From positions 372,001 through 413,962 of the forward strand of contig QPGO01000070.1 of the NCBI GenBank assembly GCA_008632985.1: 41,962 nucleotides of DNA, read 5' to 3'. The notes under the pieces were generated by a model. The model did no database searches. It saw only the letters and a program-made list of their open reading frames with translations, and was not told the origin of the DNA. Positions 1-41,962 of the stretch are shown here, in pieces; the stretch's first letter is position 1, and the number at the start of each line of letters is the position of its first letter. Source of the DNA: Psammoneis japonica (lineage: Eukaryota). Made by a program: the position numbers and the translations under genes.

Positions 1-2
1 TG

Positions 3-1145
3 CCGGCGAGTTTGGCGTTTCTCTTTCTAGCATCGCCGTCGCCAAAAGATCGAGAGTCGTCCATTAAGGAAGTGGAAGCAGTGTCTGTTCCATTCTTCAT
101 CGGCATACTTGGCTCGGTGCTTGGTTGTGTGCTGTCCTTTCTGTTTTGTTTGTTGGGCGCCAACAACCATGAAAGAACACACAAGCGTATACTGGTAGGA
201 CGACAACATTACTGGTGGACACCCGGTCGACTCTTACTCCCGCCCGTGGAAGCTGCTGTTCATGCCGGGTGTCTTTGCGGATCCTATGTTGGTGGTCCGG
301 TCAATTTCTTTGGAGTCAATCACCTCCTCACGCAAACCCTGGGGCACGACGGAGGAGTCTCGGAAGGCATTATTGGTTCTAGCGTGTCGGATCTTTTGCT
401 CATGGCTTTATATTATTCTGCGACTACGGCAAGCTTATCATCTTCGCGCTTAAGGAAGATGTTCCCAGGACGCCCGAGCGAATCATCCTCTCCAATACAT
501 CACGAACAAGACGCAAGCACGACGGAAGCGGTGTTATCCCGAAAGAGACGCACAATGGCGGTCCTTATATCGACAATACTTGTGTGGGCAATGCTGGCTG
601 CATCAAAACCGTTTGATGCGCGAGTCGTATCTGGAATGATTGCGGCACTCGGTGCTTTCGGGTCACTTACAAGTCGGATACTACCAAAGGCACTTGGAAT
701 GTTCAATGCCAACATCATGGACGACGTTCGGGCCGTCTCCACTCCCATGAGTGACGTTTGTTTCTACCTTTTATTTGCAGCCATTGGTGTCTCTTCTGTC
801 AACCTACGGAGTGCAATTGTGCACGAGGGAGGCTGGCATTTTTTGTCCAGCTGCTTTTTCGACAGCACCGCCTTGGTGGTTCACATTGTCACAATGATTG
901 CTGGATCATTGGCTGTGTCTCGCCTATTTTCTTCCAAAGTGAATTTCAGTCTAGAAGAAATCATGGTGGCTTCCAATTCGGGGATTGGAGGACCCGTGAC
1001 GGCGGCCGCCTTTGCCAAGAATGCTTCCTCCAAACGTCAACGTGGTCTTGTCATGGCTGCTACAGTCTGGGGCGTGTTTGGCTATGCAATTGGGACAGAG
1101 TTGGGAGTTGCTTTGACAAAGCATTTATTGAAGCTGGTGCCTTGA
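3..1145 (+). CDS. DUF819-family multi-pass membrane protein, probably 5'-truncated by the window edge
   Basis: Long hydrophobic ORF with DUF819-like motifs SYVGGPVNFFGV, FAAIG and VASNSGIGGPVTAAAFA...GVFGYAIGT. The frame is open to the window start; TGA stop at 1143-1145. Normal CpG/TpA content. Confidence 0.8.
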   Translation, partial: PASLAFLFLASPSPKDRESSIKEVEAVSVPFFIGILGSVLGCVLSFLFCLLGANNHERTHKRILVGRQHYWWTPGRLLLPPVEAAVHAGCLCGSYVGGPVNFFGVNHLLTQTLGHDGGVSEGIIGSSVSDLLLMALYYSATTASLSSSRLRKMFPGRPSESSSPIHHEQDASTTEAVLSRKRRTMAVLISTILVWAMLAASKPFDARVVSGMIAALGAFGSLTSRILPKALGMFNANIMDDVRAVSTPMSDVCFYLLFAAIGVSSVNLRSAIVHEGGWHFLSSCFFDSTALVVHIVTMIAGSLAVSRLFSSKVNFSLEEIMVASNSGIGGPVTAAAFAKNASSKRQRGLVMAATVWGVFGYAIGTELGVALTKHLLKLVP

Positions 1146-1468
1146 ACAATGGTCCTTTACTGCAGAACCTACATTGTCATCGTGGAAGGCGGAAATGAAG
1201 GTCTAAGTTTTCCTGCGTCATCAGTAGGCGCCTGAGCTTTAATGTTGAACTGTCTGTCCGACGCTTCCATACCGCCGAGAACGTGCAAGTCGCAGTACTG
1301 AAACCGACGTAGATTTCTACGTCGATCAACGGATGACTGTGCAACACACAAATTTCCCTCCGATCTATCTCCAATCTTTCGACTTTCGACCGACACAACA
1401 CAACACTAACAAATACTCTGTTGCGTTGCCAACCAAGACATACTACTTCAACAACACACAACAACACG

Positions 1469-2615
<1,147 letters not shown>

Positions 2616-3231
2616 ATATACTTTTAAAAGACGTATGGATTAAGTCAACTTATCAACTTCTGTTAGCGCCCACTACTCTATGTACCAGAAAGAAGCAATA
2701 TCACTCTAGTGCTGCATGCAGTATTCGCACATGCCGTCGCTCCATGTACAGTACCTCTCGCTTCTGTCCCTACTGATGTTCCATGGCTAATCCATTCAAA
2801 AAGCTAGAAGTATGACGTCCGTGTCACATGATACAGATGGAGGACCGGACTAACGTATTCGTAAGGTACTTTTTGCGGAAACAGAAACCTTGATGGGAGT
2901 AACCTATCATACGACAAAACTTTGACTAACAACGCAGGAAATCGCTGCGAAAATGCAGAAAGTCTGTGATTGGATGCGAGTGTGTCAGATTGAAAACCAA
3001 ACTTTACAAGTTTTCGTAAGTCGCTTTTCGCGAGCCAGAAATGACTTTATATCATTGAGCAACGGGCACAGTCTCCATTTAAAACTATGGAAAGCAGACC
3101 CACAACACATACAAGCAAACTCAAAGCTTGCCCGACAAAAATCTCCTTCATATCGGCCGTGGTTCCTAACAAACGTGACTGACTTTTGCAAACAGGTGTT
3201 CAACCCGAATCAACGCAATCATGTAGCGCAA

Positions 3232-3681
3232 CTATAAAGGAGGAGGTGGCGACGAATACTGCGACAGGTCTACGCCCTGTCCTTGCTGCTGTTGCTTCTT
3301 TTCATTTGATGGTGCAATACCCAACATTGCTTTAATTCGTCGAAGCCGCGCCTGGAGAAACTTGCGGACGTGGTTCGACCGGTGAAGTTGCAAAACTCGG
3401 AAGAGGCAAGGCCGACGCATCCGGTGGTGATTGAAAGGCAGAAAACGCAAAATTGTCATCTTTGGGAGGCGATTTTTGCGGTGTGGATTCTTCTTCTTTT
3501 TTGGTTTCTTCTTCTTTTTGCTTTTGGGCGGTGCTTGTTGTTCCTTCTTGCTGTCATCAACCGGAGTAACCACGGATGACTCGGGAACTTTGCGTGGGGC
3601 TGGGGCACTTCCTCCTACTCCCAGTCCAAGCATATCCTTAAGGGCATTGGTTGCCTCCTTGTTTACATCGTCTTCGCTCAT
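3232..3681 (-). CDS. Small disordered protein with a PNRC/Edc1-like decapping-activator motif (two compensating frameshifts, probably assembly errors)
   Basis: An alternative frame at 3451-3392 reads FAFSAFQSPPDASALPLPSF, resembling the PNRC/Edc1 motif (YAGxxFxxSPxPSxLPxPxF). It is flanked by ALKDMLGL and LKAMLGI helical motifs and a Lys-rich tract. Confidence 0.65.
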   Translation of the reverse strand: MSEDDVNKEATNALKDMLGLGVGGSAPAPRKVPESSVVTPVDDSKKEQQAPPKSKKKKKPKKKKNPHRKNRLPKMTILRFLPFNHHRMRRPCLFRVLQLHRSNHVRKFLQARLRRIKAMLGIAPSNEKKQQQQGQGVDLSQYSSPPPPL

Positions 3682-5669
3682 GGTTTGCCTAATATAAAAG
3701 TCCTTCTCTGTCGCTGTACTGTAACCTGGTCGAATGCGGCGAATGGCCTTCCGCCAGAAAAATCTGAAAACACCGCGGACCGCGGGCGTGCAGTTGCGCG
3801 CAGCAATTACTTCCTGTGGATTTTAGGCGGGCGTGTTGCGAGCGAGGCAGGCAGGCAAGCGCAAGCGCAAGCAAGCAAGCGCAAGCCAAGGGGAGGCGAG
3901 GAGCGAGCGAAATGCAGCAAAAGCAAATTTCGCAAGCAGGCGCATTGCACCTGCCTGAAGACGACACAAAGAATTGGACGCTTCACTGGACGGCTGTGTC
4001 TCAATGTCTTCACAACCACACTCACAGAGAGTGAGGACAAAAGAATGTTTGAAGAAGAAGCTTCAATGATGGGCACCATCACACCCGTCACAATCTCTTG
4101 GGAGAGAGAAAAGTGTCTGCAGCACTCTTCTTCCCCTTGGGCTTCATTTGTGGATGTTCATCACTGGCAAACCAGGGCTCAGTGACACCCATGTGAGTGT
4201 CACAAAATGTCTCATCGGCATCATCTTCATCGTGTGCCTCTCTCCAACCAAATTGACGGCGGCGCTTGCAGCCCACAAATGGTCTGGTGTGTGCAACAGA
4301 CTGAGAGAGTGTGCCAGCACAGCGCAGCTCATTGTCATCAACAACACACTCTGCTGTCTCTTGCACTTGGGTGTTGTCTTTAGGAGGCTTTGTTGCCTGG
4401 TTTTTGACAAACTGACAAAGTCAAAGACATGGTTTGTGACGCAGTGTTTTCATCCATCATGATCCTCAAACAAGAAGTCCTGTGACAGGCCAGCCACCCT
4501 GCTTTGGATCTTCGTCATTGTTGAAACTGGCTCTCATGGCAACATCTGAAAGTCAAAAATCTTGATCTGCTGGCAATCCATTCCTCACATCCTTGTTCAG
4601 GTGCCAGGAGAATTTTGGACCTTGTTTTCCTCCTTGCGACCCACAACCATGCAAGCTGAGTCATGTCAGCTGCTGAAGTGCAGGTCATTTGAAGACAAGA
4701 GAGGGCTTCTTTTTGTCTGACATGGAGGCCACTTTTTTCCTCTTTTTGCCTTCTTGGGACTTGGTTTCCTTCTGAGAGTCTTTGTCAACAGCAACAGTGC
4801 TGGCAAAGAGAACAAGAGCAAGTGCCCAGCTTTGTGCAATGGCACAACAGCTGTTCTCTCACCACAAGCTCAAGAGGGGAGGACAACCAAGAACCTGGTT
4901 GTCAGCAACTTTGACCACAGAGACAGCTGGGTTTGTGCAGTTCTGTCTAGAGACACAACAAGAAAGGGACTTTGTCTTGGGAAGAAGCTTGGTGGCAGAA
5001 AAATGAAGAATGGCATGTCGCTGGCATTGAGAGCAAGCCACTTGGCAGCTCTCCAAGCACCACCACACAAGAGGGCTCTGAGAAGGTTCTCAGGCAATGA
5101 CTGTGCAAGACATTGCAGTTGAAGAGGATTGTCATCATTGGACAATGACTTTTGACAACATGGCAACAATCTGGGATTGCGCCATGTGATTGTCCTTGTC
5201 AGGTGGTGTGGAAACATGGTGGGTTGAGTTGCACATGCATCATGGCCCCTGCTTTCTTGAAAGTGAGCATGTGTCCAAAAGCACAAAAAGTTCAAACAAA
5301 ACCCATCATCTTGACAGAAAAGAAGTGTTGTGTCACATCCACAGATGGGCAAACAACAGAAAGACAAACAAAAGCAACAGGTGCTCAAATGTTCAAAGTG
5401 GTGGATGACCTCAAAACAGAAAAACAGCCAACTGACTGGCCAGGAGCCAATCATTTTTCAACCCAAAAATTGCCGGGGAAACTCACAATTTGGAGTTGTT
5501 GCAGAAAGCAATTTGTGCTTGGCCCCACAGCCTTTGAAAGCCATTGGGTGCCATTTTGCACAAAGACCACTTGCGAATTTGTTCATTTAAAAAGTGGTCA
5601 GCCCCAAACCCAGACTTCCTCCCTTCTTGTGTCACCAATCTGTCTCCAGTCTGGGCAAGGGCAGGTGCA

Positions 5670-5689
5670 GGGGGGGGGGGGGGGGGGGG
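5670..5689 (+). repeat. Poly-G tract (G20); a second G14 tract at 9175-9188
   Basis: Direct observation. Confidence 0.9.
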
Positions 5690-7357
5690 TGACACAGATG
5701 GGCAACAATTTCTTGTTTTGCTGCCATCAGCCAAAATGTCATGACAACCAAAGAGCGTGAGAAAGCTGCTCGTTTGTTGTGGTGAAGAGAAACCAGGGTG
5801 ATGACATTGTGCCAGATCTTTGCTGACCACTTTTTTAAATTTGGGGTGGGGAAGAAGAGGTGGCAGTGGCAGCATGCAAGTGCTGTTGCTGTGCATGTGT
5901 GTCAAGAAAGAAGGGGCCCCAAGCATTGTGGCACTCTTGTTTGCTGACTCTGTGCAATCTCCAGCATCTGCTGCACCAAGCTGTTGCCCCCCCAGCACAT
6001 GTGCTCTTGCAGCTTCTCCTCCTCCTGTGTTTTCAGCTGTGGCTGCTTGGGGCACTCTTTAAGAAATTGCCCAGCTGCTGGCAGTGGCAAGCTTCTGCTT
6101 GCAGTTGTTGTGCATCTTGCATGGAGCAGTCACTGCAAGGCACAAACTGTGCAAAAATTGATGCCACACGAGCAGGTCTCTGGCAAAAAAGCAGTGACAC
6201 ACAGATGTGCTCCAGCCCCAGGTGGGACTCTGCATGATGTTGGCCAATGGAATTCTGTGTGTGAGCTCTGCAGCTCATGCTCTGGCCAGCAGGTGTGCTC
6301 ATCTTTGATGCTCAAATGAGTGGCCAAGTTTGTAGAACATTTGCACCTCTTTGCTGTTGGAGTTCTTGAAAATCCACCTTCCCTGCACTGTTTTTTTCTG
6401 AGGACATTCAAGAGTGGCTTTGTGTGAAAAAATGTCAAAAGTTGTTGACAATTGGATCACCCAAAAATTGTGCACCACAAAATGACACAAAATTTTGCCA
6501 AAATGTCACAAAAAGGAGCACGCACAATGTGCGGTGCTCAACCAAAAAGCATCAATGTCACTGTTCAGCACTGTGCAAGGTCTGACCTGGAGTTGGAGTG
6601 TGTGCACAGGCCAGGTGGAAAAAAGGCATGTTGGCTGTTTGAAAGAGCAGCAGCCAACTCTGCACAGCCTTGAAAGACAGCATCTCATCCCACCATGTGA
6701 GATGTTGAGGGGGGCAACCTGCAAAACAGCTGGTGTGGGGTTGGCTGCAAAACAAGTGCAAAACATGCCAACAGGATGACTTGTGCAGTGGCAGGGTCAA
6801 CAGCAATGCCGCCAGTGTGGTGGGACCTGTCACAGCAGATGTGGCAGCTGGGAGCTCCACCACAAGCAGTGCTGCAACCACTGCCTCATCCATGACTGAC
6901 ACATTGACCATGGTCACCATGACAGCTGCCAGCACAGCCATGACAAAATGAGAAAGCTGTTGCCCCCTCTGTTGTTTTTGTTGTGGTCTCTAAACAGGCT
7001 GTGCCACACACTGTTGACAACAAGAATCATGCTTTCAAAACAGCCTGTGTGCTTGGGTTGCTGAAGCACAGAACTCAGCATGATCAAGAACATTGCAAAG
7101 CACCCACTTGCCTGTCCCCTGCTCCTCAGATTGTTTTGACACAATGGCTCACCACACACAACAACAACAGCTGGCTGCTGATGAAGCCACCATGAAAGTC
7201 TTGCAAAAGCCTTGCTCCTGACTTCAGCCTGTGCTGTTGTGCCTGCCATTCACTCCGCAGCTTGGATGACTGTCCAACTGGCAGCTCCTGCCTCAGCTTC
7301 TCATTCTTTGTTGGTCATGTTTGATGGAAAATTGGCTGCTCCAATTTTTCATTTGTT

Positions 7358-7360
<3 letters not shown>

Positions 7361-7390
<30 letters not shown>
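7361..7390 (+). repeat. (GA)15 microsatellite
   Basis: Direct observation. Confidence 0.95.
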
Positions 7391-7394
<4 letters not shown>

Positions 7395-9699
7395 GCACAC
7401 AGTGGAGTGAAGAAATTCAAGAGAGACTGGATGACCACAACATTGCCCAAAGAGAAGAGCACAGCAACTCTGCAACAGTGGGCATTGAGCCAATGCTGTG
7501 CTGCAAAAAGCTGACTTTTGTCCCTCAGTTTGTGGCTGGTGCAAAACCAAACCAAAAAACAAACAAGAGGAACAGCAGAAATGTGCCACACTGGCAGAAA
7601 CACAATGGCACAGGGGGCAAGTCATGAAAGCACTGGGTGAGTGTTTGGATGAATTGAAGTGCAGCAAAAACCTGGCACTCATGACAATGCTGTCTCTTGC
7701 TTGGAAGGAAATTGCAAAGAGCAGACTGACCAAGAATGGCAAAAGCACAATGCAGGGTGTGGGAGGGGAGACAATGGCTGAAAAAGCATGAAGAGAAACA
7801 GAGATGGTGGAGAAAAAAGCATCTGCAAAACAAGCAAAGCCAACAGGAGGACAGAAAAACAAGGAAGGCTGCAGCTGCTGCACTCAACAGAAGCAAGGGG
7901 CAAGAACAAACAAAATCAAGAAAACACAGCAATCTGGTGTGTGAAATGTGAACAAGTGGTGCATGTGGAGCCAAAATTTACAAACTCAGAACAATCTGTT
8001 TGTGAACAAGTTGTTGCTTGGTGCAGGTAGCCAGCGCCAATGAGGATGAGTTTGCAATTGTCCAGTGGCAAATGACAATGAAAAAGGCTCTGAACAAGCC
8101 CCATTTTGTGGAGCACACTGCCAGAGCATTGACTGGGAATTGTTGGCTGATGTTGTTCTGGTGCAACCAGGCTCAAATGAGAGCAAAATTTGTTGGCTGT
8201 GTTTTGTCTGCTTTGACCAGCATCAAACATTGGCATTGGCAAGAATTGGCCCATTGTTGTGGCTGGGCATTTGGGCAAGAAAAATTAGAGCAAGTTCATC
8301 AACAGCATGTTTTCCCACCAATTTGACTGGCAACTCACTTGAGACTTGTGAAAAGTTCTTTTGTTCCATCACACCAAGCAATTTTAAACTGACAGTGTCC
8401 AGCACAAAAGCACTGTCACCAAGCAAGCCCAGAACCTGAGCAAGTGCAGAAACATCTTCCAGATTGTGGGCAGGGAGCAAATGTTGCTGTTGCAAGTTGT
8501 TGGTCAGCTTTGCTGGAAAAAATGAACATTTTGGGCATTCTCCACTGGCGTTGTTGTTTTGATCATGCTCAAAGATTAAAACCACATCCCACATGCAGCG
8601 TTCAAGGAAGCCAGTGTTCTGTCACCTCATGCAGATTTGGATGTTGTGCAAATTGCCCAGGGAGAGCTCAATGTTTGGCAAGACTTTGAAAGCAAAAATC
8701 TTGGCAACCATTTGTGCAGTGTCGGCATGGATTTTTCAAAGCTGTTGGTGTGCCACATCTGTGCATTGTGCACTGTGCACTCACACAGAAAATTGGCACT
8801 TGTGGGTCCCAGTGGGGGTGCTGCAGCCCAAAGCAAGCAGATGTGACATGTGCTGGTTGTTGCTCGCCACTCCATGAAATGTGATTGAGCGCATTGCCAG
8901 CAGCAGCTCAGACCATGATCAGTGCCACACATTTCTCACTTTGGCACACCCACTCCTCTTCTTGCAGTTTTTGCAACAACCAATCTTGCTGTGCTCATTT
9001 TGAAATCATTTTCTGCAACACAGCCAACTGCCCATGCTGCTGTGGCATTTTTCAAGGCACTGGAAGACAACCCTGACATCTTTCACATGTTTGTGTGGGG
9101 GTGTGCTGGCAAACACCTGGACCTCCTTGACAGCAGCACCCTTGGTGGGTCCAGACAAACAATGGCAACCATCAGGGGGGGGGGGGGGTGCTGGGGAGGG
9201 GGGTTGGCATGTTCTTTTCATCTTGAGCTGGGTCAGCAGCAGCTCACTTTTCCTTGCACTGCTGGCATTGGCAAGTGCTTCAGCAGCTGCAAGCAAGCTG
9301 TGCAGCACATGCTTTTTCTGCACAATCTAAGAACCTGTCACACACTCACCTTTTCATCTCCACTTTGATGGGTGGGAGCTTGCAAGCCATGCATTGCTTT
9401 GTCTCTCTTCTTCATCAGACAAGTCCAGCAATGAGTGCAATGTGGCTTTCATGAAGAGCACAGCTGCTTGGTGGCCAACAAGTGGCTCTGCTGCACACAC
9501 TGAGCAATTTCCAGACACACCAGACACCTTGCTGGCAGAGAAAATCTTTTCACCCTTCTTCCAGCACCAAGCTGTGCACTGCACGTGGTGCCATCAGCTG
9601 CGACACACAGCTCTCAACACATGTGCAACCTTGAGCAAGGAAATGGGTCAGAGTGATCAGTCTGCTGCTGACACAGCTGCAACACCTGTGCACAGAAAA

Positions 9700-10280
9700 T
9701 CTCATTGCAGAAACAATGGAGACCCCAGCAGCCCAGCTGGGATTGATGACTGCACAACTTGGCAATGTGACAATCATGGTCATCAGTGTGGGTTGCCACA
9801 AAAGGCAAAGATTGGTTGCTGAAATTGACAAAAATGGCAGCCACCTCAGACTCCTTTGTGGAGCCAGCTCAAGGTGCAGCATGCTTCAGAAGAAGTGGGA
9901 ACCCCAAAACAAGCATGCCAGTCATTGCTGCTCATGGTTTGTCTCTTTCAAGTTTCAAGAGGTGCACATGAACTGCCATCGAGACCAAATGTCCTTTGCA
10001 ATGGCTGCTCCAACACTTGCAGCAAACAGCAAAGTCAGAGCACAGTGTTGGATGCTCACAAAGTGCTCCCAGCAAGCCCAAGAGTTGAGTTGGCCTGATG
10101 TTGACTTAACCCAATGCTTCAATTGTGCATTGCAAGCATGGGTGTGGAGTGGAGCTGCGGATGCCAGTGATCAAGCAGAGGAACTTGTTCTTCAGCCTCA
10201 TGAACACATTTGCCTCAATGTCATTTCATGCACAGCTTGCTTGGAAGCCCATGCCAACAGTCACGGGCTGGAGAGAAGAC
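9700..10280 (+). pseudogene. Decayed pentatricopeptide-repeat (PPR) gene fragment
   Basis: PDVDLTQCFNCALQAWVWSGAADASDQAEELV and LNVISCTACLEAHANS resemble stramenopile PPR repeats (PDxxxYNxxIxAWxxSG...AxxAExLL; PNVISYTxxxxAYA), with Y>C and Y>H changes. The 5' boundary is approximate. Confidence 0.55.
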
Positions 10281-10617
10281 AAGGATTTTGAACCCCCCCC
10301 CTCAATTGCTGCAGCGCTTCAACCTCAGCGCGCAAACTGCCCTGTCACACATGCAGCACCCAGTGTTTTCTCGTGGATGCCTCGCCTTCTTAAGCAGTTT
10401 TCTTTTAGTGCTCGAAAACACTTTTTTTGACATGGTCGTTGCCATCCTCAAAAATGTTGAGTGAGATACCATACAGAACAAAGGACAACCCAACCGCGAA
10501 CGAGATCAATGAAAGTTATATTTATTATGAGCTTTGTTATCAAATTTCTTGTGCACACTTGTTGTTTTCCACTTTGTCACAGAGCAGTTGAAACCACACC
10601 ATTGTGACGTACTTGAG

Positions 10618-11805
10618 CTAGAACAGTCCCGGCCAGTTGTCCCAGATCTCCTGAGTCCAACATAGTTCTTCTAGTGCCTCTTGCTGTTCAACAGTGAGTT
10701 CAGCCCACGCCGCGTCGTCGGACGCTGGTGGACAATTTATCCCTATTCCTTCGTCCCAGCACTCCCGCGTGTAGCCAAGAGTCTCAAACGCCGGCGTCAA
10801 TCCTTCTGCTTCTAGCTCGTCCCAAGTATAATCAAGGTAGTGATTGGCATAGCAGTCCCAGGTGCCTTCAAAATAACCAACAATAGACAAATCATCTCTC
10901 TGATCATCAGACAGACTCTCCCAAGCCAAGCCCTCCACATCAGCATTTAAACCGCGGATTGGCCATAAGACATTGTTGTAACCAACTCGCTCAAGTGCTT
11001 CTCGAACATCCGTTGGTAGATCTTCCCAAGCAACACCGTCAAACGGCTTATCAGGGAAGGCTGTCGGGCTTGAAGTAGGTGCATCGGTTGCGATAGTGGG
11101 CATTGGAGTCGGCGGCTCCGTTTCATCAGGCGTCGGGGGTGCCGTAGGTGACGGAGTCGGCGGCTCCGTTTCATCAGGCGTTGGGGGTGCCGTAGGTGAC
11201 GGAGTCGGTGGCTCCGTCTCATCAGGCGTCGGGGGTGCCGTAGGTGACGGAGTCGGCGGCTCCGTTTCATCAGGCGTCGGGGATGGCGTAGGTGACGGAG
11301 TCGGCGGTTCCGTTCCAATCGGCGTCGGGGGTGCCGTAGGTGACGGAGTCTGCGGCTCCGGTGCATCAGGCGTCGGGGAAGGCGTAGGTGACGGAGTCTG
11401 CGGCTCCGGTGCATCAGGCGTCGGGGATGGCGTAGGTGACGGAGTCTGCGGCTCCGGTGCATCAGGCGTCGGGGATGGCGTAGGTGACGGAGTCTGCGGC
11501 TCCGGTGCATCAGGCGTCGGGGATGGCGTAGGTGACGGAGTCTGCGGCTCCGGTGCATCAGGCGTCGGGGATGGCGTAGGTGACGGAGTTGGTGGTGGTG
11601 CTATTGCCACAGTAGGGGTTGGAGTCGGCGGTGATAGACTTTCTTGAAGGGCGCGCATCCAAAAGGCCTCTACTTCATCAGCAGTTAGCGTATCATCGAT
11701 CCCTAAACTCGCTCGAAGACTGCCTTTCTCATTCGTAAAGGCGCCATTCACTGGGAAATGAGAAGTGAGCAGGAAGGCTAGACGTAGAATAGCAATCAAC
11801 CTCAT
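10618..11805 (-). CDS. Secreted Pro/Thr-rich mucin-like protein with an RXL motif and C-terminal Trp-rich repeats
   Basis: ATG at 11805 gives a signal-peptide-like [21 protein letters not shown]. This is followed by [11 protein letters not shown] (RXL), about ten 16-aa PT repeats, and four WxxL...(G)Y/W...W(D) repeats. Intact ORF, TAG at 10620-10618. Confidence 0.85.
11105..11590 (-). repeat. Coding tandem repeat, 48-bp unit, about 10 copies of two subtypes ([16 protein letters not shown] and [16 protein letters not shown])
   Basis: Unit ggcgtaggtgacggagtctgcggctccggtgcatcaggcgtcggggat is repeated almost perfectly. Confidence 0.95.
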
Positions 11806-12210
11806 AGTTTCTTCGTCTTGTGAATGCGGATGTAGAATGAAGAAAGACTTCAATTCTCACGATGTGTGGTGATGTTGTGAGAAGGACCTATTTCCGCCAA
11901 ATTGACATGCGACATTATGCGGTACAACATTCAACATACATATTATGCATACATAATACTTTATTGATACGAAACCCTGATCAAACAATTCGGTTCGGAA
12001 GAAAAATATATAAATAATACAACGGTCATCGGCGATCCATACACATATGAGGATATTTCCTGGAGGCAATAGTACTAAAATAATCGATTTATTACATTTA
12101 AGTAAGTAAAGAAATGCACATGAAGATCGTTAATCGCCAGAAACCGTTTTGAGTCGTTGGCGTGCTGTACATACTGTACACAACATCATACTGTGTGTAA
12201 CGGTTGGGCC

Positions 12211-14065
12211 AGCCAGAGGTAGGCCTCGAGGTACAGCAGGTGCACACTTGCCGGTACATGTGTCGCCTGTTCCTTGCTGTAATTCACCACCCGCGAAACC
12301 TTTGCCCGCACACACCTTGAACAGAAAGCCTCCAAGTTCCGCACCAACCTCGACCGCCTTTCATCACGTCCACATGACACCCAAACCAAAAGCTCCCTCT
12401 GCTGCACCTGTGCCCTCCCCACAGCCTCCGGCGGCGTTGGCTGTCGATCCGCGTCTGCCTCCGCCGCCCCCTTCCTCATCTCTCAACTCGCCCACTCCTT
12501 TTGACATGCCACACACCACAGACCAGCCATGGGCAACAACTGCTCCCTTGAACTCCCTCCCTTTTGCACTTGCTCTCTCCACACCTGGGCTGCCTCCCAC
12601 CGCCCTCCATGCCTTCATCAAGTCTTCCAACACTGTGGAGCAGCTGCCTCGCACAATCTTGACCCTCCTCCACCCTCTCTCAAAGCCTTTGTGAAAACAC
12701 ATCCATTGCGCAACCTTTCCCACACCTTGCGCCATGCCCACTTCCAACGACAACTTGAAAATCTCCAACAACAAGGACCGCCGCATGTTGCGTTTGCGCT
12801 CCCATCCCCCTCCTCTCTCCACTTGCAAGCCTTGCTCTCCACTCCCTTGCCCGCTCTTTGCCCCAACAATGCCTGGGCCCCAAGCAGTTCCACCTCATGC
12901 TGCAATGCAAACTGCAACTTCCCATCTCACCTCACCAGCTCCAGCCCATCTCCTGCCCCTCTTGCACCGGCACCATCAACCCCTGCGGTGATCACGCTTT
13001 CTGCTGCCGATCCCTTCCTTGGACACAAAACAACCATGTCCAGTGCCATCCGTGACAGTCTGTGTGTGACTCTTCAGACACTTGCCCCTCTCTCTGGCAT
13101 TTGCACTGACTCCTCTGTCATCCACCAATGCCTTGCAATTGATGTCACCATCCCGAAACCTCCTCCATTGCCTGCTCCTGGCTTGCCTGCCCCCAGCACC
13201 CTCAACCCTCATGCCAAGGCACACCATGTGAGCACCAAACAGAAGTTCAACAGAACCCATGAAACCCAACACAAAGCCACCCTTACATCTGCCCTCAACA
13301 AAGCTGGTGCTTGCCTGATTCCCTTCACCATTGACCACATCTGGGAGCCCCCAGCTACTTCACCCACCGCCTGCTTTTTGGCACCAACCAAGAACACCCT
13401 GTCCATGCCCCACCCGCCCTTCCTGGACCACTGAATCTTCCTTTCAACACCCAGCTGCCCATGCTGCACACGCCTGCACCCAATTGTCACCATCTGCCAT
13501 TTTCCCCACTGCTGCTGCCGCTTGGCAAACCCTGTCCACCAAACGCTTTGGCCTGACCCCCACCACACTTCTGCTCCATCACAATGGGGCCTTCAAAGCC
13601 TGAGCCTTGTGATTGCCAAATCACTTGCTGACCATCTGACCCACACTGCTCCGCCAAACTACAATCCCAACTCTCCAACCCCAGCTCAAAATCCATCCCT
13701 TTTCCAGCCTGTGTGACTCAGTTCCACCCTTGCTTTGTGTCTGCCCCTCCCCCCATGCCACTGGGTGACGTTGCACATGAACTCCTCATGTGTGCATGCT
13801 GCCAGGCAGTTTCCCCCCTGACAAATGACCACATGCTTCAAACACTTGGCTGCAACCTTGGCCTGTCATCTTTCTTTGCATGCCCTTTGCTTTGCCTCCT
13901 CCCTCCACACTCCTTCATCTCCTGCTCCCTCCACCAAATGCCCTGTGTCCTGCATTCTGGACCCCTTTTGCTCTTCCTTTGCTGCAGCTGTCTCTGTGCC
14001 TTCTTCTGCTGCTCCCTTCTGCCACTCTCAACAGGCTCTTCAACTCTGCGCTCAGTTAAAAAAAA
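12211..14065 (+). mobile_element. Decayed, internally deleted non-LTR retrotransposon with a restriction-like endonuclease (CRE-like)
   Basis: Motifs in order across frames: QxKLxLPI, the CCHC knuckle CPSCTGTINPCGDHAFCC (about 12954-13008), HKTTMSSAIRD, LAIDVTI, KQKF and LIPFTIDH. A pyrimidine-rich 3' region ends in A8 at 14058-14065. No RT domain is visible; the 5' boundary is approximate. Confidence 0.65.
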
Positions 14066-15791
14066 CACATCAGGTGATGGTGCTGCACACCCAAGAGGAT
14101 TTCACAGACCACTCACACCAAAGAACAATGCATCACAAGGGGATGCTGTGCTGGCTGGCTTGCACTCAGAAAGAGTGGCTCAACAAGGCATCACAAGATG
14201 ACGAAGCAGACCATGTCCCCAGTGCCAAGGAGGAGGCTGAGCCACCAAAGCAGGCCAGCCCTTGTTGGCTCCATCTGTTGTGCACCACTCACTCACACAA
14301 CAAATCCATGGCAACAAAGCAAAAGGGAGATGACTGAGCAAATTTCATGGTGGTGCTGGACAGAGCAAGCATGGAAGCCAAGGCAACGTCAGCTTCTTTG
14401 AGCACAGCAGAGTGTGAAAAGCTGTGAACTGGGGTTGATGAGGGCCGCTTCTTTCAAACACTCTGCTGGCTCAAGCAAGAAAGCATTTCACAAAGCCTGT
14501 TGATGCACTTGTGTGGCAAGACAGAAATGGGGCACAAGAGCTTTGGAAGTTGTGGCATTGAGCCTCCTTTTGTGGCAGACACAAGTGTGCAAGTTCTTGA
14601 AAGCAGATGTGGAGAAGGCAGGAACTTGGCACTCTCAAGGCAAAGAGTCCACAGGTCAGAGCAGCTGCTGTTGGGAAGCTGCAGAGGCTGCTCGCTTCAT
14701 GCACTGCCAGGCTCTGTTTGTCTGTGCAGCTCAAAGAATGGTTGTTGTGCACATCAAAAGTTGCAGAAACATGCTGTGAGATGGGACAGTTTGGAGGTGG
14801 TGGCAGCCAGAGTGGGAAAACAGAAAAAGGGTCATCAGCAATGGAGAACAATCAACAAATGACAACACCACAGCTGACTCTTGCCTTTTTTAGAGGACTT
14901 TGCTGTCACTGGAGCTGTTGGGCCACTGCTCAACAGCTGATGTGGTGTGCTGTGGGGGGGATTGTGTTGACCCTCCATCAAATCTGAGTGCAATGCACAA
15001 TGGAGGCACTGCACAGAGTCTGCTTCTCTTGACAGTCCAAAAATCACATGCTGGCTGCACACCAAGGAGAGCTCTGCTGGCGGTGCACTCAAAGATGAGA
15101 ACACAAGCAGGCACATGTCAAAAGTGGCAAAAGCTGCATTGCAGGAGAGTTTGTTGAAGGTGGTGGCCAAGCAAGAAAGCAAGAAGAGTGCCAAAGCCAG
15201 TGGCAGTTGAAGTGGTGCATGACATGCTGCATCTGAGTCTTGCTGTTTTCAAAAAATAAACTGTGCTCTCCATGGAGCACCAGCTGCTCTGCACCAGTTG
15301 AGATGAGGAGGCTGTGAGATTGTGCTGATGCTGCACTCTGCAAAAGTGGCAGAAAAAAGCAGAGGCAGACAGGCAACGCAGCTCACAAGCAATGTTTGCC
15401 TGGTGCTGACTTTGCCAAAGCAGACTCAAGTTGACTCCTGCTTCTCATTCCATTCACTCTGTGCACAAGTGTTGTGTGGGAAAAATGTGAAAGCAGCAGA
15501 GCACAAAGGACTCATTGATGTGTGGAGCTTGTGATGACCAGTGCTTGCAGGGGGCACAAAGCACACACCATGAACTGTGCAACTCTTTGCCAACTCTCAA
15601 GAGGTGTGACTCAACCTCTTCAGATTCCACTGAATCTGCTCTCATCTGTTGCAGAAGAAATGACATGAGCAACAGAAAACAAAGGCTGTGAGAGCAACCC
15701 TGCTCATGTCAAGTCAGCCAGCAGCAAAAGAAAGAGGAGACATTCAAGGTGACAGGCAGCACATGCCACCTCATGACTTGACCCAGGCCCA

Positions 15792-16226
15792 ATGAGCAGT
15801 GATCACCTCCATTTTGTGGGAAAAAACCGTCAAACAACTCAATTGATGGATGTGTTTCAATGATCACATCTCAACCACAAACCCTGTCATCCAAACAAAC
15901 CCTCAGCACATGACCCCCCTTTTGTGTGTGAGCAATTTGTTGCGCTCATTCTCCTTGTTGGAAAATGCAATCTGAGCAAAACAACGCAGACTTTGTGCAA
16001 ATTCTGCACAAGCAGGATTTGTGCCAAGTCCACACCAAATGACTGAGCACAAGTTTCTGGAGAAAACAAATGGCAGAACCAAATTCCTTGCAAATGAAAA
16101 GGGGGGCAATGCACTGAGAGTTTGTTTGGATGATGGGATTTGCAGCTGAGACATGATCATTTGAACACATGCATCAACTAAATTGTTTGATGTTTTTTCC
16201 ACAAAATGGAGGTGATCACTGCTCAT
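15792..16226. mobile_element. MITE/foldback element of about 435 bp with long terminal inverted repeats
   Basis: Perfect 28-bp inverted ends atgagcagtgatcacctccattttgtgg / ccacaaaatggaggtgatcactgctcat. The imperfect arms extend about 145 bp (to about 15935 and 16080). No coding capacity. Confidence 0.85.
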
Positions 16227-19154
16227 GGCAGAGATGCTGTGCTGCCAGGCCCTGCTGCTGCTTTGTGCCTCAGGGCTCTCAGCCATTGATGTGTTTGGTT
16301 TGGTGTGAAGGCACAAGCACCAGAGATGAAGCCAAGCACAAGCAGCTCCAATGACAAAAAACCTGTTGGGAGACACAACAAAAATGGGGCCATTGATGTG
16401 CAAAGTCTGCGCCAGCCTTCACACCATCATTGAGGTTTGCTTGCTGCCACAATGATGTCACTGGGTGCTCACAAACAAGAAGTGACCAAAGTCAGGTGTG
16501 CACTGAGTGGTTGTGTGAACTTTTGGCAATGAAGCCACTTTTTGCCCCACTGAAATTCTCTGAGGTGCCAGCAACACAAAATGCTGCCACAGCACTTCAT
16601 GCTGCATTGAGCCATCTCATTGTTTTTGTCATTTGGGAGCATGCTTGGTGTGCAAGCATGCATGTGTAAATGACAGCAGATGATTGATGCACCACTGGTC
16701 TTCTTCTTGCATGTGCAATGGGTCCTCTAAGTCCTCTGCACACCACCTGGCTAAAACAAATGATTGCTTTGTTTTTTTTTTAAATGCAAAATCTCAAAGA
16801 CAAAGACAAAGTCAAAAACCAGCTTTCATCATGCCACCTGGGACACTCTTCCACAGGGCACATGACAAAAGCCAATTCTTGAGGATGCTTTTGTCATCAT
16901 GTGGCCTTTTGAGCAACTGCAAAATGGCAACAAGTGGCTCTCCCCATGCAAGCAACAATGTGGTGCACAAATCCTTGCAAGGTGTCAGAGCTCTGGCTTG
17001 GATGTCATTTTGGAATGTGAAAATTTAGCTGCAGGAGAAATCACCTTTTTGGGACAGCCATTTTCTCTTGCAAAGCTGTTTGCTTTCCACCCCCCTCCAG
17101 CAGCCAACATCACATGCATTTGACCTCACTCAGCCTGCCACAAGCTGTCTGTCAGCACATGGGTTGTTGCATCTGTGGTCTGGTGTGAGGACATCCTGAA
17201 AGAAGTGCACATTCTTTTTGAGCCAGGTGGCAGAGCAGCCCTGTGTCTCCTGTGAAAGAGAGGATTGTCCTTGCAATGCCAGGCACCAGCAGCATCCTCA
17301 TCAAATGGAAGAATGACACAAGAAGCAGCTCAACTGGATTGAAGAGCAAAGCAGCACTGCTTGAGAGTGGCTGGGTCCACAGAGTCTGTTGGTGCAGGGA
17401 AAAATTGTTTGCTGCAGGGCAAGACATGCCCCAGTGCACTTTTTGGTTGCTGCAGAGTGCAGCTGTGCAAGCCTTTGCTGCAACAGCATCCACCCTTGCT
17501 GGGCCAACAGCTGTTTGGCAAAACTGCCATTTTGGTTCTTGGTTTGAAAAGCAATTTCTTGTTGTCACACCAAACGTTGCAAATGCAGCTGCTGCTCTTG
17601 CTTTTGAGCCATTGCCTCAAATGGCCAAGACAATGAACAGCCCTGTGGCAAATGATGATTGTTTGCTGGCTGGACTTGCAAACAATTTAATGAAGCTGAG
17701 ATCAGAAATGCAAATGTGGACAAAACAAAACATGTGGCTGAATGGTCATGACACAAAGACAAGGCACAAGGCACCCTGGGCACAGGAGCCCATGGTGCAA
17801 GAGCAGCGGCACATGACCCACATTTGTTGCCACAGATGTGGTGGCATGTGCAGCTGCTGCAGGGAGCTGCCAACCAGAAGATGTCAAAAACCAGCCAAGC
17901 ACCTCCTGTTGTTGCTTCCATCATCTTGTCATTTTGACAAAAAATCAAAACATGAGGTTCCCAAACTGAGCCTCTGTCATGCACGCCAACACTGTCATGC
18001 AGGCCAGCTCTGCAGTGTGGCCACCTCAACAGCACAGCTGACTTGTTCTCATCTTCTGTGCTGCAAGAATGTGGCCTTGTGCTTCAAAAAGAGCAGCGGC
18101 CCATCACCTTGCTTTCAGCTTGCTTGTTGCAGGTTGTGAGTCTTGGGTTCTTCACTGAAATTTGCATTCTCACATTGTGCACTTGCACAAGCATCACATT
18201 TGATGGCTGATGCTCCAACATCAAAACAAAAAGAGTTTGTGCACAGGCTCCTGTGGCTCTGTGTGCCACAAGCTTCTGCCTCAAAAGCTGGGGTGTGTCT
18301 GTGCCAAACATTTCTTCTGTTTTTCTGCACAAAAATTGTTCATTGTCAGCTGGTCAAGTTGCTCATCAATGGGTGGTGTGCATGAATTTTTTGCACAAAA
18401 GTCTGGTCCTTTCATTTTTTGTTTTTGTGTTGTTGCTGCTGTGGCAAGCCAAGTCAGAGTTGGGCAGAACACTGTTTGCAGCTTTCTTTCAAAAAGCAAG
18501 CCCACTTGCTGTGTTGTTTGCAAAAAGACCCCTGCAGCACCCTCTTGCCATTGTTTTTGTAGTGTCAAAGGCTTTGAGTCAGAGTTTGGGCCACCCCATC
18601 AGCTGCCATTGCTCTGCAAACTACCCATCAAAGTGCTGCTGTCATCCCAGCCATTTGCCATTGTGGTGGGCAGGTTTGGCTTGGAAAAACATGCTGCTTT
18701 TCTCATGCTGCTCAGCACTGCAGCTGCTTTGCTCTTCTGTCTCTGACTCTGTCTCAATGCCCACTCTGTCAGCTTCTTGTCCTGCTTGTCAACACCTTGG
18801 TCCAAGGTGGCTCTTCCTGACAACCCTTGAATGTGCCAACATCCAAATCCTTGATTGAGGCTGTGTTGTGGCTGGTTCTGTGGTGCTTGTTGCTTCCATT
18901 GTTTTGGATGAATCTGACTGCCCTCAATGTTCATGCTGCTTTCCAAAGTCTCCCCCAACACTTGGAAAAATGACAGAGCACTGCAGAGATGCCAGTTTGG
19001 CTGTCAGTGCTCAGCCAGCTCCTGAAAACAGCACACAACCACCAGCACATGCACAAAAACTCTCCCAAGCCCCCAGTTGCCAACTTGGGCTCACTTTTCA
19101 ATCATGACCCATCAACTTCTGCTGACCAACAAAGTCAGCATTGGTGAAAAAGAA

Positions 19155-20960
19155 TTGCAAAAAAGACCGCAGGGTTCAAAACTCATGGGCTGTTGCTGAC
19201 AATGGCCTCAGAGCACAATGCAACATGCAAGCTGGCTGCCACCTCAGAGCAAACTGTCTCCCTCCATGGCAACCTGGAGCCAAGGCAGCAATGCAACACT
19301 GGTGGCACAAACTGCAGCCACAGATTGTCCACAACAACAGCTGTTTCAATGGCGCAGTGGCTGGTGGGTTGTGACCTTTGTCAATGCCAGGGAGAGCAAC
19401 AACCTGTCAGACTCAACACACCCAGAATTCTGACTGTGGCCATTTCCCTCAATGGAAGTCCAAGCCTTGCACACTCCAAGGGGACACATGGCACAAAATG
19501 GAGAAACGGTCAAAGCTGATGACCTGGTGGTGAAAGGAGCATTCTTGACTCCAGCACAGTGACATCTCCTTGAGAAGAAGAGAACACAACAGATGGTGGC
19601 AGTGAGACTCAAGCACATTGTGGCAGGAAATGTCAAATGGGCCCCAAGAGATGATGTCAGAAAGCTGCCCAACTCTTGCAACAGGCACCACGCCAAGAAG
19701 CACAATGCGTGCTGCCTCAGCAGCAAAACCGAGCATGGCTCTTGGCAAAATCTCTCTCCACAAAGTGCTGGAATGTGAGGAGATGAGCAATGACAACAAT
19801 GACCGCACATGAGGGTGGCAATGACAGTGACAGAATGACCAAAGAAACCAAGGAAAGCACTAGCTCTGACTCACCCAGCAGCAGTGAAGGTGAGCTTGAC
19901 ATGTGGACAAAGTCATTTCTGCCCACAGAGGACAGAATGACAAGAAAATCATGACAAGTGCCGACACAGGCACAAACAAACAAAGCAACTTGTGAACTTG
20001 ACAAGTCAGAGAGCCATGTGATCACTTGCTTGCATGTGAGACAGGGCTGCACCAGTGTTGCTGAGGGAACAGCATTGACAAAACTGACAGCTGCACTTGC
20101 TGCTGATGCAGGGCAGGCAAAACACATGCCAACAATTTTCAAGTTTGTTCGCTGCACATTGACTGCCAAAAAATGTTTTAAAAATTGAACCTTTGAAAGT
20201 GCAACACCCATGCCCAAAATTCATCATCATTGCTCCAAAGCTGTGTTCATGTGTCAAAAAAGCCAGACAAACAGAGAGATCCTGAGTCACATTTTCTCCA
20301 GACTGCCAAGCAATTTGCCAAGTGACAAAAAACCATCAAGCAGCAATGCAGAAGATGTGGCATTCAAAAATGGGCAAAAAGCACAAGGCCGGCACAGGCA
20401 AAGAGCCACACAAAGATGGAAAGTGCAAATGTCAGGAAAGGGAAAGGCAGGTGCCTCTCCTGCTGAAACAAAAAACACCTCTTGAGAACAAGTGATTTGC
20501 TTTGGCAAACTTCAAACCTTGATGCTGGGGGCACAGCAAGCAAGCTGGCAACAAACATTGCTCCAAGTTTTGGTCAAGAAATGGAACCCAAACTGCAACT
20601 GGGAAAGTGTTGTGAGCAAGAGAATGACAATGTCAGACACAAAGCATTGTGAAAAGACCACAAGGTTTAAAGTTCATGGGCTGTTGCTGACAATGGCCTC
20701 AGAGCACAGCACAACATGCAAGCCAGCTGCCACCTCAGAGTGGGAAAGGTGGCTGTGCATGTTGAGTGTCTTGTGCATGTGAGCCCTGCCTCAGCAAACT
20801 GTCTCTTGTCTCTCCTGTGGCAACCTGGATTCAAGACAGCAAAAAGCAAAACTGGCACACACTGCACCAGCCACAGATTGTCCACCACAACACCAGCTGT
20901 TTCAACAGTGCACAGCGGCTGGTGGGTTGTGACCTTTGTTGCTGATGTCAGGGTGAGCAG
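19155..20960 (+). repeat. Diverged direct duplication (about 19155-19400 and 20645-20960)
   Basis: Both copies contain tcatgggctgttgctgacaatggcctcagagcaca...acatgcaagc...ctgccacctcagag, then cagccacagattgtccac and ggctggtgggttgtgacctttgt. Confidence 0.85.
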
Positions 20961-22499
20961 CCAGTGGCTTGGCAAAGCAGCCCACCAAAATGTTCTTGGC
21001 TGGACAGCACACACCATGAAAAAAAAAACTTGCTCCCTTTGCAACTCAGCTCACCAAGGACAGTGGCCCTGTCCACTTGCTCATGACCACTTTGTCCTCC
21101 TTCTTGTTTGCTTTCTCCAGCACCAGTCTCCAACCTTTTCCTTGCTGTGCCATGTTTGAAGGTGAGGATTGCTGTTACGCTGAGGGCTGCTTGCACATCA
21201 GACAACCCCAAAAACACTGGCAGCAAAGGCCAAGGGGAGTCCACAACAGTGTGGTGTGTGATCCTCCTCCTCAGCATGATTTGGCCAAGAGGATCAAGCC
21301 AAGAAGCAAGAAAGTGGGGACAAACTTTCAGGCATTGTTTGTCAACAGCACACCACCCACACCATGACCACAATCACAAATCACCACAAAAACAGCAGCC
21401 CAGTCCAAAACAAACACCACTCATTGGCCAGTGCTGTCCTGACTCCACAGGTTGACTGGGGTGCCAATTTTCTCCAAAGTTGGGCTTCTTGTGGGAGACA
21501 AAAGCCAAACTTTCTGGGAACATCTGACAAGTGTCACTGGTGCAACATGACAGGGGCAAGAGCATTGAGACAAGGCAGTGCAAAGAGTGTGTTGAGCATG
21601 ATGGCACTGCTCATTTTCCAGAATCCCCCAACTTTCTTGTGTTTCTCATCAGAGGCGGCAATGTGGTGGTTTCCACTTGCCTTTGTAAAATTTTTAATGT
21701 GCACCGTTAAAATTGTTAACAAGCAGAATTGAAAAATTGCCAGCAAAAGCGCTCCACAAAATGAAGCTGTTTCTTGAATTTCATCTGATGTCTCATTGAC
21801 TTTTCTTGCACAAGCTTCAATCAAATGCATGCAATGTCACATTTAATTGGGGTCAAAATCCATTTTTTGTGATGCATGGTTTGGTTTCCTTTTGATCACA
21901 ATCAATTTGAACTTGGTTTTAACTTTGTTCTCCTCACTCACGTGTGCGTGTCTTTGAACGTGTGCAGTCTGCAGCACTTCACGCATGCACGTGACCCACC
22001 TTCATTTTTCTTCATGTTTCCCAGATTTTCGCAGCCCGTTGGTCTACGGCGTTTCAGCACATGTTTCACATGCACAATTTTCTGCACACTTCATAACAGC
22101 ACACCCTCTCCCCAAAGTTTGAAAAACGAGAGCATGCACTGTTGTGATTTACATGGATCCCACGTGTGGTCGCAAATCTGCAAATCGACAACCGGCCATG
22201 GCGGTGAAAGACTTTGCCCCATTGGCCGATGACAGCAGCTCAATGCATGGTGAAACCTGCCATCCTTCTGGTTGGTCAAGATGGGGTTTTATTTGGGTGC
22301 AGCTTGAATTTTGTGATCGCGAGTGTGCTGTCACGAATCTGCCGCATCCAGAATGCTGAGCTCTGGCGTGTTGTTGTGTGTTGTGTGCACGCACGTCACA
22401 AACTTGCTTTTCTGCAGCATTGGTGTAATTGCGCATGTCAGAGTTTTGCATCCAGAATCATCACAAGTTGCCACAAATTACACTGTTCAAACAAGGCAT

Positions 22500-22760
22500 G
22501 TGCAAAAAGAGGTTCATTGGTTTTTGACACATTCGCTGACAACACATCCGTCTTCTCCAATTTCCATGTCCAGATCCAGAAAGACTGCAGGTGGTGCTTG
22601 TTCCTGCAGCTCTCAGAATCACCGCATGAAAAGTTCTTTGCCACATGTGAAACTCTTCAAAAAAGGTGTGCACAAAAAGCTTCATTCATTTTTGATGTGT
22701 TCACTTACGTTGCATCTGTCTTCTCCAATTTCTACATCCAGATCCAGAAAGACCACAGAG
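22500..22760 (+). repeat. Direct repeat, period 168 bp, two copies
   Basis: catccgtcttctccaatttccatgtccagatccagaaagac (about 22545) versus catctgtcttctccaatttctacatccagatccagaaagac (about 22713). Confidence 0.85.
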
Positions 22761-22904
22761 GCAGAGAGTGGGGAGGCAACCCATTGGAGGTTGCCTGAGT
22801 TGTTGGGCTCATTTTAAAAGGCTTCCCAAGTCTCTCCGCTGTTTGTGGTCAAGAGCAGGGGGGGGGTCGACTGCAACAACCGCAGCAGCTGCCAATTCCA
22901 TGTT

Positions 22905-23415
22905 GATGGGTTGGGAGCTGGCAGCAGAAGCTCCCAAATTGGCGGCGGCAGATGCACCTGCAAGTCCACATTGCGGTTTCAATTGGTTGCTGTTGTTGTC
23001 CTGTGCACTCTCACAAAAAGCATTTCACATTTGTTTGCAATGAACAAGGTGGATCAGAGCAATGTTGCTTCGCCTGGTCCAGAATCAGCTTTGCGGGGTT
23101 GGGAACCGGCGGCAGAAGCGACCAAATCTGCCATGGCGGATGCACCAGCAAGTCCACATTGTGGTTTCAATTGGCTGCTGTTGTTGTCCCATGCACTCTC
23201 ACAAAGCATTTTGCACTCCTTTGCAATGAATGAGGTGGATCAGAGCAGTGCCACTTCACCTGGTCCAGAATCAGCTTTGCGGGGTCAGGAACCGGCGGCA
23301 GAAGTGACTGAATTGGCAGCAGCGGATGCACCTGTGAGCCCACATTGTGGCTTCAATTGGTTGCTGTTGTTGTCCCACACACTCTCACAAAGTGTTTTGC
23401 ACTTCTTTGCAATGA
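22905..23415. repeat. Tandem repeat, about 186-bp unit, nearly three copies (probably a 62-aa repeat of a dead ORF)
   Basis: The anchor cacattg lies at 22967, 23155 and 23341. The copies share ttcaattgg..gctgttgttgtcc and ggtggatcagagca...cctggtccagaatcagctttgcgggg. Confidence 0.9.
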
Positions 23416-23809
23416 TTTGCCGTTGTGAACAGAGTGTCACTCCTCGTTCGAAGGCATTGCATTTGGATTGCTTGCCACCATGTCTTGGCGTCAAGATTGT
23501 GCTCTCAACTGCGTGGCAGTGCAAGTGGAGTTCAAAGAGGTCCAAGCTTGTGCTTGTGAAGGCAGTGGTGCATTCCACTTTCGCTGCAGTGAGCTCTGGC
23601 TCCACCATTTTGTGCATCAGATTTGTGCCTTTCTCTTGGAATTCAGTCATTGCCTCTTTGAATTCATTGACAAGCCTTTGTCTCCATCTGCGTCATTCAA
23701 ATTAAGCGCAAACAACAAAATAGAACGTTTGCAATGCAAATGATTTTAAATTGCAGGTTTTGCGGGAATGGAGGGTGGGCACTCTCATGGGGAAAATGGT
23801 TGGCTGCTT

Positions 23810-24008
23810 CGCAGTGAATGGTGTTGCCTCACAGGACAGTTGCGGGCTCCACAGCAACAAAGTTCATCTTTCATGGTTGACAAATTGTCACCATGCACAC
23901 AACTGATGAGGTTTGAAACCACAAAATTTTTAACCACGACAGATTAAAAAATTTGCCACAAGAAAGTCGGTCTGATCACTGCATTGCGCGCTCTGATGCT
24001 GTTTTGTT
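23810..24008 (+). repeat. Dispersed repeat of about 200 bp, copy 1 (probable transposon end)
   Basis: Shares tgtcaccatg..cacaactg..aggtttgaa.ccaca, cagattaaaaaatt, caagaaag and gatcactgca.tg.gcgctctgatg with 30503-30702. Confidence 0.75.
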
Positions 24009-24899
24009 TGGATGGGTGGCATGCATCAGGGGCCACAACATGGCAGTGCTTGCTTTCATTTTTGTGTTTTGTCACTTTGAACTCAATGCATTTTGTTCTT
24101 GTTAATTCTGACATTGCATTCAAAAGTTGTTTTTGTGAGACATTGTTTGTTCTGTGCATTGCATGTGGGTCATCATCACCTTTTGCTCTCAAAATTGTTT
24201 TTGATCAATTTTTTGCACATCACATTCACCTTCAATTGCTCCTTTGTTTTGTGATGACATTGTCTCTTTTGTTTCAATGCATTGGCTTTGAAAGTGCTTT
24301 TTAACAGCACCACCCCACACGTGCACCACCACACTTGCTGGTGTCCTTTCCACACCCAAGTCATCCCCCACACGCACCTGCCTCATTTTTTCTTATTTTC
24401 TTCCAGCTTTTCAGTGCATGGCTCTCCACTGGATTTTCATCACCTGTTCTGCATGTGCAAATTTCTGTGCATTTCACAACAGCACATCCTTTCCCCAAAA
24501 TGCATTTGACCAGAGCATGTGCTGTTGTGGTTCACGCACATTCTGCGTGAGTCAACAACTGACTTCCCACCATGGCAGTCAATGACTTTACCCCATCCCA
24601 CAACAAGGTCGACCCCAACCCTTCCTTCCAATTTCCTGATGAGTGCAATTTTGATGACAGAACATTTTGCCAATGGCTTTGGAGTGGAGTTGTTTGGACC
24701 AAAGCTCAAAAGCACAATTGCAATGCGTGCCTCCAAAAAGCAGTTCTTGGAGACAACGAACTGGTCTCCCTCTCTCCAGAATTCCTTGCACTTCCCTTCC
24801 TCTGCCACAAGCCAAAGTCACATCACATCCCTCATGTTGCCAAAGCCATCCACACCAACAATGTTGTCAGGAAAACTCTCTGACATCCTGACATCTGGT

Positions 24900-27800
24900 C
24901 CTGCATCATGACTTGTGGTTGGTCCATGAAGAAATCCCATGCGCTTAAAGGCAAACATGTTCTTTGCTGTCAAAATTTGGAGGAAGCTCTCTGTTTCTCC
25001 AAAGTGCCTGGAGAGACAAAAAAAGGAAGAGGAACACCATGTGAACCTTCACCACAACATCAAGGTGATGGTGGAATTTGTGCACAAGATCATCGCTGGC
25101 AATGACCATGATGATCCTGTCTCTGGCAAGCCTCACCTCCATTTCTTGGGGTGCAAAATTCTTCAAGATTTGATCAACGACCATGCCCATGACCTTCACA
25201 GTGCATGCCATGTCACCAAGATCATCATGTGTTGCATCCAGTGCAAACCCAAGGACATGGACTGTTGGTTCTTGCAGATGTTCCGCAATGTCAACACCCA
25301 AAAGGAGTGGTGCTTGTTCGTCAAAACAGCTTTCTTGTCACGTGCAACTCCAACAATGTTGGTTCCCAGGAGGACAAAGTCAAGGCTTGTCTTGGAGACA
25401 AACTTGGTGACATTGAGAACTCAGCAACAATGGAGGGTGATTCCCCAGCCCATTGGGAGGCCTGCAAAGAAAAAATCAATTCCATGTTGAATCATGAATT
25501 TGGGCAGCGCTGTCCTGCTGAGGCGCAACCTGGCACACAACCCAGGTGCAGCAAGCAGCTCACAATGCTTTGTTGCAGAATGCATGATCAGAGGGCAGAC
25601 TGCATGGATGACAAGAACAAGCAAGAGCACAAATCAAAAACCAAACATGAAGTCAGGAGGATCCAAAAAGATGGCGCCGGTTTCCACAGCAGCAAGTGCC
25701 TTCCTGCATGTCAACTGCCTTTGTTCATGTGTTGTCTGATTGATCCTTTCCCCTCTTGACTTTATTTGCACAACAAGAGCCTTCTTTGACCACCCCCCTC
25801 AAGAAGGCCAAGACCGTCTCTCACCCAAATGCGGCACCCGCTTTGGTTTCTGGCAATGTGTCATCATCTGGGAGGTGCACTGCACCCTCACTGCCAACAT
25901 TCCCACCCTGTCTGAAACCATGGATTTGGCCAACCCAGCTTCTCCCCCCAAAGGCTGTCCCACCAAAGGGCGCCTCACTCGGCCATGTGTAACTGCAGAT
26001 GGGCTGGCTGCTGGGACTCCTCCAACAGACCCCAACAACATGTTGTGGCTTGACAAATCTGCTCTCTGTCAGTGCTTTGACCCGCCCAAGGGTCAAGCTG
26101 TTGCCTCAGAGAAAGTTGCAGCACACGTCTCACGTCTGCACATCATTGACAAGGGTGTTGACATTGAGCATGCACTGCAGCATTCCACTGCTGACTTTCA
26201 CCTCACAGACAACCTGAGGGAAAACTGGCACATGTTTTCCAACAACACCACCTTCTTGAGCAATCACACCATGGCCTCCTGTGTCCAAGTTGAGTGCAGC
26301 GGGAGGATGTTGCTCTGCAGGGATTGTGCATCTCTTGTGGTCAAGCATGCAATGGACACTTCAACGCCAACAACTGCACCTGGCATTGACACAGGAAAAC
26401 TGCCACCGGTTGTTTCACTGTCATGGATGCATTTGGTGACCTGTGGTCCTTCAAGGCAGCTGCTGACAGCAGAAATCTCATCAATCAGCACTGTGACAAT
26501 GTGTTTGACATGAAGCCAATGCTGACTTGGATGCACCACAATCAAGCACAGCTGGACTTTGCACTGAAAGACTTGGACCCACAACACAATGGCCCCTCCC
26601 ATCCTGATGTCATGCCATCTGCCAAAGCATTCAAGCACCTGTTGTTGGATGACAACAGGCTGTGGGATGATGTGGCAATTGGTGGTGGTGGCAAGACAGG
26701 ACTGCCCAAAGTGCACATGGACCAGTTGAAGTTCCCATCTTTCCCTGTGAGAGACTTCCATTTGTCAACTCCAGTCACAGTGCTCCACCGCTTCAAGAAC
26801 ATTGTGCACAGATCCAGGCCAGACCCAAAACATGTCATTGGACTGGCCATCCTGGCTGGTCATCCCACAGGCTGCCATCAATTCTGCTGTGTTGGGGACA
26901 AGGGCTTGCTGAACCTCTGTTGCAAAGGGGCAGATCCATTTGTGTCATGCTGTGACTTTTTGATGAATGATTTTGGTGTGTTGTTTGGAGACCCACAGGT
27001 TGGACAGATCAGCCCCACCAATTTGACGTGCAGGAAGTTTTCCGAGGTTTTCATGGACCCCAGATGCATGGCCACGGCCAATTGCCTTGTTGACCTCATC
27101 GTGGACAAAATCTGTGCAACTCTTCTTTGGACAAATTGCAACGTGGGGACCAAAGAGTTCTGTCCCAATTTAATGGAACAACAGTGCAAGGCTGCACCTG
27201 TGATGTCTGGGCACAACATGGGGCAGATTTCAGCAAGATCTGTCTCATGTTGTTGCTGCAATGTCTTGTGCTGGGGGCTGTCACAGTGAAGGACCATCCA
27301 TGTCTGAATGACATGGTGCACTCTGTGTTCAATTTGGGAGCTGCAGCACAACTGGAGCACACCAAACCAGAAGAACGGCCGCTCATGCATCAACGCATGT
27401 CATCAGAGACTGGTGCCAAAGAGCATGGTTGGAATGGAATGGAGCACAAGCTTTGTGAGAATTCCAACAATCATTGCACCTGCACATTTGATCACATGTT
27501 CCATGGTCCCTGTTCTGGGCAAGACGTTTTTACCTTCTCTCTGTCAGGTCAGCATCTTTGCAAGGCATGCGGGTTCACAGAGTGTCAAACAGCAGAGCAT
27601 GTGGATGCCAATCCCAACCCATGCACGGCATGCACCAGCATGGATGCCACCACTGACTCATCCTCCACTTCTCTCTGTTCTGGAATTGTTGCAGACAATG
27701 AGTTAAACTCACTCTCAGAGGAGTCCTGCAGTGACAAAGTCAGTGACGAATCAGAGTCTTCCACTCACAAGTCCGCATGAACCAAGGAGGGCAACAACCA

Positions 27801-28257
27801 ATTTGTTGCCACAGACTTGTCCACCTCTCTCTGTTCCGGACTTGTTGCTGACAATGATTTAAACTCATGCTCGGAAGAGTCCTCCATTGTTGAAGACAAG
27901 GACGAATCAGAGCATGAAGGAGTTGTGGATGACAATGAGTTGAGCTCATTGTCCAAGGAGTCCTTGTTGTCAGCAACTGTTCCTTCTGGAGCAGAGGCTG
28001 ACAACGAGTTGAGCTCATTGTCCGAGGAGTCTGCCATTGACAAAGTGGAAGACCCGCCAGAGATGGCGGAGTTTGACAAATCAGAGGAGTGCCAAGCCAT
28101 TGTCACAGCTGACATTGAATCCATTGCATTGCTGGAACAGTTTTACGATGATGACATGCAGTGCATGGCACCAAAGGAACAACAAAGGAAACCACCAGTC
28201 ATTTCATCATTGCCAAATTTTGACCTGGATGAATGTGTGGATGCAACTCTTTTGTGA
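24900..28257 (+). pseudogene. Large decayed plus-strand gene or genes of unknown function, with an acidic repeat tail
   Basis: A chain of overlapping plus-strand ORFs (24939-25490, 25740-26513, 26423-27289, 27127-27780, 27817-28257) with protein-like composition once H/C are read as former Y/R. Confidence 0.55.
27660..28035 (+). repeat. Four diverged copies of a DNELxSLSEES-coding motif
   Basis: gacaatgagttaaactcactctcagaggagtcc-like units at about 27694, 27850, 27931 and 28000. Confidence 0.8.
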
Positions 28258-28381
28258 GTTGAGCATGTTTGGCACTGTCCTGTTTGACTTGCTGCTGCTT
28301 TTGACTCACCTTTTTTGAGTCAAACTGTGGCACACAAACCATCTAACAACACACTTTTGTCACACATTTGTCACACTTACA

Positions 28382-29185
28382 AGCAATGACAGTGGGACCA
28401 AAGTCCCATGGCTGGGCATGACGAGGCCTGCAAATGCAGGAGAGCTCTCTCTAGAAGAGCTTTGTTTGGACCGTGGCATCAAGGCAGTGGTTTCCGAGCA
28501 ACAATGAGGAGATGAGGCAAGGTGCACAGTTGTGAAGGATCTTTTTATGAATGCATCTGTTGAGACACACACTGTCTCTCTGCAGGATGGCAGTGCCTCA
28601 CACCACCTCAATTGCAATGTTTCTGCTGAGAATTTTGCAAACAGCATCATGCTGAGCTTTGGGGGAGAGATTGATTTTAGGAAGAGTGGATTTGTCCAGA
28701 TGTGCATGGACTGTTGCTGGATGCAATGCGGTGAGTGGAAAATGAGCACATTTGGAGAATGATTTTCCCGCAAAAACCTGCAAGAGATGATGGATTCTCT
28801 CCTTCATCCACAGTTGCAGAGGTGCCGCATCATTGTCCTGCACAACCTCTGGTCACTCAGGCAAGTTGTGGGAAACTTGGAGTGCATGGAAAGTTTTGCT
28901 TTCATCTTGGGTGTCAACAAGGGAATGGCGCATCATGAAGTTATGATTTGCCAGGCCTCTTGTGCAATCGGAGAGCTGGTGAGGGGTGAATGGCTTGGGA
29001 AACCATCCAATCAGGAAGACTTGCACTTGGGTGTTACGGAGCAGGAAATCCGGGCATCCGTTCCTGAAACAGAAAGGGAGGAAGTCCTCAGGTTTGTCAA
29101 GGAGCTTCCATTGGTTGATCCAAAGCAGACAACGAAATTGTTTTCCTTTGAGAAAAGAGCACCAGAGTGGGAAGTGAGCAAATGA
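28382..29185 (+). pseudogene. Decayed ORF of about 270 codons with a possible Rossmann/SAM-methyltransferase-like pattern
   Basis: One frame is interrupted only by two TGA codons (28505, 28760), each explicable as CGA>TGA. It reads KV(P/L)WLGM...DEARC...VET(H/Y)TVSLQ...HLNCNVS...FVQMCMD(CC/YY)W. Confidence 0.4.
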
Positions 29186-29751
29186 CCTTCACATTTTTTG
29201 GTCCGATGGCAAACAAGGTGGATTGTGTTGTGGCATGCATCAATTCAAGCAGGCGAGTGACCCGTGGCACTTCTTTTTCTAATGAAGGAGCTTCAGCTCT
29301 AACATCATTGACATTGCTTTCTCCAATTGAGTTTGCATGTGTTTGTTCAAACAAGTGCATCTTCATCCACTGCTGTGAAACTTTTCCGCACATGTTTTTC
29401 TGCATTCTTGAGTCACCCAAACATGCTTCATTTTCTTGTGCGACTCCACAATCCTGGCTGCTCCTCAAAAACCAACAACTTGTTGCCCAACAGCATCAAT
29501 GGGCACCAAGAACAGCTTTGGAGAGCACACGGCTTTCTCTGCACTGGACAATTCATGGTTCTTCACTCAGTCCAATTGCCGCCAACTGATGAGGTCAGTG
29601 TGTTGCATGCGTTCTGCCATTGAACACTTGTCCGTTTGGTGCATGCAAGGGTGAACAATGGCGCGCAACTCACCATTGCTTTCCTTTTTAAAGAAACAGT
29701 GCAGCCAAGAAGGGAAGAACAAATTTCTGCACCAAGTTCCAAAGCTCACAT

Positions 29752-30219
29752 TTGCCCAGTTGCACACAGCTCCTGTTGAAAAACTGCTGGAAGATTTGGG
29801 AGCACAAGGCCATTGAGGGCAGATTTGTTGGAGAGGGAATGGGCAAGGCAGGTGAAAAGGAGAAGAAGACAGAACCAAGACCCAAGTGCACAGACCCATT
29901 GCAACAGCATGACTCATGGAAGAATGAAGGGACACAGCAATTCAACGACCTGCTTGAGGAGGTGAAGGAAGACAGGGCAAGTGAGGCAGGTGTGCAGCTC
30001 AACACATGGTGCAGCAATGGCAAGAAGAGGGAGAGTGATGAAAAGGAAAAGGGAGCAAATGCCAAGACAATGCCGGCGGCGCAGGAGGCAAGAAAACAAG
30101 TGACGACAGAGCTGTCCAGTGATGGCAAGGACAACAAAGAAAAGAGGAAGAGCATGATGAGGACAGTCAAGAGGAGGAAAAAAGTGAAATGGACAACAAG
30201 AATGATGAGAACAAACTGA
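29752..30219 (+). pseudogene. Decayed ORF with LLxN(Y)WxxW...PK(Y)TD...WxxEGxxxFNxLxxxVxxDR motif and a charged tail (probable DNA-transposon accessory gene)
   Basis: LLLKNCWKIWEHK...PRPKCTD...DSWKNEGTQQFNDLLEEVKEDR. The family association is from memory, not a search. Confidence 0.4.
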
Positions 30220-30502
30220 GGTGTGGAAAAGGGAGCAGAGCCTTTTGACAATGCGGAGCAGGTGACAGCAAAGTGGTGCATTGATGTTCATTGAAAAACT
30301 TCACAAACTGGGAATGCAGCAATTCAGTGTTCATTGATGAACGTGTTTCATGCCATGTGTTGTTGAACAATTGTGCTGTGGACAGCACAGACAACATTCA
30401 ATGAGTGTTTTGACAATGAATGGAACACAATCAAAATGCTTTTGAACATCACACTCCACAGGCAAAACAGCAATCACTGTGTGGGAGAAAGGGGGCTTTT
30501 CC

Positions 30503-30702
30503 ACAGTTAACGGTGGCATCTCATGGCACAGGTGGGGGGTCTGTGGCAAAAAAAAATTGTCTGTCACAGACAAAAAAATGTCACCATGTGCACAACTGTC
30601 AAGGTTTGAAGCCACAGCACTTTTAACTGCAACAGATTAAAAAATTCACTGCAAGAAAGGTGGTCTCCTGGATCACTGCAATGTGCGCTCTGATGTGTTT
30701 TC
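30503..30702 (+). repeat. Dispersed repeat of about 200 bp, copy 2
   Basis: Same orientation as 23810-24008. Both copies begin with CAGT(T/G)AA. Confidence 0.75.
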
Positions 30703-33700
30703 TGCCACCAATGTGGCTGCTGTGGGGCTGTGTGTGGACACTCCAAGATGTTTGCGATTGGCCCAACTGAGCTGTTTTTCAAGCAGCATTTTGCAAGAGC
30801 CCAAGAGCCCATTTGCTGGAGACTGTTCACCTCAAAATGACATTAGAAACATCGCGTGAGTGGCCCATGGTCATGCACAGTGGCCCTTTTTGGCTGCAGC
30901 AAAAGAGGGCAACAATGCTTGGGAAACAAGAAATTTGCTGTGTTGATTTTGTGCACCATGCTTCTGCTGGTGTCTGACTGTGTGGCACTGTGAAAAATGC
31001 AAGAGCTTGGATTTGTTCAAACAGCTTTGATGTGGACACTGCATTGTTGAAGCACTGCCACAACTCTTTCTTTCATTTTTGCCAGCAAGGCACTGCCAAG
31101 CTTCTTGTTGCTGCTCTCCCTCTTTGCACAGAAGCACATGCTTACACTCACACTGCCAAGGACCCTGACATCTCCAGAGGACTCTTGAAGAAAGTCCTTG
31201 CAAATCTCAAGATCATCTGCCAGGGAAGGGGAGTGATGATGATGTTGCTTGTGAGCACATCCATTTGATCCATGACAAAAGATCGATGTGATTTGGCATG
31301 AACTGCAAACCTGCTGGACAGTGCGGCAGGCTCAACTTGAAAATGACCCAGAAAACAAAGAAACAAGAGACAAGTTGCTCGACAAGGTGAAGAAGCTTGG
31401 ACAACCTGTCTCATGTCCAAAAAAGTGTTTTTGACTGCTGCTCTTTCAAATTGTGAGCTGGGAGGAGTTGTCAACTTCACAAACTCAAATGATTTCCTTC
31501 TCTGCGCAGATCCATGCAATGCCTTTGATGACACCATGATGCATGTTTTGTGTTGCTTTTGGAAGCAAGGTGAGGTGTCCTTGCTCACACCCAGAGCAAC
31601 CTGGCAGTGACATGCACCTGGCACTGGCATTGTGCCATCACAAAAAGTGGGGCCACCTTCTCATGTGTGTTTGTGTTTTGTTTGCCATGATGGTGGAACA
31701 CAACCCAACAGGAGCACAGGATGGATGGCACTGAACTTGACACATTGACACCATTCTCCCCCACAGCAACAACAGCAGTGGATCACATTTGCATCTGACA
31801 AATTGCAACAACCAGCTTCATGGGCCAATCATCAGAAACTTTTTTTTTGTTTGGGTCTCATTTTTTGTCATTTCAAAAAGTTTTGATGCTTGAAAAAGGC
31901 TTGCTGCTGCTGCTGCTGCTGACTGCTCATTCTCTGCCTGTGCTGGTTGAACTCTGGAATGATTGTGGTGCACAGAAAACATTGCACATCTGTCTGATGC
32001 CTGGCATCACATCCTGATGGCAAGCACCTTGGTGCATCCACCTGCTGTCACCAAAGCACCAGTCCTTCTGGTGCCAAAAAATCTTGATGAATTGCATGAC
32101 ATTGGTTTTCATTGCAACCACAAGAACTCCAAGGAACCTCACTGTGTGGAAAAGTCTTGAGGCAATTCGTCTGGGCAGATTGCAAGCCATTGGTGAAAAA
32201 CTTGGAGGAGGCCATGCTCAATGCCAGCAATGTTGATGTGTGTGCTGACTGCATCATCTGCTGCCCTGAGGCAACGGAGCAGTTTCCAGGATTGTGTGCT
32301 CTTTTTGCTCCAAGAAGTGCCCACTTGAGAACAAAAATTGTGCCAAATGCCAAAAAGTTGGGGTTGCAGGCTGTTTTGCATGAAAAACAAAATGGCACAG
32401 CAGGCAGCAGAGGACCATGCAGGGTGCCAGACCCCATGAAGAAATGAAGTTGGGCTGCCATGGAAAACACACAGTTCCCTGTGTGATGGTTGGGTCTTTT
32501 TCAACAGATTTCAACATTCTCAGCAGCCACTCCCTGTCCATTGATGCTCCCAGAGGCAAAATGGGGCAAGAAGAAGGCCGCCAGTGGCCAGGCCAGGAGC
32601 TGGGTCCTAGATTGCCTTTTCTCCTGACAACATGAGTCAGTCAACATCCACAACACCTGCTCCCATGACTGTGCAGTGTCTCTGCTGCAGGCTGCTAAGG
32701 AGTGATGGCTCTGGCTGTGTTCCACATGGGCACATGCAACCAAAATGCAACCAGCAGCAACCAGTTGCACACAGAACATGAGAACCAGAGCACCCGCATG
32801 TGAACAGAGCATCAGACTTTTTTGCACACCCTCCTGTTTGAAATTCACACACAACGGTGCTTCCTCCGGCAAGCAACAATTGTGCAGGACAAATTGCCGT
32901 GTCATTTTTTGCAGCATTGATCTGCACAAAATCGCACAGTCACACACCACACAAGACAAATTCTGCCTTGCATCAACCTCCAAAATGATGCAAACAATGG
33001 CAGCCCTGGCCCCAAACGTTGGCATGGAGCAAGCCAACCATTCATGTGTGACAATCGTTGGTTGCTGAGACCAAGAAAACCAGGGGACAGATTTTGCAAT
33101 GCTGTTTTTGGCGGATTGTGGCATGGTTTTGCAGGAGGTTGTTTTGGCTGTCATTTGTTGAGTGTCAGACTTGCACAGGTTTCTGTGTGATGGCTTCTGA
33201 TGAGTGATTTTGGATGATGCAATTTGAATGGATTTTCAACAACACACAACAACAGGGGGATGTTGGGGCTGTCAGAAGGTTGTGAGGCGATGTTTCAAGG
33301 GTGTTGGAGCCAAGAAATGGGCAATTTTGGAAGTGCCTGTCTCATTTGTGCCATTTTATTCAAGCACAATGATCAACAGGGCTTTTTTCATGTCTTGTTG
33401 GGTTGTGAGCTCATAGATTTGAATGTTTGCCATCACAAATTAGCGCCAAAAAAATGACGCCGTAATTCATCATGTGCAATTGTTGCTCACAGGAGGAAGA
33501 GTGATGCACAGGCCATTGTCCAAGTGATTTTGCAGCATCACATTTGTGTTCTCAAGCAAAATTTGTGCAAACTGTGTGAATTTTAACATGACATGTTCCA
33601 TCGTGGGAAAACAGAGTTTGATGCCACATCACCCATCATGATGGGTCTGTGGCTTTGGCGGCACCAATGCCAGCACTTTCCACCGTGTCAAGTGGCATCT

Positions 33701-34259
33701 TGCTGTTGCCTTTGTAATTGTCCATGATGCACAAAGCAGAATTGAGTGATGCACCTGTTTTTCATGTTGAAAATGATGGATGCATCTCCTTTGTTGGTGT
33801 GATGTGACATGTCAACTTAGTGCTTTTTATCAAGATGGTAAAAGTTGTGCTGTTCTCAAAACAGGTTGCCTGTTCAGAACAACGTGTTGCACTGTTCGGA
33901 TGTGGAGTTGCCTGCTCTCAGCCAAGAGTTTGCTCAAATGGGGTTAGAACAGGTGTGACATTTGACCAAAAATGTCAAAAACAAAGGAACACATGAAATG
34001 TCATTGGAGTCACTCAGTGCACAAATGTGACACTAAAAATTGCTTGGCCACATCCCCTGTGTTGCCAAACAATGATCGGAGGGACAATGGCCGGGAAGTC
34101 CTCTCGTCAGGTGGGGCCCTCCTTGTCAAAATCCCTCCTCATTGGGGGCCATCTTCTTGTTGAAACACCTCCTCATTGGGGGTCTTTTTGTTGAGCTGTT
34201 GCCCCTCTGATCACACTTTTAGCAGGAACCTCAGCATGCAGTTGCTGTTGCAAGCGTTG

Positions 34260-35464
34260 TTCTCCATGCCGCTCTGGCTTGTCTCAGGTTTTTGGAGTTT
34301 CATGTTGCAACAGTGCTGCCAAACAGTCTCAAGTGTCGCGACCTCTCAGAACCAGCTGCCAATTTGTGTGACACGGACATCATTCTCACAACAGCTGCAT
34401 TTTGTGGAGGATGGCTGTGCAGCATGCTGGAACTTCATCGTGCTGTGGTTGACGAGTCTCACCTCCTTGACACTGGCAATTCCATGGACTGCAATCATTC
34501 CTGCAATGTGCTTGCCAACATTTGCTGGCGTGTTGCCACTGCTCCTTTTGCATCCACTCATTCACTTTGGAAACAGATGAGCTTTATCAAGATCCAAGAA
34601 GACTTCCTCATGGTGGCGGAAAGGGCGTCTCCCAAGGAGCGCTTCTGTCATTTGGCCGCCAGGCCGAAGCCCTTGATGATTCGATGCACAAAAAACCAGC
34701 GCATCCAAGGCAAAGCCGCCCTGGCCCTTCCTGCCTCGACTGCTCAATCTGCAATGGTTGAAATGACGGAGAAGGAGAAGCGTAATTTCAAGATCTCATG
34801 GTCCCAGGGATGGAGGCGCTTGCAATCTTTCGTTGCGGGAGCAAAGTTGTTTGCCATTGAGACGTCAGGGGTGTCTTGCGCCAGTCCAGCCATTTTTTTC
34901 CAGAGGAAGCCGATTTGCGGCACTGTTCCAAGATTCAACGTCTTGTCGCCGATGTTCAAAACTTGACAGTTCGCGAAGAAAAAGAGTCCAGGATTCTCCT
35001 GCGAGTCGCAGTTTTTACCCACTGCAAGGGCATGTTAAAGGCTGACGCACACTTCTTGAAGCCATTCATGAATGTTTACACCTTGACGGATCCACCACTT
35101 CTCCCAAGCGAGACAAAGCTGTTCGGGCATTTCAGGATGTTTCTCACACCGAATGTGTGAGCCTTCGTCCTGCTGCCTTTGTGATTACCCTTCGTACCGG
35201 CTCAGTCGGCATCACGCTGACGGCTGCATCACACGTTTATACTGTATGATGGAACCATGCGTCGATGTCAATATGGAGACGCAAGCTGCTTGGCGGATCC
35301 ATCGACTTGGCTAAACCAAGCGCGTGGGGGTGACGAGATATGTTCACAAGGAGTCGGTGGAGGAGCGATTGGTAGAACTGCAGTCAGAAATGGTGGCTGG
35401 CCGCATCCGGTTGGGTCAAGATGGAAAGCTTCCTGTTGAAGGAATCCGTATTTTGACTAGCTAG
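34260..35464 (+). pseudogene. 5'-truncated SNF2-family (RAD5/16-like) helicase pseudogene
   Basis: DIILTT, HRAVVDESH (motif II), WRVATAPF (motif III-like), LMIRCTKNQ, VAVFTH, VITLRTGSVGITLTAASHVY (motif V), and MEP...ETQAAWRIHRLG*TKRV (motif VI) with a premature TAA at 35312, then SVEERL. Frameshifts are present; the final TAG is at 35462-35464. Confidence 0.85.
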
Positions 35465-35719
35465 AGGATATCAGGAGACGCATCAATGGTATTTTTGTCA
35501 TAAATAGATATGTATGCATAGTTGTATTCATGGTGATGTACGCGCAGTGCTGTTTCAATGAAGAAACAGCTCTATCGTCTGCGTGAAAGTGCCGTATTGT
35601 CGTGGAATCAATTCAGGACGTGGCCAAATGATAATTTTTCTATGCTCGGCGTTTAGTATTTCTCGTGGTTGACATCTATGAAATTCAAACGTTGTTGTAA
35701 GATGGACGTCCTGGAACGT

Positions 35720-36617
35720 CTATTCCAAATAGGATCGCCGAGATGCCGGCATCAAGAAATCGTCCGTGCATTTCTCCATCTCAATCTCAATCTTGTTGTT
35801 ATAATTCATTTCAATGAGCAAAACACTCGTCTCGGCCGTTCCACACATATGCTCCGTTTTCCAGCTTGACTGTACAGTTCGATTCCATAGAATCACGCGA
35901 GCATTGACCAATAGGCCAAAGAGGATGGGAGCGAAGGCATGTACGGCTGGGAAAACTTCCAGATGCATGTTGAAATGGAATTTCTTGAATAATTTCCAAG
36001 CTGATTTCCCCTTGACCCGTTTGTTGAATTTTGGAGCATTCACCCGCCAAGTCTCATAATCTTCAACCTCTTCTCCATCTGGGGCTTCCTGTTCTCCAGA
36101 TGGATGGAAATCGTACATTGTCACTGCCTCGCCAGCACTTAGTTTTTTCATGGCGGTTCCCTCCTTGTACTCAATTCGGCGAGTCTCCCGACCGAGTTGG
36201 TTAGCCATATCTAGGGAGGCTTGGACGACGGCGGCCTTGGTGTTGTGCTTGTTAGACCATCCCTTGCGAACTTGCATAGAAATCTCGAACGATGGGTTGC
36301 AAAGTCGCAGACGACAAATTACTACCGGTAGTAGACCGAGAGAAGAGTTCTTTCTCGGTTGCGATCTTGTGGAGGAAGCGGTTCATCAGGCGGATCGAGA
36401 GGAGTTCGTCAAAGTCCAAGAAAGGGAGGATATTAGCGACGAGCAACGACGTGAGGATGTCTCCCAATCCACGGAGGCCCGTCTCGTTTTCCTTGTCGGC
36501 GCCTTCGCCACGGTTCATTTCGGAAGTACTACGCATGGTTGCTTCAGCATACGTAGGCTCGTCGGCCGTTGCTTCTTCTGTCTTTGCTTTCTTCGGAGCT
36601 GGTTCCTGCATTGACAT
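35720..36617 (-). CDS. Putative F-box-containing protein (one apparent frameshift near 36280-36330)
   Basis: LTSLLVANILPFLDFDELLSIRLMNRFLHKIAT is F-box-like. The ORF 36617-36252 overlaps the ORF 36277-35720 in another frame. Normal CpG/TpA content. Confidence 0.55.
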
Positions 36618-36739
36618 GATGGCTTGTGTATTAGAGAAGCAACAACGTGATTTGCCTTGCAGTTCAGAATCGCGCGGCAGGAGAAAAACTTGATGCCGAC
36701 AAGGGGGCGACGTACGGACCGATAGCAGACAGACTGACC

Positions 36740-39700
36740 ACCGACAGACCTGCGGATCGTCTGGCCGACGCTACGCGACCATGCGTCACGTGACTCATCA
36801 GGAGCGTGCACCACACAGGGCATCAACGAGAGCACAAATTCAAAATTGTTCCGTCCATCAGTCCATCCTCTGTCAGGGGGAGAACTTCTTTTTGTCTTTC
36901 CCCTGAGTTGTGTGTGTGCACCCAATGGGCAACCAGCATTGCAGCGGCGGGGGAGTTGTCATGAACTCGTCATCACAGCAAGTTGTGGCGGGCAGCTGAT
37001 GCTTCGGCAGGAGGAGAGCTGCTGTTTTGTGGAGTGCGCAACTTGAAAAGGAAGTGCGTGCAGCACAGACATTTTTTGCCTGCCTCATCTTGGGCCAAAG
37101 AAACAGAATTTGACGTGTTCCAGAGCTCCAGGTGGGGCCTCGCACTGCTGAGCTGTGACACAATTGTTTTTCATCATCCGTCCCATGTTTTGCATGCACA
37201 TTTCTGTGTGTTCTGTTGCAAAAAATTGTTCCACACTGCCTGTTTTGTGAAGCCAAAGGCTTTCTGTTGTCTGCATTTGTGACAATGAAAATGCGCTGGG
37301 CATGTTCTTCAATGACTGAAGAGTGCACCTGGGCACACTGCAAAGAATGCACTTCAAGTGTGGAGGAGGAGATGCATTTGCCAAATTGCCTCTTTTTCTG
37401 TTGGTGATCATTGACATGTTCATTGCTTGACAATTTTGCTGCAGAGCTCGCACGTGGAATTCTGCGGGCCCAATGTCACAAAAAGTCCCGCCTGGGGCTG
37501 GATCCCGTCATTTGAAGCTCACTTGATGACGGTCTCCTGCACGCTGTTCCGCGTCACTGGCTGTCCTTGAGAACCTCTGATGCGCCACTGTTTTCCCTTC
37601 ACTCTGTGCACACACTTGAACATGTGATCTCTGCAGCAAGGAGAGCCAACCAGCACTCAATTGGCTGTTGCCCAGTGCAACACACAATGCAGACAGTCAT
37701 TGGCACACCAGTCTGTTTTGTGCACACTTGTTGCCTCAACTTAGATCCCACACAATCTGGCCACAATTGAATCAGGATGTTGAGAAACACTGATTCTGAA
37801 GCTCAAGGAGTTCAACCAGCTCAAGGCAGGTGAGATGCCAGTGCACCTGGTGCCATGAAACAGCCCCAGGTGTGGATGCTGTTGGCTTCACTGCCCCAAT
37901 GGCAGCAGCCAGGTCCAGAGAGCCACCCTTTTGCCAACCTTTGCATCATCAAGCAGCCTCATCAAGGGGGAAGAGCAAGACCAGTGGTGTCAACCACACC
38001 AGCCCAGCTGGCCATCATGCTGCAAGTCTCGTCTTTTCCACTGTGCTGACTCGCTCATTGTGGAGGTGTCGGGCTCATGCTCACTTGTTCTGGCTCATTT
38101 TTGGTGGAGGTCATTGCTGAGCACAGCAGTGGACGACCAGTGGTTTGTGATTTGTTTTGCTCTCAGATCCTCTCACAATGTTGGGGAATCATCTGATGCC
38201 ACACACAGTCCCTCAAAAGACTTGCTGACCTTCAACTGTCCTTGCCCATGGGACACAGACCTGCAGACTTGCTGTCTGACCCTGGCATCAAGCACACACA
38301 GGCCAGTTGGTTGACCCTTTGGTCCCCCTGGTTCCCTTTTGGAGCCTCAGGTCAAGTGGCATTCATTTCTGCACCCCCCCCCNNNNNNNNNNNNCCCCAG
38401 AGCATCTGCATCTCCTTCCTGTGTGATGCCCAACTCTTGCAGGATTTCTGATGGAGGTCTTCCGCCCACCAACATCAACCACAAAAATGTCAACAAGCTC
38501 ATTTTGAACATCCCTTCAAACACTTCTAACCACACAACAAAATGAAAAAGTGCCCCATTTCAAGATCCTTTTTGAACATCCTTCATGACTTGAAGGAATC
38601 CACATTTTGACCACCAGCCAACAAGATCAGGAGACACGTCAGTGCACTCTTGATTTTGAAAGAATCACACCAATGTAGAATGCAGTGTGTCAACAAGCAC
38701 AATCAGGCTGGAAAGTGAAGGGAGATTTTGCTGCACCTTCTTTTGTTCTGTCACAGTCCTCTTGTCTTTGGATCATTCATCTCCAAATTTACAGCATCAA
38801 ACCAAAGAAGCAGTCATCAGGTTGGTGTCAGAAGTGCAGTCGCCTGCCCACCATTGTGGGCAAGCCATCAGTGTTTGAGCTCAATGCCTGGTCATTCTCA
38901 TGTTTTTGGTTGGCAAGAAATTGCACCAGATGCCAGTCGCAACAACACAACGGCCTCCAGCAAAGCATGCACATGGCAGGGACAGTTTCCATCACACCAT
39001 CAATTCTTGCTTCAACAGAGAGCTGCACCTTTTACAAGGACAAGGGAAGTGAGAATGAAATGAGTGGCAGGCTTCAGGACCAAGACACCCTCCTGCAGCA
39101 AACCGCAGCAGTTGTTCTGCCTTGTTTTCAAATCCCCGCATTTGTGTTGAGGGTGTCTTCCTGGCACACAGCTTTGGGAAGAAGCACTCCAGCATTTTCA
39201 ACTTGAAAAAGGAAAAGCACAGAGAGCCACAATCTTGCCCACCTTCAAAACCAAAAAGACATTGGCGGCTGAGAGTTCTTGGACAATGGAGCTTTCGAGA
39301 GAGCCCTTGTTGTGCATTTCCAACTCCAAGTGGAGATCATCGTGAAGTCCCTGCTTCTTGGCATCCATGAGAGGTTTGAGAGCCACGGCACAGTTCCTGC
39401 TGCACTTGACATTGCCCATCCCTCCTCTGGTGGCTCAAGACCTGATGGTTTTGAGGTGGAGATTTGGGCCGCTTGTTGCCGCAGAAAAGCAGTTTCCCGC
39501 GGGGCTCACACAAAGAAGAGCATCAAAAACTGAGGACTGGGGTGCAGCCCAAGCTGTTGTCCACTTCCCAAGAGCACGGGTCAAATGCAAAGTTTCATGC
39601 CTTTGCCAAATAGAGAGATCAGGTCAGAGTTGGCTTGCACCATGGTTTGAATGCCCTTCACAAAGAGCTCAAACGAGGGTGCTGGCAAACACAGTGCTTC
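36740..39700. other. CpG- and TpA-depleted decayed domain C
   Basis: Same composition as domains A and B; CpG is partly retained at the edges. Confidence 0.8.
38383..38394. other. Assembly gap (12 N) inside a poly-C run
   Basis: Direct observation. Confidence 0.99.
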
Positions 39701-39717
39701 TGCTCCACGGACGAAGC

Positions 39718-39993
39718 TGACAGAAAATGAAGGCAAATGGCAAGAATTCAAACAACAACTCCTTGCTGCTGTCTAAATGGCAGATGAGTCTCCGCTCAGA
39801 GACCGTCACAGGAGCCGAAAGACGTGCAAGTCGGTGTGATCGGGCCACTGTCATTATTCTTGTGAGCCTTGTGGCTCGAAAGCAAACTACATCGCGCGTG
39901 AATGCACGGAACTAAAGCACACAAAACTGTGCACGGCAAACTAAACAGCGCGCGATGCTTCGCGCGCACCTGAATCCTGTTCAAATCCTGTCA
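39718..39993 (-). repeat. Probable 3' LTR of the copia element
   Basis: On the minus strand the purine tract AACTGGGGAG is followed by TGACAGG at 39993. A matching inverted end ...CTGTCA lies at 39718. The 5' LTR is outside the window, so the end is unconfirmed. Confidence 0.55.
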
Positions 39994-41962
39994 CTCCCCA
40001 GTTTGCTTGAGGAGCCACAGAAACAGATTTGACTTCGGATGGAATGAAGTTCCAGAACATGAGGGGGCGGAGAAGGTCCCAGATTTGGGAGTAACCCCAA
40101 TGCTTGCTGAGAATGTCAGCAGGGTTGCGGGAACCTTCGATGAAGTGGAACTCAAGGCAACCAGAGGCAATTGCCTCACGCACACGGTGGAACGACAGTG
40201 CGGTGTGTCGCTTGTGTAACTTGGAGTGCGGGATGGTGGCACTGTCTACAACCGACTTGTTGTCACCGAACATGTAACTAACGTTACGGATCGGGACGCC
40301 AAGGCAGCGCAGGGTGATGCGCAGGTCGATAATCTGCTCAACACAAGTCCTTGCGGCAACAAATTCAGACCCGCAGGTTGCAGTCTCCACGGTGGCTTGT
40401 TTCTTAGAGAACCAATCAGCCGGGAATTTGTTGAGGAAGTGGAGCATTCCCATGACAGAGCGTCCGGTGAGCATGCAATGGTGCAAGTTTGCATCGACGT
40501 AGTGGGTGGTAGTGACGAACTTTCCAAGGGGCGGTGGAGCGTCCTTCGGGATCATCTCTTCTGCTCCACCATGCACGGAATGCATCCATTCACAGGCCGG
40601 AGCAGGGAGATCCGAACAGTCGGGCTCTTCCGTGCAAACGCGGAGAGCACCGTGTCGCATCTTGGAGAGGTGCCCACAGACGCGTTTGGCACGATCCAAG
40701 TGGCCTTGACGGGGTGCAGCTCGGAAGCTAGAGAGTGACATGACGGCCGTGGTGATGTCAATTCGACCAAGGGACACTGCCCATTGGAGTGAACCAACAA
40801 GAGACTGGAACTTGTGAATGCCATCGGGTCCCAGCAGTTCGGAAGTGTCCAGTTCGGGGTGGTCACCCTTCTCTAGAGGTGACAGGGCGTTGGTGGCAGG
40901 TTTCTCCCCAAACAGTCGGGCATGGCTGTCGACCATGCGCTTGATGTACTTGCGCGGAGACAGGCACAAGGTTCCGTCGGGTTCCCGGGAAAAGTCGCAA
41001 CCCAGATGGAACTCAATGGGTCCCGCACCCTTGAGCTTGAACTTGTGCTTTTCCGTGAGAGTGTCGACGAAAGATTGAGGGTCCTTCATGGCAATGGCGA
41101 GGTCATCCACATAAACGGCAATGCATTCATGGTGGTCGCCGTTCCTGCGCATCCAAATGTCGGGTTCGGCGCGGCAGGGGAAGAAGCCTTCAGCTCGCAG
41201 GCAGTCGGCGAAGCGCTCGTGCCAGCGGAGACCGGAGCTGCGCAGTCCATGCAGTGCCTTGTGGATGACAAGGATGTGCCCTTCGAGTTTGCCGAACTCG
41301 GGTCCAGCTACAATGTAAAGCTTCTCCTTGGTGGTGGCTTCAAGGTGGGCATTGCCAATGTCGGTGGCCCATGTCTCCAACTCGTTGAGTTCGGCCAGGA
41401 AAATCATCAGCCGAAGGCCACAGAGGGAGACTGCTCCGGAGCAGACACTGTCGACAGGTACGTCCGTGAGGTGCCCGTCGGCTACGAGTCGTGCCTTGTG
41501 GCGACCGTCGTGTTTCACGTCGCACACTAGGTGCACTCGGATCTTCTTGTGTCCCGCAGGAGGAGTGGAAGATTTGAAGGGCCCGCAGTCATGGAAGACT
41601 TTGTATTCGTCGAGTTGGTCCATCTCGAGATTAGTTGCGTCTCCCCACTTGCGGTTGCCATTGCGTTCGTCCAGTGACATGGCGTGTTTGTAGTTCTGGG
41701 GAACTTCGCATCCATGCTTGTAGCGAGGTGCAGTGCGGAAGGAGCGAAGCTTGGCTTGGTTGGCCATGCGAAATGGCTTCTTTTGGCGCCTCGCGATGGT
41801 GCGGAACCGCTTCCAGCCATCCGTGTCGAGGAGTCCGTTCTCTCGTGCATAGATGGCACAGGTGACGGGGTCATCCTTGGCGATGATGGCAAGAGGCTCG
41901 GACGTGATCTCCCCACTTTCCCATTCAAGCATGATGTTGTAGCTGGAGCCTTTCCAGGTTGG
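39718..41962 (-). mobile_element. Ty1/copia LTR retrotransposon (diatom CoDi-like), 3' part of pol: RT and RNase H
   Basis: Uninterrupted 663-aa ORF with DVKHDGRHKARLVADG, DIGNA(H)LEA, KAL(H)GLRSSG, YVDDL, YVDAN, SKKQATVETAT(C)GSEF, GDNKSV, KLHKRH, NPADILSKHWG. It continues past the window end. Confidence 0.95.

Follow-up and report, generated by a model that had tools for sequence, protein, structure and literature searches.

Near-complete TpA loss across long diatom nuclear domains points to TpA-directed hypermutation alongside CpG decay

Gene islands and TA-erased domains

The window, that is, the whole analysed stretch of 41,962 nucleotides from Psammoneis japonica, contains three gene islands that alternate with long TA-erased domains. 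Island 1 harbors two host genes on the plus strand: a partial gene for a DUF819 membrane protein (3..1145, running off the window start; Pfam DUF819, E 2.6e-16), with closest relatives at 58% identity and named relatives that are diatoms at 30-35%, and a gene for an adenosine kinase (PfkB; 1658..2612), split into three ORF pieces in overlapping frames that cover profile positions 32-141, 138-206 and 204-297 and whose named relatives at 70-79% identity are all diatoms. Judged by these relatives, the window genes are diatom-like and the DNA is diatom nuclear. Island 1 may also contain assembly indel errors. Island 2 (~10391-12280), normal in both TA and CG, encodes a 412-aa ORF on the minus strand (10621..11856) with ten 48-bp tandem repeats at 11105-11589, for which a Pfam search returned no match. 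Island 3 (35016..36772), likewise unaffected, carries a 220-aa minus-strand ORF (35723-36382) without a match in a family search.

Delimited by the last and first TA dinucleotide, the erased domains span 3825-10390 (domain 1, CG-poor from ~3992 to 10263), 12281-35015 (domain 2, the largest, including a 186-bp tandem repeat at 22920-23415) and 36773-39773 (domain 3, with a 12-N scaffold gap at 38383-38394). Together they amount to ~32.3 kb or 77% of the window, in line with an earlier sequence-only reading that had put the share lacking TpA and CpG at roughly 80%. As that reading also held, the three gene islands keep both dinucleotides; the 3' 'island' (39774-41962), however, proved to be a partly TA-depleted Copia copy (TA observed/expected (o/e) 0.271; CG 0.861) with no host gene. 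It contains a Copia-type retrotransposon ORF on the minus strand (reverse transcriptase; 39944..41962; 673 aa, open and running off the window end; Pfam RVT_2, E 5.8e-26).

In pooled depleted DNA (four stretches at 4000-10250, 12500-21500, 24000-34250 and 37000-39700; 28,192 bases), TA was observed 80 times against 1860.5 expected (o/e 0.043) and CG 231 times against 1658.2 (0.139). The great excess of TG and CA claimed earlier was borne out at 1.8-1.9 (TG, 3131 against 1656.6, 1.89; CA, 3310 against 1867.8, 1.77). The pooled gene islands (1-3750, 10300-12250 and 35000-36750; 7,452 bases) gave TA and CG o/e values of 0.607 and 0.966, so that TpA o/e differs ~14-fold between domains and genes. 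Total YpR was unchanged (0.2395 in depleted DNA, 0.2422 in islands), and the CG+TA fraction fell from 0.0976 in islands to 0.011. Decayed, old non-coding DNA is free to vary, and GC-biased gene conversion, relaxed selection or compositional drift might be invoked for such a composition. Against this, G+C is the same in depleted DNA and islands (0.486 and 0.493), AA/TT is not depleted (o/e 1.0-1.4, with AT at 0.6-0.95, where TA is at 0.043), the change is limited to YpR steps with the YpR total conserved, domain borders are sharp to within ~100 bp, and the Tyr-to-His/Cys replacements in a transposon protein described below are non-adaptive. We regard compositional drift as hardly credible.

TA and CG are both lost, as had been proposed, but their footprints are not the same: at five of six borders TA loss extends 80-760 bp beyond CG loss, and the region 21750-24000 within domain 2 has kept half of its CG (0.488) at a TA o/e of 0.103. 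Summed contig depth identified a repeated family at 4003-7337 in domain 1 (280-520) and an abundant repeat at 12674-14007 in domain 2 (~1,200). Stretches of single-copy depth (7338-10005, in domain 1, 14008-15341 and 16676-20000) are as depleted as the repeats, and they may be old repeats diverged beyond 80% likeness. A Pfam search of 226 ORFs returned no credible match for the 214 of at least 80 aa that lie wholly or partly in TA-erased domains. Spurious long ORFs survive in affected DNA, since its TAA and TAG codons have been removed.

The depleted letters are genuine rather than a base-calling artefact. Contigs from a second run, X1, match depleted DNA at 5670-6504, 7403-8953, 9178-11134, 13754-15819 and 16194-19212 with 0-1 differences and 0-1 gaps over 0.8-3 kb at a word depth of 55-75; this second data set carries the same letters. 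X1 is probably short-read data, given its 657,387 contigs totaling 140.7 Mb and its word depths, and it may stem from the same sample as the window assembly. A long-read base-caller that misreads modified bases in heterochromatin (such as 5mC and a modified T or A) would yield false TG and CA, and if the modification were symmetric and misread on either strand, even the random interspersion of CA and TG seen here would be reproduced; the assembly also has its 12-N gap and the possible indel errors in island 1. Yet X1 agrees with the depleted letters while differing by ~1% from island 1, a strand-specific mix of miscalls would not yield clean full-depth contigs, and three environmental contigs from other assemblies bear the same Tyr-to-His/Cys signature (their sequencing platforms being unrecorded, which leaves a small doubt). 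Miscalling is therefore highly improbable.

Direction, context and targets of TpA loss

Two protein-coding sequences record the direction of change. At 24 conserved Tyr columns, the Copia ORF has His at 7, Cys at 4, Phe at 2 and Trp at 1, i.e. His/Cys at 11/24, and the same scoring of 60 relatives found no His/Cys in 52, one in 7 and two in a single relative. Overall divergence at conserved columns is unremarkable, at 51/443 compared with a mean of 0.094. Where 30 T|A codon junctions are expected, the ORF has 7, and it lacks ATA codons altogether. The second is a gene relic in domain 2 (26297..27747, plus strand; one frameshift near 27197), detected by tblastn with residues 103-582 of the family protein P0276 (E 8e-117) and with a top phmmer match at 50% identity (E 7e-81); none of its relatives lies on a viral contig. 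At 14 Tyr of P0276 the relic has no Tyr, six His and five Cys (His/Cys 11/14), and 13 relatives retain one to six Tyr. With Tyr conserved in relatives and His or Cys in the Copia copy and the relic, the direction of mutation is TAY>CAY/TGY.

The signature is also present in independent environmental contigs. Sixty of 63 environmental Copia loci were scorable for Tyr loss, and three of them are hypermutated, with His+Cys at 16/18 (L032), 14/17 (L035) and 11/21 (L014), Rho TpA of 0.13-0.31 and Rho CpG of 0.74-0.80. The other 57 had His+Cys counts of 0-1, some despite a Rho CpG of 0.13-0.27. L032 and L035 are 94.5% identical, and 86 of their 93 differing sites are transitions; the differences comprise 14 TA<->CA, 12 TA<->TG, 20 CA<->TG doublets and 8 CG<->TG/CA, with 66 mismatched bases at TA-derived sites. 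Tyr>His/Cys is the dominant substitution in hypermutated Copia copies. In the window, six repeat pairs in affected DNA contain 26 CA<->TG doublet sites, accounting for 52 of 153 mismatched bases, as against no such doublet among 20 mismatches in a control tandem repeat of an island; across 752 contigs compared, transitions outnumber transversions by 420 to 187.

The process is symmetric between strands: CA and TG are interspersed in depleted DNA without strand patches, and the four hypermutated Copia copies have His and Cys at 25:27. This bears on A-to-I editing of retroelement transcripts by an ADAR- or ADAT-like enzyme that prefers a 5' U, the edits entering DNA once the transcripts are reverse-transcribed and reintegrated. 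Known A-to-I RNA editors do favor UA (as cited in the main text of bioRxiv 10.64898/2026.01.13.699255), and a Copia retrotransposon is a clear target. RNA editing, however, predicts sense-strand A>G only, hence Tyr>Cys. Depletion is moreover seen in single-copy DNA where no element can be recognised and in a gene relic that is no retroelement, and it runs past the borders of elements as far as the gene flanks; we give editing at the RNA level very little credence.

TpA loss has an extended context. Relative to a baseline of 60 normal loci, TA retention is 0.06 in ATAT, 0.13 in ATAC, 0.18 in GTAC, 0.57 in TTAA and 0.70 in CTAG; when per-strand survival is fitted according to the base that follows the A, it is 0.29 for T, 0.45 for C, 0.75 for G and 0.78 for A; and 67 of the 80 TAs surviving in depleted DNA of the window lie in TTA/TAA contexts. 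The loss thus prefers T-A-Y (equivalently, R-T-A), with TTAA and CTAG the most refractory, which constrains any candidate enzyme.

Deamination of 5mC converts CG to TG or CA, and diatoms methylate CG in transposable elements, mainly through DNMT5. Marks of such decay in the window are the CG o/e of 0.139, the replacement of Arg by Gln, His or Trp at 8 of 17 Arg positions of P0276 in the relic (Arg 5, Gln 5, His 2, Trp 1) and CG<->TG/CA differences between repeat copies. TpA loss is separable from CpG decay, since some Copia loci lose Tyr with CpG kept and other loci do the reverse. TA and CG o/e values form a series from the Copia region (0.27/0.86) through 21750-24000 (0.10/0.49) to the full domains (0.04/0.14): TpA is lost faster, with CpG lagging behind, and the window Copia copy represents an early phase of TpA hypermutation in which CpG is as yet intact. 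Taken together, the Tyr-to-His/Cys replacements, the CA/TG doublets, the unchanged YpR total and the separability from CpG decay support the earlier proposal of a domain-restricted conversion of T:A to C:G at TpA.

Mechanism and candidate chemistries

We are highly confident in the mutational process as described, and it is probable overall that these diatom nuclear domains have been shaped by two separable transition processes, TpA hypermutation and CpG decay. The first acts on DNA, on both strands, as a TpA-specific A:T>G:C change yielding TpG or CpA; the second would be CpG>TpG/CpA decay of methylated DNA. Acting together, they turn self-complementary YpR steps into CA/TG and leave total YpR and G+C constant. 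The first process removes Tyr and the ATA, CTA, GTA and TTA codons and never makes a stop codon, so that elements are inactivated by missense while long open frames persist. The long repeat-rich domains are probably silent chromatin, by analogy and from their repeat content and decay.

Because TpA is palindromic, T>C and A>G leave the same sequence. The sequence-only reading had named deamination of the A, a modified T and error-prone repair as candidate chemistries. The chemistry that we tentatively favor, at somewhat less than an even chance, is adenine deamination, in which a TadA/ADAT2-type enzyme would be recruited to silent chromatin and deaminate DNA adenine. Both in vitro and in E. coli, the amphioxus enzyme ADAT2/3 acts on DNA, deaminating A as well as C, according to the part of that report available (PMC10354150). 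The analogy is a loose one, because BjADAT2, the sole natural ADAT2 shown to act on DNA adenine, had GAA and not TA as its favored adenine context in E. coli (PMC10354150).

An unlikely chemistry, though one to be reckoned with, is a TET/JBP-type dioxygenase that oxidises T at TpA in silent chromatin (T > 5hmU > 5fU), with T>C arising through 5fU:G mispairing or through excision and faulty repair, and CpG decay running in parallel via 5mC. TpA being palindromic, the context reads as R-T-A as well as T-A-Y, and the family of the gene relic is of interest here. The structural model of family member P0283 is closest to TET2-DNA (Z 8.4, 210 residues aligned, rmsd 4.5, near the tool's Z 8 caution that the match may reflect a common arrangement), followed by NgTET1 (8.2), CcTet (6.8) and CMD1 (6.7), with generic 2OG oxygenases at 5.8 or below; the C-terminal part of the model resembles a phage 5-PmdU glycinyltransferase (Z 7.1) and HhH glycosylases. 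The HxD motif is conserved (H313 in at least 90% of alignment rows, D315 invariant), as is R351. These fold matches and the conserved HxD suggest that thymine- or cytosine-oxidising enzymes may exist in the lineage. Against this chemistry, the matches are modest, at or near the caution line; the family alignment has no conserved distal His; no Pfam Tet_JBP match and no sequence-level link to TET/JBP was found; the literature searched held no diatom 5hmU or 5fU data; and the window copy is dead and more plausibly a victim of the process than its cause.

A broader conjecture, to which we attach little probability, is that TpA in silent chromatin carries a heritable palindromic mark of its own, on T or A, symmetric like 5mCpG and with a slightly wider footprint, whose mutational by-product would be TpA erasure; the relic's family, a divergent TET/JBP-like/HhH-like fusion, would take part in this chemistry, which diatoms and chlorarachniophytes would share across SAR.

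The CpG loss might itself be enzymatic rather than spontaneous 5mC decay if a single TadA/ADAT2-like DNA deaminase, directed by a 5' T and acting on both A and C, made T-A>T-G and T-C-G>T-T-G. Relative to islands, CpG is kept at 5.6% in TCGA, 6% in CCGA/TCGG, 9.5% in GCGA/TCGC and 36% in GCGC, an estimate that is confounded because its baseline consists of coding islands. The context order of spontaneous 5mC deamination differs from this 5'-T bias. A precedent for the dual activity exists in amphioxus ADAT2, for which the report, as far as available, describes deamination of C at TCG and of A in DNA (PMC10354150). Yet four Copia copies have lost TpA with CpG intact, several environmental loci have lost CpG without TpA loss, and the TA and CG footprints differ at five of six borders, making one enzyme for both losses improbable. 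Adenine deamination at TpA, with CpG decay as a separate process, remains our tentative reading. The enzyme, its chromatin targeting, the timing and the link to methylation become testable because diatoms are transformable and have sexual cycles.

Relation to known mutational systems

CpG decay of methylated transposable elements accounts for the CG>TG/CA half of the pattern; it cannot remove TpA and is present without TpA loss at other loci. APOBEC3, ADAR and ADAT2/3 share with the present process, as tentatively read here, the idea of a nucleic-acid deaminase turned on selfish elements, and ADAR and TadA/ADAT act on A after U or T. APOBEC, however, makes C>T changes in a single strand, at TC/CC; ADAR, known from animals only, has RNA as its substrate; and none of the three gives a symmetric, saturating, TpA-only loss in chromosomal domains.

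RIP of ascomycete fungi is likewise a heritable, regional, transition-only hypermutation of repeated or foreign DNA with a strong dinucleotide footprint. The direction is opposite, as the sequence-only reading had recognised: RIP converts CpA to TpA, creating TA and stop codons at the expense of CpA/TpG, whereas the process here destroys TA (TpA 0.043, CpA/TpG 1.8-1.9) and makes no stops. RIP is a C deamination, and the present change needs A>G or T>C; RIP acts on duplicates, and here single-copy-depth DNA, which may include old diverged repeats, is equally depleted, with no evident dependence on duplication. Diatom DNMT4 enzymes are related to fungal RID, according to the part of the source available (PMC9998398).

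That reading knew of no described pathway with this signature; an April 2026 preprint on the rhizarian alga Bigelowiella natans, the one report so far of TpA-directed hypermutation of foreign DNA, describes the same regional TpA>TpG/CpA hypermutation, in silent viral inserts (bioRxiv 10.64898/2026.01.13.699255). According to its main text, 230 of 231 mutations in two such inserts were A>G/T>C, all at TpA, as measured in mutation-accumulation lines, and the authors propose an ADAT2-like deaminase, as yet unproven; the per-generation rate rises ~1000-fold and is episodic between lines; and over the long term the footprint takes the form of clusters low in TpA and high in CpA+TpG, where RT and DDE domains as well as unannotated sequence are overrepresented (bioRxiv 10.64898/2026.01.13.699255). 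The process in the window is of the same kind: A:T>G:C changes confined to TpA, on both strands, in discrete regions with neighbouring genes untouched.

Its occurrence in a diatom (Stramenopila) as well as in a chlorarachniophyte (Rhizaria) suggests that this genome-defence-like process is no peculiarity of a single species but widespread, and possibly ancient, among SAR eukaryotes; it can be traced in environmental contigs. Relics of transposable elements and viruses escape annotation because Tyr loss quickly erodes protein similarity; affected elements in any assembly or metagenome can be recognised by a simple statistic relating TpA to CpA+TpG, or by His or Cys at sites where Tyr is conserved. 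Beyond the diatom host, what is new here is the near-saturation (~0.04 over tens of kb, compared with a Rho TpA of 0.45 for an NCLDV insert and 0.43 as the cutoff for clusters in the main text on B. natans), the targets (a Copia retrotransposon, anonymous repeats and a non-viral gene relic, as opposed to NCLDV and virophage inserts), the coupling with a superimposed CpG decay, unlike in B. natans, and, compared with that main text, the extended T-A-Y preference.

Dinucleotide footprint of the depleted domains

The joint loss of TpA and CpG with an excess of TG/CA that the sequence-only reading had described was borne out by dinucleotide statistics. Across four pooled stretches of depleted DNA (28,192 bases), 80 TpA steps were observed against 1860.5 expected (0.043) and 231 CpG steps against 1658.2 (0.139), with TpG and CpA at 1.89 and 1.77 observed/expected. 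The claim that gene islands keep both steps held for the three unaffected stretches between and before the depleted domains (islands 1–3, together 7,452 bases; TpA 0.607, CpG 0.966), but the supposed island at the 3' end of the window is a Copia-type reverse transcriptase (RT) ORF (39944–41962, minus strand; RVT_2, E 5.8e-26), with TpA at 0.271 and CpG at 0.861. Total pyrimidine-purine (YpR) steps were equal in islands (0.2422) and depleted DNA (0.2395), while CG+TA fell from 0.0976 to 0.011 and CA+TG rose from 0.1446 to 0.2285, the pattern expected of transitions within YpR steps. G+C content was the same in both.

Delimited by their last and first TA, the TA-free domains 1–3 (3825–10390, 12281–35015 and 36773–39773) make up 77% of the window. 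Their borders are sharp, within about 100 bp, and at five of six the TA-free zone extends 80–760 bp beyond the CG-poor zone. At 21750–24000, CpG is half kept (0.488) and TpA stands at 0.103, placing this segment (TpA/CpG 0.10/0.49) between the Copia ORF (0.27/0.86) and the full domains (0.04/0.14); TpA loss precedes CpG loss in the order of events. A G+C-rich, CpG-dense segment with GCAAGC-type short repeats (3825–3991), lying upstream of a minus-strand ORF (3235–3822), has lost every TA and kept its CG; it may be a promoter that escapes methylation yet is reached by the TpA process. Domain 3 contains a 12-N scaffold gap (38383–38394).

Contigs of three sequencing runs (X1–X3) were compared with the window. 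X1 contains 0.86 of the words sampled from positions 1–10000, and its contigs cover all 30 of 30 bins of 1–20000; X2 had depth in 12 of these bins, mainly over islands, and X3 in 0/30. X1 contigs with a word depth of 55–75 differ from depleted DNA at 0–1 positions in each of 5670–6504, 7403–8953, 9178–11134, 13754–15819 and 16194–19212. From island 1, X1 differs by about 1% plus indels, and its mismatches at 825–4196 (18–19 substitutions and 11–18 gaps per 1.2–1.8 kb, versus 0–1 over the depleted domains and island 2 at 5670–19212) suggest patchy heterozygosity or an assembly haplotype switch. Judging by its 657,387 contigs (140.7 Mb in total), X1 probably consists of short reads; its library type is not on record, and it is possibly the window's own source sample. 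That the TG/CA letters were miscalled at modified bases is extremely improbable, as a strand-specific miscall mixture would not yield clean, full-depth X1 contigs, and environmental contigs independently carry the signature of TpA loss. Contigs appear cut at an (AG)16 microsatellite (7360–7391).

Genes, repeats and a relic

Island 1 carries a DUF819 gene and an adenosine kinase gene. Every named relative of the kinase, at 70–79% identity, comes from a diatom (Attheya, Nitzschia, Cylindrotheca, Mayamaea, Ditylum), so the window, placed by the names of its gene relatives, is diatom DNA and not Bigelowiella. The kinase (1658–2612, plus strand) is split over three overlapping frames whose Pfam coordinates run on without a break, indicating two frameshifts, near 2065–2080 and 2277–2286. 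An X1 contig departs from the window at 2065, 2272, 2294 and 2297, and an X2 contig agrees with it there; the frameshifts stem from a pseudogene allele or from indels in the assembly. A 412-aa ORF (10621–11856, minus strand) containing a 48-bp (16-aa) unit repeated ten times in tandem (11105–11589) is very CpG-rich at codon positions 2–3 and matched no family; it probably encodes a repetitive protein of the host and sits in an unmethylated island.

A Pfam scan of 226 ORFs (80 aa or longer) returned no credible domain in the 214 lying wholly or partly inside TA-erased domains; three of the 12 outside, in islands 1–2, matched PfkB. Weak rows, such as NAD1 AID/APOBEC at E 0.013, are at chance level for that many queries. 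Neither an Rfam search of the window nor a tblastn search with 155 proteins for further Copia or DUF819 remnants in it gave a match. Self-comparison of the window returned 13 repeat pairs only. Repeated families within the domains, with summed contig depths of 280–1,200, lie at 4003–7337, 12674–14007 and 15342–16675; other domain parts, at single-copy depth, are equally depleted. Depleted DNA holds 35 ORFs of at least 150 aa (26.6 ± 5.1 under a second-order Markov model) and three of at least 290 aa (0.66 ± 0.84), an excess that is not significant against this model. These long ORFs arise because TAA and TAG have vanished, and the ten longest contain 0–1 Tyr each.

One ORF in domain 2 (26390–27286) is a relic that belongs to a genuine protein family (best match 50% identity, E 7e-81). 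By tblastn, the relic gene spans 26297–27747 on the plus strand with one frameshift; weak upstream pieces lie at 24654–25334 and 25896–26249, and the family's proteins are P0276–P0301. Where its closest relative (P0276) has 14 Tyr, the relic reads His six times, Cys five, Phe twice, Gly once and Tyr never; at that relative's 17 Arg it reads Arg and Gln five times each, His twice and Trp once, the pattern of CGN>CAN/TGN. The 13 more distant relatives retain 1–6 Tyr. The family is small and unnamed (26 representatives among 1.84 billion proteins), without a match by sequence in Pfam or NCBIfam, by sequence or profile in the PDB, or by Foldseek in the PDB, and without a relative on viral contigs. 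CroV588 was rejected as a relative, its single-sequence match (E 0.0012) being absent with a profile. Four family members (P0277, P0280, P0284, P0287) often have His/Cys where P0276 has Tyr (4–5 of 8–13), and P0284 has no Arg at 13 aligned Arg positions, eight of which read Gln/His/Trp/Cys; these four may be predictions from hypermutated copies in other organisms.

Direction of change and separability from CpG decay

At 24 columns of conserved Tyr (Tyr in at least 70% of 60 relatives), the Copia ORF reads His seven times, Cys four times, Phe twice and Trp once, and the same scoring of Tyr changes in the 60 relatives gave none in 52, one in seven and two in one. The His and Cys exchanges match TpA transitions exactly, TAY>CAY being TpA>CpA and TAY>TGY being TpA>TpG. 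Overall divergence of the ORF at conserved columns is ordinary (51/443 versus a mean of 0.094).

Six repeat pairs within affected DNA differ by CA versus TG at 26 sites—52 of 153 mismatched bases—implying an ancestral TA or CG resolved independently in each copy. A control tandem repeat in an island had no such doublet among 20 mismatches. Copies of a 186-bp tandem repeat (22920–23415; 2.7 copies, 84% matches), in the part of domain 2 with half its CpG kept and TpA lost, show 10 CA/TG doublet differences. Comparison of 752 contigs with the window yielded 420 transitions versus 187 transversions. The proposal that a domain-restricted process converts T:A to C:G at TpA beside CpG decay thus gains support from the Tyr>His/Cys exchanges, the CA/TG doublets and the constant YpR total.

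Across 63 environmental loci encoding Copia relatives, the median observed/expected ratio (Rho) for TpA was about 0.69, so TA poverty is not inherent in the family. Of these loci, 60 with at least five scorable conserved-Tyr positions were scored and three (L061–L063) with too few were dropped. Hypermutation marks three of the 60, with His or Cys at 16/18 (L032), 14/17 (L035) and 11/21 (L014) conserved-Tyr positions, Rho TpA of 0.13–0.31 and Rho CpG of 0.74–0.80; the window copy, scored likewise, has 11/23, and the remaining 57 loci have 0–1. Eight loci (L006, L025, L034, L044, L047, L056, L058, L059) display strong CpG decay (Rho CpG 0.13–0.27) yet have TpA at normal levels and unaltered Tyr; in their hosts the element seems to be methylated with no TpA process at work. 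Each of the two losses, of TpA and of CpG, therefore happens in the absence of the other. This separability tells against a single dual A/C deaminase causing both losses, a reading hinted at by CpG loss being stronger in TCG contexts, for which the baseline is confounded. TCG hypermutation occurs in some basidiomycetes, and spontaneous 5mC deamination has a known context order.

Hypermutated Copia frames are still open (0–1 stops in 496–695 aa), as expected, since TpA>CpA/TpG never makes a stop from a sense codon. L032 and L035, from different assemblies, are 94.5% identical; 86 of their 93 differences are transitions, and exchanges between YpR states hold 74 of the 93 mismatched bases (TA<->CA at 14 sites, TA<->TG at 12, CA<->TG doublets at 20, CG<->TG/CA at 8). 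With 106–111 CpG sites and 13–26 surviving TpA sites in these copies, TpA events outnumber CpG events several-fold, though CpG sites are far more numerous. The TpA process outpaces CpG decay and can occur apart from it.

Strand symmetry, candidate chemistry and known systems

Over the four hypermutated Copia copies, His and Cys stand at 25:27. CA and TG are interspersed in depleted DNA as in islands (runs z −2.6 to +0.2), and neither the runs test nor a block chi-square found strand patches there. Such both-strand symmetry speaks for many independent DNA-level events; the His:Cys balance and the interspersion speak against RNA editing of the sense strand with subsequent reverse transcription.

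Sequence context was measured as the share of TpA kept by the four hypermutated copies, with 60 normal loci from this Copia family as baseline. Retention was lowest in ATAT (0.06), ATAC (0.13) and GTAC (0.18), intermediate in ATAA (0.23), ATAG (0.26) and CTAC (0.27), and highest in GTAA (0.45), CTAA (0.47), TTAA (0.57) and CTAG (0.70). Survival fitted per strand, sorted by the nucleotide directly 3' to the A (T 0.29, C 0.45, G 0.75, A 0.78), gives T-A-Y, equivalently R-T-A, as the preferred site. A TTA/TAA context surrounds 67 of the 80 TAs that survive in the window's old domains, TTAA accounting for 22, and gains there are biased towards RCA/TGY. Tyr codons, counted by hand, became His eight times and Cys twice after a purine (two kept), and His four times and Cys seven times after a pyrimidine (eight kept), a difference between His and Cys that is suggestive only (Fisher p = 0.08). 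The process is thus DNA-level, both-strand and domain-restricted, converting TpA to TpG/CpA with a T-A-Y preference.

The TpA process would act on silent chromatin, and we tentatively put forward adenine deamination by a TadA/ADAT2-type enzyme as its chemistry; the natural target of TadA is UACG. The main rival, thymine oxidation, is unlikely and takes some colour from the relic-gene family, whose models match TET/JBP DNA dioxygenases best (TET2 Z 8.4, NgTET1 8.2, CcTet 6.8, CMD1 6.7, all at the caution line). For the C-terminal part the matches are to a phage 5-PmdU glycinyltransferase (Z 7.1) and to HhH glycosylases. The family conserves an HxD motif, and no distal His is evident in it. Its members may represent a divergent TET/JBP-like fusion carried by diatom-like eukaryotes. 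TET/JBP genes are associated with fungal transposons. With Z scores at the caution line and the window copy a dead target, the family is a lead only.

Among known systems, amphioxus ADAT2/3 is described as deaminating DNA C at TCG and A at GAA (PMC10354150), and diatom DNMT4 as kin to fungal RID (PMC9998398). Fungal RIP runs in the opposite direction to the window's TpA process. A literature search, thin on subscription journals, found TpA hypermutation reported for no diatom or other stramenopile. The claim that no such pathway is described has been superseded by one preprint on Bigelowiella natans (bioRxiv, April 2026, 10.64898/2026.01.13.699255), which reports that in mutation-accumulation lines 231 of 302 nuclear mutations fell in two silent integrated viral regions, 230 of these 231 being A>G or T>C changes and every one of the 230 at TpA, at a rate of about 6e-7 and in only 11 of 15 lines. 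The preprint also lists 124 TpA-poor, CpA+TpG-rich clusters in that genome, enriched in RT and DDE domains, and proposes an ADAT2-like DNA adenine deaminase (10.64898/2026.01.13.699255). Here, 29 of 41 one-kb windows satisfy that preprint's thresholds. The signature is therefore already described, if only very recently; what stands out here is that it is saturated, hits retrotransposons and repeats, is coupled with CpG decay and shows the T-A-Y motif. Occurrence in diatoms opens the process to experimental dissection there, and B. natans, a host from another supergroup-level lineage, bears a TpA signature like the window's.

Follow-up and report, generated by a model that had tools for sequence, protein, structure and literature searches.

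Based on the composition of a contig end from the diatom Psammoneis japonica, in which long domains depleted of TpA and CpG are bordered by margins (halos) that have lost TpA and kept CpG, we asked whether the process that removes TpA reaches further than CpG decay or acts sooner. The window, by which we mean the whole analyzed stretch of 41,962 nucleotides, is the end of contig C70 in an assembly of 91.4 Mb and 597 contigs. The adenosine kinase shows 87% identity to its Seminavis robusta counterpart and 77–85% to other named diatom proteins, which identifies the host as a diatom and probably as a raphid pennate. Outside the three long domains of the window, the observed/expected ratio (o/e) is 0.63 for TpA and 0.98 for CpG; inside them it is 0.04 and 0.11, CpA/TpG reaches 1.85 and GC content is unchanged. 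Our preferred explanation, to which we assign a probability of about 0.65, is that a halo is the low-dose rim of a single field, within which TpA mutates fast enough for its loss to run ahead of CpG decay. The domains and the gene between the first two are as follows.

3827..10382, no strand: domain 1 by the TpA HMM; CpG-poor part 3994-10288
10618..11856, minus strand: unconverted host gene for a Pro/Thr-rich repeat protein, between domains 1 and 2
12284..35008, no strand: domain 2 by the TpA HMM; CpG-poor parts 12819-21925 and 22412-34594
36779-41959: domain 3, with the fifth halo at its left edge

Segmentation was extended to 642 kb (242 kb of C70, 200 kb of C1 and 200 kb of C5), with TA and CG treated by separate two-state models, each as its share of TA+CA+TG+CG steps. 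This yielded 40 TA-poor domains of at least 600 bp, which occupy 262,019 of 641,962 bases, about 41% of the sampled DNA. Six of the 40 lacked any CG-poor part, and no CG-poor segment was found outside the TA domains of the 642 kb. The held-out replication, 150 kb of C12, gave 13 TA domains, two of them without a CG-poor part, and no CG-only domain. Some young domains were in the halo state, TA-poor and CG-rich, from end to end over their whole 4–11 kb. Conversion was confined to regions of repeats and mobile DNA and spared host genes; host gene copies and near flanks were also hit. As single cases, the 11-kb domain at C70:296579-307801 has TA at 0.15 and CG at 0.79 of baseline throughout, and a search for a close copy of it found none. 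A 0.86-kb duplicate pair of 90% identity (C5:149337-150188 and 161176-162031) lies beside domains and outside TA-poor segments, so duplication by itself may not be enough to trigger conversion.

Among the 80 edges of the 40 domains, 50 belong to domains of at least 3 kb with 1 kb of free flank; 13 of these, with CG-rich (young) cores, were set aside, and 37 were analyzed for offset. The sequence-only reading had named statistical coincidence of the TpA and CpG boundaries as the outcome that would speak against it. Coincidence was not seen: the CpG change-point lay inside the TpA change-point at 30 of 37 edges (mean 197 bp, median 150 bp), compared with an offset of 1.7 ± 12.9 bp and a maximum of 35 bp in 200 simulations with coincident edges. 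Offsets were negative at the other seven. On the held-out C12 edges, six of eight offsets were positive (mean 80 bp) and two negative. The five window edges gave offsets of 369, 107, 643, 525 and 448 bp, the first two being the distances by which the fitted CpG edges of domain 1 lie inside its TpA edges. Relative to baseline, CG was about 0.15 at 1 kb inside the TA edge, 0.50 at 100–200 bp and 0.87 in the last 100 bp, a gradual climb over about 800 bp (0.14 to 0.87) with no step; the profile is anchored on the TA edge, and the TA curve is therefore sharp there by construction. Halos are real as a class and uncertain at the focal site, which has the following features.

3235..3681, minus strand: putative host gene start (ORF; first ATG 3681-3679) in unconverted DNA
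3780..3972, no strand: focal halo, single-copy host flank at a repeat end; GC 0.59; no TA in 3826-3972
3847..3885, plus strand: short-unit run of GCAG/GCAA/GCGCAA
3973..5544, no strand: one end of an interspersed repeat with the adjoining 1.6 kb; CG declines through its first 300–700 bp

The focal interval 3780-3995 had been described as dense in CG with only two TA, both TTA, and the count agrees: 20 CG and exactly two TA (3808 TTAC, 3824 TTAG). The halo is the upstream region of the putative gene at 3235..3681 on the minus strand, for which no Pfam match was found. A query of 3700-4100 gave 14 other genomic matches, each starting only near 3970, and the repeat end at 3973 is common to at least 15 copies with unrelated flanks in the ten compared; 3780-3972 is therefore single-copy host DNA. 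Its CG is 1.5 times baseline. Accurate as the description is, the halo is weak on its own, because 5.1 TA are expected in 3780-3995 at the unconverted baseline (TpA o/e 0.63; P = 0.12) and 8 of 52 GC-matched windows were as TA-poor (two TA or fewer), as were 40 of 1245 windows of the same length. Every control window had the length of its halo and lay over 1.5 kb away from the nearest domain; because the five halo intervals were chosen by eye, the resulting values are optimistic. That both remaining TAs are TTA fits the survival of slow contexts described below, with two counts only. We regard the halo at 3780-3972 as probably a domain rim lying on a GC-rich promoter, at about 60:40 against plain promoter composition. 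The proposal that the run at 3847-3885 is a converted GTAG/GTAA repeat was not supported. Runs of at least three GTAR units were absent from 357 kb of unconverted DNA, in which a GCAA trimer is present and two-unit runs number 63 for GCAR versus 29 for GTAR; moreover, the run contains no GTGR unit, the product of about one third of conversions in such contexts.

Four further intervals had been proposed as similar halos; they correspond to the following features.

10270..10440, no strand: second halo; 2 TA, 7 CG; indistinguishable from controls
12284..12819, no strand: third halo, within a non-LTR retrotransposon remnant (similarity 12298-14039), at its truncated end
34223..35460, plus strand: broken copy of an SNF2-family helicase gene, lying across a domain edge, with the fourth halo at 34594-35185 mid-gene
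36779..37183, no strand: fifth halo, at the left edge of domain 3

The likeness holds clearly for 34600-35160 and 36740-37060, since none of 235 and none of 130 GC-matched controls, respectively, were as TA-poor. The interval 12290-12490 is borderline (1 of 19 controls), and 10270-10440 falls within the controls (73 of 897). The TpA front follows neither element ends nor promoters, because the halos sit in host flank, in the middle of the SNF2-family copy and, for the third, within a LINE remnant and not in host flank. The SNF2-family copy keeps TA and tyrosine codons at its 3' end. Polarizing its halo by homologs was tried and given up, as these are too distant (29–67% identity in pieces, few conserved Tyr), and searches found neither a close DNA copy nor an intact close parent of the copy at 34223..35460. 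Two SNF2-family paralogs (L117 and L118; 37% identity) likewise lie in TA-poor, CG-rich DNA.

The relative rates of the two losses were read from 20 non-LTR retrotransposon copies, nine of which, in two close groups (A and B), were scored. LINE columns fell into a class of CG with its decay products and a class of TA/CA/TG. All four states, as left by a double change TA>CG, occurred in a single group A column and nowhere in group B; formation of CG from TA by a second step, confined to that one column, was rejected. In the two groups, TA-origin sites survived at 53/305 and 61/240, and CG-origin sites at 621/864 and 585/701, giving TpA:CpG log ratios of 5.3 and 7.6, which are lower bounds because sites converted alike in every copy are missed. 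The remaining transitions amounted to 0–0.8%; TT>CT (AA>AG) reached 0.3–0.8% per copy versus 75–83% at TA, and CA>TA 0–0.1%; TpA was lost. Transversions made up 11 of 241 states at TA columns. Over evolutionary time, as recorded in the copies, the TpA transition was about 200 times faster than other transitions. An independent element lies at the end of the window:

39941..41962, minus strand: young Ty1/copia RT region, wholly TA-poor and CG-rich

This region was polarized by 120 outside homologs. Its 15 conserved Tyr columns now read His (7), Cys (3), Tyr (4) and Phe (1), and 15 of 17 conserved Arg codons (all CGN) were kept, for a TpA:CpG ratio near 10. As for a spread of the process to other organisms, none of the 120 copia RT homologs had less than 60% Tyr at the conserved columns, a weak test since top matches favor intact elements. 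As read from the aligned copies, TpA>TpG/CpA and CpG>TpG/CpA are two distinct one-step transition classes, and TpA is lost 5–10 times faster than CpG. The earlier suggestion that the TpA process acts sooner is thereby borne out in both LINE and copia copies, together with the occurrence of TA-poor, CG-rich domains and the absence of CG-only ones. Its companion, that two separable activities are tied to one chromatin domain, stands as regards the two substitution classes and the shared domains (no CG-only domain among 40 + 13), the chromatin itself being our interpretation.

Flanking bases modulated the TpA step. TA survival in young domains was 0 for ATAT, 0.006 for ATAC, 0.04 for GTAC, 0.35 for CTAA and 0.42 for TTAA; old cores kept 63% of TTAA and 0.4% of ATAT, with the slow contexts TTAA and CTAA at 26–63%. 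At asymmetric sites, the T after G was changed more often than the T after C (96 to 47) or after T (20 to 9). In these alignments the TpA change is a single step that favors T-A-pyrimidine, as read on the strand of the A, and spares TTAA. Strand-coordinated runs were absent, as neighbors changed in the same direction at frequencies of 0.45–0.57 versus 0.50–0.53 under the null (all P > 0.16), although repeated rounds of conversion could mask such runs. A copy that keeps a TA also keeps slightly more of the nearby CG (difference 0.041, P = 0.012).

Reach and speed were compared in an edge model composed of a logistic exposure profile for each edge (free position, width and depth), a global TA:CG ratio k and an outward TA shift. 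The outcome for shift and ratio depends on the form of the fit. With one flat TA floor, k = 2 and a shift of 0–200 bp were preferred; this form was set aside because the slow contexts TTAA and CTAA keep 26–63% of TA even in old cores. With context-specific floors, the 37 edges were best fitted at shift 0 and k = 8–20, a shift of +100 bp being about 10 and one of +200 bp at least 40 log units worse. The combination of k = 4 with a 100-bp shift was only 10 log units behind the best fit, and sharp two-boundary models were at least 55 log units worse than a soft single field. The 13 young-core edges gave k of about 12. On the eight held-out edges, with the parameters of the first set, shift 0 and k = 8–20 were again best, with +100 bp about 10 and +200 bp at least 24 log units worse. 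In simulations with one data set for each of four truths all were recovered, including a true 200-bp shift, and the real likelihood surface was closest to the simulated k = 10/shift 0, part-way to k = 4/shift 100. A TpA reach longer by at least 200 bp is thus rejected by the fits on 37 and 8 edges, for which the simulations had power; extra reach of up to 100 bp is disfavored less firmly. A longer reach is not needed to explain the halos. The statement that the TpA process reaches further can be dispensed with, given that zero shift is best on 37 + 8 edges, that whole domains are in the halo state and that the TpA edge at young insertions lies inside the element. One field with a fast enzyme is indistinguishable from two concentric fields with different thresholds.

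Two repeat families of different age were compared at their host junctions. For the younger LINE family, 15 3' ends were placed, six of them host-flanked; flank TA was 0.66–1.25 of baseline and 0.88 in the first 100 bp inside, which puts the TpA edge inside the element with no flank loss. The older family, which ends at 3973 in the window, offered 15 ends, eight of them host-flanked, with flank TA of 0.61–0.68 over 600 bp and flank CG of 0.95–1.04; inside the element, CG was 0.40 and then 0.1–0.2. The flank of one older-family end (L002) is partly converted, and without it flank TA is 123 of 1026 steps, or 0.73 of baseline. For k = 10, CG is expected at 0.96 where TA stands at 0.65. Two ends (L003 and L123) had no halo. 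Judged from the two families, halos widen with insertion age.

According to the single-field explanation, repeat DNA would lie in silenced domains in which the intensity of silencing, or the time spent under it, fades over some hundred bases at the edge, as the mutational scars suggest. Two mutational chemistries operate within the same domains, as the copies show, namely CpG>TpG/CpA decay and the faster TpA>TpG/CpA step. The former is most likely deamination of 5-methylcytosine, with the mark placed by a DNMT5-type enzyme as in other diatoms. The latter may be the work of a domain-recruited TadA/ADAT-type adenine deaminase acting on DNA (A>inosine>G), the agent that we somewhat favor among the candidate chemistries. 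Because TpA is lost faster than CpG, weak or recent exposure would remove TA and leave CG, over the full length of young insertions as well as in the rim where old domains fade out; with age, this rim would creep 300–600 bp into the host flank. The domains themselves are presumably heterochromatin with CG methylation.

The genome has 27 matches to the C5-methylase domain (PF00145). Its deaminases resemble a housekeeping set that includes ADAT2 (L111) with HAE, PCIMC and an Asn-bearing motif; since this ADAT2 is an ordinary tRNA-editing enzyme, the motifs do not single it out. Among individual loci, four C5-methyltransferase gene copies (L036, L037, L038 and L042, on C301 and C297) are amplified and TA-converted, with TpA o/e of 0.07–0.11 and CpG o/e of 0.66–0.74, and are apparently broken. 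Domains of dCMP deaminase occur in tandem at a locus (L106, L109) that is found on two contigs (C41, C317) with identical scores.

Among known systems, RIP of ascomycetes is a dinucleotide-specific transition hypermutation of repeats that leaks into flanks; it changes C:G>T:A and creates TpA. The process described here is, in contrast, A:T>G:C and destroys TpA (CA>TA 0–0.1% per copy), and no evidence was found here for a sexual-stage or pairing trigger of the RIP kind. RIP was rejected as an explanation since the spectrum does not fit. Unlike APOBEC-like processive single-strand deaminases, the process left no strand-coordinated runs. The closest counterpart was reported in Bigelowiella natans (Mettrop et al., bioRxiv 10.64898/2026.01.13.699255, main text). 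Of 302 new mutations in B. natans, 231 were located in two regions of integrated viral DNA; with a single exception these hypermutations were A:T>G:C, the A:T>G:C changes all being at TpA, and TpA-poor clusters occur genome-wide. The de novo rate was about 1000 times background and the process was active in only some lines, with an ADAT2 carrying HxE, PCxxC and Asn as the candidate enzyme. The main text of that preprint makes no mention of CpG, diatoms, boundaries or flanks, and its supplementary context table may bear on the comparison. As far as that text goes, the two systems share TpA>TpG/CpA change in foreign or mobile DNA and TpA-poor, CpA/TpG-rich clusters, with other A/T contexts spared here, and an ADAT2 with HxE/PCxxC and Asn is also present in this genome. 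In contrast to B. natans, as portrayed there, the present host is a diatom with about 41% of sampled DNA converted near saturation, in LINEs, copia, other repeats and host gene copies; the domains also undergo a slower CpG decay; the measurements extend to edge gradients and flanking-base preference; and the rate is inferred from copies, whereas in B. natans it was measured directly.

In Phaeodactylum, DNMT5a carries CG methylation of transposons (Hoguin et al. 2023, PMC9998398). The CpG>TpG/CpA loss found here, as read from sequence alone, is similarly confined to repeat domains. Methylation of the DNMT5 type would account only for the slow CpG process, and TpA is not mentioned in the portion of that article used here. 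The engineered TadA8e produces genomic A>G/T>C changes and prefers TA (PMC13225742, in the part consulted); it is laboratory-evolved and acts on single-stranded DNA, and its TA preference is common to the process here. Our searches turned up neither diatom TpA loss nor halos of this kind in the literature, most subscription journals being outside their coverage, and the only TpA-specific A:T>G:C mutator of foreign DNA that they returned was that of B. natans. What is new here is the form that the process takes in a diatom, one other alga being known to have it; the halo is a consequence and not a further system.

The offset between the edges would also result from two separately targeted activities, with the TpA mutator on a broader mark (histone, small-RNA zone or repair tract) that extends 100–200 bp or more past the 5mC boundary. 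The mean offset of 197 bp, the loss of flank TA with CG untouched at older insertions and the near absence of G:C>A:T from the B. natans TpA process, as given in the main text of the preprint, are compatible with this, and so are the flat-floor fit, which permitted k = 2 with 200 bp, and the solution of k = 4 with 100 bp at 10 log units from the best. We nevertheless consider it unlikely: a 200-bp shift, which the simulations would recover, costs at least 40 log units on the 37 edges and at least 24 on the eight held-out ones, sharp two-boundary models cost at least 55, the TpA edge at young LINE ends lies inside the element, and ratios of 2–4 conflict with the 5–10 obtained from copies. The sequence-only reading had itself raised the alternative that halos are simply GC-rich promoters; taken more widely, they would be unconverted GC-rich promoters or repeat ends of naturally low TA. 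For the focal halo alone, with its GC of 0.59, its position upstream of an ATG and its 8 of 52 equally TA-poor controls, this is a serious possibility, if not our first choice, and the 73 of 897 controls of 10270-10440 likewise speak for it. For the class it is very improbable, as 34600-35160 (0/235) and 36740-37060 (0/130) lie beyond all their controls, the former inside a helicase coding remnant, and the offset holds at 37 + 8 edges with a TA-share denominator (TA/CA/TG/CG) that transitions leave unaltered.

The geometry of a single field could be retained with a different chemistry, in which a thymine lesion (e.g., an oxidized or alkylated T in TpA pairing with G) replaces adenine deamination. 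T>C and A>G are inseparable in double-stranded DNA, and the absence of strand runs fits a slow, site-by-site mark on duplex DNA, whereas a processive single-strand adenine deaminase would give such runs. Hydroxymethyluracil is said to favor TpA in a dinoflagellate, which would favor this chemistry; a Tet_JBP search gave no match in this genome, but also none in the control genomes. The TA preference is, on the other hand, a known signature of TadA-type deaminases in the part of that literature cited above, and given the geometry we hold the lesion possible and rather doubtful. Error-prone repair patches of the polymerase eta type, arising from T:G mismatches after 5mC deamination and spilling past the methylated zone, would yield both a rim and the local coupling of TA and CG. 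Polymerase eta makes A>G changes at WA (TA and AA) with transversions, as in somatic hypermutation; the contrast of 0.3–0.8% at TT>CT (AA>AG) with 75–83% at TA, the 11 of 241 transversion states at TA columns and a TA loss far above the CpG events meant to trigger it make this explanation highly improbable. Least credible is a base-calling or assembly artifact at modified bases. About 6.0 kb of 4187-10600 is covered by six run X1 contigs, each departing from the assembly at no more than one letter, and among the copies a given column may read CA or TG, with states common to sister copies; run X1 may be the assembly's own source sample, so its agreement speaks against assembly error and is not independent support. 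A run contig over 2963-4196 differs from the assembly at 2999-3473, with none of the listed differences in 3780-3995.

Returning to the single field with a fast TpA mutator, the shared domains, edges and local intensity of TpA editing and CpG decay point to a common silencing mark, a constraint on how the TpA process is targeted. This explanation predicts a ratio of about 5–12 and 5mC that is graded over 300–800 bp at old edges and not at young ones. As the process leaks into host flanks, transposon insertions can rewrite neighboring promoters. A far-reaching extension, which we advance tentatively and consider improbable as a whole, is a natural DNA adenine deaminase of diatoms that is guided by chromatin, responds to the silencing mark read by the CG methyltransferase and rewrites TpA with T-A-pyrimidine as its context. 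Its scars and those of CpG decay would form a two-handed clock that dates insertions and tracks, at a resolution of 100 bp and by sequence alone, how silencing spreads into host promoters; with B. natans, this would indicate a SAR-wide A-to-G defense of the genome.

Several minor observations concern the window itself. Within the host gene between domains 1 and 2, a tandem Pro/Thr-rich coding repeat (10982-11647) is unconverted though flanked by two domains. Domain 2 has an internal seam at 21600-22500 at which both TA (mostly TTAA) and CG go up, perhaps a nested-insertion junction or an old edge; C70 172001-172789 matches window positions 22488-23274 at 92%. Across the host flank at 1500-3620 the assembly and the run contigs disagree at many positions and by small gaps, but hardly at all in domain 1; another haplotype or assembly errors would account for this, as for the additional base that both runs show after 3329. 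The window contains 102 open frames of at least 120 aa, and across 4000-34600 the loss of TAA/TAG stops has left many long, spurious, tyrosine-free frames that form a trap for annotation.

Follow-up and report, generated by a model that had tools for sequence, protein, structure and literature searches.

Loss of TpA dinucleotides from a copia-type retrotransposon copy and the DNA around it in Psammoneis japonica

The element and the compositional domains around it

The stretch of Psammoneis japonica DNA analysed here (41,962 nucleotides, called the window below) ends in the 3´ part of a Ty1/copia-type pol ORF, comprising the reverse transcriptase and the C-terminal region (39941..41962, minus strand). 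The frame is open over 673 codons and runs past the window end, beyond which the 5´ end of the element also lies. Its product matches Pfam RVT_2, the copia-type reverse transcriptase, at residues 135-346 (E 5.8e-26, 92 bits, cut-off 31.6) and has an intact YVDD box, in agreement with a preliminary description of the sequence, in which the frame had been named copia pol. The same description compared it with CoDi (diatom copia) motifs, and the element may belong to that group. Among 7861 candidates scored, 2091 homologues of the ORF protein were found at E<=0.001, and PF07727 is present in all 120 homologues listed. Upstream of the part matching the window, where an integrase would be expected, six of nine relatives have ~480-520 further residues and a seventh has 395, the remaining two being composite; in three of these relatives Pfam recognises RVT_2 only. 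No other copia copies were detected in the window beyond this ORF by tblastn with nine relatives.

The 3´ LTR (39718..39993, minus strand; 276 bp, TGACAG...CTGTCA) is delimited by its sequence and by a repeat boundary in read contigs at 39717/39718. It has TG...CA ends and is directly preceded by a polypurine tract, ctggggag (39994..40001, minus strand), which lies inside the ORF; the junction of ggggag with TGACAG is also found in many relatives' loci. The high-copy signal in read contigs begins at the LTR; below 39717, contigs that represent other copies diverge. The pol stop codon (39943-39941) is located 50 nt within the LTR. An in-frame CAA codon at 40009-40007 had been taken for a former TAA; none of the read-contig differences listed falls on it, and the frames of relatives end ahead of the polypurine tract, at the first TGA of the LTR or within the LTR, with C-terminal tails of varying length. 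From residue 639 on, the conserved G-D-T of the relatives is no longer matched by the query, and an indel is possible there. The ORF covers the reverse transcriptase to the C-terminus in a single member of a copia-type LTR retrotransposon family that is very high-copy.

Some three quarters of the 42-kb window (~31 kb; 30,970 bp) have a TpA o/e of 0.05 and a CpG o/e of 0.17, with CpA/TpG at ~1.8. This depleted zone abuts three islands of normal composition with sharp edges, one of them containing recognisable host genes, and CpG o/e in the islands is ~1.0, silent codon phases included. The first island (1..4000; TpA 0.46-0.68, CpG 0.75-1.02) carries two Pfam-recognised host features on the plus strand, a PfkB kinase exon (1658-2086) and a DUF819 gene (3-1145); at the silent phases 2-3 and 3-1 of this gene, CpG o/e is 0.78-1.02. 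Beyond an edge at ~4000 that falls within one 250-bp bin lies a block nearly without TpA and CpG (4001..10250), followed by the second island (10251..12500) with a 412-aa ORF containing a 48-bp tandem repeat. The largest block nearly devoid of TpA and CpG (12501..34500) shows CpA/TpG excess and no recognisable protein domain, and includes several intermediate kb-scale stretches (e.g. 22001-24000, TpA 0.07-0.13, CpG ~0.5). The third island (34751..36900; TpA 0.43-0.59, CpG ~1.0) is single-copy in read contigs at 36000-36900. Next to it, the heavily depleted flank of the element (37001..39717) contains 0-2 TpA per 250 bp, is mostly single-copy in read contigs and includes an assembly gap of 12 N (38383-38394).

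The index (TA+CG)/(TA+CG+CA+TG) falls from ~0.4 to <=0.05 within 250-500 bp at 4000, 10250, 12500 and ~36900, and over ~750 bp at ~34500; across all 250-bp bins of 1-4000 it is 0.24-0.46. Self-comparison of the window revealed a few short internal repeats only. Between the copies of a 186-bp repeat in the depleted zone, 10 CA/TG double-change pairs occur among 50 mismatches. The depletion is thus not specific to the copia copy, ~31 kb of the window being already stripped, and is not tied to retrotransposition, as the element flank and internal duplications carry the same signature. The neighbouring host gene has 34 homologues, the sole two named ones being diatom proteins (35% and 30% identity). 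Among 78 window ORFs of at least 130 aa, DUF819 and PfkB were the only recognisable domains above the Pfam cut-off.

Tyrosine loss and its dinucleotide context

The pol ORF encodes 11 Tyr, 35 His and 20 Cys. The preliminary description had pointed to the few tyrosines left, and 10 indeed remain in the Met-started version of 663 aa, the eleventh being found over the full 673 codons. For protein comparison, 39 relatives were taken from the 120 listed and aligned with the query. The alignment holds for all 39 at 55-69% identity (at least 60% in 36) and, as described earlier, requires no frameshifts. About twenty conserved tyrosines had been proposed to have become His or Cys, and we count 19 of them if Tyr is required in at least a third of the 39 relatives. 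Nine of the replaced tyrosines (174, 206, 238, 278, 280, 347, 431, 464 and 553) are near-invariant, being Tyr in 37-39 of the 39 relatives, and none of the 39 shares the query residue at any of them; the His and Cys residues are therefore not a feature of the relatives, a possibility that the preliminary description had raised against itself. Tyr, or TA in the DNA, is kept at these positions by the 39 protein relatives and the 48 relatives compared as DNA. Among majority-Tyr columns, the query has lost 11 of 23 (7 to His, 4 to Cys), while losses to His number 0-2 in each of the 39 relatives and losses to Cys are absent from them. Conserved columns other than Tyr have changed at an ordinary rate (30 of 411). 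The further replacements V177A (GTA>GCA), I506M (ATA>ATG), R181C, R443C, R89Q and T504M are present as first described.

Nucleotide comparison was based on a codon alignment of the query and 48 of 80 fetched loci, namely those giving one uninterrupted frame. Ancestral states were taken from relatives at most 75% identical in protein, which limited scoring to 21 strongly conserved TpA. Eight of these have turned into CA and six into TG, and one has changed otherwise; the relatives show 0-4 such TpA changes. Outside TpA, T>C is found at none of 40 sites (Fisher p 7e-5), and A>G affects 3 of 103 (p 7e-4). With 14 of 21 conserved TpA converted to CA or TG, the tyrosine losses go through the TA dinucleotide, and the changes are enriched there over other T and A contexts, both as had been predicted. 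When all sites are compared, the query retains TA at 11% of the TpA of a relative (control median 36%) and has CA or TG at 45% (control median 20%, maximum 27.5%). TpA o/e in the ORF amounts to 0.35, 0.26 and 0.23 in the three codon phases, and depletion so similar in all of them suggests a neutral process.

Both strands are affected, in line with the earlier expectation: the 8 changes to CA and 6 to TG form no strand runs. At majority-TA sites, 15 CA face 9 TG in 12 runs, with 12.3 expected.

CpG behaves differently. It had been noted that most CpGs survive in the ORF, and CpG o/e there is 0.86 as against 0.27 for TpA. TpA has also been lost faster, as claimed: 15 of 21 conserved TpA have changed (14 to CA/TG), compared with 6 of 28 majority CpG (5 to CA/TG), the CpG loss estimate resting on these 28 sites. 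In every intermediate 1-kb bin of the window TpA o/e is likewise lower than CpG o/e. Of the 100 TpA surviving in the depleted zone, 84 have TTA or TAA flanking, a share that is 31-42% in the islands and 33% in relatives, and 46% at CA/TG sites. Of the T-flanked ancestral TpA of the element, 4 of 5 are preserved, versus 7 of 34 others. By these counts, TTA/TAA-flanked TpA is relatively resistant. Among the 80 relatives' loci, no 1-kb window has a TpA o/e <0.3, and the correlation between TpA and CpG across the loci is weak (rho 0.31).

Other copies and alternative explanations

What can be said of other copies derives entirely from contigs of a single DNA sample, probably that of the window assembly. 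The family is very high-copy in these read contigs, judged by summed contig depth (not equivalent to copy number). His in this copy faces Cys in others at Tyr-consensus codons 83, 278, 306 and 347, while codon 280 shows Cys here and His elsewhere; at codon 174 other copies are still Tyr; and at codons 81, 91 and 563 this copy has kept a Tyr that is Cys in others. Since His and Cys are swapped between copies at the same Tyr codons, the hits are independent between copies. In one read run, transitions account for 152 of 173 differing places between copies; 40 of the 173 are listed, and among 38 differences listed inside the repeat, 34 oppose TA or CG to CA or TG. At codon 278, the same Cys codon makes up 98% of the other depth; here, already mutated copies could have been amplified, rather than each being hit independently. 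The most depleted part of the window (37473-39743) is single-copy, and read contigs match it with 0-2 differences. This flank is single-copy today at 80% likeness, whereas the element is very high-copy.

Taken together, we explain these observations by a TpA-directed transition process that acts at the DNA level, is confined to particular domains and has been destroying the copia copy after its insertion (probability about 0.78). The alternative that deserves most attention, although we regard it as unlikely, is an untargeted genome-wide bias, combining TpA>CpA/TpG with CpG decay, in which the islands reflect purifying selection on genes and the element is a recent arrival. The most depleted DNA beside the element being single-copy, no present-day repetition is needed for it; the first island carries real genes; islands could partly be kept by selection; and the element and the near-equilibrium zone yield roughly concordant loss rates. 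Nevertheless, a 35-fold pressure on TpA should show at silent sites, and the DUF819 gene keeps its CpG at silent phases. Moreover, depletion is absent from every 250-bp bin that lies between ORFs or next to them at 1-4000, and the edges of the islands are sharp.

A sequencing or assembly artefact, such as miscalled modified bases, is very improbable. Modified bases can give systematic miscalls on some platforms, and all listed runs derive from one sample. Contigs built from short words of the raw reads, however, agree with the depleted flanks, showing 0, 0 and 2 differences along 1154, 910 and 1349 bases, the depth of flank-matching contigs is even (~57-62), and the protein alignment to the 39 relatives is retained free of frameshifts. 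Still less credit can be given to RNA-level editing (ADAR-like A>I, or hyperediting of a sense/antisense duplex) fixed by reverse transcription. The element is a retrotransposon and ADAR favours A>G beside a 5´ U, but both strands are hit equally and without runs, though only sense RNA is copied into DNA; flanks outside the element and internal tandem repeats bear the same signature; and a TpA o/e of 0.05 is beyond the yield of one editing round. To our knowledge, ADARs are known from animals only, and the two named homologues (of 34) of the neighbouring host gene are diatom proteins. We find it just as hard to believe that the His and Cys residues define a functional, selected lineage of polymerase variants. 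Such a reading could draw on the 673 open codons, the intact YVDD and an RVT_2 score of 92 bits, as against 96-115 in relatives. Open frames are nevertheless expected anyway, as neither TAA nor TAG can arise; silent and replacement phases have lost TpA equally, no relative shares the near-invariant replacements, and other copies have different replacements at the same codons.

Proposed process and related systems

Under the preferred reading, that of a domain-confined process directed to TpA in DNA, TpA turns into CpA or TpG site by site, through A:T>G:C transitions that can hit the palindromic TA step in either strand. CpG in the same domains decays to TpG/CpA, as expected for methylated DNA, ~3-7 times slower. 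Transposons, their remnants and other silent DNA are the targets, gene islands being spared; the process is nearly complete in ~31 kb of the window, with the copia copy still mid-way. The data show its direction, its strand symmetry, its specificity for the dinucleotide, its restriction to domains, its speed relative to CpG decay and the independence of hits between copies. We infer an enzyme-driven step behind it, for which we see three candidates, in no order of preference. Adenine or N6-methyladenine may be deaminated at TpA to hypoxanthine, read as G. Thymine may be oxidised at TpA (5hmU/5fU) and mispair with G. Alternatively, T:G-mismatch repair linked to methylated DNA may over-correct T:G replication errors at TpA to C:G. 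On reasoning, neither UV TA photoproducts nor GC-biased gene conversion explains domain restriction and TpA specificity together.

The closest likeness is to RIP of ascomycete fungi, which shares context-specific DNA transitions on both strands, independent action on each copy, missense-riddled transposons and compositionally aberrant blocks beside normal genes. RIP consists of C:G>T:A changes, mainly at CpA, and creates TpA. Here A:T>G:C changes at TpA create CpA/TpG: 14 of the 21 conserved TpA have gone that way, and in the finished zone TpA is nearly absent instead of raised. A change in this direction is not producible by cytosine deamination. RIP is also repeat-dependent with a sexual-phase trigger; here the element is very high-copy, and the most depleted flank, single-copy today, may formerly have been repeated. 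Methylation-driven CpG decay, known from vertebrates and from CpG-methylated transposons of diatoms, resembles the present case in converting CpG to TpG/CpA in silent domains with sharp edges, and CpG is indeed reduced in the 30,970 bp relative to the islands (0.17 vs ~1.0). Such decay, however, leaves TpA untouched; here TpA is lost faster and reaches a lower floor (o/e 0.05 vs 0.17). ADAR and APOBEC likewise produce editing-type transitions and missense inactivation of retroelement copies, but their changes are strand-biased, clustered and limited to sequence passed through RNA or cDNA, unlike the symmetric, unclustered changes seen here (8 CA vs 6 TG; 12 runs vs 12.3), which extend to flanks and tandem repeats.

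Two systems provide possible precedents for the chemistry. Vsr of E. coli performs T:G-mismatch repair linked to cytosine methylation and turns CTAGG into CCAGG (PMC2715241), that is, TpA>CpA/TpG through over-correction rather than base damage. Vsr differs in being bacterial, bound to the Dcm site context and responsible for mild word depletion, as against near-erasure in kb-scale domains. Thymine modification at TpA could also cause T>C, and hmU has a preference for TpA. In dinoflagellates a TET/JBP enzyme modifies thymine to 5-hydroxymethyluracil, preferentially in repeats and transposons, and TpA erosion is not reported in the accessible part of that work (PMC11572971). The contigs of the run examined here total ~141 Mb, far less than the 1-250 Gbp given for most dinoflagellates (PMC11453091).

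A literature search for TpA loss or A:T>G:C hypermutation, with subscription journals and supplements outside its scope, returned fungal RIP and unrelated work only, and the available part of the diatom copia paper (PMC2806351) contains no mention of TpA, dinucleotides, deamination or point mutation. Provisionally, we regard the TpA-directed process as undescribed. Going further, we tentatively suggest, at somewhat less than even odds, that it represents an undescribed, enzyme-driven TpA hypermutation linked to genome defence or heterochromatin, a mirror of RIP running alongside CpG methylation decay and disabling transposons by Tyr/Ile/Leu/Val missense.

As far as we know, context-specific hypermutation of transposons takes two forms, both cytosine-based: decay of methylated CpG, and deamination of cytosine as in RIP and APOBEC. 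Erasure of TpA by A:T>G:C, faster than CpG decay and in silent domains only, needs a different chemistry. If it is enzyme-driven, it would constitute a dinucleotide-specific mutator of natural origin, making A>G (or T>C) changes in DNA and bearing on genome defence, on epigenetic base modifications in algae and on a possible source for base editing. If the hypermutation reading is true, an adenine-deaminating or thymine-modifying enzyme, or a glycosylase/endonuclease over-correcting T:G in a methylation-coupled manner, would be expected at silent chromatin, and in time it would leave kb-scale DNA nearly without both palindromic YpR steps.

Standard repeat and gene finders will fail on such genomes, since transposons that have decayed no longer show recognisable domains, and insertion dating that assumes uniform substitution would be distorted in genomes of this kind. 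Since the process cannot create TAA or TAG, lack of stops is a sign neither of youth nor of function. Such genomes yield many long spurious ORFs: the window contains 82 of at least 130 aa, as against 6.8 in shuffles.

The copia element and TpA loss in its pol gene

The pol gene, on the minus strand at 39941-41962, was read as a single open frame of 673 codons reaching beyond the window end. Its residues 135-346 match RVT_2, the copia-type reverse transcriptase (E 5.8e-26, 92 bits). Of 7861 candidates scored, 2091 are homologues at E<=0.001, the best being 65-70% identical and coming from short metagenome contigs; within the copia superfamily the element is an ordinary one. By the junction ggggag/TGACAG, conserved in DNA of relatives, the polypurine tract lies at 39994-40001 (-) and the 3' LTR begins at 39993. 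This LTR (39718-39993, -) is 276 bp long, has 6-bp inverted ends and terminates with CTGTCA at 39718. The ORF of our copy continues past the tract into this LTR, which may reflect the TAA>CAA change suggested in the preliminary description (40009-40007). Stops of relatives are found ahead of the polypurine tract, at the TGA of the LTR or within the LTR; our copy departs from their G-D-T from residue 639, possibly due to an indel. Below 39718 the DNA is single-copy: read contigs there have a depth of about 57-62 and differ from the window at 0-2 places. Contigs of other copies part from the window sequence just below 39717. From the LTR onward, coverage jumps to 7297 contig pieces (summed depth 6e4-3.6e5), so the family is very high-copy, as judged by summed contig depth rather than a formal copy number, over four runs of one sample. 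There is an assembly gap of 12 N at 38383-38394, and comparison of a single-copy read contig with the window gave G>C at 38909 and C>T at 39500.

According to the preliminary description, about 20 conserved tyrosines of this protein were turned into histidine or cysteine. Alignment to 39 relatives out of the 120 listed bears this out: 19 His or Cys positions of our copy correspond to Tyr in at least one third of the 39. At nine of these positions Tyr is present in 37-39 of the 39 and the residue of our copy in none. In majority-Tyr columns, our copy lost 11 of 23 tyrosines (7 to His, 4 to Cys); in the relatives such losses number 0-2 apiece, all of them to His. Change in other conserved columns is ordinary (30 of 411, versus 4.6-27% in relatives).

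The codon alignment used 48 of 80 related loci fetched, each having a single frame that ran unbroken for 560 residues or more; a nucleotide was regarded as conserved when the same in at least 80% of relatives. Tabulation by dinucleotide context, proposed earlier as a check, revealed clear enrichment at TpA. Among 21 conserved TpA sites, eight became CpA, six TpG and one changed otherwise. Outside TpA, T preceding C, G or T changed to C at 0/40 conserved sites (Fisher p 7e-5 against TpA), and A following A, C or G changed to G at 3/103 (p 7e-4). Under the same test each relative shows 0-4 TpA changes, the top value (2+2) belonging to the closest one, L001. When all aligned sites are considered, 11% of relatives' TpA remain TA in our copy (control median 36%) and 45% read CA or TG (against a control median of 20% and a maximum of 27.5%), and a relative's CpG is kept more often than in controls (44% versus 25.5%). 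In the ORF the TpA observed/expected ratio (o/e) is 0.27 and the CpG o/e 0.86; the 48 relatives have TpA values of 0.49-0.95. The CpG-type changes named before (R181C, R443C, R89Q, T504M) are real, 27-39 of the 39 relatives having the other residue; at the first three sites Arg is still present in about 99-100% of other genomic copies.

Neutrality, strand symmetry and independence between copies

TpA loss is equal across the three codon phases of our copy (o/e 0.35, 0.26 and 0.23; close relatives mostly 0.6-1.0), so changes that replace residues have not been weeded out. At majority-TA sites along the ORF, 15 became CA and nine TG, forming 12 runs (12.3 in shuffles). Such random order rules out a processive, single-strand event and, together with the 8 CpA and 6 TpG at conserved sites, agrees with the earlier expectation that both strands would be hit.

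Other copies in the read contigs allow us to follow individual sites. In X1, one of the runs, transitions account for 152 of 173 differing places, 40 of which were listed individually. Among the 38 best-supported differences between our copy and others, 34 are TA or CG against CA or TG: TA is kept by our copy in six and by the others in five, six are adjacent double differences (TG against CA), and TG or CA here faces CG elsewhere in nine, the reverse in two. Five of the six double differences fall in Tyr-consensus codons. Codons 83, 278, 306 and 347 encode His in our copy and Cys in others, codon 280 Cys here and His elsewhere. Opposite replacements at the same codons mean that one ancestral TpA was resolved both ways in different copies. 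Tyr is still present at codon 174 in a minority of other copies and is kept by ours at codons 81, 91 and 563, where others have Cys. At codon 278 a single Cys codon is shared by 98% of the other depth, so some copies may have amplified after mutation.

Composition of the window and its reading frames

Whole-window o/e values are 0.16 for TpA, 0.38 for CpG and 1.66 for CpA/TpG, with a bimodal distribution. Islands of normal composition (TpA 0.4-0.8, CpG about 0.7-1.2) lie at 1-4000, 10251-12500 and 34751-36900; the first carries a DUF819 gene and a PfkB kinase exon. The neighbouring host gene gave 34 homologue matches, the only named ones being two diatom proteins (35% and 30% identity). The depleted zone (30,970 bp) contains 100 TpA (o/e 0.049), 303 CpG (0.167) and 7038 CpA+TpG, and its few internal duplications differ mostly by CA/TG doubles and by CG against CA/TG. 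The flank adjoining the LTR, single-copy today, is among the most depleted stretches. The signature extends beyond the element, and the element has therefore inserted into already processed DNA and is itself part-way through.

Over the whole window, both strands hold 82 stop-to-stop ORFs of at least 130 aa, compared with 6.8 (maximum 11) in 30 mononucleotide shuffles. This excess follows from the loss of TAA and TAG, which can no longer form and are erased where they existed: stops on both strands of the depleted zone number 116 TAA, 42 TAG and 1486 TGA. Of 78 ORFs scanned across the window, none in depleted DNA gave a recognisable domain. An open frame here carries no information on function or youth, and gene finders would over-call in such DNA.

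Several repeats were observed along the window. A 186-bp tandem repeat at 22920-23415 (2.7 copies, 84% match) lies in an intermediate block (TpA 0.07-0.13, CpG about 0.5); its 50 mismatches include 10 CA/TG doubles and 7 CG-against-CA/TG, showing the same process on a non-copia duplication. A 435-bp stretch at 15792-16226, 70% identical to its own reverse complement, is a palindrome or inverted duplication in decay, with 19 mismatching pairs being CA/TG doubles. A second very high-copy repeat (36995-37591; summed contig depth 2.3e4-8.1e4 versus about 60 in flanks), already strongly TpA-depleted, displays many internal joints and strand switches in read contigs; the overlapping 200-aa ORF (36873-37475, -) has no Pfam match. 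A 48-bp tandem repeat at 11105-11589 (10.1 copies, 94% match) is contained in a 412-aa ORF (10618-11856, -), likewise without Pfam match, which may encode a repetitive host protein since it sits in a GC-rich normal island (TpA 0.82, CpG 1.19). The stretch 12001-14000 is TpA-free, C-rich and proline/leucine-like with strong C-over-G skew (GC skew -0.40), and includes a 309-aa chance ORF (12505-13434).

Origin of the TpA loss

These data show a DNA-level, domain-restricted, strand-symmetric and site-independent conversion of TpA to CpA/TpG, which runs alongside ordinary-looking CpG decay and outpaces it. An untargeted bias acting everywhere, with selection preserving genes, is disfavoured: in island 1-4000, silent codon phases too have a CpG o/e of about 0.8-1.0, no depleted 250-bp bins were found between ORFs, and at most edges of the depleted zone the index (TA+CG)/(TA+CG+CA+TG) needs just 250-500 bp to fall from about 0.4 to at most 0.05. 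Strand symmetry contradicts editing of the element's RNA, as does the presence of the signature in DNA outside the element. A functional His/Cys polymerase lineage is contradicted by TpA loss independent of codon phase and by different replacements in other copies. A sequencing or assembly artefact is unlikely, as raw-read contigs, although probably from the sample behind the window itself, match depleted flanks with 0-2 differences.

That TpA decays faster than CpG, as suggested before, was confirmed: in the element 15/21 conserved TpA changed versus 6/28 majority CpG, and TpA is below CpG in every intermediate stretch of the window. We infer that TpA is lost about 5x faster per dinucleotide (3-7x by conservation threshold). 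Assuming that the depleted zone is near equilibrium and that the four YpR steps interconvert by transitions only, its counts imply per-site rates about 35x (TpA) and 12x (CpG) the background transition rate; this ratio of about 3 fits the element-based estimate. Surviving TpA in the zone are TTA- or TAA-flanked in 84 of 100 cases (TTAA alone 32). The corresponding shares are 31-42% for islands, 33% for coding DNA of relatives and 46% for the zone's CA/TG sites. In the element T-flanked ancestral TpA survive in 4/5 cases versus 7/34 of others. That the preference reaches past the dinucleotide suggests an enzyme more than plain chemistry.

Three candidate enzymatic steps would fit, among which sequence alone does not choose. 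Adenine or 6mA at TpA might be deaminated to hypoxanthine. Alternatively, thymine at TpA might be oxidised to 5hmU/5fU, mispairing with G; in dinoflagellates, a TET/JBP enzyme marks transposons with 5hmU, according to PMC11572971. Finally, T:G-mismatch repair coupled to methylated DNA could fix T:G replication errors at TpA as C:G; E. coli Vsr promotes CTAGG>CCAGG by this route (PMC2715241). We put the probability that the process reflects a new enzymatic system at about 0.4.

In its outcome, the mutation process resembles CpG decay or RIP (repeat-induced point mutation of ascomycete fungi). It lacks the defining feature of RIP, since direction and dinucleotide are reversed. We class the process as context-specific hypermutation of silent DNA. 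No description of it appeared in the open-access papers searched, without their supplements, nor did the diatom copia paper yield one when searched by term. The TpA-loss signature is absent from all 80 loci of relatives. Overall TpA o/e in L001 (75% protein identity) is normal (0.86). With 4 of its 20 conserved TpA turned into CA/TG (2+2), the top value among the 48 relatives, it may offer an early sign of this process at work in another, related host.
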